Source: Chiloscyllium plagiosum (Eukaryota). From it: a DNA stretch of 64,000 nt. The DNA lies in assembly GCF_004010195.1 (NCBI RefSeq), contig NC_057725.1, forward strand, positions 57,320,323-57,384,322. Direction: 5' to 3'. The translations under genes and the position numbers were made by a program. This document shows positions 1 through 64,000 of this stretch, piece after piece; the stretch's first letter is position 1; the number at the start of each line of letters is the position of its first letter. The notes beneath the pieces are model-generated. The model saw only the letters and a program-made list of their open reading frames with translations. It did not search any database and was not told the origin of the DNA.

Positions 1-735
1 GCAAGAGGAATGTTTGCGTTTTGCCATTGCAAGAATGTACAAGGACAGGGGTTAAAAGCCAGTTTTGACACTGATTTATATGTGCTAGTGGATTAAAGTG
101 AGCCAGACTGCTGACTTTCCCATGTATTAGCCTGGATCTGAGTGCTAGTATGCAATGGAAGTCAAGGGAAAAAAGCATTCACTCGTCACCACTCGATCAC
201 TCTTGTTCCGAGTGCTGGTCTCCAAGCAAAGTGAAAAGAAATAAGGACTCTCTCACTCTCTGCTGGAAGAAAGGTAGCAAACCAGTCAGAAGGGATTAGA
301 CCAAAAGTATTTCAGCTAAACTGCAAAGCTAAAAGTCTCAAACCGACTGCTCAATTATCAATGTTTCACTTCACAAATGAAGCATAGACTGATCTGTATA
401 TGTTATAACTTTGATCTTTTATTAGATTCACCCTTTAATGTATAAACTGTGTGCTGTGTTGGTATCTCTTTTTGGGTTTAGTAAGTAATAAACTCACTCT
501 TCAGTTAACTCAAGAAAGCATGGTTAAATGGTGCAATTTTAAAAGGGAAATTAATTTGATCAGTTAAAAAGGCATCTAAAAAGAGGGCATCATTTTGAAT
601 TAACCTTGTTACAAACAACCAAGAGAACAGGTTTAGTAAAGAAGGGGAACCAGTTTTAACTTCCTCACTTGGGATAGTTTGGGGGTACCCCTGTCTTAAA
701 CCATATTAAATTGGGGAACTTTGCCAAGAATTTGG
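1..735 (+). mobile_element. Possible degenerate LTR 3' part with PBS-like motif
   Basis: AATAAA at 487-492, then TTGGGGAACTTTGCCAAGAATTTG (711-734), loosely resembling a tRNA-Pro PBS (TGGGGGCTCGTCCGGGATTTG); heavily diverged. Confidence 0.25.
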
Positions 736-741
736 TCATGA

Positions 742-1068
742 ATCCTACAATCCCCATAGCATAAAAAGAGGCCATTTGACCCACCAAGTTTGCAACAACC
801 CTGCAAAGAGCATCGTACCTAAACCTAGTCCCCTACCTTATTTCCATAGCCCTGTATTTCCCATGGCTAATCCACCTAGCCTGCACACTATGGGCAATTT
901 AGCATGACCAATCCAATTGACCTGCATATCTTTGGACCAGAGCACCCAGAGGAAACCCACGCAGACGCAGGGAGAGCATGGAAGCTCCATACATACGGTC
1001 ACCCAAAGCTGGAATCGAACCCAGATCCCAGGTGCTGTGAGGCAGCAGTGCTAATCATTGAACCACCA
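742..1068 (-). mobile_element. HE1-like V-SINE (tRNA-derived)
   Basis: Reverse strand shows tRNA head (TTAGCACTGCTGCCTCACAGC...GGTTCGATTCC), V-domain GGGTTTCCTCTGGGTGCTC and a CR1-like tail. Confidence 0.85.
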
Positions 1069-1124
1069 TTCCATATAGGCTATGTAAATGCAGCTCTTTC
1101 TTTCCTCTTGAATAAGCAACTAAC

Positions 1125-1595
1125 CTAACTGGGTGTCTGGGTGCACTCTTGTCTTTGAGTCAGTAGGTCTCAGCTTCTAGCTCCACATTTTGGCAAATAA
1201 CACAGGTTGATATGCCAGTGTAGTACCAAGGTTGTGTGCTGCACTTTGTTAAGTGCCATGATGTAGAGGTGCCAGTGTTGGACAAAGTTAATAGTCACAT
1301 GACACTAGGTTATAGTCTAACAGGTTTATTGGAAATCACAAGCTTTCATCACAGCCTCTTCACCTGATGAAGGGGCAGCTGTCTGAAAGCTTGTGATTTC
1401 TAATAAACCCGTTGGACTACAACCTGGCGTCATGTGACTTCTGACTTTCTAAGTGAAATTTTCCAGATGAGAAATTTAAATGAGCTGTCATACTCCACCT
1501 TGTGTTGATATGAGAGATGCTCCAACACTCAAAAATGAGCCTGGGAATTCTTCCTCAAGTCTTGGCCAACATTTATCCCCAAACTCTAGGTCGAG
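1125..1595 (+). mobile_element. Deu-domain SINE (SacSINE1/AmnSINE1-like), interrupted by a palindromic insertion
   Basis: Degenerate Deu core CCAGTGTAGTAC...GCTGCACT | TTTCCAGATGAGA...GGAATTCTTCCTCAAGTCTTGGCCAACATTTATCCC, split at ~1259-1449. Confidence 0.6.
1260..1449. mobile_element. Penelope-like fold-back element, family A, with hammerhead core
   Basis: Inverted arms 1284-1348 / 1384-1448; CAC-CTGATGA (1364-1370)...GAAA (1385-1388)-GC-TT-GTG; imperfect flanking repeat TAAGTGCCAT / TAAGTGAAAT. Confidence 0.75.
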
Positions 1596-2659
1596 GCAAT
1601 GTCTTCAGTTACCAACCATTAGGCAACATGTTTAATTGTTGCATCTTCTGCTGCTACTCTTTCAGAGATTGGCTGTGTCAGCATAAGCCACAAGTTCAAA
1701 TCTGGACCCTTACTGGGTGGTGAGTCTCAATGTCCCATTTGGCAGAAACAGACGGGACTGAACTGTGGGAGCTTTAAGTGTGCTTGTTTCGCTTGTTGTA
1801 TCTGAACTGCGATTTGTATAACCAGTCAGATATATGAATAATACAATACCATTTTCAGTCTCTGTTAGTAATTTCTTTTTATTCCATTCAATCATGTAAA
1901 ATAATTATGTTACAGCATTTAAGTTAAATCTGCAGAACACCATAACATGGTGAAAACAAATGTCAGTGGTGCTCTGGTTACATTGAAGAGAACTGAAAAG
2001 CTGAACCCAAGGTCAGCATTTATTGATGCAGTTCAGGATTTTCCAGCCTCATAGTCATGCAAGGAGTCCAGTTGCTGTTACAGCACAGTATGTGAATTAT
2101 TAATCTCTACTAAACCCCAGTCCCCTTGGGAAACAGTGAAAAGGGATAAGTAGAATTCGGAAACATGCCTGTATTGCTGCAAGGAACCATTTCTTTGCCA
2201 GAGTATTAGATCAAGTGTAGGTTTCAGTGTGTCAGGGAATGTAATTTTCTGGAATCACAGTTTTATACGTGAACTCCTAAATTCTGTGTTTCTGTTCTGA
2301 ATGCCTTTTTCTAGTTTTGGGGGATACAGACTGTTGGGGATTCCCATTATTGTCTGTTTGACATGGCCAGTGTTACTGTTGTCATACGTGACCAAAGTGC
2401 TTTAACCCATTGAGTTCATCACCACAGGCACACAGTAAATCTTGCAACTGTCCAGTGTCGCAATTACCTCCTCTTTTACAATAACTGTAATAGAGTCATC
2501 TCCTCTGGTGTGGGAAAAAATTAAGGTATTCATTCAGTACTTCAGCCGTGCTCTCTTCCTGAAAACATGAATCCCTTTTTGATCCCTGATCCACTTCATA
2601 TCTTAATCCTTATAGCAGGCTTTATTTAATATTGCTTGCCAGTCCCTTCCCATACTCTC

Positions 2660-2900
2660 ACCTCTGTCAAATTTCCCAGCTCCCTTAATCTAAAAGCAGG
2701 AATTCATCTCAGTCCCTATTATCAGTCCAGGTATGGCACCATGACCTTTAGCTGTTCCCCTTTTTCTGCTCACCGCACTCAGTAACACCCTTAACCCTAG
2801 CACCAGGGAGGCAACAGACAATCCTGGATTCACATCTGCAGGTGCAGAATTACCTATTTGTTATCCTAAATGGGAGAATTCCCCCTTCACTGCTGCTTTC
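2660..2900 (-). mobile_element. CR1 LINE ORF1 (esterase-like) fragment
   Basis: Minus-strand translation SRIVCCLPGARVKGVTE matches the CR1 ORF1 'VCCLPGARV' motif; disrupted. Confidence 0.65.
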
Positions 2901-3099
2901 CTGACCTCACTCCTCGCAATTGAGCCAGCCATGGTGTCAATCCCCGCACCCCCATCAACAAGCTAAACTGTCTCCCTCGTCAGTATCCCGAACTGAATTG
3001 GGAGTCCAGCACTGACTCCTCTTTGACTCTCCGATGATCATCCATCCCTGCTGTGCCTGCATTCACTGGCTTAGTCACGCAGAGGCCCAAGCTAATGTG

Positions 3100-3270
3100 C
3101 TGGGGACACCAGTCCAAATCCCACCAAGACTGATATGTGACTCCAGACCCACAGCAATGTGGTCGACTCTTAAAAGGCCTCCAAACTGTCTTAGCAAGTT
3201 GTTCAGCTGAAGGACAGTTAGGGATGGCAACAAATACTGGCATTGCTAGAAAGTTCTACACCCCATGAAA
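3100..3270 (+). mobile_element. tRNA-SINE family X, 3' part
   Basis: GTGACTCCAGACCCACAGCAATGTGGT...TTAGGGATGGCAACAAATACTGGC, shared with 26650-27050, 42228-42366 and 49000-49325. Confidence 0.7.
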
Positions 3271-3564
3271 GATTATATCCAAGTAGCTCTCAGTCTGGCA
3301 GATGTACTGCAGATACTAAAAGCATGGAGCCTGAGGATCTGCACGTTCACACATGGGGAAGCTTCCTGGAGGTCCATCATTGAGCAGGATATGCACTGCA
3401 CAGGACTGACCGACTCTGATATGCTTCTATTTAGAAGACAAGTTAAACTTAATGGACATGAGGAACTGTTAAAGTCTTCTGTCAAAGTATCGCCAGTTAC
3501 TCACAAGTCAGTACTTTACCTTGTGCTGACCATACTTAGAGATTTTTCTAGTTTGCTCATTTGT

Positions 3565-4040
3565 TTTATTTACTCATTGCACGTGGGTGTGCTGGGTCAG
3601 CCAACATTTATTGCCCACTCCTAGCTGCCCTTGAAACGGTAATGGTGAACTGTTTCTTGTACCACTGCAGTCCATTTCCTATGGGTAGACCCACCATATC
3701 ATTAGGCAAAGAATTCAAAGATTTTGAAAGGAACGGCGATTTATTTCCACGACAGAATCCTGCCTAGCTTGGAGGGGAACTTAAAGATAGAGGTGTTGCC
3801 ATGTATCTGCTGCCCTTGTCCTTCAAGGTGGTAGCGATCATGGGTCTGGAAGGTGCTGCCTAAGGAACCTTAGTGAATTTCTGCAGTGAATCTTGTAGAT
3901 GGCACAAAGCACTTCTACCGAAGGCTGATAGTAGAGAAGTGTAGATATGGTTCCAATAATGTGGGCTGCTTTGTCTTAGATGATGTCAAGCTTCTTTAGT
4001 GTGGTTGGAGCTCACTCATCCAGGCAAGTGAGAAATATTC
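3565..4040 (-). mobile_element. CR1/L2-group LINE 3' end (probable partner of SINE X)
   Basis: Tail CCAACATTTATTGCCCACTCCTAGCTGCCC is the reverse complement of the SINE X tail and continues into LINE-like body. Confidence 0.6.
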
Positions 4041-4277
4041 TGATGAACCACCCTAAACTCCATGAGTAACTTACCTTCGAGCTCTCCTAACTAACCAACC
4101 ACCTACCTGCTGTCCTGTTGCTCCAACTATTGTGGACCTCCAAAGTCTCACAGCAGCGACGACAGAAACCAGAAGTCAAAGCATTAGCAATGTGCATTTA
4201 GTCCTTCCAAGTGGCTGCATGGCTACACAGCTCAGTGGGAACGTTGGTTCCATGAAGTTACTCCTTGATTGATTTCT

Positions 4278-4590
4278 GATTAGATTAGATTCCCTACAGT
4301 GTGGAAACAGGCTCTTCGGCCCCACAAGTCCACACCGACCCTCCAAAGAGTAACCCACCCAGACTCATTTCCCTCTGACTAATGCACCTAACACTATGGA
4401 CAATTAAGCATGGCCAATTCACCTAACCTGCACATCTTTGGATTGTGGGAGGAAATCGGAGCACCCGGAGAAAACCCACGCAGACACAGGGAGAATGTGC
4501 AAACTCCACACAGATAGTCGCCCGAGGCTGAAATCAAACCTGGGTCCCTGGTGCTGTGAGGCAGCAGTGCTAACCACTGAGCCACTGTGC
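4278..4590 (-). mobile_element. HE1-like V-SINE, near full length
   Basis: tRNA head, V-domain, tail GGGCCGAAGAGCCTGTTTCCACACTGTAGGGAATCTAATCTAATC. Confidence 0.92.
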
Positions 4591-5261
4591 ACTCCTGCAG
4601 TGGTTCTTTTTCTGTCTCCCACTGACATCCTGCTGCTGTTGTACCCTGTTAGTCACAAGAACCATTTTTTTGTCTGGTTCAGTCTTCTGATTGCCAACTA
4701 TTACAGGTTGGTCTTGGCTACTGATTTTCCTGTATCTTTTGGTCGTTTTTGTGATAAATTGTGATGCTGCAGTGTCACATTCGCTTTAATGTAATCTTCC
4801 CATGGGTTCAATCTGGTGAACAGAGAGAACGGGACCTTTCTGTTGTGAGCTCTGAGGACAGCAGTTTGCCTTGTATTGTGTTCTTACTGAACTACTTGCA
4901 AGGTGGCCACCTTCAGTGAGTGCCTTGTGGCAAAGGTCACATAGCACAGCAAGCCAGGAATGACAGGGTAGATTTTCCAAGCTAAGATCCCCTTTTTTGT
5001 GCCAAAAGGAACAAATTTCCACACACTATCATTTACACTGAGTTACCAAGCTGCTGACTATGTAACCAACTACTCCAATGCATTGGAATCCTATTCACAA
5101 TCCTAGTTAGTCTCTCCTTCGTCAGGCTTTTAACATGTATGGGGACACAGAAACCCATGTGTTGCTAGCATTTGCTCATTTTCAAAACAATCTTGGCACA
5201 GCCTGCTGTTGCTGTGGACACCTTTTTCCTTTTAATTACTTTGGCTGTGTCCAGAAAGGAA

Positions 5262-5465
5262 AAAAATCACACAACACCAGGTTATAGTCCAACAGGTTTA
5301 ATTGGAAGCACACTAGCTTTCGGAGCATCGCTCCTTCATCACTATCATCTAATGAAGGAGCGATGCTCCGAAAGCTAGTGCTTCCAATTAAACCTGTTGG
5401 ACTATAACTTGGTGTTGTGTGATTTTTAACTTTGCACACCGCAGTCCAACACCGGCATCTCCAAA
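5262..5465. mobile_element. Penelope-like fold-back element, family A
   Basis: Arms ~5262-5341 / 5351-5427; perfect 12-bp TSD TCCAGAAAGGAA (5250-5261, 5466-5477); ribozyme core mutated to CTAATGA. Confidence 0.85.
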
Positions 5466-5883
5466 TCCAGAAAGGAAGTATTTTTAATTTTATTCTTTTT
5501 ATTTTGTGGCATGGTGTTTTCTTTAGGCCCTGCAATGAGTCCCTCTCTGTCTCTCGCATTCAGTTTGTCAGCTTCTGTGGCCTACAAATTACTGTAAATC
5601 TCTTCTGGCCCATCTCAGATTGCTAGTCCGTACATTTGGGGTTTTGTTGAGTTCATTGGCGTTATCATCATGTCTTCCATCAGCTGTCCCAGATCTCCAG
5701 TTTTGTCATTGCCTTGAGCCCATCTGACAGGGCTGCACAAACTGGTTGACACTTTATATTTGTTCAATGTTCTTGTCCTGCTGTCTTTATCACAAAAGTT
5801 ACAAGTCATTTTTCTCCTGCAGACTTGACGTCGTTCAACTTGCTCCAAGTTGTTGACTGGATTATCTGAGTTGTTGTCTGACA

Positions 5884-6541
5884 GCAGGTAGATAGGATAG
5901 TGAAGAAGGCGTTTGGTATGCTTTCCTTTATTGGTCAGAGTATTGAGTACAGGAGTTGGGAGGTCATGCTGCAACTGTACAGGACATTGGTTAGGCCACT
6001 GTTGGAATATTGCGTGCAATTCTGGTCTCCTTCCTATCGGAAAGATGTAAAACTTGAAAGGGTTCAAAAAAGATTTACAAAGATGTTGCCAGGATTGGAG
6101 CATTTGAGCTATAGGGAGAGGCTGAACAGGCTGGGGCTGTTTTCCCTGGAGCGTCGGAGGTTGAGGGGTGATCTTATAGAGGTTTACAAAATTATGAGGG
6201 GCATGGATAGGGTAAATCGGCAAAGTTTTTTCCTTGGGGTCGGGGAGTCCAGAACTAGAGGGCATAGGTTTAGGGTGAGAGGGGAAAGATATAAAAGAGA
6301 TCTAAGGGGCAATATTTTCACACAGAGGGTGGTACGGGTATGGAATGAGCTGCCAGAGGATGTGGCGGAGGCTGGTACAATTGCAACATTTAAGAGGCAT
6401 TTGGATGGGTATATGAATGGGAAGGGTTTGAGGGATATGGGCCAGGTGCTGGCAGGTGGGACTAGATTGAGTTGGGATGGACAGGGTGGACCGAAGGGTC
6501 TGTTTCCATGCTATATATCTCTATGGCTCTATGATTCTATA
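5884..6541 (+). mobile_element. CR1/HER1-like LINE, 5'-truncated (RT C-terminus + 3'UTR)
   Basis: ORF 5900-6559 YRTLVRPLLEYCVQFWSP...LERVQKRFTKM...LGLFSLERRRLRGDLIEVYKI...FTQRVVRVWNELP; tail CTATGGCTCTATGATTCTAT. Confidence 0.95.
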
Positions 6542-7250
6542 ACTGCTACCCACACTTGATTTATCTAAATCTTCCTCTGCCATTTCAGTACTAATCATCT
6601 CTATCTGGGCTTTATAGGTTTGATTGTCTTCTGCCTTGCTAAACACATGTTTGAAAGTGAGTTCCGCTTCATGCAGATGAAGCACACTTTTATTCTTCAA
6701 GCCGGGTGTGCCTTCTTCTGTTTCATGTGATGACCTGCACAATATTTGCAGCATGTCCTTCGGCCTTGATCTTTCTGGCTCTTCTCTGGATACTTGTTTT
6801 GTTTCTCTACATGAATTTACTCAAAAGCTCTAGACTGCTTTCTCCACACGGCGGACAGGCCTGAGCTTCTTACCAAATTGCACACATTGTGGACAAACCT
6901 GTCTACTCTCTCAGCTGTTGATTTGCAAACTCAGAGCTCCTGCACATGTTTGTAACTTCTTCCAGAGTCAAATTCTCTGAGTTTGTGGGATCACTTGGAC
7001 ATGTCGAAGAGAATTCTGCTTTGGATTTGATCATACTTCAGGTGCCCAAATGCACAAGATTCTGTGAGCTGTGTTAATGTCGCCACATGTCTACCAATGA
7101 GTTTATTTTCACCATGACTTCTAATGGTGAAAAGACATGTTTTGCATGTTAGTTTCCAAGCTTTCAAAATTTTGGCATTCTATTTTTGCCATTCTTCAGA
7201 AAGATTTAGGGCGGAATACACTTTGTACCAGTGTCTCTCCAAAAGTAAGA

Positions 7251-7395
7251 CAGGGAAGCCTCGATTATCCAAACATCAATTATCAGAATTTCGGATTATG
7301 TGAACAAGATCTCAAGGTTCCGATGCTTGGGTAAACTGTATTTTCCAAACAAAATACTCCCTGCCCATGTCTTTCGGATAATCGAGGTTGTTCTG
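7251..7395. mobile_element. Tigger/pogo-type MITE (Tc1/mariner superfamily)
   Basis: TIRs CAGGGAAGCCTCGATTATCCAAA / TTCGGATAATCGAGGTTGTTCTG; TA follows the right end. Confidence 0.75.
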
Positions 7396-7572
7396 TAAAG
7401 ATGCAGCTACCCATAGCTACATTATGTTAATCAAGTATGTCATAATCACATCATTTTGTGATTGCAAATAGAAAAATTACTTTTTTTCTGCTTTATATCA
7501 GCTTCTCATTTTGACTGTTGCCAAGAGAGGAAGATTTGTAGACATTACCTTGCCCAATGCTTTCAACCATGA

Positions 7573-7690
7573 GAAAAGCAAATTACTGCGGATGCTGGAA
7601 TCTGAAACCAAAAGAGAAAATGCTGGAAAATCTCAGCAGGTCTGGCAGCATCTGTAAGAAAAGAAAAGAGCTGACATTTTGAGTCGTGAC
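7573..7690 (-). mobile_element. Penelope-like 3' fragment, family C, truncated inside the hammerhead
   Basis: Homologous to 51166-51306; 13-bp TSD CTTTCAACC(A/G)TGA at 7560-7572 and 7691-7703. Confidence 0.75.
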
Positions 7691-9498
7691 CTTTCAACCG
7701 TGAACTGCCTCTTTATTCTCTGTAGCTTTAAGCAGTGTTGAACATTCCTTCAGTCCTCTTTTAGTAGCTGTGCTTCTACACATTTCTTCTACAACATAAA
7801 ATCTCAATTCCCCTGACATCATTTCACAGGATTGCAGTCTGGCTTATACTGTGTACTCTCTGTAAGATGATTGCCTGTAATGAGTGTTTCATGTCACAGG
7901 TAACATGGCAATAGCAAGCCTAAAAGCACTCTTGTGCAATTTCCATCTAAACATTTTCGAACTAATGTGTTTCAGGCTGCTTTTGGTGACTTTCCCCATT
8001 TCCCTAGAAAGGGAATGGAATGCCTCTTTAAAAATAAATATATCAACAGAAGTTTCAGTCAATGAATTGCGCAGAGCTTGCCAGAATGTGGTCAGAAAAC
8101 CAAGCTGGAGATGTCAGGAGACAAGCCTGGGCTTGCCCTGGTGTGATGCGTGAGTCACACATCAGGCTTGTGACTTCTGTTGTTGTTATTGGTCTGCACC
8201 ACTCATATAGAAAGTAGAAAATCTGTGCCTGCACTTGCATTTGAAGTAAGTTTCAATCACTGATTTGTTTTAAAGAGTTGTTTGAGCCGAAACAAGTTAA
8301 TTTGAGCTCATTGCATTGCACTGCATTATCATTCTGACTCCATGTTCCGTTGGTCATAAGTAGACATAAAGACACAAGAGTAGACAGACGTAAAAAAAAT
8401 CACTTTGTTCAGTTCTCTTATTTTGTGGAAATTTAGGGCCAGATATTCCACTAAAGTGAAATGTAAAAAAAAATTTGCATTTAGATGCCACTTTCCTCGT
8501 TACTCGAATGTTATTAAAATATTCCTATTCCTTACATATCACTCATCATTGCTGATGGAAAAGTGGAGGAGCCTAAATTGGGTGTGACTTCCTGGTGGAA
8601 TTGTGTCACTTGTTAGTTTAATATTTTGGTACTGACATCACCAGACACTGCATGAGGCAAGAAAGTGGGATTGCACCAACTTGTGAAACATTTGTCTATT
8701 ATGTCCAAACATCTGATGAATGTGATTGCAAACAGACTTAATAAGGACTTAATGGCTGGAAAATTTAGAGTTTCTCCTGGTTTCCTGGAATTGGAAGCAC
8801 ATTAGAACACCCTCCCTATTTACACATATATTGAAAATTTCCATCATACTTCGGTGAGGTACTGCCAATAGACTGGATACAAGTCTGAGGATCTGCTGAT
8901 CATTTAATACAGGATTGCATGACAATGTGGTTAGATTTTAAATGCACCTCTCAGACTGATCCTGGGATTGTGACCTGGCCACCCACTCCAGAACCACAGG
9001 AGCTTTCCTTATATTGTTTATAAAGATTGGACTGCTTCTGGAAAAGGTGATGGAACTATGATGTTAGTGTTATACATGCAAATCGAATGCAGATCTTCTT
9101 CGCTGCTGGGTCCTAAGTTTACATGCAACTCTAACTGCTGATTGAAAGTTTCCTCACTCAACCCAGGTCCATGAAATTAGTCCATCTGGGTCATTTTAAC
9201 CTAAATCATAGCAATACTCAAGTAGACCACAACGATGGCCAAGTCAGATCTGGACAAATTGTATTGATAGTGAAGAGATTATGTTTTTATTTCTAATCCA
9301 TGTTCATCCTGGGAGTGCTTAATACTTACCTTTTGTAGGAAGAATTGTGACATTTTGCTTTCCCCAAGTTGGAGATCAGTATCTGACTTCCTGGTACCAG
9401 ACGAGTGTACAACTTTAAACTAGTCAAGAGGGTGGCGGTGTAGTTATTTGTCATTGAGTGCCCTTTGAGGTGGAATCACAAAGTGGTAAAGATTAACC

Positions 9499-9789
9499 AT
9501 TAGATTACTTTACAGTGTGGAAACAAGCCCTTCGACCCAACAAGTCCACACCGACCCGCCGAAGCGCAACCCACCCATACCCCTCCATTTACCCCTTACC
9601 TAACACTACGGACAATTTAGCATGGCCAATTCACCTGGCCTGCTCATCTTTGGACTGTGGGAGGAAACCGGAGCACCCGGAGGAAACCCACGCAGACACG
9701 GGGAGAATGTGCAAACTCCACATAGTCAGTCGCCTGAGGCGGGAATTGAACCCGGGTCTTTGGCGCTGTGAGGCAGCAGTATTAACCAC
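9499..9789 (-). mobile_element. HE1-like V-SINE
   Basis: Head, V-domain and tail intact; CpG-rich, so probably young. Confidence 0.92.
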
Positions 9790-9916
9790 GGTGGCACAGT
9801 GGTTAGCACTACTGCCTCACAGCGCCAGAGACCCGGGTTCAATTCCCACCTCAGGCAACTCTGTGGACTTGTTGGGCCGAAGGGCCTGTTTCCACACTGT
9901 AAAGTAATCTAATCTA
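9788..9916 (+). mobile_element. Internally deleted HE1-like SINE fused head-to-head with the previous copy
   Basis: Head GTGGCACAGTGGTTAGCACT...GGGTTCAATTCCC joined directly to tail TGTGGACTTGTTGGGCCGAAGGGCCTGTTTCCACACTGTAAAGTAATCTAATC. Confidence 0.9.
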
Positions 9917-10358
9917 ACCAGAATTGTAAATGGCAAATAGTTGGTTTATTTCAGTCTGGCTGCTATTGTTTTCCTTTTACATGAAAGTTAATTAGACTTT
10001 GAAAAATATTCAGTCTAGTATTTGGGGTTTCTTGTTGTACTCATGACATATCAAATGATGCTTTTTCAATTCTGTGAGATCAATCTCTTCAATTTGATCT
10101 TACAGGGATGTTGTCCACAGGATTAGCATTATTTGACTAAGATGCTTTGCTGGAGTCCTACTGCACATTTGCAGTGCTTTGATCAAAGTTAATTTGATGG
10201 AACAGTATCAATTTCCAAGCATTATCTTTTCCCCACAGGTTCATGCTTCCATGCGAGTAAACCTTCACAGCTGAATATCGTGCTCATACATATACACCTA
10301 GACCTGTACAGGACTCAACAGTTTATCAACTTTCCAAACAAAACATTCTTGCAGTTTT

Positions 10359-12195
10359 GGTAATATTCTGGGAACCCAGAGACCTAGCTTCAAGTCCCAT
10401 CTTCCCCAAAGGTATATCATAACGTATCTGAACAAGTTAGCTAAAAATAATTTGAAATGCTATGAAGACATTTTTTTCAGATTAAATACTTTTCTCACTT
10501 AGCAAATATTCTACACTTGATAGTCATTGAAGAAAGAAACCAGGGTTTCTTTCTCTACTTCATGTAGATTTATTCATAGATTGAATCATTAGAGATGTAT
10601 AACTCCTGATATTTTCCAACTAACCTGTCCAGCGACGTTGTGACATACCACGAGAACAACTTGATCCCAGGCCTCCTGGCTCAAGGGTGGGTGCATTACC
10701 ACTGCACCACAAAAACCCCTGATACATAACTCCTAGTTTAACTCAACTTCATATCAATGAGTGCCTCCCCACATGTGACCCAGATATTTTCCAGCCAACC
10801 TACTCAGAGTTGCCATGATACACCTCTGGAGCAGGTGGGATTTGAACCCAGGCCTCCTGGCTTATACGTAGGGCAATTATCATGGTGCCACAAGGGCCTT
10901 TATGTGTGCTCTATCAAGTAGCCATGCTATTAAAATCTCCATCTGTATGTGCTAGACTTCAAATGATATATTTAACTAATATCCTTTGTGAATACCGGTA
11001 GCATCTTAACCTCTGGTCCTGAAGGTCTGGGTTTAAGTTCCACTTGCCACAGTGTTGTGAACAAACAGATTGAGGAAAGAAAATCTAACTTTCAGGGGTT
11101 GTCTGGTACAGTGGTAGATTCCTTATTTCTGTAGGCCAAAGACTTCAGGTTCAATTCCCATTCATCACGAAGCTATGAAACACAAGTGAACAAATTGACC
11201 TAATTCTTTTTGCTGTTGAGAAATGTTATATATCCATACAGAACTTTGTGGGCAGCTACACGGGTGTGCACCGATAATGAATTTGCAATTTTATTTTCTT
11301 CTGTTTCCCCTGAACACTTCTTGCAATGATACTGTTCACATTCACCTTCCAATATTTAACCCAAATGACCATTATCATGTGTCAGGCTAAACTATTAAGG
11401 TTAGCTAAAGTCAAGTCTGGTTCTATCCTCACCTAGTTCAAGGCGCTCTGACACTACCTGAGCCAAGACTTTTGTGTCCAATTGTAATACCCCATTTGGC
11501 ATTTAGACAGAGTTCTGCAGCCAATTCCCATTTCCTCTTTCATGTATTTGAAGTTGGATTGACAATAACTTTAAAAAATGCAGAAATGAGATCAGAACAA
11601 GAGCTGTAGTCTTGAGCCAGGACTCATCTGAAAACGTTGAATCATTTGCCTCTTTTCACATCTCCTGAGAGGAATGTAGAAAGGTGGGATATTTATCGGT
11701 GTAATTCATTGTCTGTAGGTGGAGTGGTTTGAGTGCCTGGGTGTTTTCTCCAGCAGCAGAAAGGTCAACTAGACTGATTGCTGGATTTCCCACTTCAACC
11801 CTTCAACTATGACCAATGATAACACTTTGTTTTTGCTACTCTACAAAGCAGACTGAACAATGATTGATCAAACCTACCTAGAAGTGGAAAAGGATTAGTT
11901 GAGTGTTTACAGGTATACATTAAACTTTTGGGGACTCTTCTAGCAATCCTAGTATCCCCACCTTCAGACCAGGAACCCTAACATTAACCTGGTTTAAAGT
12001 TTCATTTATTCCAAAGGTGCATCATAACGTATCTGAACACGTTGATTCGAAAATATTTTAAAAAGGACTGAGGAGCAGGGAGTTCCTCTGGCATAATGGT
12101 AGTGTCCCTATCTCTGGGCCAGAAGAAGTGGATTCAAGTCCCACTTGTTCCAAATGTGTTTAATAACATATCTGAACAGGTTGACTAAAAAATAT
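10359..12195. repeat. Cluster of seven ~90-125 bp tRNA-derived short elements
   Basis: Copies at ~10359-10450(+), 10609-10719(-), 10783-10898(-), 10985-11073(+), 11094-11203(+), 11931-12057(+), 12077-12195(+); consensus GGTAGTGTCCCTACCTCTG..CCAG.AGG..TGGGTTCAAGTCCCAC...CATAAC.TATCTGAACAGGTTGA...AAAATAT. Confidence 0.7.
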
Positions 12196-12221
12196 GCAGG
12201 ACTTAGGACTAGGAATAGTCC

Positions 12222-12454
12222 ATGCATTCCACAGAGATTGGTATCCCATCACCAAGTCACCCTTTATTTACATGTGGAGAGTTTTTGACACTGTTCCAGC
12301 TTCCTCACAGCCAGCTCTCAGAGTGAGCAGAACCTCTGACACTCCTGTTTACATTTGTCAGCCAGGGCTCCCTGATTGGACCAGGTTAACAGCCCCAATC
12401 AGGGCATTGATATTCTGTGAGGTCCACCTGGCTGGCTTCATTACAATCACTACA
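12222..12454 (-). mobile_element. Solo LTR (Gypsy/BEL-like)
   Basis: Minus strand starts TGTAGTGATTGTAA and ends ...GCA; internal CCAAT boxes and AATAAA (plus-strand TTTATT 12263-12268). Confidence 0.6.
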
Positions 12455-12564
12455 ATTCCTATGATCTTACTCCACTATTCATTAGGATCACGGATGATCT
12501 GTTATGGTCTCGACTCCACAGCCCACTAGCTCCCAACTGTCACATTGTCCATCAAAAACCTATT

Positions 12565-13170
12565 GATGAGGAATTGGGTCATCCTGTTGTAGCTGTACAA
12601 GACATTGATAAGGTCACAGTTGGAATACTGCATTAAGCATTGGTTGCCCTACTATAGAAAATATATTATTAAACTAGAAAGAGTACAGAAATGATTTACT
12701 AGGATGCTTCATAGACTAGAAGGTTTGAGTTATTCGGAGACACTGGAAAGGCTGGGGCTTTTTTCCCTGGAGCATAGGAGACTGAGGGATGATCCTAAAG
12801 AGCTTTATAAAATCATGAGAGGCATAGCTAAGGTGGATAGCCAACAGCTTTTCCCTATGATAGGGAAGTCTAAAACTAGAGGGCATAGGTTTAAGGTGAG
12901 AGGAGAGAGATACGAAAGGGTCCAGAGGGACAATTTTTTCACACAGAGAGTGGTGAGTGTTTGGAATGAGCTGCCAGTGGTAGTGGTAGAGGTGAGTACA
13001 ATTTCATCATTTAAGAAACATTTAGATTGGAATGTGGATGAAATATTTATGAAGGGATATGGACCAAATGCAAGCAAATGGGACAAGATTAATTGTGGAA
13101 ACTGGACAGCATGGGCAAATTGAGCTGAAGGCCCTGTCTCATGGTATAAACATCAATGACTCCATGATGC
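12565..13170 (+). mobile_element. CR1/HER1-like LINE 3' fragment
   Basis: ORF 12704-13123 LGLFSLEHRRLR...TRGHRFKVRGERY...FFTQRVVSVWNELP. Confidence 0.92.
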
Positions 13171-13229
13171 TATGAAGGATGAATTGGAGTTTGTGTTAGT
13201 CTATGGTGTGGTGTCGCATCTGCTGACAT

Positions 13230-13425
13230 CCTCAGCTCTCAAACCTTTGTAACTGCCTCTCTTCCTTCAAGATGTTTCTTAAAGCCTCTCTTGGACCAAA
13301 TTCTTGGCATCTATCCCAACATCTGCTTATGTGGCTTGGTGTCAAATTCTGTTCAATAATGTTCCTGCTGAATGGTCTTGGAACATTTTACTACATAAAG
13401 AATACTCTTATCACTGCAAGTGGTC
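13230..13425 (+). mobile_element. L2-type LINE 3' end
   Basis: CCTTCAAGATGTTTCTTAAAGCC...GTGGCTTGGTGTCAAATT...ACATTTTACTACATAAAG; similar segments at 30285-30625(+) and 55760-56170(-). Confidence 0.55.
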
Positions 13426-16318
13426 ACAAATTCGATAATTTGTTTTTGTTATTTCCATAGTTGTTCATGAATGTTTAAAATCAACCAATTGAGCATCAGG
13501 CTCCTTGGTGTGGGTTTGAAGATTTGATGTAGCATTGTACAGATGTTTGCAGGCAAACTGCAGTGACATGAATATTTAGTCAGGAAAGGCTCCCAAGAAT
13601 TATTGTACGTAGCCCGACTTGCAGAGAACAACCTGCTGATACCTTGCAACAAGACCCAAGGCAGGTCATTCCTATCGCTCACTTACTGCACTTACACTGT
13701 GGGTAAATAAATTATCCTTGACCCTGAACTTTGGTGGAACTGGCTGTCCTCCAGTTAAACTCTGTCTTCCAGTAACCTGGCTCAGGACTGTGTTTTCTTA
13801 ACCTCTTGTTATTTTATTTCATCCAATGAGACTAATATGATCACTGAGTGTATATAGTGAGTTGTTATGGTATTTTCATAAAAACCAAGAGTACATTCCA
13901 TAATTTTCTTCGTCTCTCCTCTGCATTAAAAATAAATGAGTTGTCTTGGAAGCTAAACTATACACATGATTCCAATGTCACTGAGTTCTGTGTGAGATGC
14001 AATCAGCAGTAAAACATGGATTCCTGAGGCTTCAGTGATCACAGTGATGGATGGGATGCCTGGGATAGCAGTTCCAGAGGTCTCCTACTCATAGCTTAGA
14101 AGTCCTATTGTGAGTTCTGGGGGTATATGGCGAGGAGATCATTCCTCAAGGAAAGGAGACCAACTTCCTAAGGCCAGCTGAGCATGGATGGAAATGGCCG
14201 AGACAGTCCAGGGGAGTGTGCAACCTGAAAAGACTTTGCCAGGAAGGTGCAGGAGCTGAGTGTGGGCACTGTGGAGTGGGGGAAGAAGAAAGGCTGAGAG
14301 CAGAATATTTTCAGCTGCCAATCCCACATTATGACACAGCATTTCTCATATCTCACTGCTTTTATTTCATTCTCCCCTCCTTATATTCTCATCTGGATAG
14401 CCAACTCTCCTCCTCACACCTGCACCTTCCACAAATGTTGTCTTCCCCTCTTCTACACACAAGTTATGCTTTTTAAACATTTCTGCTTTTTCTCCTTATA
14501 GAAGAAGTGAATATATAACTTGGGAAAAAGGCAGGGAGCTGGCAGATAGATGGGTCAGTGCCCCTCCACTGATAGGTACCTTGATGATCCAGTGGGAAAT
14601 AAGTCTTGTTCCAGGGTGCTCCAAATGTCAGCGACAATGATATTCTGGCATATTGAGAACGCTGTTCCTCATCCTGTAGCATTGTTGTGGAGTAGATGTG
14701 TACTGTACATTGATTGGTGTGGTGTCATGAGTTTTCTTTGAGGCTGGCGCATGACTGGTGCCCATGTCTGTGGACATAGGCTGCATGGGTCTGGTGCCCA
14801 TGGAGTGTACCCTCAAATGTTTGGTGTTCAGTGTGCAGGTCCTTTGGGCCAGGTGGTGAGCTGAAGTCATCAGGTGGCCACTCTGTTTGCCCTGTTGAGA
14901 ATTCTCATGTCTAGTTTGCTGGGAAGTCAGTGCATCTACCATGTCAGTTGGTGTGCGCGAACCCTCCACACCGTTCGGCTGAGAGGAGATACTGATGGGG
15001 CATGATTTGGGATTCCTGGCCAATTTTCACTGTCCCAGGGTAAGAGCACCCTGCACCCCTGAGCTTTGCATTACTGCAAGGCATCTCGTAGCTGCTTCAC
15101 CCCAACCTCCTGCAATTTTCACAGTGTTGGACCATTTCCCCGTGACTTGTAATTCATGACTTCTCAGAGGAGTCATAAACCATAGTAAGGATACAACTAC
15201 TTTTTGAAAGGTGAGTCTACATGTTCTTAACAGTTCCCCATGATTCTTCATGCTCCCTTTATTCCGATTTAGTGCAAACTCATAACCCCCACTGACCCCA
15301 TCACCCCTTATACTCTTCATTCTAATTTGATACTAAATTATACACATGTCTCTAGTTCCTTCCCAAAGCCACTCATATTGTCAATGCCAACTCAATGGCT
15401 CATTTTACAAACATAAACTCAGCAAGGGCTTCTGTTTGAGCACTGAATTGTTGACTGTGCTTGATTGACATTGTTATTGTAAATTGTTCTTTCTGTGATC
15501 TGTTCTGTCAATGTCTCAAAGTTATTTTGGACACAGTTATCAGGAATGAAATGGTTTAGTCCTCTGTTATTTGGTACGTTATCAGTCTGTCTGATTGACA
15601 TAGTTATAGGGTTGTAGGAACAGCAGCCATTCTTTAAAGGAAGACTTGTGAATAATATTTTTTTCTCTTTGTCAGCACTTCCACACTTGCTATTTTTATT
15701 AGATGGCTCATTGATTATCTGCACAGTGCCCACTGGGTGATTGGTCATGGAAGGGGCAGTGAGTTGGCATGGACAATGAAGTGCCATAGTGGGGGGAATG
15801 AGTTGACTTTTAGAATCTGAGGGACCATGGGGCTATTTAGGGGGTACAATATGGAATTAAGTTGGCATGGAACATGATGTGCCTTTGGGCTCTTGGGGAG
15901 GTGGGGAGGGGGTGGTCATGAGTTGGCAAGGATAGGGGAGTCACAAGTTTTGTTTTGCATTGGTGTCAACTGGTATGAATACTTGTGGAAGGTATAATGG
16001 GCCAATAGGATGTGAGGGCTGAAGGGTCTAGAATTTTATAAAGCAGCTGAGTAAGAGGCTCCAGAGAAGTGAAATGGGCTTTTCAGGTAGCCCACCTCAG
16101 GACCGGTCCATTCATGTGGTTGCTTACTCTCAGCTTCCAGGATTGGCAGGCCTGACTACACACCACATGCTCTCTCTAGGTCCAGGTTCAGCAAGTCGTG
16201 AGATTTACTGGCTGGATCTACGCACCTCGAGCCAATATCCGGCCCATATAATGACACAGGAGGCTATTCCACCCGCCATGCTTGAGACAGCTCTTTGATA
16301 GAGCTGTTCAATTAATTC

Positions 16319-16531
16319 AAAAAGTGTGGCACTGGAAAAGCTCAGCAGGTCAAGCAGCATCCGAGGAGTAGGAGAGTCGATGTTTTGGGCATAATGTCAT
16401 TCCTGATGAAGGGTTTATGCCCGAAACATCGACTTTCCTAATCCTTGGATGCTGCCTGACATGTTGTGCTTTTCCAGCACCACACTTTTGGACTCTGACT
16501 CTCCAGCATCTGCAGTCCTCACTTTCTTCCA
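16319..16531. mobile_element. Penelope-like fold-back element, family B, with hammerhead core
   Basis: Inverted arms; CTGATGA (16403-16409)-A-GGGTTTATGCCC-GAAA (16423-16426)-CATC; TSD TTCAATTAA(T/C)TC at 16307-16318 and 16532-16543. Confidence 0.82.
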
Positions 16532-17707
16532 TTCAATTAACTCCACAGATTTGCTCTTTCCTCACAAACTGTAAAACAGAAAAGAATGCCAATCTCTCGA
16601 ACATTTATCCAAAGTTTTGTTTTGTGGGCGTGATTCTGCTTCCACCACCCTGTTCAGGCAGTGCCCCCCTTGAAAACAAGGTCTCTGATCCTACCTTTGG
16701 AAAATGATTGCGAGACAGACAGATTGGCAAACTGGCACACCAGGCTGTCCAGGGATGTGAATCTGTGTCTGCCTGCCTTTATGTGCAATCCATTCAGCCC
16801 ATTGAGCCTGTTCTGCCAGTTAGGTCATGGCTTATTTGTCTCTCAAATCCATTTACTCACGTTGAACCAAATCTCTTGATATCCCTTAATAAAAATAATC
16901 TGCCAACCCTATCTTGAATATTTTTAATTCACCCAGCAGCTGCAAACTTTTTTTTTTACCCTTGGTGCACCTGGGCCTTTTAGAAATATGTTTCTGATTT
17001 TACTCCTTCGAGTCTACAGGGGAAACCTTTCCAGCTGGAATCATCTTCAGCACTTGCCTCTGGATCTTTTTGAAGGGGATAATATTCTCACTGTGATTAA
17101 CTGGCCAAAACTGCATACAGGATTCCAACTGGGGTCTGACCAGTGCCAGTAGCAACACTACAACCTCTTTTGATCTGCGCTCCTATTCCTCACATGTTCT
17201 GCAGGATCCTGAGCCCCATCCAGTTTCAATTCATAGGAAATTCTATATTTTATCTTTTTTCTTATGTGAGTTCACAGCTTGGCTGAGTGATTGGAATATT
17301 CAACAAAAAAGCCACGGCCTCTGTGTTGAAGATTTGCTTGGCCTTCAATTGTGGTGCAGTGGGTAAAACAAAATGCAAATATTTGGAAGCATTTCATACA
17401 AATATATTGAACTGGTTAGCGTTTTTACATAAAAGTAATTGCATTCTGAGTACAAGGTTCAATTTCCAAATTTTCATTGGAAATACAACTCATGAAGAGA
17501 GATAAAATAAAAAGCCAACTTGTTAGTGCTGGTTTTACCCGATTGAATGTAATTCGCATTTATTCCATTGTGTTAGGGTCAAACCTTCATGCATAGCATT
17601 TAGAGGTGCGAAGTATTTTCTACAAGCACGAAGGGTATGGTATTTTTCAAAGCGGATTTGTTCTAATTGATGCAGAAATTCTAGATACATTTGCATTTTT
17701 GCCTGCT

Positions 17708-17966
17708 GGGGCGGCACAGTGGCTCAGTGGTTAGCACTGCAGCCTCACGGCGCCAGAGACCCAGGTTCAATTCCCGCCTCAGGCGACTGACTGTGTGGAG
17801 TTTTCACATTCTCCCCGTGTCTGTGTGGGTTTCCTCCCACAGTCCAAAGATGTGCAGGTCAGGTGAATTGGCCATGCTAAATTGCCCATAGTCAGTGGGG
17901 AAGTGGGTCTGGGTGGGTTGCTGGTTGGGCCGAAGGGCCTGTTTCCACACTGTAGGGAATCTAATC
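17708..17966 (+). mobile_element. HE1-like V-SINE with internal deletions
   Basis: GGCGGCACAGTGGCTCAGTGGTTAGCACTGC head, V-domain, CR1-like tail. Confidence 0.9.
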
Positions 17967-18190
17967 AAACCAGATTAAGATGGCTCAGGAATTGCTTGCT
18001 GTTGGCCAGAAGATGAGAGTCTTGAAAGGAGCAGGATGAAAGCCTGATTCCATTTAACCTCTCAGAGCCATTCATTATTCTTAAGATATTGAATTAAATC
18101 TGTTTCAAATGTATTGGTTGCTTAGTAAAAACCCAAGAGATGTTTGCGAAAAAAACCAGTGAGGATTGTGCACAATACCAGATGGCTGTT

Positions 18191-19530
18191 CGAGTCATAA
18201 AGTCCTACAGCAGAAAACAGACCCTTTAGTCCAACTAGTGCACACCAACCAGAATTCCAAACTAAACTAGTCCCACTTGGCCCATTTCCCTCCAAACCTA
18301 TCCTCTTCATGGACTTATCTGAATGTTGTAACTGTACCTGCATCCACTGGAAGTTCATTCCATGCACAGACCGCCCTCTGTGTAAAAGAGTTGCACCTCA
18401 GGTCCCTTTTCATTCTTTCTACTCTCACCTTAAAAATATGCCCCTTAGGTCTGAACTCCCTAACCCTAGGGAAAGGATCCTCATCATGATTTGGATGCAA
18501 GCATAAGAGGTACAGTTAGTAAGTTTGCAGATGACACCAAAATTGGAGGTGTAGTGGACAGATTACAACAGGATCTGGAGCAGATGGGCCAATGGGCTGA
18601 GAAGCAGCAGATGGAGTTTAATTCAGATAAATGCAAGGTGCTGCATTTTGGGAAAGCAAATTTTAGCAGGACTTATACACTTAATGGTAAGGTCCTCGGG
18701 AGTGTTGCTGAACAAAGAGACCTTGGAGTGCAGGTTGATAGCTCCTTGAAAGTGGAGTCGCAGGTAGATAGGATAGTGAAGAAGACGTTTGGTATGCTTT
18801 CCTTTATTGGTCAGAGTATTGAGTACAGGTGTTGGGAGGTTGTGTTGCGGCTGTACAGGACATTGGTTAGGCCACTGTTGGAATATTGCATGCAATTTTG
18901 GTCTTCTTCCTATCAGAAAGCTGTTGTGAAACTTGAAAGGATTCAGAAAAGATTTACAGGGATGTTGCCAGGGTTGGAGGATTTGAGCTATAGGGAGAGG
19001 CTGAACAGGCTGGGGCTGTTTTCTCTGGAGCGTCGGAAGCTGAGGGGTGACCTTATAGAGGTTTAGAAAATTATGAGGGGCAAGGATAGGGTAGGCAAAG
19101 TCTTTTCCCTGGGGTTGGGGAGCCCAGAACTAGAGAGCATAGGTTTAGGGTGAGAGGGGAAGATATAAAAGAGACCTACGGGGCAACTTTTTCACGCAGA
19201 GGGTGATATGTGTATGGAATGAGCTGCCAGAGGAAGTGGTGGAGGCTGGTACAATTGCAACATTTAAGAGGCATTTGGATGGGTATATGATTAGGAAGGG
19301 TTTGGAGGGATATGGGCTGGGTGTTGGCAGGTCGGACTAGATCGGGTTGGGATACCTGGTCGGCATGGACGGGTTAGAAGGGTCTATTTCCGTTCTGTAC
19401 ATCTCTATGACTCTATGACTCTATTCACCTTGTTTCATGGTTTTGTAAACCTCAATAAGGTCACCCCTGAACCTCCTACGCTCCAGTGAAAAAAAGTCCC
19501 AGCCTTTCCAGCCAATTGTTATATCTCAAA
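18191..19530 (-). mobile_element. CR1 LINE 3' fragment (18191-18480 and 19421-19530) split by a plus-strand CR1
   Basis: Minus ORF 18315-18500 FTQRAVCAWNELP; collinear continuation CTATTCACCTT...GGTCACCCCTGAACCTCC after the insert. Confidence 0.8.
18487..19423 (+). mobile_element. CR1/HER1-like LINE, 5'-truncated, includes the RT catalytic motif
   Basis: ORF 18491-19066 SKFADDTKIGG...KCKVLHFG...EQRDLGVQV; premature stop at 19064-19066; tail (CTCTATGA)n. Confidence 0.95.
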
Positions 19531-19899
19531 CCCTCCCCCTCCCAATCCCAGCGAGTTTTACAAGTTCCTCAACCATTCAATGTACCAAAAATAAACTTGC
19601 AAGAGACTGCAGCATGCCAGGTAATGATTTCTTTTTGTTTAGAAGCAGTTATAGATGTTCGTTGAACTCTACCACATGATGTCCATAAATACCAATGACA
19701 GAGTTGCCAGGAGGAAACAGCAAAATCTTAACAGGGCTTGTCACTGCCTGTGGAGGTTACAAATAAAATGGAGTGCAATGGCCACCCTATACATATCCCC
19801 AAAGTGTGCTCTATGCTGCTGCAGAGAAGGATGCCCCATTTACAGGCAACTGATTCAAGTTTCTTTTAGCACTGCCTAATGCAATATTGAATACAATTG

Positions 19900-20600
19900 A
19901 CAATGAAATCCAACTATTGGCTCCAGTGGTCCAGCACACCATTTGGAGCAGAGTGTTCGAAGCCTGAGATCTCAAATCCCCCAGCACGAAGCGCATGGTC
20001 TGCAGAGCTCTCATGGTCCCAATCCTCCTGAATGCATCAGAAACATGGACCAGCCAGCTCAGATCACTGGCGAGTTATCACCAGTGCCATCTTCACTAAA
20101 TCCTGAAAATCCACTGGCAGGATAGGTGTCCCAATGTGGATGTCCTCTCCCCCAGTATTGAAGCACTGGTCATGTATAACCAGCTGTGATAGGGGGATCA
20201 CATTATCCGCATGCCGGCCACAAGATTCCCCAAAAAAGTGCTCTACTCCAAGCTGTGCAATAGTAAGCTATCACTAGGAGGGCAGAGGAAACTCGACAAG
20301 GTCTCATGCAACATCCCCACTGATCTGTGGGAATCGCTCACACTAGAACACACAAGTTGAAGAAGCATCATCTGCGAAGGTGCCTACTGTTAACCCCTCC
20401 CCCCACCCCATCCACCTTCAAACATGTGGAGCCAGCAGAGGCCAATCGCAAACAGCAGAAAGGGCATGCAGAATCCAGAGTGTCCCACTCGTCTAATACT
20501 GCCTGCAACGGATTCTGTGGATCCAAGATTGGACTACTCAACCACCACAGAACCCAGCCCGCAGAGTGAAAGCAAGTCATGCTTGACCCTGAGGGACTGC
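19900..20600 (+). mobile_element. RTE-clade LINE 3' fragment, degenerate
   Basis: Frameshifted motifs SETW, IHWQDRCPN, SIEAL, HIIRMPATRFPKKVLYSKL, GGQRK and C-terminal CGSKIGLLNHHRT. Confidence 0.7.
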
Positions 20601-20825
20601 CGGAGAGAAGATTTAATGCTAGGAAATTAGACAATCCAGATTCAATTGTCAGACAAGCGGACCAGTAGATGAATCCTGTGACTTACCTTCTTGCTCTGGC
20701 TAGGGATGTGAAAATGCCTTTGTTCCTTATTCCCAGCCAATCATGTGTGTCATAAAATGCATGTATGTGTGCATATTTATTAGCATTAGCTGAGAAAAGA
20801 AACAATTACAGAATTGATGTTTTCC

Positions 20826-21337
20826 ATATACTACTATAGGAAAGATACAGAGGCTTTGGGGAGGATGCAAAGAAGGCTTACCAGGATACTGCCTGGACAG
20901 GAGAGCTTGCCTTATGAAGAAAGGTTGACTAAGCTCGGACTTTTCTCTCTGGAGAGAAAGAGGAAGAGAGGTGACCTGATCGAAGTATATAAAGTACTGA
21001 GAGGCGTGGATAGAGTTAATAGCCAGAGACTTTTCCCCATGGTAGGATTGAGTGGCACAAGGGATCATAGTTTTAAGATATTAGGAGAAAGGTATAGAGG
21101 GAACGTCAGAGGAAGGTTCTTTACACAGAGAGTTGTGAATGCATGGAATGCATTGCCAGTGGTGGTGGTGGAAGCAGAGTCATGAGGGACATTTAAGCGA
21201 CTGCAGGACATGCACATGGACAGCAGTGAACTGAGGGTGTGTAGGTTAGGTTATTTTATTTTACATTAGGATTAATCCTTGGCACAACATCGTGGGCCGA
21301 AGGGCCTGTTCTGTGCTGTACTTTTCTATGTTCTATG
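20826..21337 (+). mobile_element. CR1 LINE 3' fragment (second subfamily)
   Basis: ORF 20814-21185 LGLFSLERKRKRGDLIEVYK...FFTQRVVNAWNALP; tail TTCTATGTTCTATG. Confidence 0.92.
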
Positions 21338-21339
21338 TA

Positions 21340-21572
21340 AGAGCTGAGGTGAAATATTTTTTTCTTAGAGGTTGTGAGTCTTTCGAATGCTCTTTGTGAT
21401 AGTGGGAGCTGAGTCCTTGAAGAATGTAAAGGCAGAGGTAGATTAATTCTTGCTGACCAAAGCAGAGAAAGGTTATTGGGATAGGCAGGAATGAGGTTAC
21501 AGTCAGAGCAGCCATGATTTTCTTGGAACAGACTCAAGGGGCTGAATGGCCTGACCTGCTCCTAGTTTATGT
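21340..21572 (+). mobile_element. Old CR1 3' end
   Basis: TTAGAGGTTGTGAGTCTTTCGAAT...CAGCCATGAT...AGGGGCTGAATGGCCT.CCTGCTCCTA tail. Confidence 0.65.
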
Positions 21573-21627
21573 GTACAAGAATACATGTCATTCCTCTGTT
21601 GAAAATTACGTGCATCTGCTTCAATAA

Positions 21628-22152
21628 CCATAAGACCATAAGACATAGGAGTGGAAGTAAGGCCATTCGGCCCATCGAGTCCACTCCGCCATTCAATCAT
21701 GGCTGATGCGCATTTCAGCTCCACTTACCAGCGTTCTCCCTGTAGCCCTTAATTCCTCTGGACAACAAGAATCTATCAATCTCGGCCTTGAAGACATTTA
21801 GCGTCCCGGCTTCCACTGCACTCCGTGGCAATGAATTCCACAGGCCCACCACTCTCTGGCTGAAGAAATGTCTCCGCATTTCTGTTCTGAAATGACCCCG
21901 TCTAATTCTAAGGCTGTGTCCACGGGTCCTAGTCTCCTCGTTTAACTGAAACAATTTCCTAGCATCTACCTTTTCCAAGCCATGTATTATTTTGTACGTC
22001 TCTATTAAGTCTCCCTTTAATCTTCTAAACTCCAACGAATACAATCCCAGTATCCTCAGCCGTTCCTCATATGTTAGACCTGTCATTCCAGGGATCATCC
22101 GTGTGAATCTCCGCTGGACACATTCCAGTGCCAGTATGTCCTTCCTGAGGTG
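21628..22152 (-). mobile_element. CR1 LINE 3' fragment (third subfamily, young)
   Basis: ORF 21715-22098 LGLYSLEFRRLKGDLIETYKI...FFSQRVVGLWNSLP; tail reads CCATAAGACCATAAGACATAGG on plus. Confidence 0.93.
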
Positions 22153-24469
22153 AAATTTTCAGACTCTTGGCCAGCCCAAACTATGCAGGATGCATCCATT
22201 ATAATGAGGGCTGTGCTGGAAGGGACACACAACCACACTTAGATAATCCGCACGCTGAGAATGCAACAGTGTTATTCACAATGTAGTTTACATTTGGCCT
22301 TCCTGTCAGTCAGAAGAAGAAGGAGGAGAAAACATAATGTAGGTGCCATGGCCTCACCCATTAATTGAAGAATCAAAAAAAGCTCTACTTCATGTCCATG
22401 CCCATCATATTAAGTGCCAAACCAACACCTAAGTGACCAACTGCAGATCTTCTCTGGAATGGACTTTAGGGGCAGAAATTCTGGTCTCTGAGAGCTGCCA
22501 GCAAATTACAGACTGGCAGTCATTCATTACCATCAGCACCACCATAAGAAGGTTGGTTTCTGCTGGCAATGGGTTCTCAGAAACCCAAGGTCATGAGGTG
22601 CCCTGTCTACAGGTGAATGACAGTGTGGTCACAGGGAAGGGCATGCTGACTGGTAACATTAGAACTGCAGGGATAAGTTGGAATGAATCTGTAAAAGTTT
22701 TTCTTAAATTTACTTGCAGCACGATTAAACATTTTCCAACATCCCGATTGCTCCTCAGTATTTATTATAGTGAATAGGTCTAGTATTACAGTCTTGCTAT
22801 AACTGATGTACCGTGAGTCTGGTTTGAATACTGCTCCTTACCCCTTTCTCTTCCTCTAGATTTTGTCCCACTGGTCAGTTCAAATAGGGATTGATAAATC
22901 CTTGATTTTCTCCTGGTCTGAGTAAGCCTTGTGTGTTTTGTTTTAAACACCAGGAGCAATGGAGATATCTTATTTTACCAACAGAGAGGTTGGGCTGTAG
23001 GTTGAACAGAGATACGTGTTGGAACTATCCTACATTTAGCATCTTTGAGCCAGTTTTCAGCTAGACTTTGGAATTTCAGTGTAGGGAAAACTACAAAACT
23101 TTGAGTGACCATCTTTTTTTTATTTGACAGGTATTACATCCTTAAGCACTTCCTTCAACTCCCTTCCGTGATAAATGCATACCTCCATGTTTGTAATGAA
23201 AACTACCTTACTTTTGCCAGGTTGTAATTACATATTCCTGCCACTAGTGGTCCTGTAGTGCCTTGTTTATTTTTTGTCCCTCCAACTCTTCCCACTCTAA
23301 TGCTCCAACAGCTCTTAACGGTGACATTCTCAATTCTAAGTCAGGGTTGAAATATTGCTCATGACAGTCCCAGTGAGTGGAGGTTTCTGATCTTAATTCC
23401 AGGAAGTTATGCAGTGCAGATATTTGTGTCTTGTGGATGTTAGTCACTCACTAATTACAGGGGTGTGTAAAATGTATTAAACCCTCCTGTCTTACAGGAC
23501 AAATCACCATGTTGATTCTATAATAATAGTTATGGTCACGGTATGAGTTTTCATGCAACAGTGTGTCAAGCTGTAAGTGAGCCATGAATCTTTATATCAC
23601 TTTATGCGGCTGTCCCAAGAGAATACCCATATGTTACAGTAAATAATATTATGTTTACAACACACATATATTAAACAGCAAAACATGCAGCAATTTGAGA
23701 GTCAGGTTTGTAAAGTTGATGTATCAACTCTACTTTCCGGGATCCCAAATTATTTTGCGATTTAATTATAATAACATCCATTTAAGTATTTTCTCAAAAT
23801 AAGGATAGAGTATATAATTTTTAAAACGGATGTGGCATTAGGCTGCAGTCTTGGTCTATTTGTCCCCTGCTCTCTAATCCCATTTCACCTGCACACCACA
23901 CTTTGTCTGAACTTCTCGTGTGCGCTGACTAGTAATTTTAGAAAGGCTCAGATGAACAGTCGCCTCTGCCATCCCACAAAGAAATTGATAGCTTGTGTGT
24001 TGTCCTTTCCTTCCCATGAAAATTGCAGACTTTAACATAGTTCTAAAGCCCACTTAAAAGATCAGAAGCTGCACTTCCAAGGACATCATTTTATTTTTAA
24101 GAACAAAAATGTAGCATTTGTAAAGATTCTCAAAGTCTTGACATCCACACCCTTGTTGTCTACAAAGTTAATGATTCCTGCTCTTCTGGGTAAGCTCACG
24201 TCATCCTGTTTCCTCTGTATCCTTCAACATAAACAAGACTCTGATGCCCATTTCATATTCTCCTTTCTAAAGACAGACAATCTTTCTACTCCTCAAATAT
24301 TGGTCTCTTCTACATTCTCCTTTCTTCATCCCAACTATGGTGAGTCTACCTTTAGCTTGCATATAGAGGTGTTAATTTCCAAAATGTTCTTTGTAAATCG
24401 AACCACTCCCTTCTTTAAGACCCTTTAAATACAATGGTCCACCCAATTTTAATATTTTCTACTTTTACT

Positions 24470-25052
24470 GGAGTACAAGATTTGGGTGGTCATTTTGCGG
24501 CTGTACAGGACATTGGTTAGGCCACTATTGGAACACTGCGTTCAGTTCTGATCTTCCTCCTATTGGAAGGATGTTGTGAAAGTTGAAAGGGTGCAGAAAA
24601 GATTTACAAGGATGTTGCCAGGGTTGAAGGGCTTGAGCTGTAGGAGAGGCTGAATAGGCTGGGGCTATTTTCCCTGGAGCATCGGAAGCTGAGGGGTGGC
24701 CTTATAGAGGTTTATAAATCATGAGGTGCATAGATAGAATGAATAGCCATTCTAGTCCAAGACTAGAGGGCATAGGTTTAAGGTGAGAGGAAACAGATAT
24801 AAAAGGGATCTGAGGGGCAAGTTTTCCATACAGAAGATAGTGCGTGTATGGAATGAGCTGCCAGAGGAAGTGTTGGAGGCTAGTGTAATTACAACATTTA
24901 AAAGGCATCTGGATGGGTACATGAATAGGAAAGGTTTAGAGGGATATGGGCCAAATGTTGGCAAATAGGACTTGATTAATTTAGGATATCTGGTCAGCAT
25001 GGATGAGTTGGATCAAAGGGTCTGTTTCCATGGTGTACAACTCAATGACTCT
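24470..25052 (+). mobile_element. CR1/HER1-like LINE 3' fragment
   Basis: Homologous to 5884-6541; VRVWNELPEEV...FKRHLDGYMNRKG. Confidence 0.92.
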
Positions 25053-26649
25053 ACTCAAAACTCATTTGTTGGTTGCGTTGTCTCATTGTTAAAGTCGCTA
25101 TATGTACGCAGAATGATGTTGACAATCATAGATACTTACATCACAGAAGAATGTTCAGTCTGTCACAACTTTACTAGGTCTTTGAAAGGGCAGTCCCATT
25201 TAATTCCACACTCCACACTTTTTCCCAATTCCACTGCATATCTCTTGAAGCATAGATTTGCCTTTTAAGAGTTCCTGTGAAATTTAATGTCCCCATTGTT
25301 TCAAGTAATGGCTTCCAGATCTTCACATCCCACGGTGTGAAGCAATTTCTCCTCCATTTCCCCTCTAGTCCGTTTGCTAATTATTTTAAATTTCTGATCT
25401 CTGGTTTCCTACGCACTCTTGTCATAATAAATAGTTCCTCTGTTGAAACCCTTCACCCTTTAGAAAAATTCCCTCCAGTTCACTAATGTTCTTCAGGGAA
25501 GAAAATACAATCTACATATGATTGCAGGTCCACACCGATGTGATTGAGTCATAACTGCTCCCTGTAATGGCTTGGCAAGACACCCACCTCAACGGCGATT
25601 AGAAATGGACAAAAATACTGCCATGCCAGAATGCCTACTTCCCAGGAAAACTAAATTCTAAGTTATTTTAGTTCAACAAAAAGAAATGTCCCTGGGTGAC
25701 CTACCTGCATCTTTTACTCCAGTTAGGAAAACATCCATTCTTCACTAATCTCTGCCTCCTATTTCTCAACCAATTATGTACCCACGTTATCACTGTATCG
25801 CGTGCTTTGCTTTTCTGAATAAGACTGTTTTGAAGTACAATCTTGATTTTCTTTCCTCCCCCCCCTCTTTTTGAGTGTTATTTTCATGCTGTTTCATTTA
25901 CGAGATAAGCTGTACACATTCTAATAGTTCATGAATTAGAGTCTCTTTCACTGCTTGGCCAGATTATCTGTGCACATTGAAGTTACAGGGAGTATTAAAG
26001 GCCTAATATTTGCAAACTGATTTGTTGTTTAAAATGCTTTGAAGGTTCACTGTCCCATTGTGAGATCCTTGTAGTGGAGCCAAGTCTGGTTAGTGATTGT
26101 CCTGATCACATCAATCATAACTGATAAGCCTTAATAAATAGTGATTGTTGCACTAAAGTAAGAATATGCACTCACTAGTAGAGGAAGAAAAATGAGCCCA
26201 CTTACTGGAAAACCTCCAAATAATTGTGGTTTGGGATAGTGCAGGGAAAATTTAGGAGGGAGTGAGACAGAATCTGAGAAATGCTGTTTATTTAAATTTT
26301 AATTGGGCTAGAGGATGTTCAAGGAGACTTTGTTTTGCTTCTGCGCTCTAAGTAGCAATAAATTATGGCATTTAACCAACGTCACTTGCATTCTCCAGCC
26401 TTAGTTCCCAGACAGACCTTCACTTAAATCACTGCCTCACTCAGTCCAGTGAAATTAGCCATCAGTCTCAAAGGTCACCCTAAGTCAGGGGTGTTGAGCC
26501 AATTAGTTAATAATTCTTAAGGTAGTCATCCTCAGGGCTTCCACATTTCCCCCCCCCCCCCCCCCCGGTCTCAAAATGCTCCTGCCCCACGATGGACAGA
26601 TGAGCTCCTGCAACACTCAATCCCCACTCAATCCCAGACATCCTCCCAT

Positions 26650-27050
26650 CAAAATCTAGAGTTGAGAGATCCACGATGACCATGAATCCATTTTCAATTG
26701 TCAGGAGAAACCCTTCCGGTTTGCTACTGTACTTTAGGGAAGGAAACAGCCATTCCTACCCGGTCTGGCCTACACGTGACTCCAGGCCCACAGCAAATGT
26801 AATTGACACTTCACTGTCCTCTGGGGATTAAATCATAAGACATAGGAGCAGAAATTAGGCCACTCGGCCCATCGAGTCTGTTCCGCCATTCAATCTTGGC
26901 TGATAGGTTTTTCAAACCCATTCTCCAGCTTTCTCCCTATAACCCTTGATCCCCCCTTGGCAATCAAGAACTTGTCTATCTCTGTTTTAAATTTAGGGAT
27001 GGGCAATAAATGCTGGCCTCACCAGTGATGCTCACATCCCTGAGATGAAT
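26650..27050 (+). mobile_element. tRNA-SINE family X body, with a CR1 3'UTR (-) inserted at ~26832-26990
   Basis: GATGACCATGAATCCATT...TTTAGGGAAGGAAA...GTGACTCCAGGCCCACAGCAA | insert | TTAGGGATGGGCAATAAATGCTGGC. Confidence 0.75.
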
Positions 27051-28619
27051 TTAAAAAAAAAACTCTGAGCATCCTTGCCCCCGTCCACGCCTGGGATTTT
27101 TGTGACCCTCTCCCTCTCGTCCCAACGTCTGACTGAGCAATTGAGCATTTAACCAATTTTCTGAAAAAGAAAGACGTTGAATTCAAATGGAAGTAAGCCA
27201 TTCTTGGAAGGAAAGAAAGGAAGAATTTGAGATGTGATTTGTGTTGGTGGAGATGAACAAAAATAGATGGTGCTGGAGTAATGTTTGTGAAACAGTTCGA
27301 CATAAGTTGTTGCCCTCAATGCTGCAGATACTGACAGAATGCAAATGCAAGTGCACACATAACAAAATAAACCTGTTGAGTACCTCTCCCCCATCCCCCC
27401 ACCCATGAGTCTGGCGAAGAGCAATGGAAAAAGACAGAAGAGAGAGAAAAAAAAGAGAGAGAGAGAAATTATCTGCAGACTGGTGTTGTAATGGAAAAAA
27501 TGTTGTGGACAGCCTCGTCTTAAACACTGTGATCCAGACCCTGCGTGCAAGCTGCTCTTTCCAGCCTAAGCTCTCAGAGACAGAAAAACACACAGCCAAC
27601 CCTCACACCACAAGTGAAACCACAGAGCTGGGGTTACAGCCTTATAGTCAGCTGCAGTTCAGCTGACCAAAACAACATGTGCTGACTGTCAAGAGAATGC
27701 AGAGGGAGTGGGGGAAGGGGCAGGAAGAGAAAGTTTCATCGTTTCTTTTTGTCTTAGAATCCTCTCTTAAGTGAGAGAGGTTATCAACCACTCCCCCCAA
27801 CCAAAACTCCCATAACCCCAGGGTGGGTCAGCACTCTATGTGCAAGTCATCCCAGTCCAGGTTGTCTGTTTAGTTGCCATGCACTATTCATCCTGTTAGA
27901 AATTGTCACCCTTCCCACCCCCCCCCCCCCCCGCCCCAGCCACCCCACACCACCCCCTTCCACCCCCCAGCTTTTTTCTTTAATTAAAGTGTGGTCACAA
28001 GCTGCTCTAAAAGCGACACGACCTCACCTCACCAGTGAGCAACCCCTGTGTCAAGTGCCAGGCAGGTTTTATCAGTCACATTCCCGGGGGTAGCAATGTC
28101 ATTCTTCCCCCATCCGCCCCTCCCAACGCTCTCCCAAAGGTACCAACCACAGTCAGACGTTGGCTCACGATCAGCCTAGGCTGCTTGAGGTCGTCAGACC
28201 AAGGAAAATGAGTGACTTCTTCTTCATCTTCCTGATGTCACGGGGAGGCTAGAACGGTGTCGGTGGGCTCTCCTGACATTGTAGGCCGAATGCGTGGATC
28301 TTCTGGAATTGGCGACAATGTGCCAGCTGCAGTGACAAAGGATTGAGAACTCCCAGCAGCGGTAGGCCTGGAGTGAGGACCTTGCAAATTCCTAGAGCTA
28401 TCTTCGGCACCCAACCATTGAGGATGAACTCTGTTTCAGTACTTTCTTTTCACTCTCTTGGACAACAAAATGGCACCATATTGTGGCGTCGGATCACTTT
28501 ACACCGTATCTCACAGCATATATGTGGCCACCCACTCCATTTTATTCATAGGGAGGGGCCAACCTACCTTCCCCACTACATCCAAAAAGGAGAAAACCCA
28601 TTGGAATGAATGTTTGACC

Positions 28620-28885
28620 CACCTGTTTCCACTGGATCACATGGATATTAAAGGTCCCATGATCCTATATAGCCGGCAGCAGAGACTTCTTCTGGTAACC
28701 TGGGTGACATTGCTCCCTCATTCGTTCGACAACACCAAAAACAGATTGACCAGCCGTTCATTTTGTCACTGTTTGTATCCACAAGCTACTTCTTGCTGTG
28801 CTCGAAATGACTGCATCACTGACACAAGAGACATAACTACACTTCAAAAGCATTAATTGCATTGGGGACACTTCTGAGAGATGCC
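28620..28885 (+). mobile_element. Degenerate Deu-domain SINE
   Basis: GGATATTAAAGGTCCCATG...CCTGGGTGACATTGCTCCCTCA...ACTACACTTCAAAAG; similar to 36580-36880. Confidence 0.45.
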
Positions 28886-29391
28886 ATACCACTCAATGTC
28901 AGAAACAATCAATTTGTGGATGAGTGCACGCATTTGTATTTTGTGTGTGTGTCTGTGCAAAATTGGTTCATTAGGCCTGGTGGGTAGGATGAAGCTTTTA
29001 AGTGATTGTGAACGGCCATGACTTGGCCGTGGGTTGAAAAGGTCGCTTGCCCTCCCAGAACGTCATTCCTGAGGTGGCAGGAAGGGGGCTGGTAAATCCC
29101 AAGTGCCAACCTACCTTCCCCATCCCATTGATAGAGGAGGGAAAAAAACCCACCTTAAATCATAGGTCAGAGACCCATTCAAGCTGCTTTCAGGATGACA
29201 ACAAGCGCGCACTTATTTTTAAAAAAAATAATTTGAAGCGACACATTTCCACTGCACCTTTCATTCCAAAATACTTTGGAGGTAGTGAAGTAATTTGAAT
29301 TCAATAGATGGCTGCAACATTTAAATTCAAAATGTGGTTTCCATTGCAAATGTACAGTTTGCCTATTCATTGGAACAAACCTCCAATTCGC

Positions 29392-29776
29392 AGAATTCCC
29401 TGCAATGCAGGGAGAGGCTATTCAGCCAATCACATTTGCACCAGCTCTCTTAAAGGGCACGCTACCCTATCCCCACAAGGTAAAATCAAGGGCTGCAGAT
29501 GCTGGAAACGAGAGTCTAGATTAGAGTGGTGCTGGAAAAACACAGTAGGTCAGGCAGCATCAGAGGAGCAGGACCACAACCCTCCATTTCCCATGGGTAA
29601 ACCACCTAAATTGCACATCTTTGGACTATTGAAGGAAACCAGAGCACCTGGAGAAAACCCATGAAGACATGGGAAGAATGTGCAAATCCACACAGACAGT
29701 CACCTAAGGCTGGAATCAAACCTGGGTCCCTGGCGCTGTGAGGCAGCAGCGCTAACCCCTGAGCCACTGTGTCACC
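29392..29776 (-). mobile_element. HE1-like V-SINE interrupted by a family-B fragment
   Basis: Head at 29700-29776; tail at 29392-29478. Confidence 0.82.
29479..29573 (-). mobile_element. Penelope-like family B 3' fragment (no ribozyme, not inverted)
   Basis: Matches 62011-62100; flanked by direct repeat CCACAA (29473-29478, 29574-29579). Confidence 0.75.
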
Positions 29777-31409
29777 TTAATCAGCTTCTGACAGTGGATA
29801 TTACCTGTCATTGCCTGCTGATTAAATTATAAAGCTCCACTCTTAGTCTCATAGGAATTTAGTGCAAAGGGTTGTCTACTATTGATTTGGGGCAATTTTT
29901 TCTAACGCTAATATTTGTGAGCTGCAAAGCACCCTGTGGGTGTGTTCCAAATCCATGTTCAGTATTGTGTGCCCCCAGACGATTTTCAGACTGTGACATG
30001 TTCTAATATCTCTCTGGGTCTGTGCATGTGTAAATTCTGAAAACCCAATGCAGCTTGCCAATTATTCAAATGTCTTTTTTTTATCTATGGCATCAGTTTG
30101 ATTCTGTGGTAAGAATTTTGTTCTGAGTCAGCAACTTGTGAGGTTAATCCTCCAGAAAATTAATAAAAGAACCAGGGGTGGTTGGAGAAGAACTCTTTAT
30201 ATGTAACAAGTTGGTTTTTGAAGTCATCTAAAACTTTAATGCTCATGTTCTAACTGGTACCAAGTCCCATTTACACATCACCCCTACACTGGTTTCTGAA
30301 TAACCTTGGTTTTAAAGCTCCTATCAATATTTTCAAACCCCGCAGAGGGACTCTCCCAATCACCAGTCCTACAATCCACCCAGATGTCTGCACTCTGCCA
30401 ATTCTGGGCTGCTGCACATTCTGAATTTTTGGTTCTGGGCCACCCAAGCAGGAATCCCATCCCTGAACTTTGCCATAATCCCACCCTTCTCTTGTCTCCT
30501 AAGATTCCCAAAAAACCACTTCAATAAAGCTGCTGATCACTTGACTTTTGGTGTCAAATTTTGAAAGCTCCTCTCAAGTGTAGTTTAACTACGGCAGAGG
30601 TGTGGTATAAGTATAAATTGTTATAGCTGTTGTTATTGGGATCTGGCGTATACTGTAGATTCAAATATAGCAACATTCAAAAAGAAAATAAATTACAGGA
30701 CGACGGAGAAATAGTGAGAGGAATGGGATTAAATAAGTAGCTCTTTCAAAGAGTCTGATGAGCCAAACCCCTTCTGTGATGTATGGTTTTGTGATCCCCC
30801 CCCAGATCTATCATGCAGATTGGAAAAGACTGAGGCTGGATTGTATGAACTAGGCTGAGGGAGGGCCAAGGCAGTTTGTGCAAGATGTTGAGGGTAGGTA
30901 GTTATATCATTTGCATTGCTCTCCCATCACCATTAGCAATTTTGTAGCAATGCCGAAAATGGTGGATGGTTCAACAACCCAGAGACCATCTGAGGCCCTG
31001 AAGTGGCATTGCTTTGGCCCACAGTGGTGGCTGGGGCACTCTGCCACATAGGGGAAACTATGCAGATTCAGGAAAGGAGGGATTCCAATCAACCTTTAGC
31101 TAAGGATGAGGAAGTCCAAGTGCTAAAAGCAACCCTCACCCCCTGACACAGGCTTTGTTCTCTCCAGCCACTGCCCCATTTCCTCCCTGGAGTGGACCTG
31201 ACTGGCCCCAGTGACCATGACCTTGCTTACCTCGGCTCAAGGGCATAGAGAAGGGTTTCTCCAGGCATGGTGCAGTCCCAACAGTGGCCACTGACCCCAG
31301 TGGCACTGCTGAGACCGACCCGGGGTGTTCAGAAGGAACTTAAGTAGACTGGGGACAAAAATACGAGATGAAGAATGAAAGCTTTGATGTTAAGCTCTCA
31401 GAGCATTTC

Positions 31410-31980
31410 AAGAGGGTCAGTTGGTAAAAGTAGGCAACACACCTCCTCCAGGATAATCTTCAACACCAGTGCCCCACAAGGCTGCAGAGTCAGCACCCCC
31501 GCTCCCCCACTACATTCCTTATACACATACAACTGTGTGGCCAAATTCCACCCCATCTCCACTTACAAGTTTGCTGACGATGCCACAGTTGTCGGTCAGA
31601 TCTTGAACAACGACAAGACAGAATATAGCAAGGAGATAGAGTACTTAACAGCATGGTGTAAATGCAACAGTCTCTCGATCAATATAGCAAAGTAAAGGAG
31701 CAGGTCATTGACTTGAGGAAGCAGAATGGAGGGCATGTCCCTGTCTGCATCACTGGTGCTGAGGTCGAGATGGTCGAAAGCGTCAAGTTTCTGGGAGTGA
31801 CAATCACCAACAATCCGCCCTGGTCGACCCACATCAGCACCTCTCTCTGCACCTTCTCACCAGCTGTAACACTCCATCCTGCACTCTGCTCTGTTACCCA
31901 GATGAACATGCATACTATGATCTCCCTGAAAACACTTTTCACTGTAACTCGGTACATGTGACAGCAATAAATCAAATCTA
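31410..31980 (+). mobile_element. Rex1/Babar LINE fragment (RT domain + 3' tail)
   Basis: ORF 31375-31695 SAPQGC...SLYTYNC...KFADDATVVGQILNND; 31662-31961 VESVKFLGVTIT; tail AATAAATCAAATC. Confidence 0.85.
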
Positions 31981-32887
31981 AGCTAATAGCTGCTGCAACT
32001 GAGCCAAAGGAGACCTGCTGACTGTCTTGTCAGCTCCCCTCCGATGTCTTTGCATGGTCTACCATATAAAAGGCATCAATCTAGTGAGGGTCTCCTGCAT
32101 AGTCACAAATGCAACCTCCTCAGCCTAACCTGATGGAGTTGTTTGTGTCCCTACTGGATAAGGTCAGGGATGACAAACCCTCTTCTTCCCTATTGGTGAG
32201 TAATGGCAACCTCCCTCCACTCCCCCACCCCTGAGGGGAGGGAGACCAAAGCCCCTTGGGTCCCTTCTCACTTACCATCCATGGCTCCAGTGATGGAGTG
32301 AAGGGCCCATGTCAAAACCAGCAGGTTCTGATAGTTCAAGCTTTCCAAGGTGGCTGCCTCCTGTTGCTGCTGGAGCCAGGGCATCAGAGAGAACTTGGGC
32401 AGACTCCTCTGCCCTTCACTGTGTTCTCCACATGATCTCTGGCACCGCTGCTAGACGTTCCCCTGCTTGCCTCTCCATCTCCCATCAGCTCATTAACAGC
32501 TGAACAGAGACTCCTCAAGTGTACTGGCCTCAGCACTCCGGGTCTATGAGACCTTAGTTGTTTCTTCCGCTTGCAGATGTGAGCCTATGACACTGTGTGA
32601 CCCCTGGCCTTGTCTGCATTTGTGAGGTGCTGCGTTGGACGAATGAGTTCAGAGATGCTCCTGGGTTGCTCTGATTGAGGTGTGGGTCCCCTCTAAACAC
32701 AAGATTTCCATTCCTTGTCTCTTAAAGGGATAGGAACCCTGACAGTAGGCAGCAAATTGCTTTATGCACCATTAAATCTAGCTGGCACTCCCAGAAACAA
32801 CTGATGCAGTAAGTCGCCTCTGCTTTACTGACCCATTGTTAAAAATCACACAACACCAGGTTACAGTCCAACAGGTTTATTTGGAAG

Positions 32888-32922
32888 CCCTAGCTTTCGG
32901 AGCACTGCTCCCTCATCAGGTG
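32888..32922 (-). ncRNA. Minimal type-I hammerhead ribozyme motif (mirror copy)
   Basis: Minus strand CAC-CTGATGA-G-GGAGC-AGT-GCTCC-GAAA-GC-TA|GGG; perfect stem II, one stem I mismatch. Confidence 0.6.
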
Positions 32923-32931
32923 GTTGGCAAC

Positions 32932-32966
32932 TACCTGATGAAGGAGCAGTGCTCTGAAAGCTAGTG
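32932..32966 (+). ncRNA. Minimal type-I hammerhead ribozyme motif
   Basis: TAC-CTGATGA(32935-41)-A-GGAGC-AGT-GCTCT-GAAA(32956-59)-GC-TA|GTG; predicted cleavage after 32963; activity untested. Confidence 0.65.
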
Positions 32967-34127
32967 CTTCCAAATAAACCTGCTGGACTATAACCTGGTG
33001 TTGTGTGATTTTTAACTTTGTACACTCCAGTCTAACACCGGTATCTCCAAATTATTACTGACCCGTGGCTGAAAAGCATTTTAGGATGATGTCAGAGCTG
33101 GATAGGTGTGCTATTTATACAAGTTCTTTCTTTAACAAAACTTCCTTAGCAACTTCCTCTCACATGACTCCATTTTCCTTTCATTGGTAAGCTGGGTTGA
33201 TCAGCTAATACATATTTGAAACGGTTAAGGTGGAGACTGGTGCTTTGATTTTCTGAACACCCTTCCTAATTCCTTCTTGAAAACCAGCCTTGTAAAACAG
33301 CGTTTGTGCATTGGTTTGTCTGAATCATGGACAAAACTTTGATTCAACCTGATCAAGCAAACTGTGGCACGAATGAAAAACCCTTGCTTATATTTTGATA
33401 GATATGTCTTTCATGTTGTTTCATATCATTCATAATTCAAGACAAATTGTGATATTTTCATACATGGGATAATAGCCATTATATAAGTGGAAAAGTTATT
33501 CAGTGGTCTTAAAACTGTTGCACTCTTCATTTTTAAGAAGTTTCTTTTTCACCTCTGCCTCTTTTCATCCTCTTCAACCTTGCTGTGCTCCCACATTCCA
33601 TCCATTGCCTGGATCCTCAGCTCCTCATCTCCCAACAGCAGTGCAAGGGCTTTCCTTTTGGAAAACAGTCCAGTTCCCCAGTGACAGCAGAACTAATGAA
33701 TCAGAAATGTCATAACATGTTAATGCTGAAGGGTTCAATTACTTCAAATAGCCATGCGTGACAGAAGCGATCAATACTATTTACTTGGCTCCCGCACGCT
33801 ATGCAAACTGCCGCGGACTATATCTGCAACCTTTGGCACACGAACCTGGCAAAAAAACATGGGGTGCAGTCTCTACAGTTTCAACAGGTGGTCAGGTGCA
33901 GTGTTGTCAACTGTTGCCAGATCATTTGCAGACAACTGGCAGCTTACGCCTCATACAACCACAAACCGTGCCTTTCTTGTGTTTCTGTACAACGTGCAAA
34001 AGCGACCAATGATCATAATCAAGCAAAACACAAACCTACAGCCAAAGAAGAAATGATGGGGAAGGTGACTGAAAGCTTGACCAAAGCCGTGGATTTTAAG
34101 AGAGGTCTTAAAATGGAAGAAAGAGAT

Positions 34128-34443
34128 AGAATCCCTACAGTCTGGAAGTAGGCCCTTCAGCCAGTGAGTCCACACTAACCCTTTGATGAACATCCCACCC
34201 AGGCCCACCCCATCCCTGCATTTCCCATGGCTAACCGACCCAGCCTACACCTCCCTGCACACTAACAGCAATTTAGCATGGTCAATCCACCTAACCCACA
34301 CGTCTTTGGAAGAAGCCAGAGCGCCTGGAGAAAATTAACGCAGACACTGGAAGAATGCACTGACTTCACACAAGTAGTGTGAAGTGGGATCAAAGCCGGA
34401 TCCTTGGTACTATGAGATAGCAGTGCTAACCACTGAGCCACCA
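34128..34443 (-). mobile_element. HE1-like V-SINE, older
   Basis: Minus head GGTGGCTCAGTGGTTAGCACTGCT; diverged V-domain. Confidence 0.8.
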
Positions 34444-34446
34444 TAT

Positions 34447-34477
<31 letters not shown>

Positions 34478-34480
34478 TAT
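34447..34480. repeat. (TA)n microsatellite
   Basis: Interrupted TA run seen directly. Confidence 0.95.
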
Positions 34481-36225
34481 GTAGGGCAGGAATTTCAGAG
34501 CATGGCTTCAAGCTGACTGAAGATATGGCAGAAATGTTCAGGTGCACATGAAGCAAGTTTTATCTTTATTTAGTATCATCCCTTCTTCAGCCTGACACTT
34601 GAATAAATCACAGCTAGAATTCCAGCTTACTCACTTCAAGGCCGTGTGATGCACTCTGGCAGTTGGATGCTGACAACGCTTTCTTGATATTTAAAGAATT
34701 AATTAAACTTTTCTAAAACAGACATATAATGAAATCAGCAGAGGCGGCTGTTTTTCATTTGTTGCCATTTACTTTTGGCAATGTACGCATTCAAATGAAT
34801 AGTGCACTGTTGTGCAGTGATCCTTTTGCTTTGCTGGGTTTGACAGAGCTCTTGGGGAGCTAGTCCCCCTTGGCAGCAGAGAATTTTGGGGGCATGGAGA
34901 TTTTCTGACAGTTTGGAACAATTGGAGCTTTCAATTTTCTCATTTTAAGTTAATGTCAAGCCATCTCATGAATCAATCAACCAGCGTACTGCTGTGTGAG
35001 CTTCATATGGAGTAAAACATAGGCGTGCGCTGCAATACAGTGACATCTTTGAGATGCTATGAAACCACAAAACTTAGTCTGAATTCTGAGCGGGGGAGGC
35101 AGGGGGTCCCACTGCCATGGCCGAAAGAGGAGGTGCTTGTGGGCAGCAGGACCTCAGCCACATCCTGCCAGCAGCAGGCAATCACATGGCTGCTTTCCCT
35201 AGTCAGGAGAGTGGTCTCTCTCCTCCAATAGCTGTGTCCCAATCTGATGGCCAGCAGCGCCACCATCAACCCTGGCCATTGCTGGCACTGCACCTGGCAG
35301 ATTGATAGGTGTGTGCTCTCAAATTCATTGAAATGGGATCTTTGGGGCAGTGGGGCCGATCCTGGCAAAAGGTGTGGTAATCATCGCCAGCTGGTGATGC
35401 CAGTGTGCTGAGGTGACCATTGGCACTGGGAGCGGGCTGGCACGGCCTCCATGAGCACCTAGAAACATGCTCCCAAATGCACTCTCACACCCTGCAACAG
35501 AGATAGGAAATAGCCTTTAGGTGGCCATTTACGCGACTCAGTTGGGTTCTGTACAGGGTGGGCTTTCAAAGGTGAATGGCCAGGCCGTGGGAAATGATGG
35601 ACAGTTTCCTGCATCACCATGCTAGCCCCTGTCACCAGCTCATCCCCAGAGGGTTTGTGGTGTCTATCACTGCAGCCAGCACCATCAGTGATTTGAAACA
35701 ATCTCTTCGATGTTTAAAGTCATTTCATTTTCATTACTATTCTATGAGGAAAGCATAGTTTGGTTCGGACAGATGGCAGGTTTGTACAGTTACTCTCCCT
35801 GACTTACACTAAAGGAAAGAAGGAGCTTCTTGGTATTTTTATAGCACCTTTCAGAACTTTGGGACATCACAACGTGCTTTACAGCTAATCAAGTAAACTG
35901 CTTCCAAGTATTGTGGCATAGACTAGGATCATTCTACCCTGTGGCATATCCTCCTGCTGAAGTGAATGCACCAGTTAGCTGGTAACAGGCCTTGTTCCAT
36001 ATTAAATACTGCTGTGCCTGTACAGACATGTAAATAATCAGTGTACCATGTATGGGGAAGAACTGCTTACAGATAGCAATAACATTGTTACTGGGAACAT
36101 TGTGACCGGCAGTGTGTAAAAAATGGCTTTGAACATAATGGTGAACTGTAGATAGACTAACCGCATCAGGGTAAAGTATACACTGGGCTTGAATACAAGG
36201 CTGCACACATTGCACCTGTAGTTAG

Positions 36226-36437
36226 GAGATAGTAAGGACTGCAGATAGTAGAATTGAGAGTCAATAGATGTGAAGCTGGAAGAGCGAGTCAGACGGCATT
36301 TAAGAGGCAAGAAAGTCAACATTTCGGGCCGAAAAGAGTAACTTTGGCCTGATGAAAGGTTTTGGCCCGAAATGTTGACTTTCCTGCCCCTCGGATGCCA
36401 TCTGACCTGCTGTGCTCCTCCAGCTTCACATCTATTA
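36226..36437. mobile_element. Penelope-like fold-back element, family B, older
   Basis: Arms ATAGATGTGAAGCTGG...GTCAACATTTCGGGCC / GGCCCGAAATGTTGAC...CCAGCTTCACATCTAT; CTGATGA at 36349-36355, GAAA at 36369-36372. Confidence 0.78.
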
Positions 36438-36579
36438 ACCCCCCATGTACCCATGACATTCCACCAAAACCAAGGCTGGGAGAGGAGGACTCTCAACTCC
36501 ACCCTATTACGCTCAGATACAAATGCCATGTGGCATTGGTCCATGGCTTTTACTGTGACTGGGGGAAAGATATCAGACA

Positions 36580-36880
36580 CCCTTAATGAAAAGTTGGCAG
36601 TGGATGTCGGTGAGAATATAAAAGATCGCCTGGTACCATTCAAAGAAGAGTAGGGGTGTTCTCTCTAGCACCCTAGCCAACACTAATCCCTCAACCAACT
36701 TCGCCAAAGGATGGTCATTTATTTTGTTGCTGTTTGTGGGACCTTGCTGTGCAAACAGTGGCTGCCATCTTGTTTGTGTTACAATAGTGATTACTCTCCA
36801 AAAGAAACAAAACGTTGGTTGCAAAGTGATGTTGCAAATCCTGAGGCAGTGAAAGGAGCTAGGTAAATGCAAGCCTATTT
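36580..36880 (+). mobile_element. Deu-domain SINE core and tail
   Basis: TATAAAAGATCGCCTGGTACCATTCAAAGAAGAGTAGGGGTGTTCTC...CCCTCAACCAAC...GCTGTTTGTGGGACCTTGCTGTGC...TAAATGCAAG. Confidence 0.7.
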
Positions 36881-37485
36881 CTTCAACAGGCTAAAACCTT
36901 GCTCCTGAGTTGCCCAACAATCTCACCAAGTTTCATCATGAAGCCAGGCTTTAAACATCTAATCTGACTTCCCAGCTCATGGCCCTCGCATCTAGCATTG
37001 CCAGGAGCATGTTTCTGATGATGTCTGTCTTCTAATTTGCACAGCATATATAGAATAATAGACTTGGTCATCAAGCAGATTATTCATCATTCTGAAGTAG
37101 TACAATGCATTGAAAGTGATCAGCACCAGCTATCTTGAAGTATCCAGTGACACCATTGTGTTGGTGACTGTGGTGGAGTGGAAACTACAGAAAGTCTCAC
37201 TTCAAGCAGGCTGTTTTGCAGTAAATAAAAAGCTATTTTGTCACAAACAGTCCCTTTAAAACAGATCCTTTTAAAAAGAGTTTCAAGAAGCAACAGCAAA
37301 TAACATGACTGAAACTAAAGCCAATCCTCCTGACAGAATTCTGCATGAAAATGCACTGAATGGAAAACAGATATGTACAAATTATGATTGGAAAACCGAT
37401 CTCAGTCACTGACAGTGAGCAGTCTCCAAGTCTGATTGATGGGGAAATTCTCCAGTCATTTAAAAAAACCGATGAGGTGTATTTT

Positions 37486-37800
37486 GAGTCATAGAGCTGT
37501 ACAGCACAGAACAGATCCTCTGATCCAACTAGTCCATGCTGACCAGATATGCTAACCTAATCTAGGCCCATTTGCCAACACTTGGCCCATATCCCTATAA
37601 AGCCTACCTATTCATATACTCATCTGTAATTGTACCAGCTTCCACCACTTCCTCTGTAAGCTCATTCCATATACATGGACCACCCTCTGCATGAAAAGGT
37701 TGCCCCTTGGGTCCCTTTTAAACCTTTCCCCTCTCACCCTAACCCGATGCCCTCTAGTTCTGAACTCCCCCATTCCAGGAAAAATACCTTGTCTATTTAT
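37486..37800 (-). mobile_element. CR1/HER1-like LINE 3' end
   Basis: GAGTCATAGAG tail; CCACTTCCTCTG..AGCTCATTCCAT. Confidence 0.9.
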
Positions 37801-38099
37801 TTTTTGTCAGCTGATTTATGTGGTGGAGCTGGGGAGGTATTGGACTGGGGGCTGTTCACACACATTGGGCTAAATTTTACATGGGGGAACTGGCCCTGCT
37901 CACAGGCTGGAAATTAGAAGCAGGTGTGTCTATGCCAGCCCCCCAAACCACTACCAGATCTCACAGTCATTGGTCAGCTAATGGCTTGAGGTAGTAATTT
38001 CCAGAAGAAAGAGTAAAGAGCTCACCTTCAAATCATTGGGCCAGAAGACCTCCAATCCCAGGAGCAACCAACGACAGCCTCCAGGTCACACTTGGGACT

Positions 38100-38322
38100 G
38101 CAGACTATCCCTGAGCAAAGTCACCATAGTCCCAGAGGGCAATACTCTCTTACTCGAAGCAGCCAACTGGTGGTGATTGAAGCTGAGGGAGGCACAGGGA
38201 GGCACAAAGTTGAGGAGGCAGGGACATCTGTAGTAACCTCAGCCAGTGCAGGAATTGAGCCCACGCTGTTGGTATCACTCCGTATTGCAAACCAGCTATC
38301 AAGCCAAACATGCTAACCAACC
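38100..38322 (-). mobile_element. tRNA-SINE family Y
   Basis: Reverse complement resembles 41672-41880 (GGTTGGTTAGC...CTGGTTTGCAAT...CCAACAGCGTGGGCTCAATTCC). Confidence 0.65.
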
Positions 38323-38334
38323 CCTGACACCAAA

Positions 38335-39405
38335 GTATGACTTCAGTGGGATGTGGTTTCAGTGGAATATGATTACAGTGGGGTGTGATTTCAATAGCAG
38401 GCTGTGATTTGAATGGGATATGATTTCAATGGGGTATGATTTCAGTCGTGGGGTGTGATTTCAATGGAGATGATTTCAATGGTGTTTGATTTCAGAGGGG
38501 TGTGATTTCATTGGGGTTTGACTTCAGTGGGGTGTGATTTCAATGGTGTGTGATTTCAGAATTGCGTGTGATTTCAGTAGTGGGGTGTGATTTCAGTGGG
38601 GTGTGATTTCAATGAGTATGGTTTCAGTAGTGGGGTGTGATTTTGGTGGGGTATGGTTTGAATGCGGTGTGATTTCAATGAGGTTTGATTTTAATGGCGT
38701 ATGATTTCAGTAATGNNNNNNNNNNNNNNNNNNNNNNNNNNNNNNNNNNNNNNNNNNNNNNNNNNNNNNNNNNNNNNNNNNNNNNNNNNNNNNNNNNNNN
38801 NNNNNNNNNNNNNNNNNNNNNNNNNNNNNNNNNNNNNNNNNNNNNNNNNNNNNNNNNNNNNNNNNNNNNNNNNNNNNNNNNNNNNNNNNNNNNNNNNNNN
38901 NNNNNNNNNNNNNNNNNNNNNNNNNNNNNNNNNNNNNNNNNNNNNNNNNNNNNNNNNNNNNNNNNNNNNNNNNNNNNNNNNNNNNNNNNNNNNNNNNNNN
39001 NNNNNNNNNNNNNNNNNNNNNNNNNNNNNNNNNNNNNNNNNNNNNNNNNNNNNNNNNNNNNNNNNNNNNNNNNNNNNNNNNNNNNNNNNNNNNNNNNNNN
39101 NNNNNTTTGAATGGTGTGATTTCAGTGGGATATGGTTTTAGTGGAATGTGATTTCAGTGGGATATGGTTTCAGTGGAATGTGATTTCAGTGGGGTATGGT
39201 TTCAGTGGGATGTGATTTCAGCGAGGTGTGATTTCAGTAGTGGAGTGTAATTTCTGTGGGGTATGGTTTCCATGGAGTGTGATTTCAGTGGGGTATAGTT
39301 TCAGTGGGACGTGATTTCAGTGGAGTATAGTTTCAGTGAGATGTGATTTCAGTGGGGTGTGATTCAGTTGTGTACGATTTCAGTTATGGGCTGTGATTCA
39401 GTGAG
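38335..39405. repeat. 16-bp minisatellite (consensus ~GTGATTTCAGTGGGGT)
   Basis: Tandem units on both sides of the N gap; alternating variants after the gap. Confidence 0.92.
38716..39105. other. Assembly gap (390 N)
   Basis: N run. Confidence 1.
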
Positions 39406-41671
39406 GTTGCTTTCTTGGGCCAGTTAGAAAGGCCACAGAAGATGGAGTGGTGAGAGGGAGGGAATGCTCAGGAGTCTTGGGGAAGAACAGTAGGGAGGTA
39501 CAGTTCTGGGGCAGGGATAACCATTTGCACTGGGGTGCGTGGGGCCCTCCAGAAGAGGGACTCATCATTACCTCTCCCCGAGGCTATAGCCAAGTCCCAG
39601 GGTTCATTTGGCTGTCACCCTGACACAGAGAAAATGCAAGCAGCGATGGGAGAAGACCACTCAATTGATCCCCGTGCAGGCGAGCTGTCCTCCACCTACC
39701 CCAGCACAGATACAACCATTTTCCCAACCAGCAGACTGCTCCTCCTGTGAATGGAGGGTGTTGGTAGCTTAAACCTCTAGCCATGAGTTCTGAGGATGGT
39801 TCCTCATATAATCAGCTAAAGGTAGAGTGCTATCTCTATGCCTGAAATATGACAGCAGGAATTCAACCATCAACTTCTAGGAGTACCACACCTTCCTCAT
39901 TCCACAAATAAACCTGGAGGTTAAAATAACTGCTGTTACGTCAGTTAAGAGTTCTACCAAAGAAATGGGAGTTAGTTGAATGTTTGGTGCAAACAGGAGC
40001 AAGATCTGAATCAGAGCAAATGGATTGAGCAATCAAATGTCGTGCGAAATCTTCATAAACTGCTTAATCCTATCATACATTACAATAGTGACTGCATCTC
40101 CATCAGAGTTTACTGTGCTCTTGTCGTAAAGGCACTCTTTAACAACTGGGGCTTGTTTCTGTAACTGACCATGCACATACAGTACCAGTGCAGCCAGGTC
40201 ATCCAGAGTCTGTTTATTGGTCTCATACAATTGGGAGAATATTCCTGAAAGGGACTAAAGTCCATGAGGAAATTATGCGTGAACTACGGAAGAACAGCCT
40301 TAATGGGCCGAATGACCGCTCCTTGTTCCACACCCGTTGTTTTACATCACTTCTTGCTCATATGGGTCTTTGTTATTGAGAGTCACTGAATAAATATGAA
40401 TCTGTGTTCTGCCTTCTCATCAACAAATGCTGGCTCCAGCCTTTCTGCACTAATTGGTAAAACCTGTCCCATGTTCATTTCTTCCTTCCGAAATCTTAAT
40501 TTCCCTGCCCTCAGCACCAACTTGGCACCTGCAGGCCATTTCCTCCTTTTGTTCAGGTGAACTGCAGCAGGCCTGTCGAGGTGGGGGCGGGCTACTTTTT
40601 CACTGTATTTTTGCAAAGGAACAGTGAGATTCTTATGGCCTTATCAGCAATTCAGTGCATTGGATGCATAAGATCTGGGTGTCAAGTTTTCCTGCGCCCA
40701 GAGTGGTGGTTGTTTGGGATGGAGGTTGGGGGGAGGGGGTGGAAGTAGTGTTTGTTTTGCCAGCTCTCCTCAAAATCTGAATCACTCTACACGTTTCTGC
40801 CCCTTATTTTTCCCTTTCCCTAGCCTGATACCACATGTGACAGGGAATGTCTAGGATCAGGAATTACTGATGCAAGTGTCAGAAACTGAGGTTATTGTCG
40901 TCTGGGGGAGGTCACATGGTAAAGGAAGTGATGGATGGTCCTATTCAGGACGATTTTGGAAACAATGGAGGCAAATTCTAATTCCATAATAGTTGTGGTG
41001 GAATCTGTGAAAACTGAGTTCAGTGACAATACATGAGGCAGATGGATCACGTCGGTTTAGCTGCGATTTTGTTTTTATTTGGTTCAGTTGCAAAACAGTG
41101 GAGATTAGTTTTGCTTTCCACTCCAGATTTTCCTTTAAAGTCAGTTCACAAATTCTCCAGCAGCAACAGAAGGATTTGAAGAGGCATTTTCCAAGCCTAT
41201 TGGGGGGATAAGGGTGTGGTAGCAGGGGTCTCACCCAGCAAGAGCTACTGACTGACCAAAGCACAGCAGGCTAAGCTCAGCAGCGCCACAGAGGAAGTTG
41301 TGGCTACTGGCAGAAGAGCACGCTAAGGGCCCCTAGAGTCGCTGAGAACGCACAAAAGAAGGAAGTGATTTGTGGAGCAAGGGTTGGGAGGTTACTCATG
41401 TTAGATGTCAAGAGGAGAAACTGGAGGGGTGCAGTGTGGGCAAAGAGATTGCTCCCAGCATGGGGAGGTGTTGGCATAGTGGTAATATCACCAGGCTATT
41501 AATCTAAAGATCCAGGTAATATTGTGAGGACTTGCGTACAAATCCCACTATGCTTGCAGATGGTGAAGTCTCAATTCAATAAAAATCTGGAATTAAGAGT
41601 CTAATGATGGCTATGAATCCATCTGTTTTAGTTTGGAAAAACCCATCTGGTTCACTAATGCCCTTCAGGGA

Positions 41672-41880
41672 GGTTGGTTTAGCTCAGATGGCTGGATGGT
41701 TGGTTTGTGAAGCAACATGATGCCAACAATGTGGGTTCAAATCCCATCACTGACAGAGGTTGCCATGTAGGACTCTTCTTCTCAACCTCTCCCCTTGCCT
41801 GAGGCATGGTGACCCTCAGGATAAATCACCACCAATCGTCTCTCTGATGAGATAGACAGCACTGTGGTCTGGTGGTATGT
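41672..41880 (+). mobile_element. tRNA-SINE family Y
   Basis: GGTTGGTTTAGCTCAGATGG (A box)...GGGTTCAAATCCC (B box). Confidence 0.72.
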
Positions 41881-42009
41881 CATGTTGAGTTTCTGTTTAA
41901 TATTAACCTTCAGGCCGATCTAGTGGGGGATTCAGTGATGGTAACTTGATTGAATATCAAGGGGAGGTGGCTAGATTGTTTCTTATTAAGGACGCCATGG
42001 CACATTGTT

Positions 42010-42226
42010 GTGTCACAGTGCCATGGTCCCAGGTTCAATTCCACCCTTGGGTTACTGTCTGTGTGGACTTTGCACATTCTTCCTGTGTCTGTGTGGGTTG
42101 CCTCCAACAGTCCAAAGATGTGCAGGCTAGGTGGATCAGCCATGATTAATTCAGGATTATGTGGGGATGGTTGGTGTGGACCCCAAGGGCCAAAAGGCCT
42201 GCTTCCACACTGTGGGATTCTATGAT
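42010..42226 (+). mobile_element. HE1-like V-SINE, partial
   Basis: CAGGTTCAATTCC, V-domain, tail GGCCTGCTTCCACACTGTGGGATTCTATG. Confidence 0.8.
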
Positions 42227-43404
42227 GAAGGCAACTACCATCCTTACCTAGTCTAGCCTACATGACTCCAGATCCACAGCAATGTGGTTGACTCTTAACA
42301 CTCATCTAGGCATTTAGGGATGGGCAATAAATGCTGGTCTCACCAACAATGCTCACATTCTTTGAACATTTTCATTAAAAAAAAAACAATATCCAGTCCA
42401 TCAATCAGGAACTTCACAAGAATTTAATTCTGATGGATTCAGGAAGGCAGTGGCCTTTGGGTATGACACCACCTCGCCTTTATATTGCCCTTCCTGCCTC
42501 CAAGTTCACCACTCCCTGTCACAGTAGACAATTCAAATGTCATTTGGAAGATCCTGACATAGGCCAACTGAGGGAGAGATGCCAAGCACTGGGCATGTTG
42601 AACTATCAATCGTTGCCAGGCAGGTAGCTTCCAAAGTATTTACCGCAGTATTTGGCATGCTCGGTGGTAGACAAGAATGCGTCAGGTCGTTCAGTCGACA
42701 TGCTAACTTCCAATTTTGCTGCTAGTCCTGTCTCCTAACCTGCATCCAGAGAAACTTGGCTCCTTCCGTTCTGCACATTTTAATGGAAATCAATCTCAGC
42801 CTTGCCCTCCAACCTTCCCACAAATCTCCTCTGTTAGAATTACCATCTTTCGGGTGAGACATTGTGTAGACAGCCCTCTAGCTCTTGCTCAGGTGGATGT
42901 GAAAGGTTACTTGTCATTATTCAAGAAAAGTCCTGAAATTTCAGGGAATCATTCACGTGTTCCTGAGTGACCAAGGGGCCCAGCAATTTCCCAACATCAG
43001 ATATGAAGCTAACTGGTTTTGAATTGTCTGGTCTCCCCCGCTCACCTTTCTTAAATTGCAAATGGAGTGTGCAATTTTCCAACCTAAATGGATGTTTTCA
43101 AATTGTGAGAACCTTGGAAGATTGTGGTAGGGCATTTGCAACATCAACCACAATTTCCTTCTGGGATAAAATCCATCTGGCACAGGAATTTTGGCATTAT
43201 TTTCTTAATTATTTTGCTTCCATTAAATTTGCTGAGGCCTTATTCCTGTTTCAGTAATACTTTTCATGACACATCAGCAAATTGATCTCTTCCTCCATTG
43301 TCAATTCCTCACCTTCTTTTCATTATTAACATATGGAGTTTTCAAGGGTTGCACATTGTATATGGCCACCCTCCTGTTATAATTGTTATTTTAGAGCGTT
43401 GATA

Positions 43405-45350
43405 TATCTAGGAGCAGGAGTAAGTCATTAACACCTTGAGCCCACTCTACCATTCCACGAGATCATGGCAGATCTCCTGAATGTCATTTTCCTGCATATC
43501 CTCCTGTCCCTTGATGCTGATAAAATATGGAGATGTATTGATCTCAATCTTGAACATACTCAACAACTGTCCTCCACAGCTCTCTGGGGCAGAGAATTTC
43601 AAAGGTTTGATGCCCTTTAAGTGAAGAAATTCCTCCTCCAGTCCGAAATGGCTTGACCCTTACTTTGGGTCAGTGTCCCCTGGTTCTTGACCCCACAACT
43701 AGATCCTTCCTGCACCTACCCTGGTGATACTCTAGACAGTATACACTCAGTTTATTTTATCCTTCCACACAGGATAATCCCTCCAGCCCAGAAGTTGCCC
43801 AGTTGAGCCTTTTTTCCATTCCCTCCAATGCAGTATACCTTTCCTCTGGGGTAAGGAGACCAAAATTGCACACAGTATAGCCAAGTTTGGTCTCTCTAAG
43901 ATTCCATATAATGTGATAAGATATGTTTGCCTCCATATTCAAGCCCTCGTGTAATTGAGGCCAACACAATATCAGAGAGTCATTGAGAGTCATAGAGATT
44001 TACAGCACGGAAACACACCCTTCCGTCCAACTCGTCAATACTGACTAGATATCCTAACCTATTCCAATCCCTTTTGCTAGCACTTGGCCCATATCCCTCT
44101 AAACCCTTCCTATTCATATACCCATCCAGATGCCTTTTAAATGCTGAACTTGTACCAGCCTCCACCACTTCCTCTGGCAGCTTATTCCATACACACACCA
44201 CCCTCTGCATGAAAAGTTGCCCCTTAGGTCCCTTTTATATCTTTCCCCTCTCACCGTAAACTTATGCCCTCTAGTTTTTGACTCCCCCCAGCCCAGGGTA
44301 AACCCTCTAGTTTTTGACTCCCCCCAGCCCAGGGTAAAAAAACCTTGCCTATTTATCTGATCCATGCGCCTCATGATTTTATAAACCTTTATAAGGTCAT
44401 ACCTCAGCCTCCAACGCTCCAGGAAAAACAGTCCCAGCCTGTTCAGCCTCTCCCTATCACTCAAATCCTTAAACCCTGGCAACATCCTTGTATGTCTTTT
44501 CTGAGTTTCACAACATCCTTCTGATAGTAAGGAGGCCAGAATTGCACACAATATTCTAACAGTGGCCTAACCAATATCCTGTACAGCCGCAACATGACCT
44601 CCCAATTCCTGTACTCAATACTCTGACCAATAAAGGAAAGCGTACCAAACGCCTTCTTCACTATCCTATCTACCTGCGACTCCACTTTCAAGAAACTATG
44701 AACCTGCACTCCAAGGTCTCTTTGTTCAGCAACACTCTCCATTTTGTGTATAAATCCTGATCTGATTTCCTTTCCAAAATGCAGCACCTCACATTTATCT
44801 AAATTAAACTCCTCAGCCCATTGGCCCAACTGATCAAGATCCCGTTGTACATTGAGGTAACCTTCTTTGCTGTCCACCACTTGTCCAATTCTGGTGTCAT
44901 CTGCAAACTTATCAGTCCTCTTAACTACATGTTAACTTTCAGAGACTCCAAGTGCACAAGGATGCTTTGAACCTTCTGACATTCAACACTTCCCAGCTGC
45001 TCACCACCAAAGAAATATGCTGTCTTTCTGTTATTTTTTACATACCAAAGTGGATAACCTCACACTTCTCCTAGCTGTATTCCTTTTGCCATGTTTTTTT
45101 TCCCACTCTTGTGACAATTTCCAAATCCCCTTGAAGCCTTTTGGAAGCCTCCTCACGACTGAGTCCCATTGAGCAGTGTGCCATCAGCAAATTTGGAAAT
45201 ATAACATGTAATTCTCATATTCAAATAATTTTGAACCATTGTGCATAGCCAAGGCCCAATCACCAATCCTTGTGGTACCCCACTAATCACAGCCTGCAGA
45301 GCTGTGAATTATTCCTGCTCCCTGTTTCCTGTCTGTTAACTACTTCTCAA
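43405..45350 (-). mobile_element. Old CR1 LINE (43405-43965 and 44915-45350) interrupted by a younger CR1
   Basis: 3'UTR TAGGAGCAGGAGTAAG; RT-region remnants CCATCAGCAAATTTGG and CCTTGTGGTACCCC (minus: KFADG, GVPQG). Confidence 0.65.
43976..44911 (-). mobile_element. CR1/HER1-like LINE, 5'-truncated
   Basis: Minus ORFs 44461-44880, 44114-44551 and 43980-44210 carry CR1 RT C-terminal motifs; KFADDT at ~44895-44911. Confidence 0.95.
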
Positions 45351-48300
45351 TTTCTAATGTAGATTTTGCTATCACTTGCAAATTCCATTTCATATTTCCC
45401 CACTTTGTACTTGTTTAGTCATCCATTCTTGTTCATTGTATCTTACCCATTCTGCAGATACTGTGCTTTTTATGTTTTTGTTTCATGTTTGTATGTTTTT
45501 GTTTTTATGTCACCTTTATTTTCTTTGTTGTTTGTGACTGTCTTCTTTTTTTAGCAGGTTGAGTTTTCGCTTCTTCGGATTCTGGATTCTGAAACCTGTT
45601 CACTTCTTTATTGAACACCCACTGATCATTTTGCCGATTAACAAATTTGTCCACTTGACAACAGAGAGTCTCTGGTTTACCCCATGGAAGTAAGCCATAT
45701 CTTGACTCAGAATCAAGAATTTACCTCTCTCCCCTCAGTCCCCTGGTATGCTTTTGCACTCTTCTATTGAGTGCCACCTTGTTCTGTAAGACCAGAGGGC
45801 AAGCATCAGTGACTGTGTAGCACAATGTTTAAAGGATTTGCCGGATAAATAGCTGGAGGTAGGGAATAGTGAGTCTGAGGCTAGCAACCTTGGGAGCATT
45901 ATGTGTGTGAATGAGAAACCACCTGGATGTTAGACATGTGTACTGATTGCCAGGGATTGCTGACAAGTGAATGATGGAGGTCTGGGAATTGGGAGAGGTG
46001 AGCGGGATGAGTCGAAGATGTCATCTGAAGACAAATTCATTGATCTTGACCACTGACATGATGTCATCGGGCTACAGTCAGATGGTTGAGGTGAGACCCC
46101 AGAAAGTAAACTTACTGGCCACCTGCATCCACCCCCTTCAAAGAGCGGGCTTTGAGAAACTCCTGGTACTTATGAATCCATTTCATCTCTTCTCCTCACC
46201 ACCTCCACCATTAATGCCTCCAGCGTATTACCTGTCACTCGGGAAGGGGTTCTCTGTCCTAATGCCACATTTTCTGTGTCTTAAACTGCAGCAACATTAA
46301 CCCTCAAGAAGACGAGTAGACCGCCTTTAAGTGCAGGAGGTTAGCTACACCACAACCTCTCAGTGGAACGTTGTTCAGAGCCTTGCTGACTAGATGGAGC
46401 TCACAGCATTCAGAAGCAGCCAGCAGTGCAGCAATGCTCTGCCCTACATTACGTTCATGGGGGCCACCCACCCTCCTCAATAGAACCAGAACGTGCAGAC
46501 CGTGAATCATAACCGCACACTTGAAACCGGGACAAGACCATTTTTAGCGCATTATCTAGCTATTAGTGCAAACCTGCTATGTACAAGTTGGATGCCATGG
46601 CTCCTACACTTCAACAAGTGACTACAATTCAAAAGTACTTTGTTGCTGTAAAGTTCAGTGGCGTACCCGTCAGTCATGAAAGGGGCTGTATAAATTGACT
46701 TTTCTTGCAAACCTTTCAGCTACACCCTGTTAAACAGGAGTAAATCCTTCAAGCCCTTTGTAGATATTAACTGATACAAAAATGTGCAGATAAAAACATC
46801 TTCCACACAGAAGGAAGCAGCTCGGCGTTCAGTCGCAGTGGGCTTCTTTTGGCTCTGTGGTTGTAGCTTCAAGTGAGCTGGAGAGAGCGCACAGTTGGTG
46901 CTTGCAGAACTGGCTGTAGAAGGGCCTGGGGTTTGTTCCAGTTTGCACGTGCTCTCCTCCTCTAAAGGTTTTCATGTGCTGGGGGAAGGGAAGCGACTGA
47001 ATGGGAGATTTTGATCTTAACTGAGATCACTCCCCAGGCTGCTTGTGGTCAGTGCAACATGTACGAACAGTGCTCTTTTTAAACCTGTTCTGCAAATGAT
47101 CCACGAAATGGGACAGGCCCAACACCTCATTAAAAAACTGAAATTAACCATAAAGTTCATTAAAAAGAATGTGCCCAGCATCATTATTAGTTAAATTAAC
47201 TCAAAGGCAAAATATTGATTATAATTACTTGTCACGACGGTTATACACAAGGATTAAGAGGTGGTGAGGTAGCACAACAGTTTTAACTAAGTTCTTTGAA
47301 CAAAGTGGGGCGTTGTGAACCCCATTGAGACAGGGGCATTGGAATTTCAGAATTATGTTCCAAAAAATAGTGAGAAATCTGCATGTGCGCTTAGGAAGCA
47401 GCGAAGACAGACAACAAATTTCTACAGAGCTCCTCCTGTTAAAGAAGACATCCTTATAAAAAGGAATAGGAAGGAATGATCAGAATTAGCTCAAGATATC
47501 TGCTCAGCCAGGAGATCTGAGTCAGATGTTTATCGGTTAATGCACCCTCTCCAGAGATTTGAACTCGCAATGTTAGACTGATGGAGCGTCAGAAATGTTA
47601 AGGGATGCTAAATTGAGGTCCCATTAACTGATCAGGTGAATGTAAATGATCCAACGGAATGATTCAAAGAAATAGAAGGAGTTAAAGCAATGCAACCCGG
47701 GGAGCTTTGGTTGAGTGCAGTCAGTATAAAAAAGTCTACAAGTGATCCTACTCCACACCGTAACCTCTTGTACCTTGCTTAACACCACATTCATCCATCT
47801 AACAGAATAATGGAGTAGGAAAGGTTTCTCTTTCACGACATTCCTCATGACTTGTGAGGAGCCATTACACAAGTGACCTGTTCTAGCTGTCTATGCAGGC
47901 TACTTTTAGTAGGACTCTGTGGCAGGAGGCCAGTCCTACTGTCTGACAGTTGGTACTGTAGACTGTTCCTTCAGATACAGGCAATGTTGCACAGGCTTTC
48001 ATCAGGGTCTGTTACTGAGTGACCTCTCTGATGTAATGGGTTTCTACAGTGAAACTCAGCAGGTCTAAAAAAAATCGACAACTGTTACCAGTTGTGTTTG
48101 TGTGAGGAAGGGGGCTGGGGAGAGGGGGCAGTGTTAGGAAAAAGGTGAGAAAAAACCAAAAATATTTCACGGCATAGTGACAGGGACCAATAAGCACGGC
48201 AGATTTTGTCTTACAAACATGTTGGAACTTGTGTTCCATGTTTCACTCCAGACCCACGAGGAGCTAATTAAAAAAATGAAACTGACAGGGAACAATTGAA

Positions 48301-48999
48301 TAAGTTCAGTGAACTCCACACTGACTTGAATGGTGTTGACTTTGTCCATGAAAGGCTGCTCTTAAGAACTCAAGGCCACTTCAGTTTCAACAGTGGCTTG
48401 ACTAATTGAAGAGTGCCCAGCTTTAAATTCCTCCAGACATTTGTGTGTTTTGTTTTTGAGTGATATTCCTGAGAAACACACTCTATTTTTGGCGGGGTAA
48501 GTTTCCCAGCTGGAAATCAGGCACGGGTGTTATTTGTGGGGATGTTTGTTTCATGTAGTGTTTTGACGGAAAGCGTTTTGGCTTCAGACAGGGCCTTGGG
48601 ACCTACAGCAGCTGTGCCATTGCTCACTAGACGCACAGGCTGCTGGTGTGCATGCCCGAGAGCAGGGGTATGCCAAGGAATTTCAATCTGAGCAAAGTGA
48701 AAGAATTCTAAGCAGGCTTCACTGGACCAGAGATTTGGCTGCCGTCAATCTCCAATCCACCGACTCAGCCTGAAAACCTTCTGCAAGACTGCAGTGACTG
48801 GCTGTGTTATGGCCATGCCCTTTCATAGCTGAGTGGTCTCTAACACTGATGCAGTGGAATTGGAACAGGACCCTTTCAAAAACAAATGTTCACCATGAGC
48901 AGTTTATATAGAAAGCAAGAAAGAAAGAGCTTGCATTTCTGTGACACCCTTCCTGATTTTAGGATACCCAAAGTACTTTACAACCAGTGCGCTATTTTT

Positions 49000-49325
49000 C
49001 AATTCATTCACGGGATGAGGCTGTCACTGGCTGGGCCAGCATTTACTGCCCAGAGGGCAGTTAAGCGTCCACCACATTATCATGGGTTTGTAGTCATGTG
49101 TCAGTTCAACCAGGTAGGGATAACAGTTTCCTTCCCTGGCTGAGTTTTCACACCAGTCGACAATGGATTTGTGGTCATCATTAGACTTGTAATTCCATGT
49201 CTTTTTTTCTTTTATTCAATTCAAATTCCATTACCTGCTATGGTGGGATTTGAATCCAGGTCCCAGAACATATCCTGGGTCTCTGGATTAACCATCCAGT
49301 GACGAGACCAGTAGGCCATCGCCGC
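49000..49325 (-). mobile_element. tRNA-SINE family X
   Basis: Reverse complement of the 41465-type head and of the GGGCAGTAAATGCTGGCCCAGCCAGTGAC tail. Confidence 0.75.
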
Positions 49326-49420
49326 CTTCCCCCACCCCACTTTATTTCTCAGATACATATAAAATGGACTCTATGTCCCTTTAATTATAGCAAGTGCCTT
49401 TAACACTATTTTTTCTACAG

Positions 49421-49580
49421 TTGAATTGAATTGAATTTATTGTCACGTGTACCGAGGCACAGTGAAAAGCTTTGTCTTGCGAGCAACACAGGCAGATCAC
49501 AGAGTTAAATAGCATAGATAAGTAAATAATAGGTAAACAGCGGCAAAAACAAAAACACAGGTATAGGTAAATGTTCTATT
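49421..49580 (-). mobile_element. Rex1/Babar-like 3' tail
   Basis: (TTGAA)3 TTTATTGTCACGTGTACCGAGGCACAGTGAAAAG; same tail as 31930-31980 and 56941-56985. Confidence 0.7.
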
Positions 49581-50125
49581 AAGTTTAAAGAGTGTAGAAC
49601 GATTGTAAGACATAGGAAACTTAGATCTGCATGCAGGAGCTTGCAAGGAGTTGACCATATCGGGCGCCATGTTGCAAAGGGGTTTGTTTACTTATAAATA
49701 GTCAAACCATGACCATACGTATTTTAGAGCTAATCTGTGCAGGCCAAGATCCCACAAGCAGTAATATAGTAAAGAACAGATAATCTCATTTTGCTGTTTG
49801 AAAACACTGATTACTAATTAAATACTAAGGAATCAATGGCATTAAGTCAATCTATATGCATTTTCTCATTGGGACATAAGATAAAACTGATATGTTGTGT
49901 TTTCAAGATCTGTGTCATATGCACACCACAAGTGAACTTACACTAAATAAAGCTTTTGTCAACATGGCAAATCCAGTAGTAAATTAATTCACCTCGTGAA
50001 TCACGGCTACAGAGCATCAGTTCACAATATGAGCTGTTCCTACAAACTAACAAATTTTTCTTGGTTGCACTTCCATCCACACCATCATTCTAATCAGATA
50101 TTCCATCCCTCAGACTATCCCTTTG

Positions 50126-50650
50126 CATAAGACCATAAGACATAGGAGCAGAAATTAGGACATTTGGCCCATTGAGTCTGCTCTGCCATTCAATCATGGC
50201 TGATACTTCTCTCAACCCCATTCTCCTGCCTTTTCTCCATAATCTTTGATCCATTTAACAATCAAGAACCCATCTATCTCAGTCTTAAATATACTCAATG
50301 AGCTGGCCTCCACAGCCTTCGGTGACAACGAATTCCATAGGCTTAAGATGTTTCTCCTTATCTCCATTCCAAAGAGTCTTCCCTCTACTCTAAGGCTGTG
50401 CCCTCAGGTCCTAGTCTCTCCCGCTAATGGAAACATCATCCAACATCCACTCCATCCAGGCCTTTCAATATTCTGTAAGTTTCAATTAGATTCCCCCATC
50501 CTTCTAAATTCCATCGAGTATAGTCCCAGAGTCTTCAAACGTTCCTCATATGTTCAGCCTTTCATTCCTGGGATAATTCTTGCGAACCTGCTCTGGACCT
50601 GCTCCAGGGCCAGTACATCCTTCCTGGGGCTCAAACTTGCTCACAATGCT
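50126..50650 (-). mobile_element. CR1 LINE 3' fragment
   Basis: CATAAGACCATAAGACATAGGAGC tail; homologous to 21628-22152. Confidence 0.9.
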
Positions 50651-51165
50651 GTAAAAGTGAATAAGAGGAAGCAAATACCACTCTGTAACTAGAAACCAAA
50701 AGGTGCGCTTGAGTTTTGAAGAGTCTAAACCATGGATCTTCCTTAATTTACCCTTCCCCTTTTGTCAGGGACCTCTCTTGTGTCTCTCCATTTCTTGAGG
50801 CTGAGAGTAAGGTCAGTGTCTTGCAATAAGACACTGGGAAACCTGAAGGTTGAATTTCAACCCTACCACTGATGCGCAGAGATTGTGCAGTGGGAGTTCA
50901 GTACAGGGCAGTGCCATTCTGACCAGAGCTCTTTCCTCAATATAATTTTTACAGCAGTATCACGGCCAGTATTACAGCCTAGGCAGGTCAGTGTCTCATT
51001 GGAATGTTAAAAATCACATTACATCATGGCCATGTAATGATAATTGAATTTGAATGCTGGGTCGCAAGGTTATGCACAGCACCAATCTCACACAGGGAAG
51101 TTGCTGCAGTGTAGCTTCAGAGCCACAACACTGACATTCTAGTTAATAGAATCAAACAGCACAGA

Positions 51166-51306
51166 GCTTCTGAAGAAGGGTCACTGCACCTGAAACATTA
51201 ACTGTGCTTTCTCTACACAGATGCTGCCAGAGCTGCTGAGGTTTTCCAGCAATTTCTGTTTTTGATTCAGATTTCCAGCATCCACAGTTCTTTCAAGTTT
51301 ATTTTT
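51166..51306 (+). mobile_element. Penelope-like 3' fragment, family C, beginning at a hammerhead core
   Basis: TT-CTGAAGA(51170-76)-A-GGGTCACTGCACCT-GAAA(51192-95)-CATT-AA; TSD AGCACAGA at 51158-51165 and 51307-51314. Confidence 0.78.
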
Positions 51307-51386
51307 AGCACAGAACCAGGAGCCAGTCAGTTCATCATGCCAATACCAAGACATTTTAACGAGGTCTCACCACCATGCTCTTTCTT

Positions 51387-52350
51387 AGAGTCATAGTCAT
51401 AGAGTCATGCAGCACAGAAACAGACCCTTTGGTCCAATCAGTCCATGCCAAACATAATCCCATAATCTAAACTAGTCCCATCGGCCTCTCCTGGCCCAGA
51501 ATCCATCCAAACCTTTCCTATTCATGTACTTATGTAAGTGTCTTTCAAACATTGTAATGATGCCCACATCCGCCACTTCCTGAGGAACTTCTTTCCACAA
51601 GCGAACGATCTTCAAAACGTTGGCCTCGTATCTTTTTTAAAATCTCTCTCCTCTCATCTTAAAAGTATACACCCAAGTCTTGAACTCCCCCATCCCAGGG
51701 AAAAGACCCTTGCTACTCACCTTATTTATGCCCCTCATGATTTTGTAAAACTCTACAAGGCCACCCCTCAACCTTCTACACTCCGGTGAACAAAGTCCCA
51801 GTCTATCCATCCTACTTTTATAAATCAAACTCTCCGTTCCTGGAAATAACCTGGTAAATCTTTTCTGAACCCTCTCCAATTTAAAATAAGCCTTCTTGCA
51901 ACAGGGTGACCAGAACTGGACACAATAGACCAGAAGAGATCTCATCAGTATTCTATACAACCTCATCCTAATGTCCCAACTCCTGCATTTAAAGGTCTGT
52001 GCAATGAAGGCAAGTGTGCTAAATGCCTTCTTAACCACCCTATCTACCTATAATGTACCTGAATCCTTAGGTCTCTCTGTTCTACAACACCGTCCAGGGA
52101 GCCTTACCATTAATTGTATAAGTGCCGTCCCTGTTTGTTTTACCAAAATACAATATTTTGCATTTATCCAAATTAATCTCCATTTGCCAATCCTCAAGCC
52201 ATTTCCAATTTTTGTAATCTTATATAACTTTCTTCACTGTCCACTACATCACCAATTTTGGTGTTATCCATAAACTTACTAACCATGCATCCTATATTCT
52301 CATCCAAATCGTTCATATAAATGACAAACAACAGTGCACCCAGTACTGAT
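51387..52350 (-). mobile_element. CR1/HER1-like LINE, 5'-truncated
   Basis: Minus ORF 51637-52038 YCVQFWSP...LERVQKRFTR; tail GAGTCATAGTCATAGAGTCAT. Confidence 0.92.
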
Positions 52351-52396
52351 CTTTAAAGACTCCTGATGATTGAAGAAGAGGATTAGCCGTATACTT

Positions 52397-52630
52397 TCAA
52401 GATTAGAGTGGTGCTGGGAAAGCACAGTAGGTCAGGCAACATCCGAGTAGCAGGAAAATCGATGTTTCGGGCAGGAGTCCTTCATCAAGAATGACAGTCA
52501 TTCCTGATGAAGGGCTTTTGCTTGAAATGTCAATTTTCCTGCTTCTCGAATACTGCCTGACCTGCTGTGCCTTTCCAGCACCACTTTAATCTTGACTCTA
52601 ATCTCCAGCATCTGCAGTCCTCACTTTCAC
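52397..52630. mobile_element. Penelope-like fold-back element, family B
   Basis: ~100-bp arms centred on GAATGAC-A-GTCATTC (~52497); CTGATGA at 52504-52510; TSD TTAGCC(G/A)TATACT at 52383-52395 and 52631-52643. Confidence 0.85.
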
Positions 52631-53418
52631 TTAGCCATATACTCTACCTGGAGTAGCCCAGATGTGATTTTTTTGGGCCTCCTCTCCATAATCTTGTGGT
52701 GCCTTCGTAGAGTTGTGACTTCATCGAAATCCTTTCTTCCTGGCATGTCTCAGTTCCTTTCTTCTCTATCGCTTGTCACTATACTTCTAATGGCTGCTTT
52801 GCTGGTAGGCCTCTCTCATTCATACACATTTTAATTCTCATTCTTTGCCCACAGCCTTTTAACTTCTCTCTCACTTTTGAAAGCTATTTATCTGTCAATC
52901 CTTTCTTGTCTTCTGTGTCTGTATCTCTCCCCTCACCAGATGGACAAAAACAGGCCATTCCATAGCAAGTACACCTCACACAAACCTCTTCCTATTTTAC
53001 TTCATCTCCGCCAGCAGCACATTCTTCTATTGCTTTCTGCTTCATGTGTTTAACTGGCTTTCCCTTAAATGCCAATCACCTCGACTGCTCCTTCTGGTAA
53101 TGACTTTACCATTCTTACTAATTTAAATGCAAAAAGACCCTTCTGATGTCCTAATTGGATTGATATGATTCTGTTGTGTGGACAAGCTTTAACTTTGGTC
53201 TTGTACAGAACTGGAAATATTTTCTTGGCAACTACACTGACAAATTTGCTTATTATCTTAAGGGCCTGTCATATGTCATCCTTGTTATCGAAGGAAAAGC
53301 AGCTAATCTTTTTCAGATTTTCCTGATAAGTATACCTCTCAATTGTTGTCTCATTCTTATGATTTTCTTTTACCCTAACCAATGTCTCCACATTCATTTT
53401 GTAACATAGAGACCAGAA

Positions 53419-53737
53419 CGGTGGCACAGTGGTTAGCACTGCTGCCTCACAGCGCCAGAGACCCGGGTTCAATTCCCGACTCAGGCGACTGACTGTGTGG
53501 AGTTTGCACATTCTCCCTGTGTCTGCGTGGGTTTCCTCCGGGTGCTCCGGTTTCCTCCCACAGTCCAAAGATGTGCACGTCAGATGAATTGACCATGCTA
53601 AATTGCCCGTAGTGGTAGGTAAAGGGGTAAATGTACGGGAATGGGTGGGTTACGCTTTGGCGGGTCGGTGTGGACTTGTTGGGCCGAAGGGCCTGTTTCC
53701 ACACTGTAAGTAATCTAATGTAAGTAATGTAATCTAA
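53419..53737 (+). mobile_element. HE1-like V-SINE, young
   Basis: Head, V-domain and tail present; CpGs retained. Confidence 0.93.
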
Positions 53738-54110
53738 CAGAGTCCACTACTCCAAGTACAATCTAATTAAAATCAATTAGGAATATGAAATAACTTATTT
53801 TCAGTTCTACACAACTTGAAGTGGATGCCAGGCTTGTTTTATTTTTTTTTATAAACTGCCTTTGAAATCCTTTCTAACTATTTTTAGTGATCTTTATCTC
53901 TACATTTCTTAGTTCCTCTCAGACCTGCTAAGACATTAATAGCTAATGTTTTATAGTTACATTAAGAACCAGTTTGAGTTACTCAGTTAGAACAGTGAAG
54001 TTCTTTGATAATTGTTAGCAGTCAAATACACTTGTTTGACTGACACCTATTCTCTGAAACATTCTGCAAATGAAACAAAAATATGTTCAAGCCTTGCATC
54101 TTTTTTCAGT

Positions 54111-54550
54111 TAGAGTCAGGGGGTCTGAGGGATGTACATTAGAGAAACAGACCCTTCAGTCCAACTCATCCATGCCGCCCAGATATCCTAACCTGATCGA
54201 GTCCCATTTGACAGCATTTGACCCATATCCCTCTAAGTCCTTTCTATTCATATACCCATCCAGATGCCTTTTAAATGTTGCAATTGTACCAGCCTCCATC
54301 ACTTCCTCTGGCAGCTCATTCCATACACGCACTACTCTCTGTATGAAAAAGTTATCCCTTAGGTCCTTTTTAAATTTTACCCCTCTCACCATAAACCTAT
54401 GCTCTCTAGTTCTAGACTCCCCCACCCCTGGGAAAAGACCTTGGCTATTTATCCTATCCATGCTCCTCATGATTTTATAACCCCTATAAGGTCACCCCTT
54501 GGCCTCTGACAATCCAGGGAAAACAGCCTCAGCCTATTTAGCCTCTCCCT
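54111..54550 (-). mobile_element. CR1/HER1-like LINE 3' end
   Basis: Minus ORF 54156-54470 FFIQRVVRVWNELPEEVMEAGTIATFKRHLDGYM. Confidence 0.92.
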
Positions 54551-55469
54551 CAGTTAGGAACTTGTGGAGCCTATAGTTTTACCATTGTTGTTTTTATTGC
54601 AACACCTCAGCCAGTCCGAGTTGACTTTCCAACCAATCAGCATCTTTTTCTCATCTACTTTTAAAAAGGTGTGATGGTTTTAAAATGTTTGCATTTGTCC
54701 TGATGAGGGCAAGGTGACAGGTTTCAGGAAATGACTTTCTTTTCAGCAATATTTAAGGGTGAAAATTTGTGTGGTAAACTCACTATCCAGCGCTTTATGA
54801 GGCTGGTGTAGATATGGAGATTAGCATAGATTCTGTGCATGTTATGTAAATATTCCTGTGTGTTAAACACTAATTAATTTTAGTAGTTACCCAGCTAAAA
54901 ATCAAAGAGGGAAAGACTGGCTCTCAAAATATGTTTCTATATCACATTCAACCCTGATTTGGGTTCCAAAGGGCATTGAAATTTTTCAGGAACATTTCCG
55001 ATACTTTGCCCTTATGATTAAAAGCTTAAAAGACCTGGCATGCAGCACAAGACCCTCTGATTTCTTGTTTAGTGGCAACAGTAAATGCAGCGATGGACAC
55101 AGCTACAGCTGGCAGAAGATGATCCATTATGGTGGGCACCATGGTTTATTCATCGAGTTGCTCACTTTGACCATGTCAGGCAGAACAATATTGAATTTTG
55201 CACAAACACGACAGAAAGATTGGAGCTAGCTGTATGTCCAATAGTCTTGTTCAATGGACTGGGCCCTCAAAGTGACCATCAAATTATGCTGTAACAGACT
55301 TACTAATCAACCCAGTCATTTGGCTCTGTTGCTCTGCCCAAGCGCCTATGCAATTTTGCCTGTTGATTTGCCATGTTAAGACCCTCGCTTGCAAAACATG
55401 ATTTGGATTGAGCGACATTTGAGTTCTATGATCCACTAACCAGATTAAAGAGTTAAGATTTGTCCATAA

Positions 55470-55732
55470 CATTTGAACCAAAACCTGCAACCCATTCTAA
55501 AAGATAAAAGAATTAACAGCAATCTATGTTTGTTCAATATATCATTTCAGCTGCATGACACTGTAATCTTTTGCTATAAATTCTGTGTCTTATGATCCTA
55601 TTCCACAGCTACCTAATGAAGGAGCAGCACTCCAAAAGCTAGTACTTCCAAGTAAACCTGTTGAACTATAACTCGGTATTGTATGACTTTTAACCTTGTC
55701 CACCCCAGTCCAACACCGGCTCCTCCACATCA
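55470..55732 (+). mobile_element. Penelope-like family A 3' end, non-inverted, degenerate ribozyme
   Basis: TAC-CTAATGA-A-GGAGCAGCACTCC-AAAA-GCTA-GTA followed by the family-A tail CCAGTCCAACACCGGCTCCTCCACATC; 5' boundary uncertain. Confidence 0.7.
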
Positions 55733-55759
55733 CTGTTTTGAGTGGCATTGTGGAGAATT

Positions 55760-56170
55760 TGTGCCAATTCGCCAGGGTAATACCAAAGCGAATGAAACGC
55801 CCCAAACCACTTCACAGGGACATTATGAAACAAAATAAGGCACCAAGTCACAAAAAGCGATGTTAAGCCAGATGATAAAATGTTCGGTCTGTGTTTTAAG
55901 GAGTGTTTTATTGCAAGAAAACAAGATAGAGCAGCGGTAGGAATAATTCCAGCCCTTGGTGCCTCAGCAGCTAAAAGCATGGCCACTGATGTTGAGCAAG
56001 TCAAGTTGGAAATGCTCAAGAGGCCGTGGTTGTGGGAAAGGAGAAGATTTCAGAAATAGGAAGGGGTGACAACAATTGGCAAAGTCATAGAGGGATTGGA
56101 AAAGAAGGGTGAGAGTTTAAATGCAGAGTCTGTTTCACTGGGAGTCAGTATACTTCAGCAAATACATACA
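55760..56170 (-). mobile_element. L2-type LINE 3' region
   Basis: Reverse complement of the L2 end at 13230-13425; TTTTAAGGAGTGTTT...TTCCAGCCCTTGGTGCCTCAGCAGCTAAAAGCATGGCC. Confidence 0.55.
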
Positions 56171-56940
56171 AATGGAAGCGTCCTAAGAACACACGCAATT
56201 TCTTTACTTGTGGGATTATTTTTTCCCCTGGCTGTTCCCAATGCTAATCTGGTGTTCAATCGTCAATTCCTGGATATTTTAGGCCAACTTTGGAGGATTC
56301 GCAATTACCTTTCCCCCCCCACTTCCCACTTCCCTTTCTTCCTGTAATAATGAACTGGATGTTATTTCTTTCTGCCAAACATGGAACTGCTTTTAATCAT
56401 CTGCCTGGTATGACAGGATTGAGAATGCTGAGTAAGCACTCTTTTCCCGCATTGTGAGTCTGTTGTAAAAGAGTGGAATCTGACATACTTGGGGACCTTG
56501 CGTGGAAGTAAAATCTATCAGTCATCACTGAGCCAACAAGTCTGCTCGTGCCCTATCAACACTCCCTGATATTGGCTTCTGGAGTAGACATTCTAAACAC
56601 AGACGGCACTCACTGTTACTGCACTATGTGGTTACAGCTGTCACATTGACAGTAGCTCTTAGTTTAAATGCTGAACTCGGCTGTTGCACTGCACACTGGA
56701 TAAAGCAAACCAAGCATAAGCTGATTTTCCTGCACACTTCTTGTGCTGTATACCCTTCTCTGAGACTGGTCTTTATTTATTATAGACGTTTGCAGGATCT
56801 TGCATGCCTGTCCTAGCAGCTGCCTATAATGCCAAGTCTTCAGCTGCCTAGTCCCTGAGCTTTGCTACTCCTTCCCTAACACTCTTCGTCTCTTTCCTCT
56901 CTCAATACATTACTTAAAACCAATTTATTTGGCTAGCATT

Positions 56941-57270
56941 TTGATTTGATTTATTATTGTCGCCTGTACTGAGATACAGTGAAGTTGTGCTTTCCAGACA
57001 AATCATACCTTACATAAATACATCAGGGTAATAGAACAGAATGCAGAATATGGCGTTCCAGCTATAGAGAAGGTGCAGAGAAAGATCAACTCTAATGTCC
57101 AAAAGTCTGATAACAACATGGAATAAGCTGTCCTTTAATCTGTTGGTACATGTTTTCAAACTTTTGTTTCTTCTGCCCAATGGAAGCAGGTGGAAGAGAG
57201 TATAACCGGGGTGGGAGGGGTCTGTGGTTATGTTGGCTGGTCTTAAGGCAGCGGGAAGTGTACAAGGAAG
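56941..57270 (-). mobile_element. Rex1/Babar LINE 3' end
   Basis: ITTDPSHPGYTLFHLLPLGRRNKSLKTCTNRLKDSLF (Rex1 C-terminal motif); tail TTGATTTGATTTATT. Confidence 0.85.
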
Positions 57271-57344
57271 TGTAGCTATTTTTCTGGAACCAGGAGTTGT
57301 AGTTGTATAGCCATGCCCAGCTAGGATTACCTCCCCTGTTGATC

Positions 57345-57560
57345 CAGCTGAGATTGGCTGAGAGCTCATGGCCTGGCTACGATTGGCTGAGTGCCTTTGG
57401 CCAGCTGCGATTGGCTGAGTGCTTTTGGCCTGGCTGTGATTGGCTGAGTGCTGTTGGCCCAGCTGTGATTGGCTGAGTGCTTTTGGCCGGCTACGATTGG
57501 CTGAGTGCCCTTGGCTAGTTGCAATTGTCTCAGTCCTTTTGGCCCAGCTGTGATTGGCTA
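57345..57560. repeat. 28/29-bp minisatellite, 8 units, each with a CCAAT box on the minus strand
   Basis: GATTGG at 57352, 57381, 57409, 57438, 57467, 57495, (57523 degenerate), 57552. Confidence 0.92.
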
Positions 57561-58630
57561 TCATCTTGACCCTGTTACTATATCCTCTTTGCCTAACAGC
57601 TAATGACTAAAACGTCTTGGCTGAGCTGCCATTAGCTTCATCTTCCAGCAGAACTACTATCGACTGAGCCTCCCAGTCCACACAACTGGCAGCTCCATAA
57701 CCACCTCCTGTTATATTTACCTCCTGTCCCAGGATATGGTTTCCTGGCACAATTACTGTAAGCTCTGTCTCCCTGCCCAGCTGTTGTTTGATCCTGTTTC
57801 TGAGGATACACTGGCACACCTGACCTTCTACCTGGCCCTTGGAAATGAAGTGAGCAAAGTAATCTTGAATGGCTGAGAATTAACATTCTGCTTCACTGAC
57901 TGCAAACCACATACATGTTCACAAAACAAAGCATTGCAAATGCTCAACATATAGTGCAGATGTAAGGAGGCACAGCAGGTTAACAGGCCTGTTTCAGATT
58001 CCTCGGCACCCTGACATTGAATAGCATGATTCTGGTCATGGATAATACTCAAAATGTTATCGATGCTTTTTCCTTATACAAACTCCGATGGTATTAGGTA
58101 TTTCCTGTACCTAATTGCGAAGAATTAAAATGTTTTGAAAGGTTTGTTATTGTAGTGTTGACAGGGAAGCTAGACAGTACATGAGGTGGTTATTGGGTGA
58201 GCTGAAATAAAGTGAGTCAAGTCATGGTGTGCAGCACTAACACTGGCACAGATTTGATAAGTCTTTTGAAGGGCTGTCAATTCTGTAGGATATCTGGGTC
58301 TGCAAAAGGCTTGATGGCTGGATTTAAATGTGTCTGCCATGATCAGAGGGAAGCTGCCAGGTTAGTTGATTGCATTAATCCTCTCCAGTGGCAGGCCTAT
58401 TAGAGCTGAATAAAATAGGAGAGGACTGAGGCAGGCGGCTGGGGAGATACAGAGTAGCCTGCAATGCACATTTATATGAGGAATTATTCTGACACCATGA
58501 ATGATAAGAGCAACTGATGCGTTGGAGGTTTGCAGGTTCCTCTCAAAATCACATACAACCCTGACACAGGGACTGTATCACTCTTTCTTCACTGAGCCTG
58601 GGTCAAAATCTTGGAAGTCAATTCACCGTG

Positions 58631-58948
58631 GAGTGGCACGGTGGCTCAGTGGTTAGCACTGCTGCCTCACAGCACCTGGGTCCCACGTTTCAATTCAGCC
58701 TCGAGCGACTGTCTGTGTGGAGTGTGCATGTTCTCCCTGTGTCTGCATGGGTTTCCTCCGGGTGCTCCGGTTTCCTCCCACAGTCCAAAGATGTGCAGGT
58801 CAGGTGAATTAGCCGAGCTAAATTTCCCATAGTTTCAGGTACATTAGTCAGAGGGAAATGGGTCTGGGTGGGTTACTCTTCGGAGGGTCGGTGTGGACTT
58901 GTTGGGCCGAAGGGCCTGTTTCCACACTGTAGGGAATCTAATCTAATC
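58631..58948 (+). mobile_element. HE1-like V-SINE
   Basis: Head, V-domain and tail GGGAATCTAATCTAATC. Confidence 0.92.
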
Positions 58949-59099
58949 AATTCAATTCAGTCTCTTCTTAAAAGCATTGTGTATGTACCAACATCAGTAA
59001 GCAAAGAAGGTGGCTCACTACACCCTTGTGGAGGGCAGTGCATAACAATAATCTCACATTTCACAAACATAGTAAAACCTCACTTTAAGCAGGGGCACC

Positions 59100-60510
59100 G
59101 TTAGTATTTATTGCCCATCCCCGGGTAACTCCTTTGAGAAGTCAGGAAGTGAGTCACAGAATTCTCAGCCACAGTATGTAGGTGGCTGGGCCAGCTCAGT
59201 TGCTAGGCAGTGATAACCTCCAGGATGTTGATAGTGGGGGGACTTCAGCAATGGTCACACCACTGAAGGTCAAGGGGTGACAGATAGATTCTCTCTCTTG
59301 TCAGAGATGATGTGGATGTGCTGATGTTGGAACGGGATGGATAAAGTTAAAAGTCCTGTTGGATGATCATACCATTTATGTGGAACAAATGTTACATGAC
59401 ATTTATCTGCACAGGCCCATATGATGAACATGAACTGCTTCATTATGTGCGAACAGTGCTGAACATTATGTAATAATCAGTGACCATCTCCACTTCCAAC
59501 AGTTTACTTGATAAAGCAGCTGAAGATGGTTGGGTCTGAAATATTATCCTGAAGAACTCTTACAGTGATGTCCTACTGTGAGATGTTTGACCTCCAACAA
59601 CCACAGCCATCTTTCTTTGTGCTAAGTATCATTTCCAACCAGCAGAGAGTTTTGCCACTGATTCCCATTGACTCTTGTTTAGCTGGAGCTCCACAAATGC
59701 TGCAGCCTATCAAATGCAGCGTTGACATCAAGGACAGCCGCTCTCGTTTCCTCTCTTGAATTCAGTTCTTTTGTCCATAGTTGGATCAGGACTCTAACAA
59801 GATCAGGAACTAAGTGAGCCTGGCAAAACCCAAACTGCGCATGAGTGAGCAAGTTATTATTAAGCAAGAGTCACTCGTTGGAGTGATGACAATACTTTCC
59901 ATCACTTGGCTGGTTGGAGTAGACTGATGGGATTATAATTGGGTGGGTTGGATTTGTACAGCTTTTTGTGTGCAAGAAATACCTGAATAATTTTCCACGT
60001 TATTGGGGAGATACTAACGTTGAGGTTGCACTAGAACAGCTTGACAAGTTCTGGAACACACATCTTGTCTTCAGTATTGCAAAAAACATATTGTGAGGGC
60101 CCAAACTCTTCGCAGTATCCAGCGCCTTCAACCAGTTCTTCATATCATGTGGAGTGAATCGAATTGGTTGAAGACTGGCATCTGTTTATGCTGGGGAGCA
60201 CTGGAGGAGGCTGAAATGGAACGTCAACATCAATCTTCTGGCTGAAGATTGTTGCAAATTCTGGGGGGGCTGAAGATATTTGTGAGTCAGTTGAACCGAA
60301 GGGTCTGTTTCCATGCTGTACATCTCTATGACTCTATGACACTAAGTCTGAAGCGCTCAGACATGATCCATTGATAATGGGATTTCTTAGGTCTGTCTGT
60401 CACTAACTGCTGAGTATACAAGTAGTCCTGTGTTGTAGCTTCACCAGGTTGACACCTCATCTTTAGGTCTACCTCGTGCTGTTCCTGGCATGCCCTCCTG
60501 CACTCTTCAT
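59100..60510 (-). mobile_element. Degenerate CR1/L2-group LINE (RT domain), with a CR1 tail fragment (+) at ~60285-60340
   Basis: ORF 59679-59867 LLTHAQFGF...DL...W...LN...VLDVNAAFDRLQH; tail TTTATTGCCCATCCC at ~59107. Confidence 0.75.
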
Positions 60511-62010
60511 TAGTCCATTGGGAGGAATTCAGTTATCCACTGGAGCCCTAACCATTAGGTACAAGGAATCCAGATAGCCTTCCCTTCTTTTTGTCTTTCT
60601 TGAGAAACTCTTCACGCACGCAGGTAGACATATGCGGGAGAGGGAAAACCAGCACCACAAAATAAACCTGCATTTATTTAGCACCTTCTGATGCAGTAAA
60701 ATGCCCTGAGGAATTTCCCAAGAGCTTTATAAAGTAATTTAACACTGAACCAAGAATGAATAGAGAGGTGTTGGGAGACACATCAGATGGCTGAAGATGC
60801 AACTCCAACAGTGGGACAGTTAAAGTGGGGAATGGTGTGATGCTTTCCCAGGTATCATTGGTCTGAATTTTTATCAGAATTGATTCTGATGTCCCCCTCA
60901 TCCCATCCCTCCTTGCTGTAGTTACAGGTCTGTCCTTCCGCCTCACATTCTGCCTACTGAATCCCACCTCCCAACTCTACAAATTAAATACAGGGGACAC
61001 TAGATAACCAGCCAACTTAGTGCTTCATTCTCACTTGCCTAGTTCATATCACTCCTTGGAATTAGTAGCCAATTTTTTTCACAGTGTGGTTGGAGAGAGT
61101 TGACGGGGTAAAACGTGTTAACCCTTTCTTGTGTTATGTGGCCGTGACCTTCCCTTAACCCCTATATCTCACTCTACCCGTATCAGAATGCCCAGCCATG
61201 TTTATTTTATTTCTATGCAAAGCAACTTGCCAGAATTCAGTGAGCAGCTGGCGTGATGGTATTGGCATGCGCAGGACATGTGCAAAGTAGGATGTGGTTT
61301 TAGCAGATCAAGAACACACAGTCCTCCCCTTCAAACAGGAAGCTGCACAATGTTCTTTCGTTGTGACTGCGGCGAGAGAAAAAAATAAGCTCCCGTCGCT
61401 TAGATCACGTAACCAAGCATTTGAAAGAGACAAGAAAGGTTTGTTTGTGCTGGGGTCTGATAACACTGCGGGATGCCAGGGACAGAGAGAGAGAGAGAGA
61501 AGTAAAACCCTCAAAATGCACTACCCAGTCAAAATGCATCTCCACCAATCTTGTATGTGAATAAATACCAAGTGGTTGAGGGAGGAAGTGAAGGAGTATT
61601 TTAGACATTGAAGTATAGCCATTTCAGCACTGTTCATAGGCATGTTACAGCTTTCATCTAGTGAGTTTTCTCCACATCTGATATATATTTGCCAATTTCG
61701 TTGATAAATTGATTCTTCGCTTTGGGCAAGACAAATCCTCAGTCTTTCTCCTTCCCACTCCTGTCAGCCAGCCAACTCTCTCCAGCCTCGACCAGACTGA
61801 GACTGATCTCCTCCCTTGTCCTGATGCACCTGCTCGCTGCTCACCCACTCACCGCCTTCACCCACAAAACCTTTGCTGTAAGCAGTGGCCCAGGACAGGG
61901 GTAGTGAGAAGGGAGAAGCCAGCAAGAGGAGCTACTGTTGGGAGAGTGGGGAGTGGAAGCAGGCGATGGGAGCAAGGCTCTGATTGTGGAGCAGGCCATT
62001 CCAAAGTGGT

Positions 62011-62178
62011 AAAAACAAGGACTGCAGATGCTGGAAACCAGAGTCTAAACTAGAGTGGTGCTGGAAAAGCACAGCAGGTCACGCAGCATCCAAGGAGCAG
62101 GAAAATCAACTTTTGCCCGATTTTCCTGCTCCTCGGATGCTGCCTGACCTGCTGTGCTTTTCCAGCACCACCCCACGC
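62011..62178. mobile_element. Penelope-like fold-back element, family B, ribozyme core deleted at the axis
   Basis: Arms GTGGTGCTGGAAAAGCACAGCAGGTC...GGAAAATC / GATTTTCC...GCTTTTCCAGCACCAC; TSD TCC(A/G)AAGTGGT at 62000-62010 and 62179-62189. Confidence 0.82.
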
Positions 62179-62626
62179 TCCGAAGTGGTGCCAGTCAGGT
62201 CACTTGTGCTCTGTTGACTCCAATGCAAAGCAGTTGTGAAATGGAAATCCTGCAGTGCATCATTGTGCCCATGAATATGCTTGAATTTCAACCCCTCCCC
62301 ACACCAAAATATTAGTTACTCCAGGGGGTTCTTCCACCTCTCATTCCTCCTACACCACTGTATCCCATTTCCCAACTCTACAAGCTAGAAAGAGGAAAAC
62401 ACCATTCGCAGCAAATCCAGGACTGGCCAGGTTTGTGCTTCATTAGCATACGTCCAGTTTGTAGGGAATCGAAAAGACGATTTTGGTATTGTCGGATTGG
62501 AGAGGGTTAAAGGGGTAAAACTTGTTAACCCCTTTTTGTGTCGTGGGACAGTGACCTTCCCTCAACCTCCCCCTTCACACTCTGCTCATATAAAGATGCC
62601 TAACTGTGTATATTATTTCATTACTT

Positions 62627-62716
62627 ACTGTACACACATATGTATAAGTCAACCCCCTATTATTTTCTAAAATAGTTGAGCCGAGAAAAATGGACTTTTA
62701 CACAAGTAAAAAGGAT
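62627..62716. mobile_element. Possible degenerate pogo/Tc2-type MITE
   Basis: Imperfect TIRs TGTATAAGTCAA / TGGACTTTTACA; TA near both ends. Confidence 0.35.
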
Positions 62717-62959
62717 AACTGTTCTGAGTTGTGCAGCGTGCCCTCTTTTATTTGGAAAGGCTTGGTTTAGCCTGCTTTTGTTCAAGAAGCGCAATAATCG
62801 ATAAAATCTTGCATTTACGTAGATCTTTGTGCATTGAAAAATGTTCCAAAATGTCCCATTGAGACGCTAAAACAAAAACCGTGCACTTTTAATCAACTTG
62901 TATCTTTAATTAAAGGGACATGGTTCATTGTAGAAAAGCTTTAGCGGGTTTCGTCTTTT

Positions 62960-63135
62960 CCCTGAATTTGCAAACAATCTGGTGTAATTTGCATAATGTC
63001 AATGCATGAGAGCGCAGGGTGTAACATGATGCCATAATGACACTGTAATTATGCAAATTAATTCATTAGATGGTTTTGTTTGCAAACATAGAAAGAAGTT
63101 TGCTAAGCCCTTTCCCATGAAGACAATGGCCCTTT
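62960..63135. promoter_or_regulatory. Candidate POU/SOX enhancer
   Basis: Inverted 13-bp pair TAATTTGCATAAT (62985-62997) / ATTATGCAAATTA (63048-63060); AACAAT, ACAATGG and GCAAACA nearby; motif evidence only. Confidence 0.4.
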
Positions 63136-63714
63136 AAAGACTTCTCCAGTGCCCCCACCAGAGAGCGGGGTACCAGCTTCACCTGAACAAGTAAACTCTG
63201 GTCTGAATGGCTTGGCCACTGGGTGGGGGAAACGCAAGGATCTGCTGCTGTTTTTGTACTACAATGTCAATAATAATTCCAGCTGTATGTAAAAGCTCAG
63301 ACAAGCTGAACTGGGCATTTTGGAAATGTGTTTTCCTGGCATGTAATTAAACTATTAAAAGCCTCACAAATATATAGTCAGCAGATTACTGTTTACATTC
63401 AAACTATTCTGGTCTTTCAGATTTGCCCATTGGATGCAATGGTTTGTATTGTTTGCAGTAAATAGTTTGTATACTGGCTGACTGACAGTGCAGACGCTGT
63501 GAAAGGGCCTGTATGCCGTTACTGTCAGGGCTGCACAGAGCACATAATGTTCCATCTCTACGGCATCTCTCGTCTGCTTCCTGTGTTTACATGGCTTTAG
63601 AGCATGAGTGAGTGAACTGAAGAGAATCATATTCAGGTGGGGCATTTTCAATTGAGTGGCAAAGAGCAAAAAGCAGTCTTCAGTCTCAGGAATATTAGAG
63701 TTCACAGCATGTAC

Positions 63715-64000
63715 ACTCTCACAATCATGCAGACACACACACAATCTCTCACAATGCCATACTCACGCAATCCTGCACACACACACACCATGTCTCTCAC
63801 ACACACAATGTCTCTCACACCCACAATCTCTCACACACACACCCGCTCCCACTCTTACACACTCTGCCACTTGCACACACACATTCTCTCTCATTCTCAC
63901 CCACTCTGCCACTCACACACACACACTCACACTCGGCCACTCTCTCTCTCACACACACACACTCACACACTCTCACACACTCTCCCACTTTCACACACAA
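63715..64000. repeat. Compound (CA)n/(CT)n low-complexity repeat
   Basis: Seen directly; runs off the window end. Confidence 0.95.

Follow-up and report, generated by a model that had tools for sequence, protein, structure and literature searches.

Fold-back end pieces of two Penelope-like families in Chiloscyllium plagiosum and a possible record of the RNA start at their joints

Seven short palindromic insertions in a 64-kb stretch of Chiloscyllium plagiosum DNA (the window, i.e., the whole stretch analysed) fold back on themselves at or beside a hammerhead motif. The questions raised by this locus are what these insertions are and what determines the point at which they fold.

Identity of the fold-back insertions

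An inverted-repeat scan over the whole 64-kb window returned 16 pairs, which included all seven insertions described in the initial annotation, at the density reported there (seven in 64 kb, about one per 9 kb). The two arms of each element showed 83-99% identity over 53-99 aligned nt and formed a head-to-head inverted, 5'-truncated copy with adjacent 5' ends (7/7). As had been claimed, one arm carried a tail and its partner did not in all seven elements, the left arm being the long one in 1260, 36226 and 62011 (Table 1). Tail lengths, taken by hand from the alignments, were 35-44 nt overall: 35-39 nt in five elements (38 nt in 1260, counting its 10-nt deletion), approximately 36-40 nt in 36226, whose ends are approximate, and approximately 44 nt in 62011. 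The short-arm ends were located within about 6 nt of a single site per family in six of the seven elements.

Target-site duplications (TSDs) of 6-13 bp flanked six of the seven elements, five of them with 9-13 bp. Variable TSD length was thus borne out, while the earlier count of six duplications of 10-13 bp was reduced to four, the remainder being 9 bp, 6 bp and none. In 1,483 random 200-nt spans, a TSD score of 8 was reached in 3, of 9 in 1 and of 10 in 0; the 6-bp repeat at both ends of 1260 was equalled in 42.

Table 1. Positions of the fold-backs, the non-inverted copies and the control element, with arm starts counted from the hammerhead core (+1, C of CTGANGA).
Element	Position	Strand	Structure	Arm start	TSD or flanking repeat
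1260, family A fold-back, older variant	1256..1449	.	long arm + tail 1256-1362 (element sense -), short arm 1363-1449 (+); arms 86% identical	-1..-3/+5	6-bp repeat 1250-1255 / 1450-1455, weak
5262, family A fold-back	5262..5465	.	short arm 5262-5341 (-), long arm 5342-5465 (+), 38-nt tail; arms 99% identical; core broken in both arms	-7..-9/+2	5250-5261 / 5466-5477 (12/12)
32838, family A fold-back	32838..33054	.	symmetric axis 32927, one G between arms; arms 93% identical; core pattern intact in both arms	-7/-7	32825-32834 / 33055-33064 (10/10), 3 filler nt on left
16319, family B fold-back	16317..16531	.	short arm 16317-16394 (-), long arm from ~16395 (+), 39-nt tail	-8..-10/+13	16307-16315 / 16532-16540 (9/9)
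36226, family B (subfamily) fold-back	36222..36446	.	left long arm with tail (-), right short arm (+); approximate ends; ~14 nt unassigned spacer ahead of core	-1..-14/+12	not found at element ends
52397, family B fold-back	52397..52630	.	symmetric axis 52496; 35-nt tail	-7/-8	52383-52395 / 52631-52643 (12/13)
62011, family B fold-back without CTGANGA core	62011..62178	.	left long arm (-); joint near predicted cut site	~+27/+12..+29	62000-62010 / 62179-62189 (10/11)
55474, non-inverted family A copy	55474..55732	+	TATAAA 55575-55580; Inr-like A 55605; decayed core 55613-55641; poly(A) hexamer 55651-55656; poly(A) site 55669-55671; GU-rich stretch; tail end 55732	reaches -139	
29479, non-inverted family B copy inside SINE	29479..29573	-		~5 nt 3' of predicted cut	6-bp flanking repeat
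7573, non-inverted family C (related family) copy	7573..7691	-		inside helix II (~+10)	12-13 bp, 1 mismatch
51166, non-inverted family C copy	51166..51307	+	intact core	~4 nt ahead of core	8 bp
59305, tail-only family A fragment	59305..59356	-		~+73	not found
9500, control: ribozyme-free tRNA-type SINE fold-back	9500..9914	.	head-to-head, joined at SINE 5' end (9793/9795); short arm internally deleted		6-bp repeat 9494-9499 / 9915-9920

According to published passages, the insertion unit of Penelope-like elements (PLEs) comprises a pLTR, an adjacent inverted 5'-truncated copy, a 30-40 bp tail and a hammerhead ribozyme (HHR) in the pLTR (PMC8557442); head-to-head Penelope junctions with 8-10 bp TSDs (PMC3846280) and minimal HHRs paired on opposite strands 100-700 bp apart (PMC4209133) are also described. 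The unit of EN+ PLEs (Penelope/Poseidon, Neptune, Nematis) shares with the present elements the head-to-head inversion, the tail at one end, the variable TSD and the HHR in the repeat, with a tail of 30-40 bp and a TSD of 8-10 bp there versus 35-44 nt and 6-13 bp here. Unlike the published units, the arms here are only 60-130 nt long and have no adjacent or intervening ORF, and the published passages do not quantify a clustering at -7 to -10. The fold-backs very probably represent ends of two Penelope-like retrotransposon families placed head to head, in agreement with the origin first proposed, and as an observation they are ordinary, being the published PLE insertion unit. The autonomous RT + GIY-YIG parent that had been sought was not found: none of 284 ORFs had a Pfam match, a single stray motif match appeared in six frames, and collection scans for a parent RT/GIY-YIG gave nothing related. 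No host gene was found in the window among the same 284 ORFs.

The elements resemble MITEs in being short, very abundant and hairpin-like, but differ in having no fixed TSD, no common centre and unequal arms. MITEs were rejected on account of the unequal arms, the TSDs of 6-13 bp and the seven different centres; the initial annotation had likewise taken the elements for MITE look-alikes. Sub-threshold Rfam miRNA matches were also obtained. A non-LTR retrozyme has two or more tandem units with a complete HHR in each, according to the part of bioRxiv 10.64898/2026.07.22.740005 that defines it, and this class was also rejected, since the copies here occur singly or as inverted pairs; the likeness lies in their being HHR-bearing PLE derivatives. 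Very little credence can be given to the related idea that the fold-backs are non-autonomous elements (retrozyme- or MITE-like) amplified as palindromes from few masters. It would agree with the very high copy number (23,558-33,196 contigs per run) and with the existence of non-autonomous HHR-bearing PLE derivatives described in the same preprint. Against it, the seven centres all differ, TSDs range over 6-13 bp, the copies are not tandem and bear a tail on one arm only, and arm variants (helix II loop, hexamer: 5262 versus 32838) are shared by the arms of one insertion and not between insertions.

Position of the joints relative to the hammerhead

The axis was read by hand, taking for each arm the native base furthest 5'. 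All 14 arm starts fell in the range from -14 to +29, counted from the core, and in four elements (two per family) an arm ended at -7 to -10, two of these being symmetric there; 1260, 62011 and 36226, the last with its unassigned spacer, had no arm known to reach -7. The axis had been placed at most about 20 nt upstream of the core, or in a deletion of it; the clustering near the hammerhead was upheld, but one of the two arms ends within the core in four elements. The location of all seven in a 44-nt window had a p of about 4e-4 under the best-fitting geometric truncation and about 0.02 if arms over 110 nt were purged, the window having been picked after seeing the data.

This rise in p would suit the absence of any special stop, with axes scattered at insertion made to look clustered by steep truncation at the 5' end, limits of detection, the loss of long palindromes and subsequent central deletion. 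Joints at -6 to -99 among those listed are consistent with this explanation, as are five lopsided centres among the seven, a shape that central deletion of palindromes would leave. It is nevertheless improbable, as purging leaves the absence of axes between +30 and +60 unexplained, and symmetric axes at -7/-7 and -7/-8 occur in different families, along with two further arms at -7 to -10.

The hammerhead call is based on the minimal-HHR features given in PMC4209133, and the minimal type I feature is present in the pLTR as a predicted ribozyme: CUGANGA, one bulged base before G10.1-C11.1, GAAA, a 2-nt palindromic loop and a short helix I. The published pairs differ from those here, which are adjacent (0-25 nt) and mostly have a broken core, and passages of PMC4209133 describe minimal HHRs as weak and functioning as dimers, without mention of sharks. 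The intact core pattern was found in six of the 14 arms, in both arms only at 32838, and also in copy 51166. No Rfam hammerhead match was obtained at the gathering threshold, and none at E up to 10 for two elements.

The initial annotation had ascribed the axis to the ribozyme, its structure or its cleavage end. In this form, the hammerhead fold (through RT stalling or as a protein-bound fold) or the cleavage end would set the stop, and the cDNA would snap back on itself. All 14 arms and three of the five non-inverted copies, which the first reading had missed, start within or beside the motif (-14 to +35); the starts of 62011 and 29479 are close to the predicted cut; position -7, just past the helix I 5' strand, is common to two families of differing sequence; and self-priming has been proposed for A. 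vaga Penelope in a passage of PMC3846280. However, with the predicted cut at +28/+29, RT coming from the 3' side would reach the fold at about +35, whereas the joints lie between -14 and +13 in six of the seven elements, 5' of both the cut and the 3' foot of the fold, and only 62011 lies near the cut. The upstream depth of family A was 0.50-0.71 of the core depth in all three DNA runs, indicating that the motif is often read through and that the ribozyme is no wall; helix I pairs at only 2-5 of 6 positions. In the relevant passages, HHR-dead PAc (Poseidon of Anolis carolinensis) inserts normally in vitro with no reads ending at its cut site (PMC11167929), and Naiad PLEs show the inverted-plus-tail unit without canonical HHRs (PMC8557442). 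Moreover, snap-back alone does not account for short arms that end at a fixed site, 35-44 nt short of the 3' end. Fixing of the axis by a cleavage end or a structural stall was not supported, and a stop set by the hammerhead is rather unlikely.

Proposed joining of two cDNAs at the RNA 5' end

The explanation preferred here, with a probability of roughly 0.45, is that each nicked strand primes a cDNA and that both cDNAs extend as far as the RNA 5' end, where they are joined, so that the fold point marks the RNA start. In PAc, according to passages of PMC11167929, both strands are cut and extended and the tail corresponds to the interval from one RT start site to a second; these sites are about 35-40 nt apart, as here, with a dispensable HHR about 100-150 nt upstream of them. 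The PAc ORF starts at helix II, while in family A the same frame meets a stop within 10 codons, an ATG-like end being present at the tail end. Those passages explain no inverted joints and propose no stop at the RNA 5' end.

Following PAc, an RT/GIY-YIG protein would first cut both target strands in a staggered manner, yielding the 6-13 bp TSDs. The cDNA for the long arm would then start from the tail end, at about +120, and that for the short arm at about +80 to +92, 35-44 nt nearer the 5' end; two internal start sites shown for PAc and the constant arm ends seen here are the basis of this step, and two RT start sites would account for the constant short-arm end. By this analogy, the staggered double-strand cut with two RT start sites is probable. 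Thirdly, the RNA would begin near -8, just upstream of the hammerhead, for which the odds fall a little short of even: family A would have an LTR-like layout (TATA at -38, start at -8, poly(A) at +57 to +59, RT start sites beyond), and with these sites near the RNA 5' end the cDNAs would end at lengths of about 90 and 128 nt, much as retroviral strong-stop DNA does at its own short length. Finally, the cDNA ends would be end-joined head-to-head with 0-3 nt of microhomology and trimming, and later central deletions would make most copies lopsided. Longer copies could arise from a cDNA jump to the matching RNA 3' end or from read-through RNA, the hammerhead being a passenger at the RNA start.

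Parts of this scheme resemble known processes. In LINE-1 twin priming, the second primer comes from the opposite target strand and the inversion lies inside the TSD, and in retroviruses the short first cDNA, minus-strand strong-stop DNA, ends at the RNA 5' end. In LINE-1 the two primed segments are different, adjacent RNA parts with variable sites, whereas here the same segment is used from fixed sites; in contrast to retroviral strong-stop DNA, there is no tRNA primer and no integrase here.

The -7 to -10 cluster was noticed first, and the promoter was sought afterwards. In the longer family A copy, TATAAA starts 30 nt ahead of an Inr-like A at -8, and such a TATA 28-33 nt upstream was found for 15 of 2,392 Inr-like sites in the window; the pair represents one copy of one family, the upstream sequence of family B lying outside the window. 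The TATA-bearing bins (55560-55583) were the deepest upstream bins in all three DNA runs. A poly(A) loose end behind 55671 was present in 174 RNA reads of one run, which may derive from a small number of loci or from host transcripts that terminate in a copy. This site is 13-15 nt past the hexamer (AATAAA in most reads, with one mismatch in this copy) and ahead of a GU-rich, non-A-rich stretch. The 3' end of family A was sharp, at 55730-55733 (mode 55732, with 1,334-1,524 contigs per run at the mode). No pile-up of RNA-read begins or ends was listed, in a library that may not show starts. The family A poly(A) site is used in RNA and occurs on both strands within a fold-back. As regards the earlier suggestion that transcribed fold-backs could feed ADAR or Dicer, no editing signal was found in cross-mapped RNA (A>G at 30 places versus T>C at 33).

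The ribozyme-free SINE fold-back, joined at its own 5' end, counts in favour of a stop at the RNA 5' end, as a single case. Two copies that are non-inverted or core-less and begin near the cut site (29479, 62011) count against it, as do the opposite-strand joints among those listed, all five of which have one side at -58 to -99, with 88 joints outside the listing; these positions also speak against a stop fixed by the ribozyme. Against its generality, the D. virilis Penelope promoter is internal and TATA-less (passages of PMC2377424), and transcription starts upstream of the hammerhead, at a distance of 46 nt plus a 75-nt intron (PMC2377424; PMC4209133); the TATA/Inr layout is therefore not general. 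The 3' end of that intron maps to the helix I 5' end (passages of PMC4209133), and pLTRs are described as 5'-truncated tandem copies (PMC8557442; PMC2377424), which would fit a -8 boundary representing a splice acceptor as in D. virilis, or the pLTR 5' edge in one or few truncated masters under a host promoter. The equal offset in two unrelated families and the canonical TATA spacing in family A argue against both, making this origin of the boundary distinctly improbable.

Meaning for Penelope-like elements

Most of the pattern is ordinary; its one testable twist is that the fold point may well lie at the RNA start and not at the predicted cut. PLE stubs of this kind resemble MITEs or pre-miRNAs and carry a risk of misannotation. 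If the axis is the RNA start, the tens of thousands of joints in the genome would make a strong-stop and strand-transfer model directly testable. As a tentative and on balance unlikely extension, PLEs here may replicate through an LTR-like strong-stop step, in which an RNA running from a TATA/Inr start at -8 to the poly(A) site at +57 to +59 has a short terminal redundancy and RT, target-primed at two sites near its 5' end, can continue only by jumping to the 3' end, which would regenerate the pseudo-LTR; the very abundant fold-backs and the 90-130 nt stubs would then be failed jumps, and a fossil record of transcription start.

Fold-back elements and their non-inverted relatives

Repeats are abundant in the AT-rich window, many of them LINE and tRNA-type SINE pieces; 16 inverted pairs were detected in it, including all seven palindromes of the initial annotation. 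In these fold-backs, named by their start positions, a short and a long arm meet head-to-head at their 5' ends (the axis). The arm-to-arm identity is 83-99%, and the extra tail on one arm was seen in every element, with a length of 35-44 nt (measured by hand). Target-site duplications (TSDs) of 10-13 bp had been attributed to six elements; four of the seven fit this description, but the remaining three carry a shorter repeat or none (table). Among 1483 random spans used as background, a TSD score of at least 6 was reached in 42, of at least 8 in three and of 10 in none.

Coordinates of fold-backs, related copies and other repeats in the window. Numbering starts at the C (+1) of the CTGANGA hammerhead core; arm 5'-most bases were determined by hand.
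Feature	Position	Family	Arm 5'-most bases or copy start	TSD
Fold-back	1260	A	-1 to -3/+5	6-bp repeat, weak
Fold-back	5262	A	-7 to -9/+2	12/12
Fold-back	16319	B	-8 to -10/+13	9/9
Fold-back	32838	A	-7/-7	10/10
Fold-back	36226	B	-1 to -14/+12	none found
Fold-back	52397	B	-7/-8	12/13
Fold-back	62011	B	~+27/+12 to +29	10/11
Non-inverted copy	55474-55732 (+)	A	-139	
Non-inverted copy	51166-51307	C	~-4	
Non-inverted copy	7573-7691	C	~+10	
Non-inverted copy	29479-29573	B	+34	
Tail-only piece	59305-59356	A	~+73	
SINE fold-back	9500-9914			6-bp flanking repeat
LINE 3' fragment with inverted 58-nt piece	19019-19492			
Tandem low-complexity repeat flanking a 390-nt N gap (38716-39105)	38335-39414			

Mismatches between the arms, predominantly transitions, amount to 11/78 in element 1260 and 17/99 in element 52397. 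In both (1256-1449 and 52397-52630) the arm differences are clustered at the helix II loop and the short-arm end; they could be subfamily marks, which would imply two RNA templates per insertion, and plain decay fits the mismatches equally well. The five non-inverted relatives had been overlooked in the initial annotation. Two of them represent a third hammerhead-bearing family (C), which has much of its 3' part in common with family B; both have TSDs and begin at or inside the core.

In both families, the point where the short arm stops coincides with a stretch of the tail that resembles a 3' splice site, with a branch-point-like motif, then pyrimidines and CAG (55690-55710 in family A, 52590-52607 in family B). 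The family A tail terminates at an ATG-like sequence. Introns are known from the 5' UTR of Penelope-like elements (PLEs). The inverted LINE fragment in the window is possibly a twin-priming product.

Affinity with Penelope-like elements

The motif comprises CUGANGA, a bulged base, a G-C pair at the helix II base, GAAA, a palindromic dinucleotide and UH. By these sequence features it matches the minimal hammerhead of metazoan PLEs (PMC4209133), and the cut is predicted after +29 in family A and after +28 in family B. Six of the 14 arms retain an intact core pattern, 32838 being the only element in which both do, and helix I pairs at 2-5 of its 6 positions. Rfam gave no match in the window at gathering threshold; at E up to 10, two elements yielded only sub-threshold miRNA, snoRNA and lncRNA matches and no hammerhead.

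The seven elements are very probably PLE end pieces, because the published PLE unit and the lizard PLE data match the architecture seen here. In the typical PLE, the terminal repeat (pLTR) contains the hammerhead and has an inverted 5'-truncated copy next to it, and one end carries a tail of 30-40 bp (PMC8557442); head-to-head junctions with 8-10 bp TSDs are described and self-priming is proposed (PMC3846280), and closely spaced minimal hammerhead pairs on opposite strands are also described (PMC4209133). The lizard PLE protein is reported to cleave both strands of its target and to extend them, with reverse transcription (RT) beginning at two internal sites that bound the tail; insertion is normal with a dead ribozyme (PMC11167929). 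The insertion unit itself is already published for PLEs. Classification as MITEs and as retrozymes was also tried, and both were rejected on testing.

No PLE open reading frame or host gene was found in the window, with no Pfam match among the 284 stop-free frames scanned (at least 55 aa and mostly outside repeats, so that short exons would be missed). The family A core pattern had no match in viral_contigs or metagenome_contigs and the family B/C motif none in viral_contigs; seven family B/C matches in metagenome_contigs were treated as chance, because none of the seven carries the element's flanking sequence.

Position of the axis

The axis recurs at -7 to -10 in families A and B alike. Its clustering, in an interval picked post hoc, gave p ~4e-4 against best-case geometric truncation and ~0.02 if long palindromes are purged, and is real but moderate; truncation combined with such purging is an improbable source of the cluster. 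A master-copy edge or a splice site at this position is less probable again, and self-amplifying palindromes are very improbable.

The initial annotation had proposed that the structure of the ribozyme, or its cleavage end, sets the axis. A cleavage end would predict +29/+30 and a stall ~+35, the 3' foot of the fold; fold-back 62011 and the non-inverted copy at 29479 fit these positions, but they are the only ones. Family-wide depth also speaks against this explanation. Three DNA runs, from C. plagiosum and two other organisms (23,558, 33,196 and 29,800 contigs aligned), and one RNA run were mapped onto the 55474 copy. The family A 3' end was sharp at 55730-55733, and the native element extends upstream of 55474. 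The upstream/core depth was 0.50, 0.61 and 0.71, a rough measure given the diverged reference copy, indicating that the hammerhead is often passed by RT. Control of the axis by the ribozyme is unlikely. With single-copy flank as the baseline, depth points to tens of thousands of copies, a figure not to be read as a copy number; the reference copy is diverged as well. One frame of a 30-nt loose-end consensus upstream of 55474 consists of nine codons and a stop; it is perhaps the end of the parent reading frame, and may resemble Neptune-type ends.

The strand changed in 5 of the 15 joints listed (-99/-6, -84/-45, -83/-18, -74/+84 and -58/+88), which is no census, because 88 further joints lie outside this set and contigs presumably tend to break at young palindromes. 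Position 55607 (-6) stood at the end of 3 of 25 joints listed (counted by hand), and little weight is given to it because sequence identity drops there.

The fold-backs had also been suggested as ADAR or Dicer substrates. If transcribed, they would have 118-186 paired nt, with unbroken helices of 23-50 bp, and arm pairing would prevent hammerhead folding wherever both arms cover the core. An A-to-I excess was not seen in cross-mapped RNA reads on the non-inverted copy, as distinct from the fold-backs (A>G at 30 places vs T>C at 33).

A candidate RNA start and a proposed joining of two cDNAs

In the long family A copy, where a promoter was sought only after the -7 to -10 cluster had been noticed, TATAAA starts at -38, 30 nt ahead of an Inr-like A at -8; such an upstream TATA occurs at 15 of the 2392 Inr-like sites of the window. 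In each of the three DNA runs, upstream depth was greatest in the TATA-bearing bins. Of the RNA reads, 174 show a loose poly(A) end behind 55671, which is 13-15 nt past the position of AATAAA and is followed by a GU-rich stretch; no pile-up of read begins or ends was listed for the RNA run on this copy. The poly(A) site lies at +57 to +59 and the arms end at ~+82 and ~+120, so that in polyadenylated RNA the RT start sites, being beyond the poly(A) site, would be present only near its 5' end. By its sequence, the family A arrangement is LTR-like, with a predicted RNA start at -8.

From such a start, two cDNAs primed from both nicked strands would halt at the RNA 5' end after ~90 and 128 nt, and the two cDNA ends would then be joined; the two-strand cutting and the two RT start sites are taken from the lizard PLE work. 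The arms of 32838 measure 89 and 127 nt, and the lone G at its axis could be a copied cap (n = 1). The mechanism in which two cDNAs run to the RNA 5' end and join is given a probability of roughly 0.45. Longer copies would arise by a strand jump, and a strong-stop mode of PLE replication on this basis is a more tentative proposal. As a ribozyme-free control, a tRNA-type SINE is folded head-to-head at its own 5' end, and likely derives from two-ended priming of a LINE-mobilised SINE; its 3' ends lie on both flanks and its short arm is internally deleted.

Several points count against an RNA start at the axis: the promoter pair comes from a single copy of a single family, in three elements neither arm is known to extend to -7, and the poly(A) reads may derive from few loci. 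Moreover, the D. virilis Penelope promoter is TATA-less, with a start 46 nt plus an intron before the hammerhead (PMC2377424; PMC4209133). Neither a strong-stop reading of Penelope nor a report of inverted Penelope hammerhead copies in sharks was found in the open-licence literature (supplements apart).

The poly(A) signal (55651-55671) also occurs in 5262 and 32838, in both arms of each. The fold-back places this family A signal on both strands, and it could terminate host transcripts arriving from either direction.

Follow-up and report, generated by a model that had tools for sequence, protein, structure and literature searches.

A palindromic insertion at positions 32838-33054 of the window, the whole 64,000-nucleotide stretch of Chiloscyllium plagiosum DNA that was analyzed, carries a hammerhead ribozyme motif on each strand. 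Is this unit a mobile element that supplies an active ribozyme, or is it what the insertion of another element left behind? The window DNA is of a vertebrate type and rich in repeats, including LINE-like fragments and short interspersed repeats. The insertion is most likely a dead, one-off product of an endonuclease-bearing Penelope-like retrotransposon, with two short copies of the end repeat (pLTR) standing head to head within a target site duplication (TSD). The preliminary description correctly recognized a Penelope-type minimal hammerhead; the element belongs to a known kind of by-product and is most likely inert.

Structure of the focal insertion

The unit contains two inverted arms of 89 nt each, 32838-32926 on the minus strand and 32928-33016 on the plus strand, which are 93% complementary (they differ at 6 of 89 sites) and are separated by a single G at 32927. 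Both arms are Penelope end repeats that start 7 nt before C3 of the hammerhead core (C3 minus 7), and the left arm ends at the proximal 3' end of the family. The letter preceding this start in a longer family copy is A (55605), which indicates that the axis G is a changed or non-templated base. Only the right arm continues into a tail (33017-33054, plus strand). The locus had been presented as a ~215-bp palindromic retro-insertion; the palindrome is indeed formed by both arms, but it covers 179 nt, and the final 38 nt have no pairing partner. The TSD previously given as 10 bp is exact at that length (32825-32834 and 33055-33064), and an inverted-repeat and TSD comparison equally allows a reading of 12 bp with one CpG-type mismatch (32825-32836 and 33055-33066, plus strand). 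The 220-nt unit folds as one hairpin of -148.9 kcal/mol (z -23.65), and none of 200 shuffles was equally stable.

On the plus strand of the right arm, a poly(A) signal AATAAA (32973-32978) is followed by a poly(A) addition site (32991-32993) used by RNA of other family copies and by a GT/T-rich stretch (32996-33013), which, from its sequence, would take the place of a downstream polyadenylation element. The AATAAA of the left arm lies at 32876-32881 on the minus strand, as identified from sequence and alignment. The commonest family variant of the hexamer, ATTAAA, occurs in about 20-26% of family DNA depth.

According to Arkhipova et al. 2013 (PMC3846280) and Craig et al. 2021 (PMC8557442), Penelope-like insertion units comprise a pLTR, an adjacent inverted pLTR, an optional 31-bp tail, and a TSD of 8-10 bp; in endonuclease-positive elements, the pLTR is head to head with an inverted, 5'-truncated pLTR, and a 30-40-bp tail is present at one end. 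The focal locus combines a head-to-head end repeat, a one-sided tail of 38 nt, a TSD, and a hammerhead motif, and it has every testable non-coding feature of the endonuclease-positive unit. It differs in that no coding body lies between the repeats and the arms are cut to 89-127 nt, and TSDs here are 10-13 bp long. A six-frame motif scan and a Pfam search of the 75 stop-to-stop frames of ≥95 amino acids in the window found no Penelope reverse transcriptase (RT) or GIY-YIG frame, and no host exon was identified among the window frames by Pfam. The only one of the 75 frames with a match, a weak RVT_1 match at 18470-19063, belongs to a LINE-like repeat unrelated to the focal element. Metagenome and viral contigs were searched for exact 20-nt matches and likewise gave none. 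Since no Penelope coding frame was found, the tie to an autonomous element is solely through the RNA motif and the anatomy.

Hammerhead motifs on the two strands

A hammerhead motif was confirmed on each strand, at 32932-32966 on the plus strand (right arm) and at 32888-32922 on the minus strand (left arm). In the plus motif, stem I (32932-32934) leads into the core CTGATGA, which begins with C3 at 32935 and is followed by an extra A and stem II (GGAGC/AGT/GCTCT); the 3' part reads GAAA-GC-T-A, with a palindromic AGCT helix III, H17 at 32963, and stem I' at 32964-32966. The minus motif has C3 at 32919 and a fully paired stem II. Cleavage is predicted after 32963 on the plus strand and after 32891 on the minus strand. 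As had been noted, each motif contains a wobble or mismatch, namely, a G-U at the first stem II pair and a U-G in stem I on the plus strand, and an A-G mismatch in stem I on the minus strand. The family has G-C at the first stem II pair, where C makes up 52-58% of the DNA depth at 32955. The pattern CTGANGA-N10-22-GAAAGCT has three matches in the window (the two focal motifs and one at 1364) against 0.07 expected, and none of 100 shuffles reached three.

Comparison by eye with Fig. S3 of PMC4209133 reveals that the motif fits the consensus row of minimal type I hammerheads of Penelope elements, as previously proposed. The shared features are CUGANGA, one extra base, a G-C first stem II pair, GAAA, a palindromic loopless helix III, and a 3-bp helix I. 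The core boxes, extra base, G10.1-C11.1 pair, palindromic helix III, and NUH site are all present on the minus arm, and the plus arm has them as well, but with G-U at 10.1-11.1. The turtle row of the figure has the same GC-U helix III, with AAUAAA just after helix I; no cartilaginous fish is among the 56 rows. The same 2014 study describes dual minimal hammerheads on opposite strands and a truncated element with a second, opposite-strand motif at its 5' end; its pairs are 100-700 bp apart, whereas the focal cores are 15 nt apart.

An Infernal-type model search, the check suggested in the preliminary description, did not recover the motif. Rfam gave no match at the gathering score across the whole window, and the five matches obtained up to E=10 around the element included no hammerhead family, as is expected when helix III is not closed. 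The snoRNA and microRNA families matched at the element were rejected as chance hits on a hairpin. Elsewhere in the window, a hammerhead-like string at 59520-59546 (CTGAAGA...GAAA-TA-TT, with palindromic ATAT and a poor helix I) has no other window copy and may be a decayed third family or a product of chance.

Related insertions in the window

The focal family occupies four loci in the window, namely, the palindromes at 1284, 5262, and 32838 and a single arm at 55606. The palindrome at 5262 (5262-5466) has a 12-bp exact TSD and a different center from that of the focal copy. The one at 1284 (1258-1451) is older and belongs to a related subfamily, with its tail on the left. The single-arm copy (55575-55732, plus strand) also belongs to a related subfamily and is longer, having kept upstream sequence that includes a TATAAA at 55575-55580. 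A second hammerhead group occupies seven loci, with palindromes at 16317 (16317-16531), 36260 (36215-36439), 52397 (52397-52630), and 62055 (62011-62178) and single arms at 7580 (7573-7699), 29480 (29480-29585), and 51170 (51168-51306). Its layout is that of the focal family (one tail, a 10-13-bp TSD, and arm starts at C3 minus 7), with a different sequence that lacks AATAAA behind the ribozyme. Neither arm of the palindrome at 62055 retains the core.

A TSD of 10-13 bp with at most one mismatch was found at 7 of the 11 hammerhead-family loci in the window; none was found at 1284, 29480, and 55606, and only weak, non-abutting candidates were found at 36260. In all seven window palindromes, which represent two sequence families, exactly one arm bears a tail, and no two palindromes share the same center. 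Of the 14 palindrome arms, 5 start at C3 minus 7 or 8. The other nine start further in, except the right arm of 36260, which may start 12 nt further upstream. Both arms are complete, with one base between them, in the palindromes at 32838 and 52397.

Long inverted arms flanked by a TSD are also what a miniature inverted-repeat DNA transposon (MITE) would show, its terminal inverted repeats (TIRs) resembling a hammerhead by chance. This explanation is extremely unlikely. The ends are asymmetric because of the one-sided tail, the TSD length varies from 10 to 13 bp, the single arms at 51170 and 7580 were inserted with TSDs of their own, the motif agrees with the Penelope consensus, and the poly(A) site of the sense RNA falls within the arm. 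The arms are accordingly not a pair of DNA-transposon TIRs.

Inverted and tandem arrangements of other kinds also occur in the window. At 9499-9913, a full copy of a short interspersed repeat (~300 bp, with several window copies) lies head to head with an internally deleted inverted copy, which indicates that fold-back insertion is not restricted to Penelope ends. At 18976-19536, a LINE-like fragment is followed by its own 102-nt inverted piece (79%), resembling a 5' inversion or a second insertion. Minisatellites include arrays of a 16-nt unit at 38335-38711 and 39113-39384 and of a 29-nt unit at 57344-57559. No tandem array is present at the focal locus, where the arms are head to head.

Family copies in the DNA of three species

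Four public runs were matched to the right arm and its flank at 85% likeness, with the matched stretch beginning at 32928. The DNA runs of three species yielded 66,443, 66,581, and 62,658 family contigs. Among the rows listed, the loose 3' ends in all three species cluster at 33016-33021 and at 33052, followed directly by AT-rich consensus flank, so the family has two fixed 3' ends about 35-36 nt apart. The fold-back joints vary across the family. Among the 13 fold-back joints listed, with 91 further joints beyond the listing, 10 combine an arm start at 32928-32933 with a second arm truncated at 32961-32999; the matched stretch itself begins at 32928, and the clustered starts may be an edge effect. 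About 370 contigs per run continue upstream of 32933 and resemble the longer copy at 55606. The two fixed ends, together with centers that differ from copy to copy, indicate that the palindrome is likely formed anew at each insertion.

Species B and C have contigs that align with the right flank of the focal locus, with 17 of 267 and 12 of 272 letters differing, respectively, and that reach 21 and 26 nt into the tail, which is below the 31-letter bar for bridging. Since these contigs run from the flank into the tail, the insertion likely predates the split of the three species. No empty site appeared among the contigs of the three species' DNA runs. Rare joints that go back 86-89 nt, from 33018 or 33021 to 32933 (zero to three contigs per run), possibly represent head-to-tail pairs of the tail-less unit, an arrangement that would allow a ribozyme dimer.

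Predicted masking, and sequence decay, of the ribozyme

The preliminary description suggested that the element offers a hammerhead whichever strand is transcribed. In folding calculations, forcing the hammerhead fold (helices I and II with an open core) onto the palindrome costs 55.2 kcal/mol on the plus strand and 54.9 kcal/mol on the minus strand, compared with 6.5 and 12.0 kcal/mol in single arms. Whichever strand is transcribed, the antisense arm comes first, and each transcript has a single sense ribozyme, where two are required. The ribozymes in the palindrome are thus predicted to be masked by the long hairpin. A single arm alone is predicted to prefer pairing of the 5' side of stem II with sequence behind the cut, and the active dimer, at -9.3 kcal/mol, is much weaker than the best homodimer, at -31.6 kcal/mol, in secondary-structure energies that include no tertiary term. 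Hairpin masking, a single sense ribozyme per transcript, and a weak dimer fold together make a functional hammerhead unlikely, and the two-strand proposal is not borne out. In published work, minimal hammerheads did not cleave as monomers and cleaved little as dimers; the review PMC6765202 covers the dimer cleavage of Lunse et al.

G12 of the catalytic core (32956) is A in 12.0, 13.9, and 12.0% of family DNA depth in the three species, and the CpG G at 32951, in stem II outside the core, is changed in 12.6, 9.5, and 9.7%. G12 is thus changed as often as a CpG outside the core, and the extra core conservation expected of a functional ribozyme is in part missing, a comparison that concerns the single position G12, the other core positions being mostly absent among the 40 of 120 rows listed. 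The hammerhead is most likely a passenger of the pLTR that decays without visible selection.

These results bear on the proposal that the 220-bp palindrome is itself a non-autonomous, retrozyme-like unit whose hammerheads process RNA from either strand. Units of similar size and layout occur at seven window loci, the copy number is very high, and non-autonomous hammerhead-bearing Penelope derivatives do exist. Li et al. 2026 (bioRxiv 10.64898/2026.07.22.740005) report non-LTR retrozymes, including in the one chondrichthyan sampled, and describe them, like the focal unit, as non-coding pLTR-derived sequence with a type I hammerhead. Those retrozymes, however, are head-to-tail tandems in which two ribozymes can pair, whereas the focal unit is head to head; a retrozyme identity was rejected on this ground and for want of a tandem array at the locus. 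Propagation as a unit is also made unlikely by the centers, which differ in seven of seven window palindromes and across the family, by the cost of the hammerhead fold inside the palindrome, by arms that start downstream of the putative promoter, by a poly(A) site that precedes the tail, and by the decay of G12 and the loss of both cores at 62055. A non-autonomous element of this kind is therefore very unlikely, and the Penelope-like insertion product remains the favored explanation.

RNA of the family and its poly(A) site

A 2% sample of one single-cell run with poly(A) priming contained 2,838 RNA reads that matched the family, mostly in the sense of the hammerhead. Only 18 of them are at least 99% alike to the focal copy, and the unique flank is covered about one read deep or not at all, which indicates that the matched reads stem from other family copies. 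The reads cross the ribozyme site uncut. Read starts and ends do not accumulate at the cleavage site, but with poly(A) priming this cut would escape notice, its 3' product amounting to only ~30 nt and the poly(A) stretch. Poly(A) loose ends follow position 32990 in 431 of the 2,838 reads and position 32993 in 602, which is 1,033 in total. These ends represent one site, 13-15 nt past the AATAAA at 32973-32978, and the DNA behind it is not A-rich. A poly(A) site thus lies just behind the ribozyme in the family. Both insertion ends are downstream of this site, so the insertion templates would be RNAs that read through it. The 5' loose ends of the reads form at least three groups, two resembling the upstream part of the copy at 55606 and one unrelated, and a few loci may therefore dominate the RNA. 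The A-to-G changes at 10 places in RNA, compared with 3-8 in DNA, were not taken for RNA editing, as many copies contribute reads.

In run X21, 140 reads join unrelated upstream sequence, before 32939, to a truncated family copy, and these reads probably derive from a host transcript that ends at the poly(A) site of the element. It is very improbable that the focal copy itself was kept by the host, as a source of hairpin RNA or as a two-way poly(A) and termination cassette. Each arm has AATAAA, a cleavage site, and a GT-rich stretch, other family copies supply poly(A) sites (the 140-read group included), and the insertion is likely common to the three species. Against such a use, the focal copy itself accounts for next to none of the RNA in this 2% sample of one run, its arms have diverged at 6 of 89 sites, and no host exon was identified.

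Among the 56 minimal hammerheads of Fig. S3 in PMC4209133, inspected by eye, AAUAAA occurs within ~15 nt after the cut in 9 and AUUAAA in 2 more; that paper labels the region only as AU-rich and does not mention a polyadenylation signal. A literature search, with subscription papers, Repbase, and Dfam outside its scope, found no publication that connects Penelope hammerheads with poly(A) signals.

Formation of the palindromes

By the accounts of PMC8557442 and PMC11167929, the origin of inverted ends and tails in Penelope-like elements has yet to be explained. For the insertions described here, a likely course of events would begin with the element's protein nicking both target strands ~12 bp apart, as the TSD suggests. 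Each freed 3' end would then prime reverse transcription at one of two internal sites on a pLTR RNA that traverses the tail, the top strand being extended by the antisense of the tail-less arm and the bottom strand by that of the tailed arm. Both cDNAs would run towards the 5' end of the sense RNA, for only 90-125 nt and at most to ~7 nt before the core, which is likely the 5' end of the RNA. The two cDNA ends would finally be joined and filled in, each templating the other, to give a head-to-head palindrome with a variable center. The two priming sites appear to be used one per strand, since seven one-tailed palindromes out of seven would have a probability of ~1 in 128 under random equal choice. 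The arms include the intact cleavage site, which indicates that the template was uncut RNA.

A system with similar properties is the Poseidon element PAc of Anolis carolinensis (Frangieh et al. 2024, PMC11167929). In PAc, two internal RT starts 111-118 nt after the start of stem II define the tail, targets are AT-rich, and internal two-site priming with extension of both strands is demonstrated in vitro. The focal family shares the two-site tail, its spacing of ~110-118 nt after stem II (110 nt from the start of stem II to the end of the tail in the focal copy), and AT-rich targets. The PAc ribozyme depends on the protein of its element, insertion in vitro proceeds without the ribozyme, and no RNA ends were seen at the cut site. 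The reading frame of PAc starts at stem II, whereas the ATG within the focal core meets a stop codon after eight codons.

The tail carries the 3' strand of a stem with 32981-32989. This stem is intact with the family majority letters at 32983 and 33033 and is broken twice in the focal copy. A 7-9-bp stem at +45 to +49 occurs in 5 of 10 tailed arms, where 6-20 of 500 shuffles were as good; the focal arm and three other tailed arms had a stem no better than shuffles, and the score at 51170 came from a different stem. The stem is found in both hammerhead families with different sequences. With this modest support, it may mark the priming sites.

A possible, although doubtful, alternative with the same Penelope origin is that the inverted arm arises by fold-back, a cDNA annealing to itself near its end, being copied back, and being trimmed at the proximal site. 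PMC3846280 interprets inverted palindromes at junctions in this way, as self-priming. Most of the joints listed pair one complete arm with one variably cut arm, and both focal arms share T at the 32950 position, where the family has C in 55-67% of DNA depth. Conversely, the longer arm may be tailed or tail-less (16317 and 62055 versus 36260), both arms are complete at 32838 and 52397, and both target strands were extended in vitro in PMC11167929. The data presented here are compatible with twin priming and with fold-back self-priming alike.

Twin priming can be extended, tentatively, to an LTR-like view of the end repeat, with a TATA box, start site, hammerhead, AATAAA and poly(A) site, GT-rich stretch, and two priming sites in this order. 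Both target strands would prime just downstream of the 5' end of the transcript, run off at its start, and join; the palindromes would then be twin "strong-stop"-like cDNAs whose centers record the start site, and the role of the hammerhead, 10 nt ahead of the poly(A) signal, would be to sever the polyadenylated end. Counted from the first base of the TATAAA at 55575-55580, the position equivalent to the common start of the two focal arms lies 31 nt downstream. A TATA box and its start site are spaced in this way, which would make the arms run-off copies of the transcript's 5' end. The TATA box is present in one copy only, just beyond the part matched by RNA reads, and 24-29 nt of the upstream part of that copy resemble loose ends of the family RNA reads. 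In addition, 275 and 452 family RNA reads extend upstream beyond the proposed start, so these RNAs do not begin there. An RNA start further upstream is expected for a 3' repeat, yet it lends no support to the run-off model. The layout of Drosophila Penelope also differs from this reading, with a start site ~120 nt before the hammerhead, rather than ~7 nt before the core, and a 75-bp intron that begins 46 bp after the start and ends at helix I. A CAG before the core was considered as a splice acceptor that sets the arm start and was rejected, as the focal arms have CAA at that position and start upstream of it. Neither a strong-stop nor a twin-priming model was found in print within the search scope given above.

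Implications for the family

Publications already describe the motif, the inverted arrangement, and the tail, and the discovery value of the focal locus is small. The family, on the other hand, provides very short, independent insertion products by the tens of thousands, from which both priming sites, the stops, and the junction are readable. The poly(A) site behind the ribozyme provides a concrete candidate job for the minimal hammerhead, the removal of the polyadenylated end, and pLTR stubs can lend 3' ends to host transcripts.
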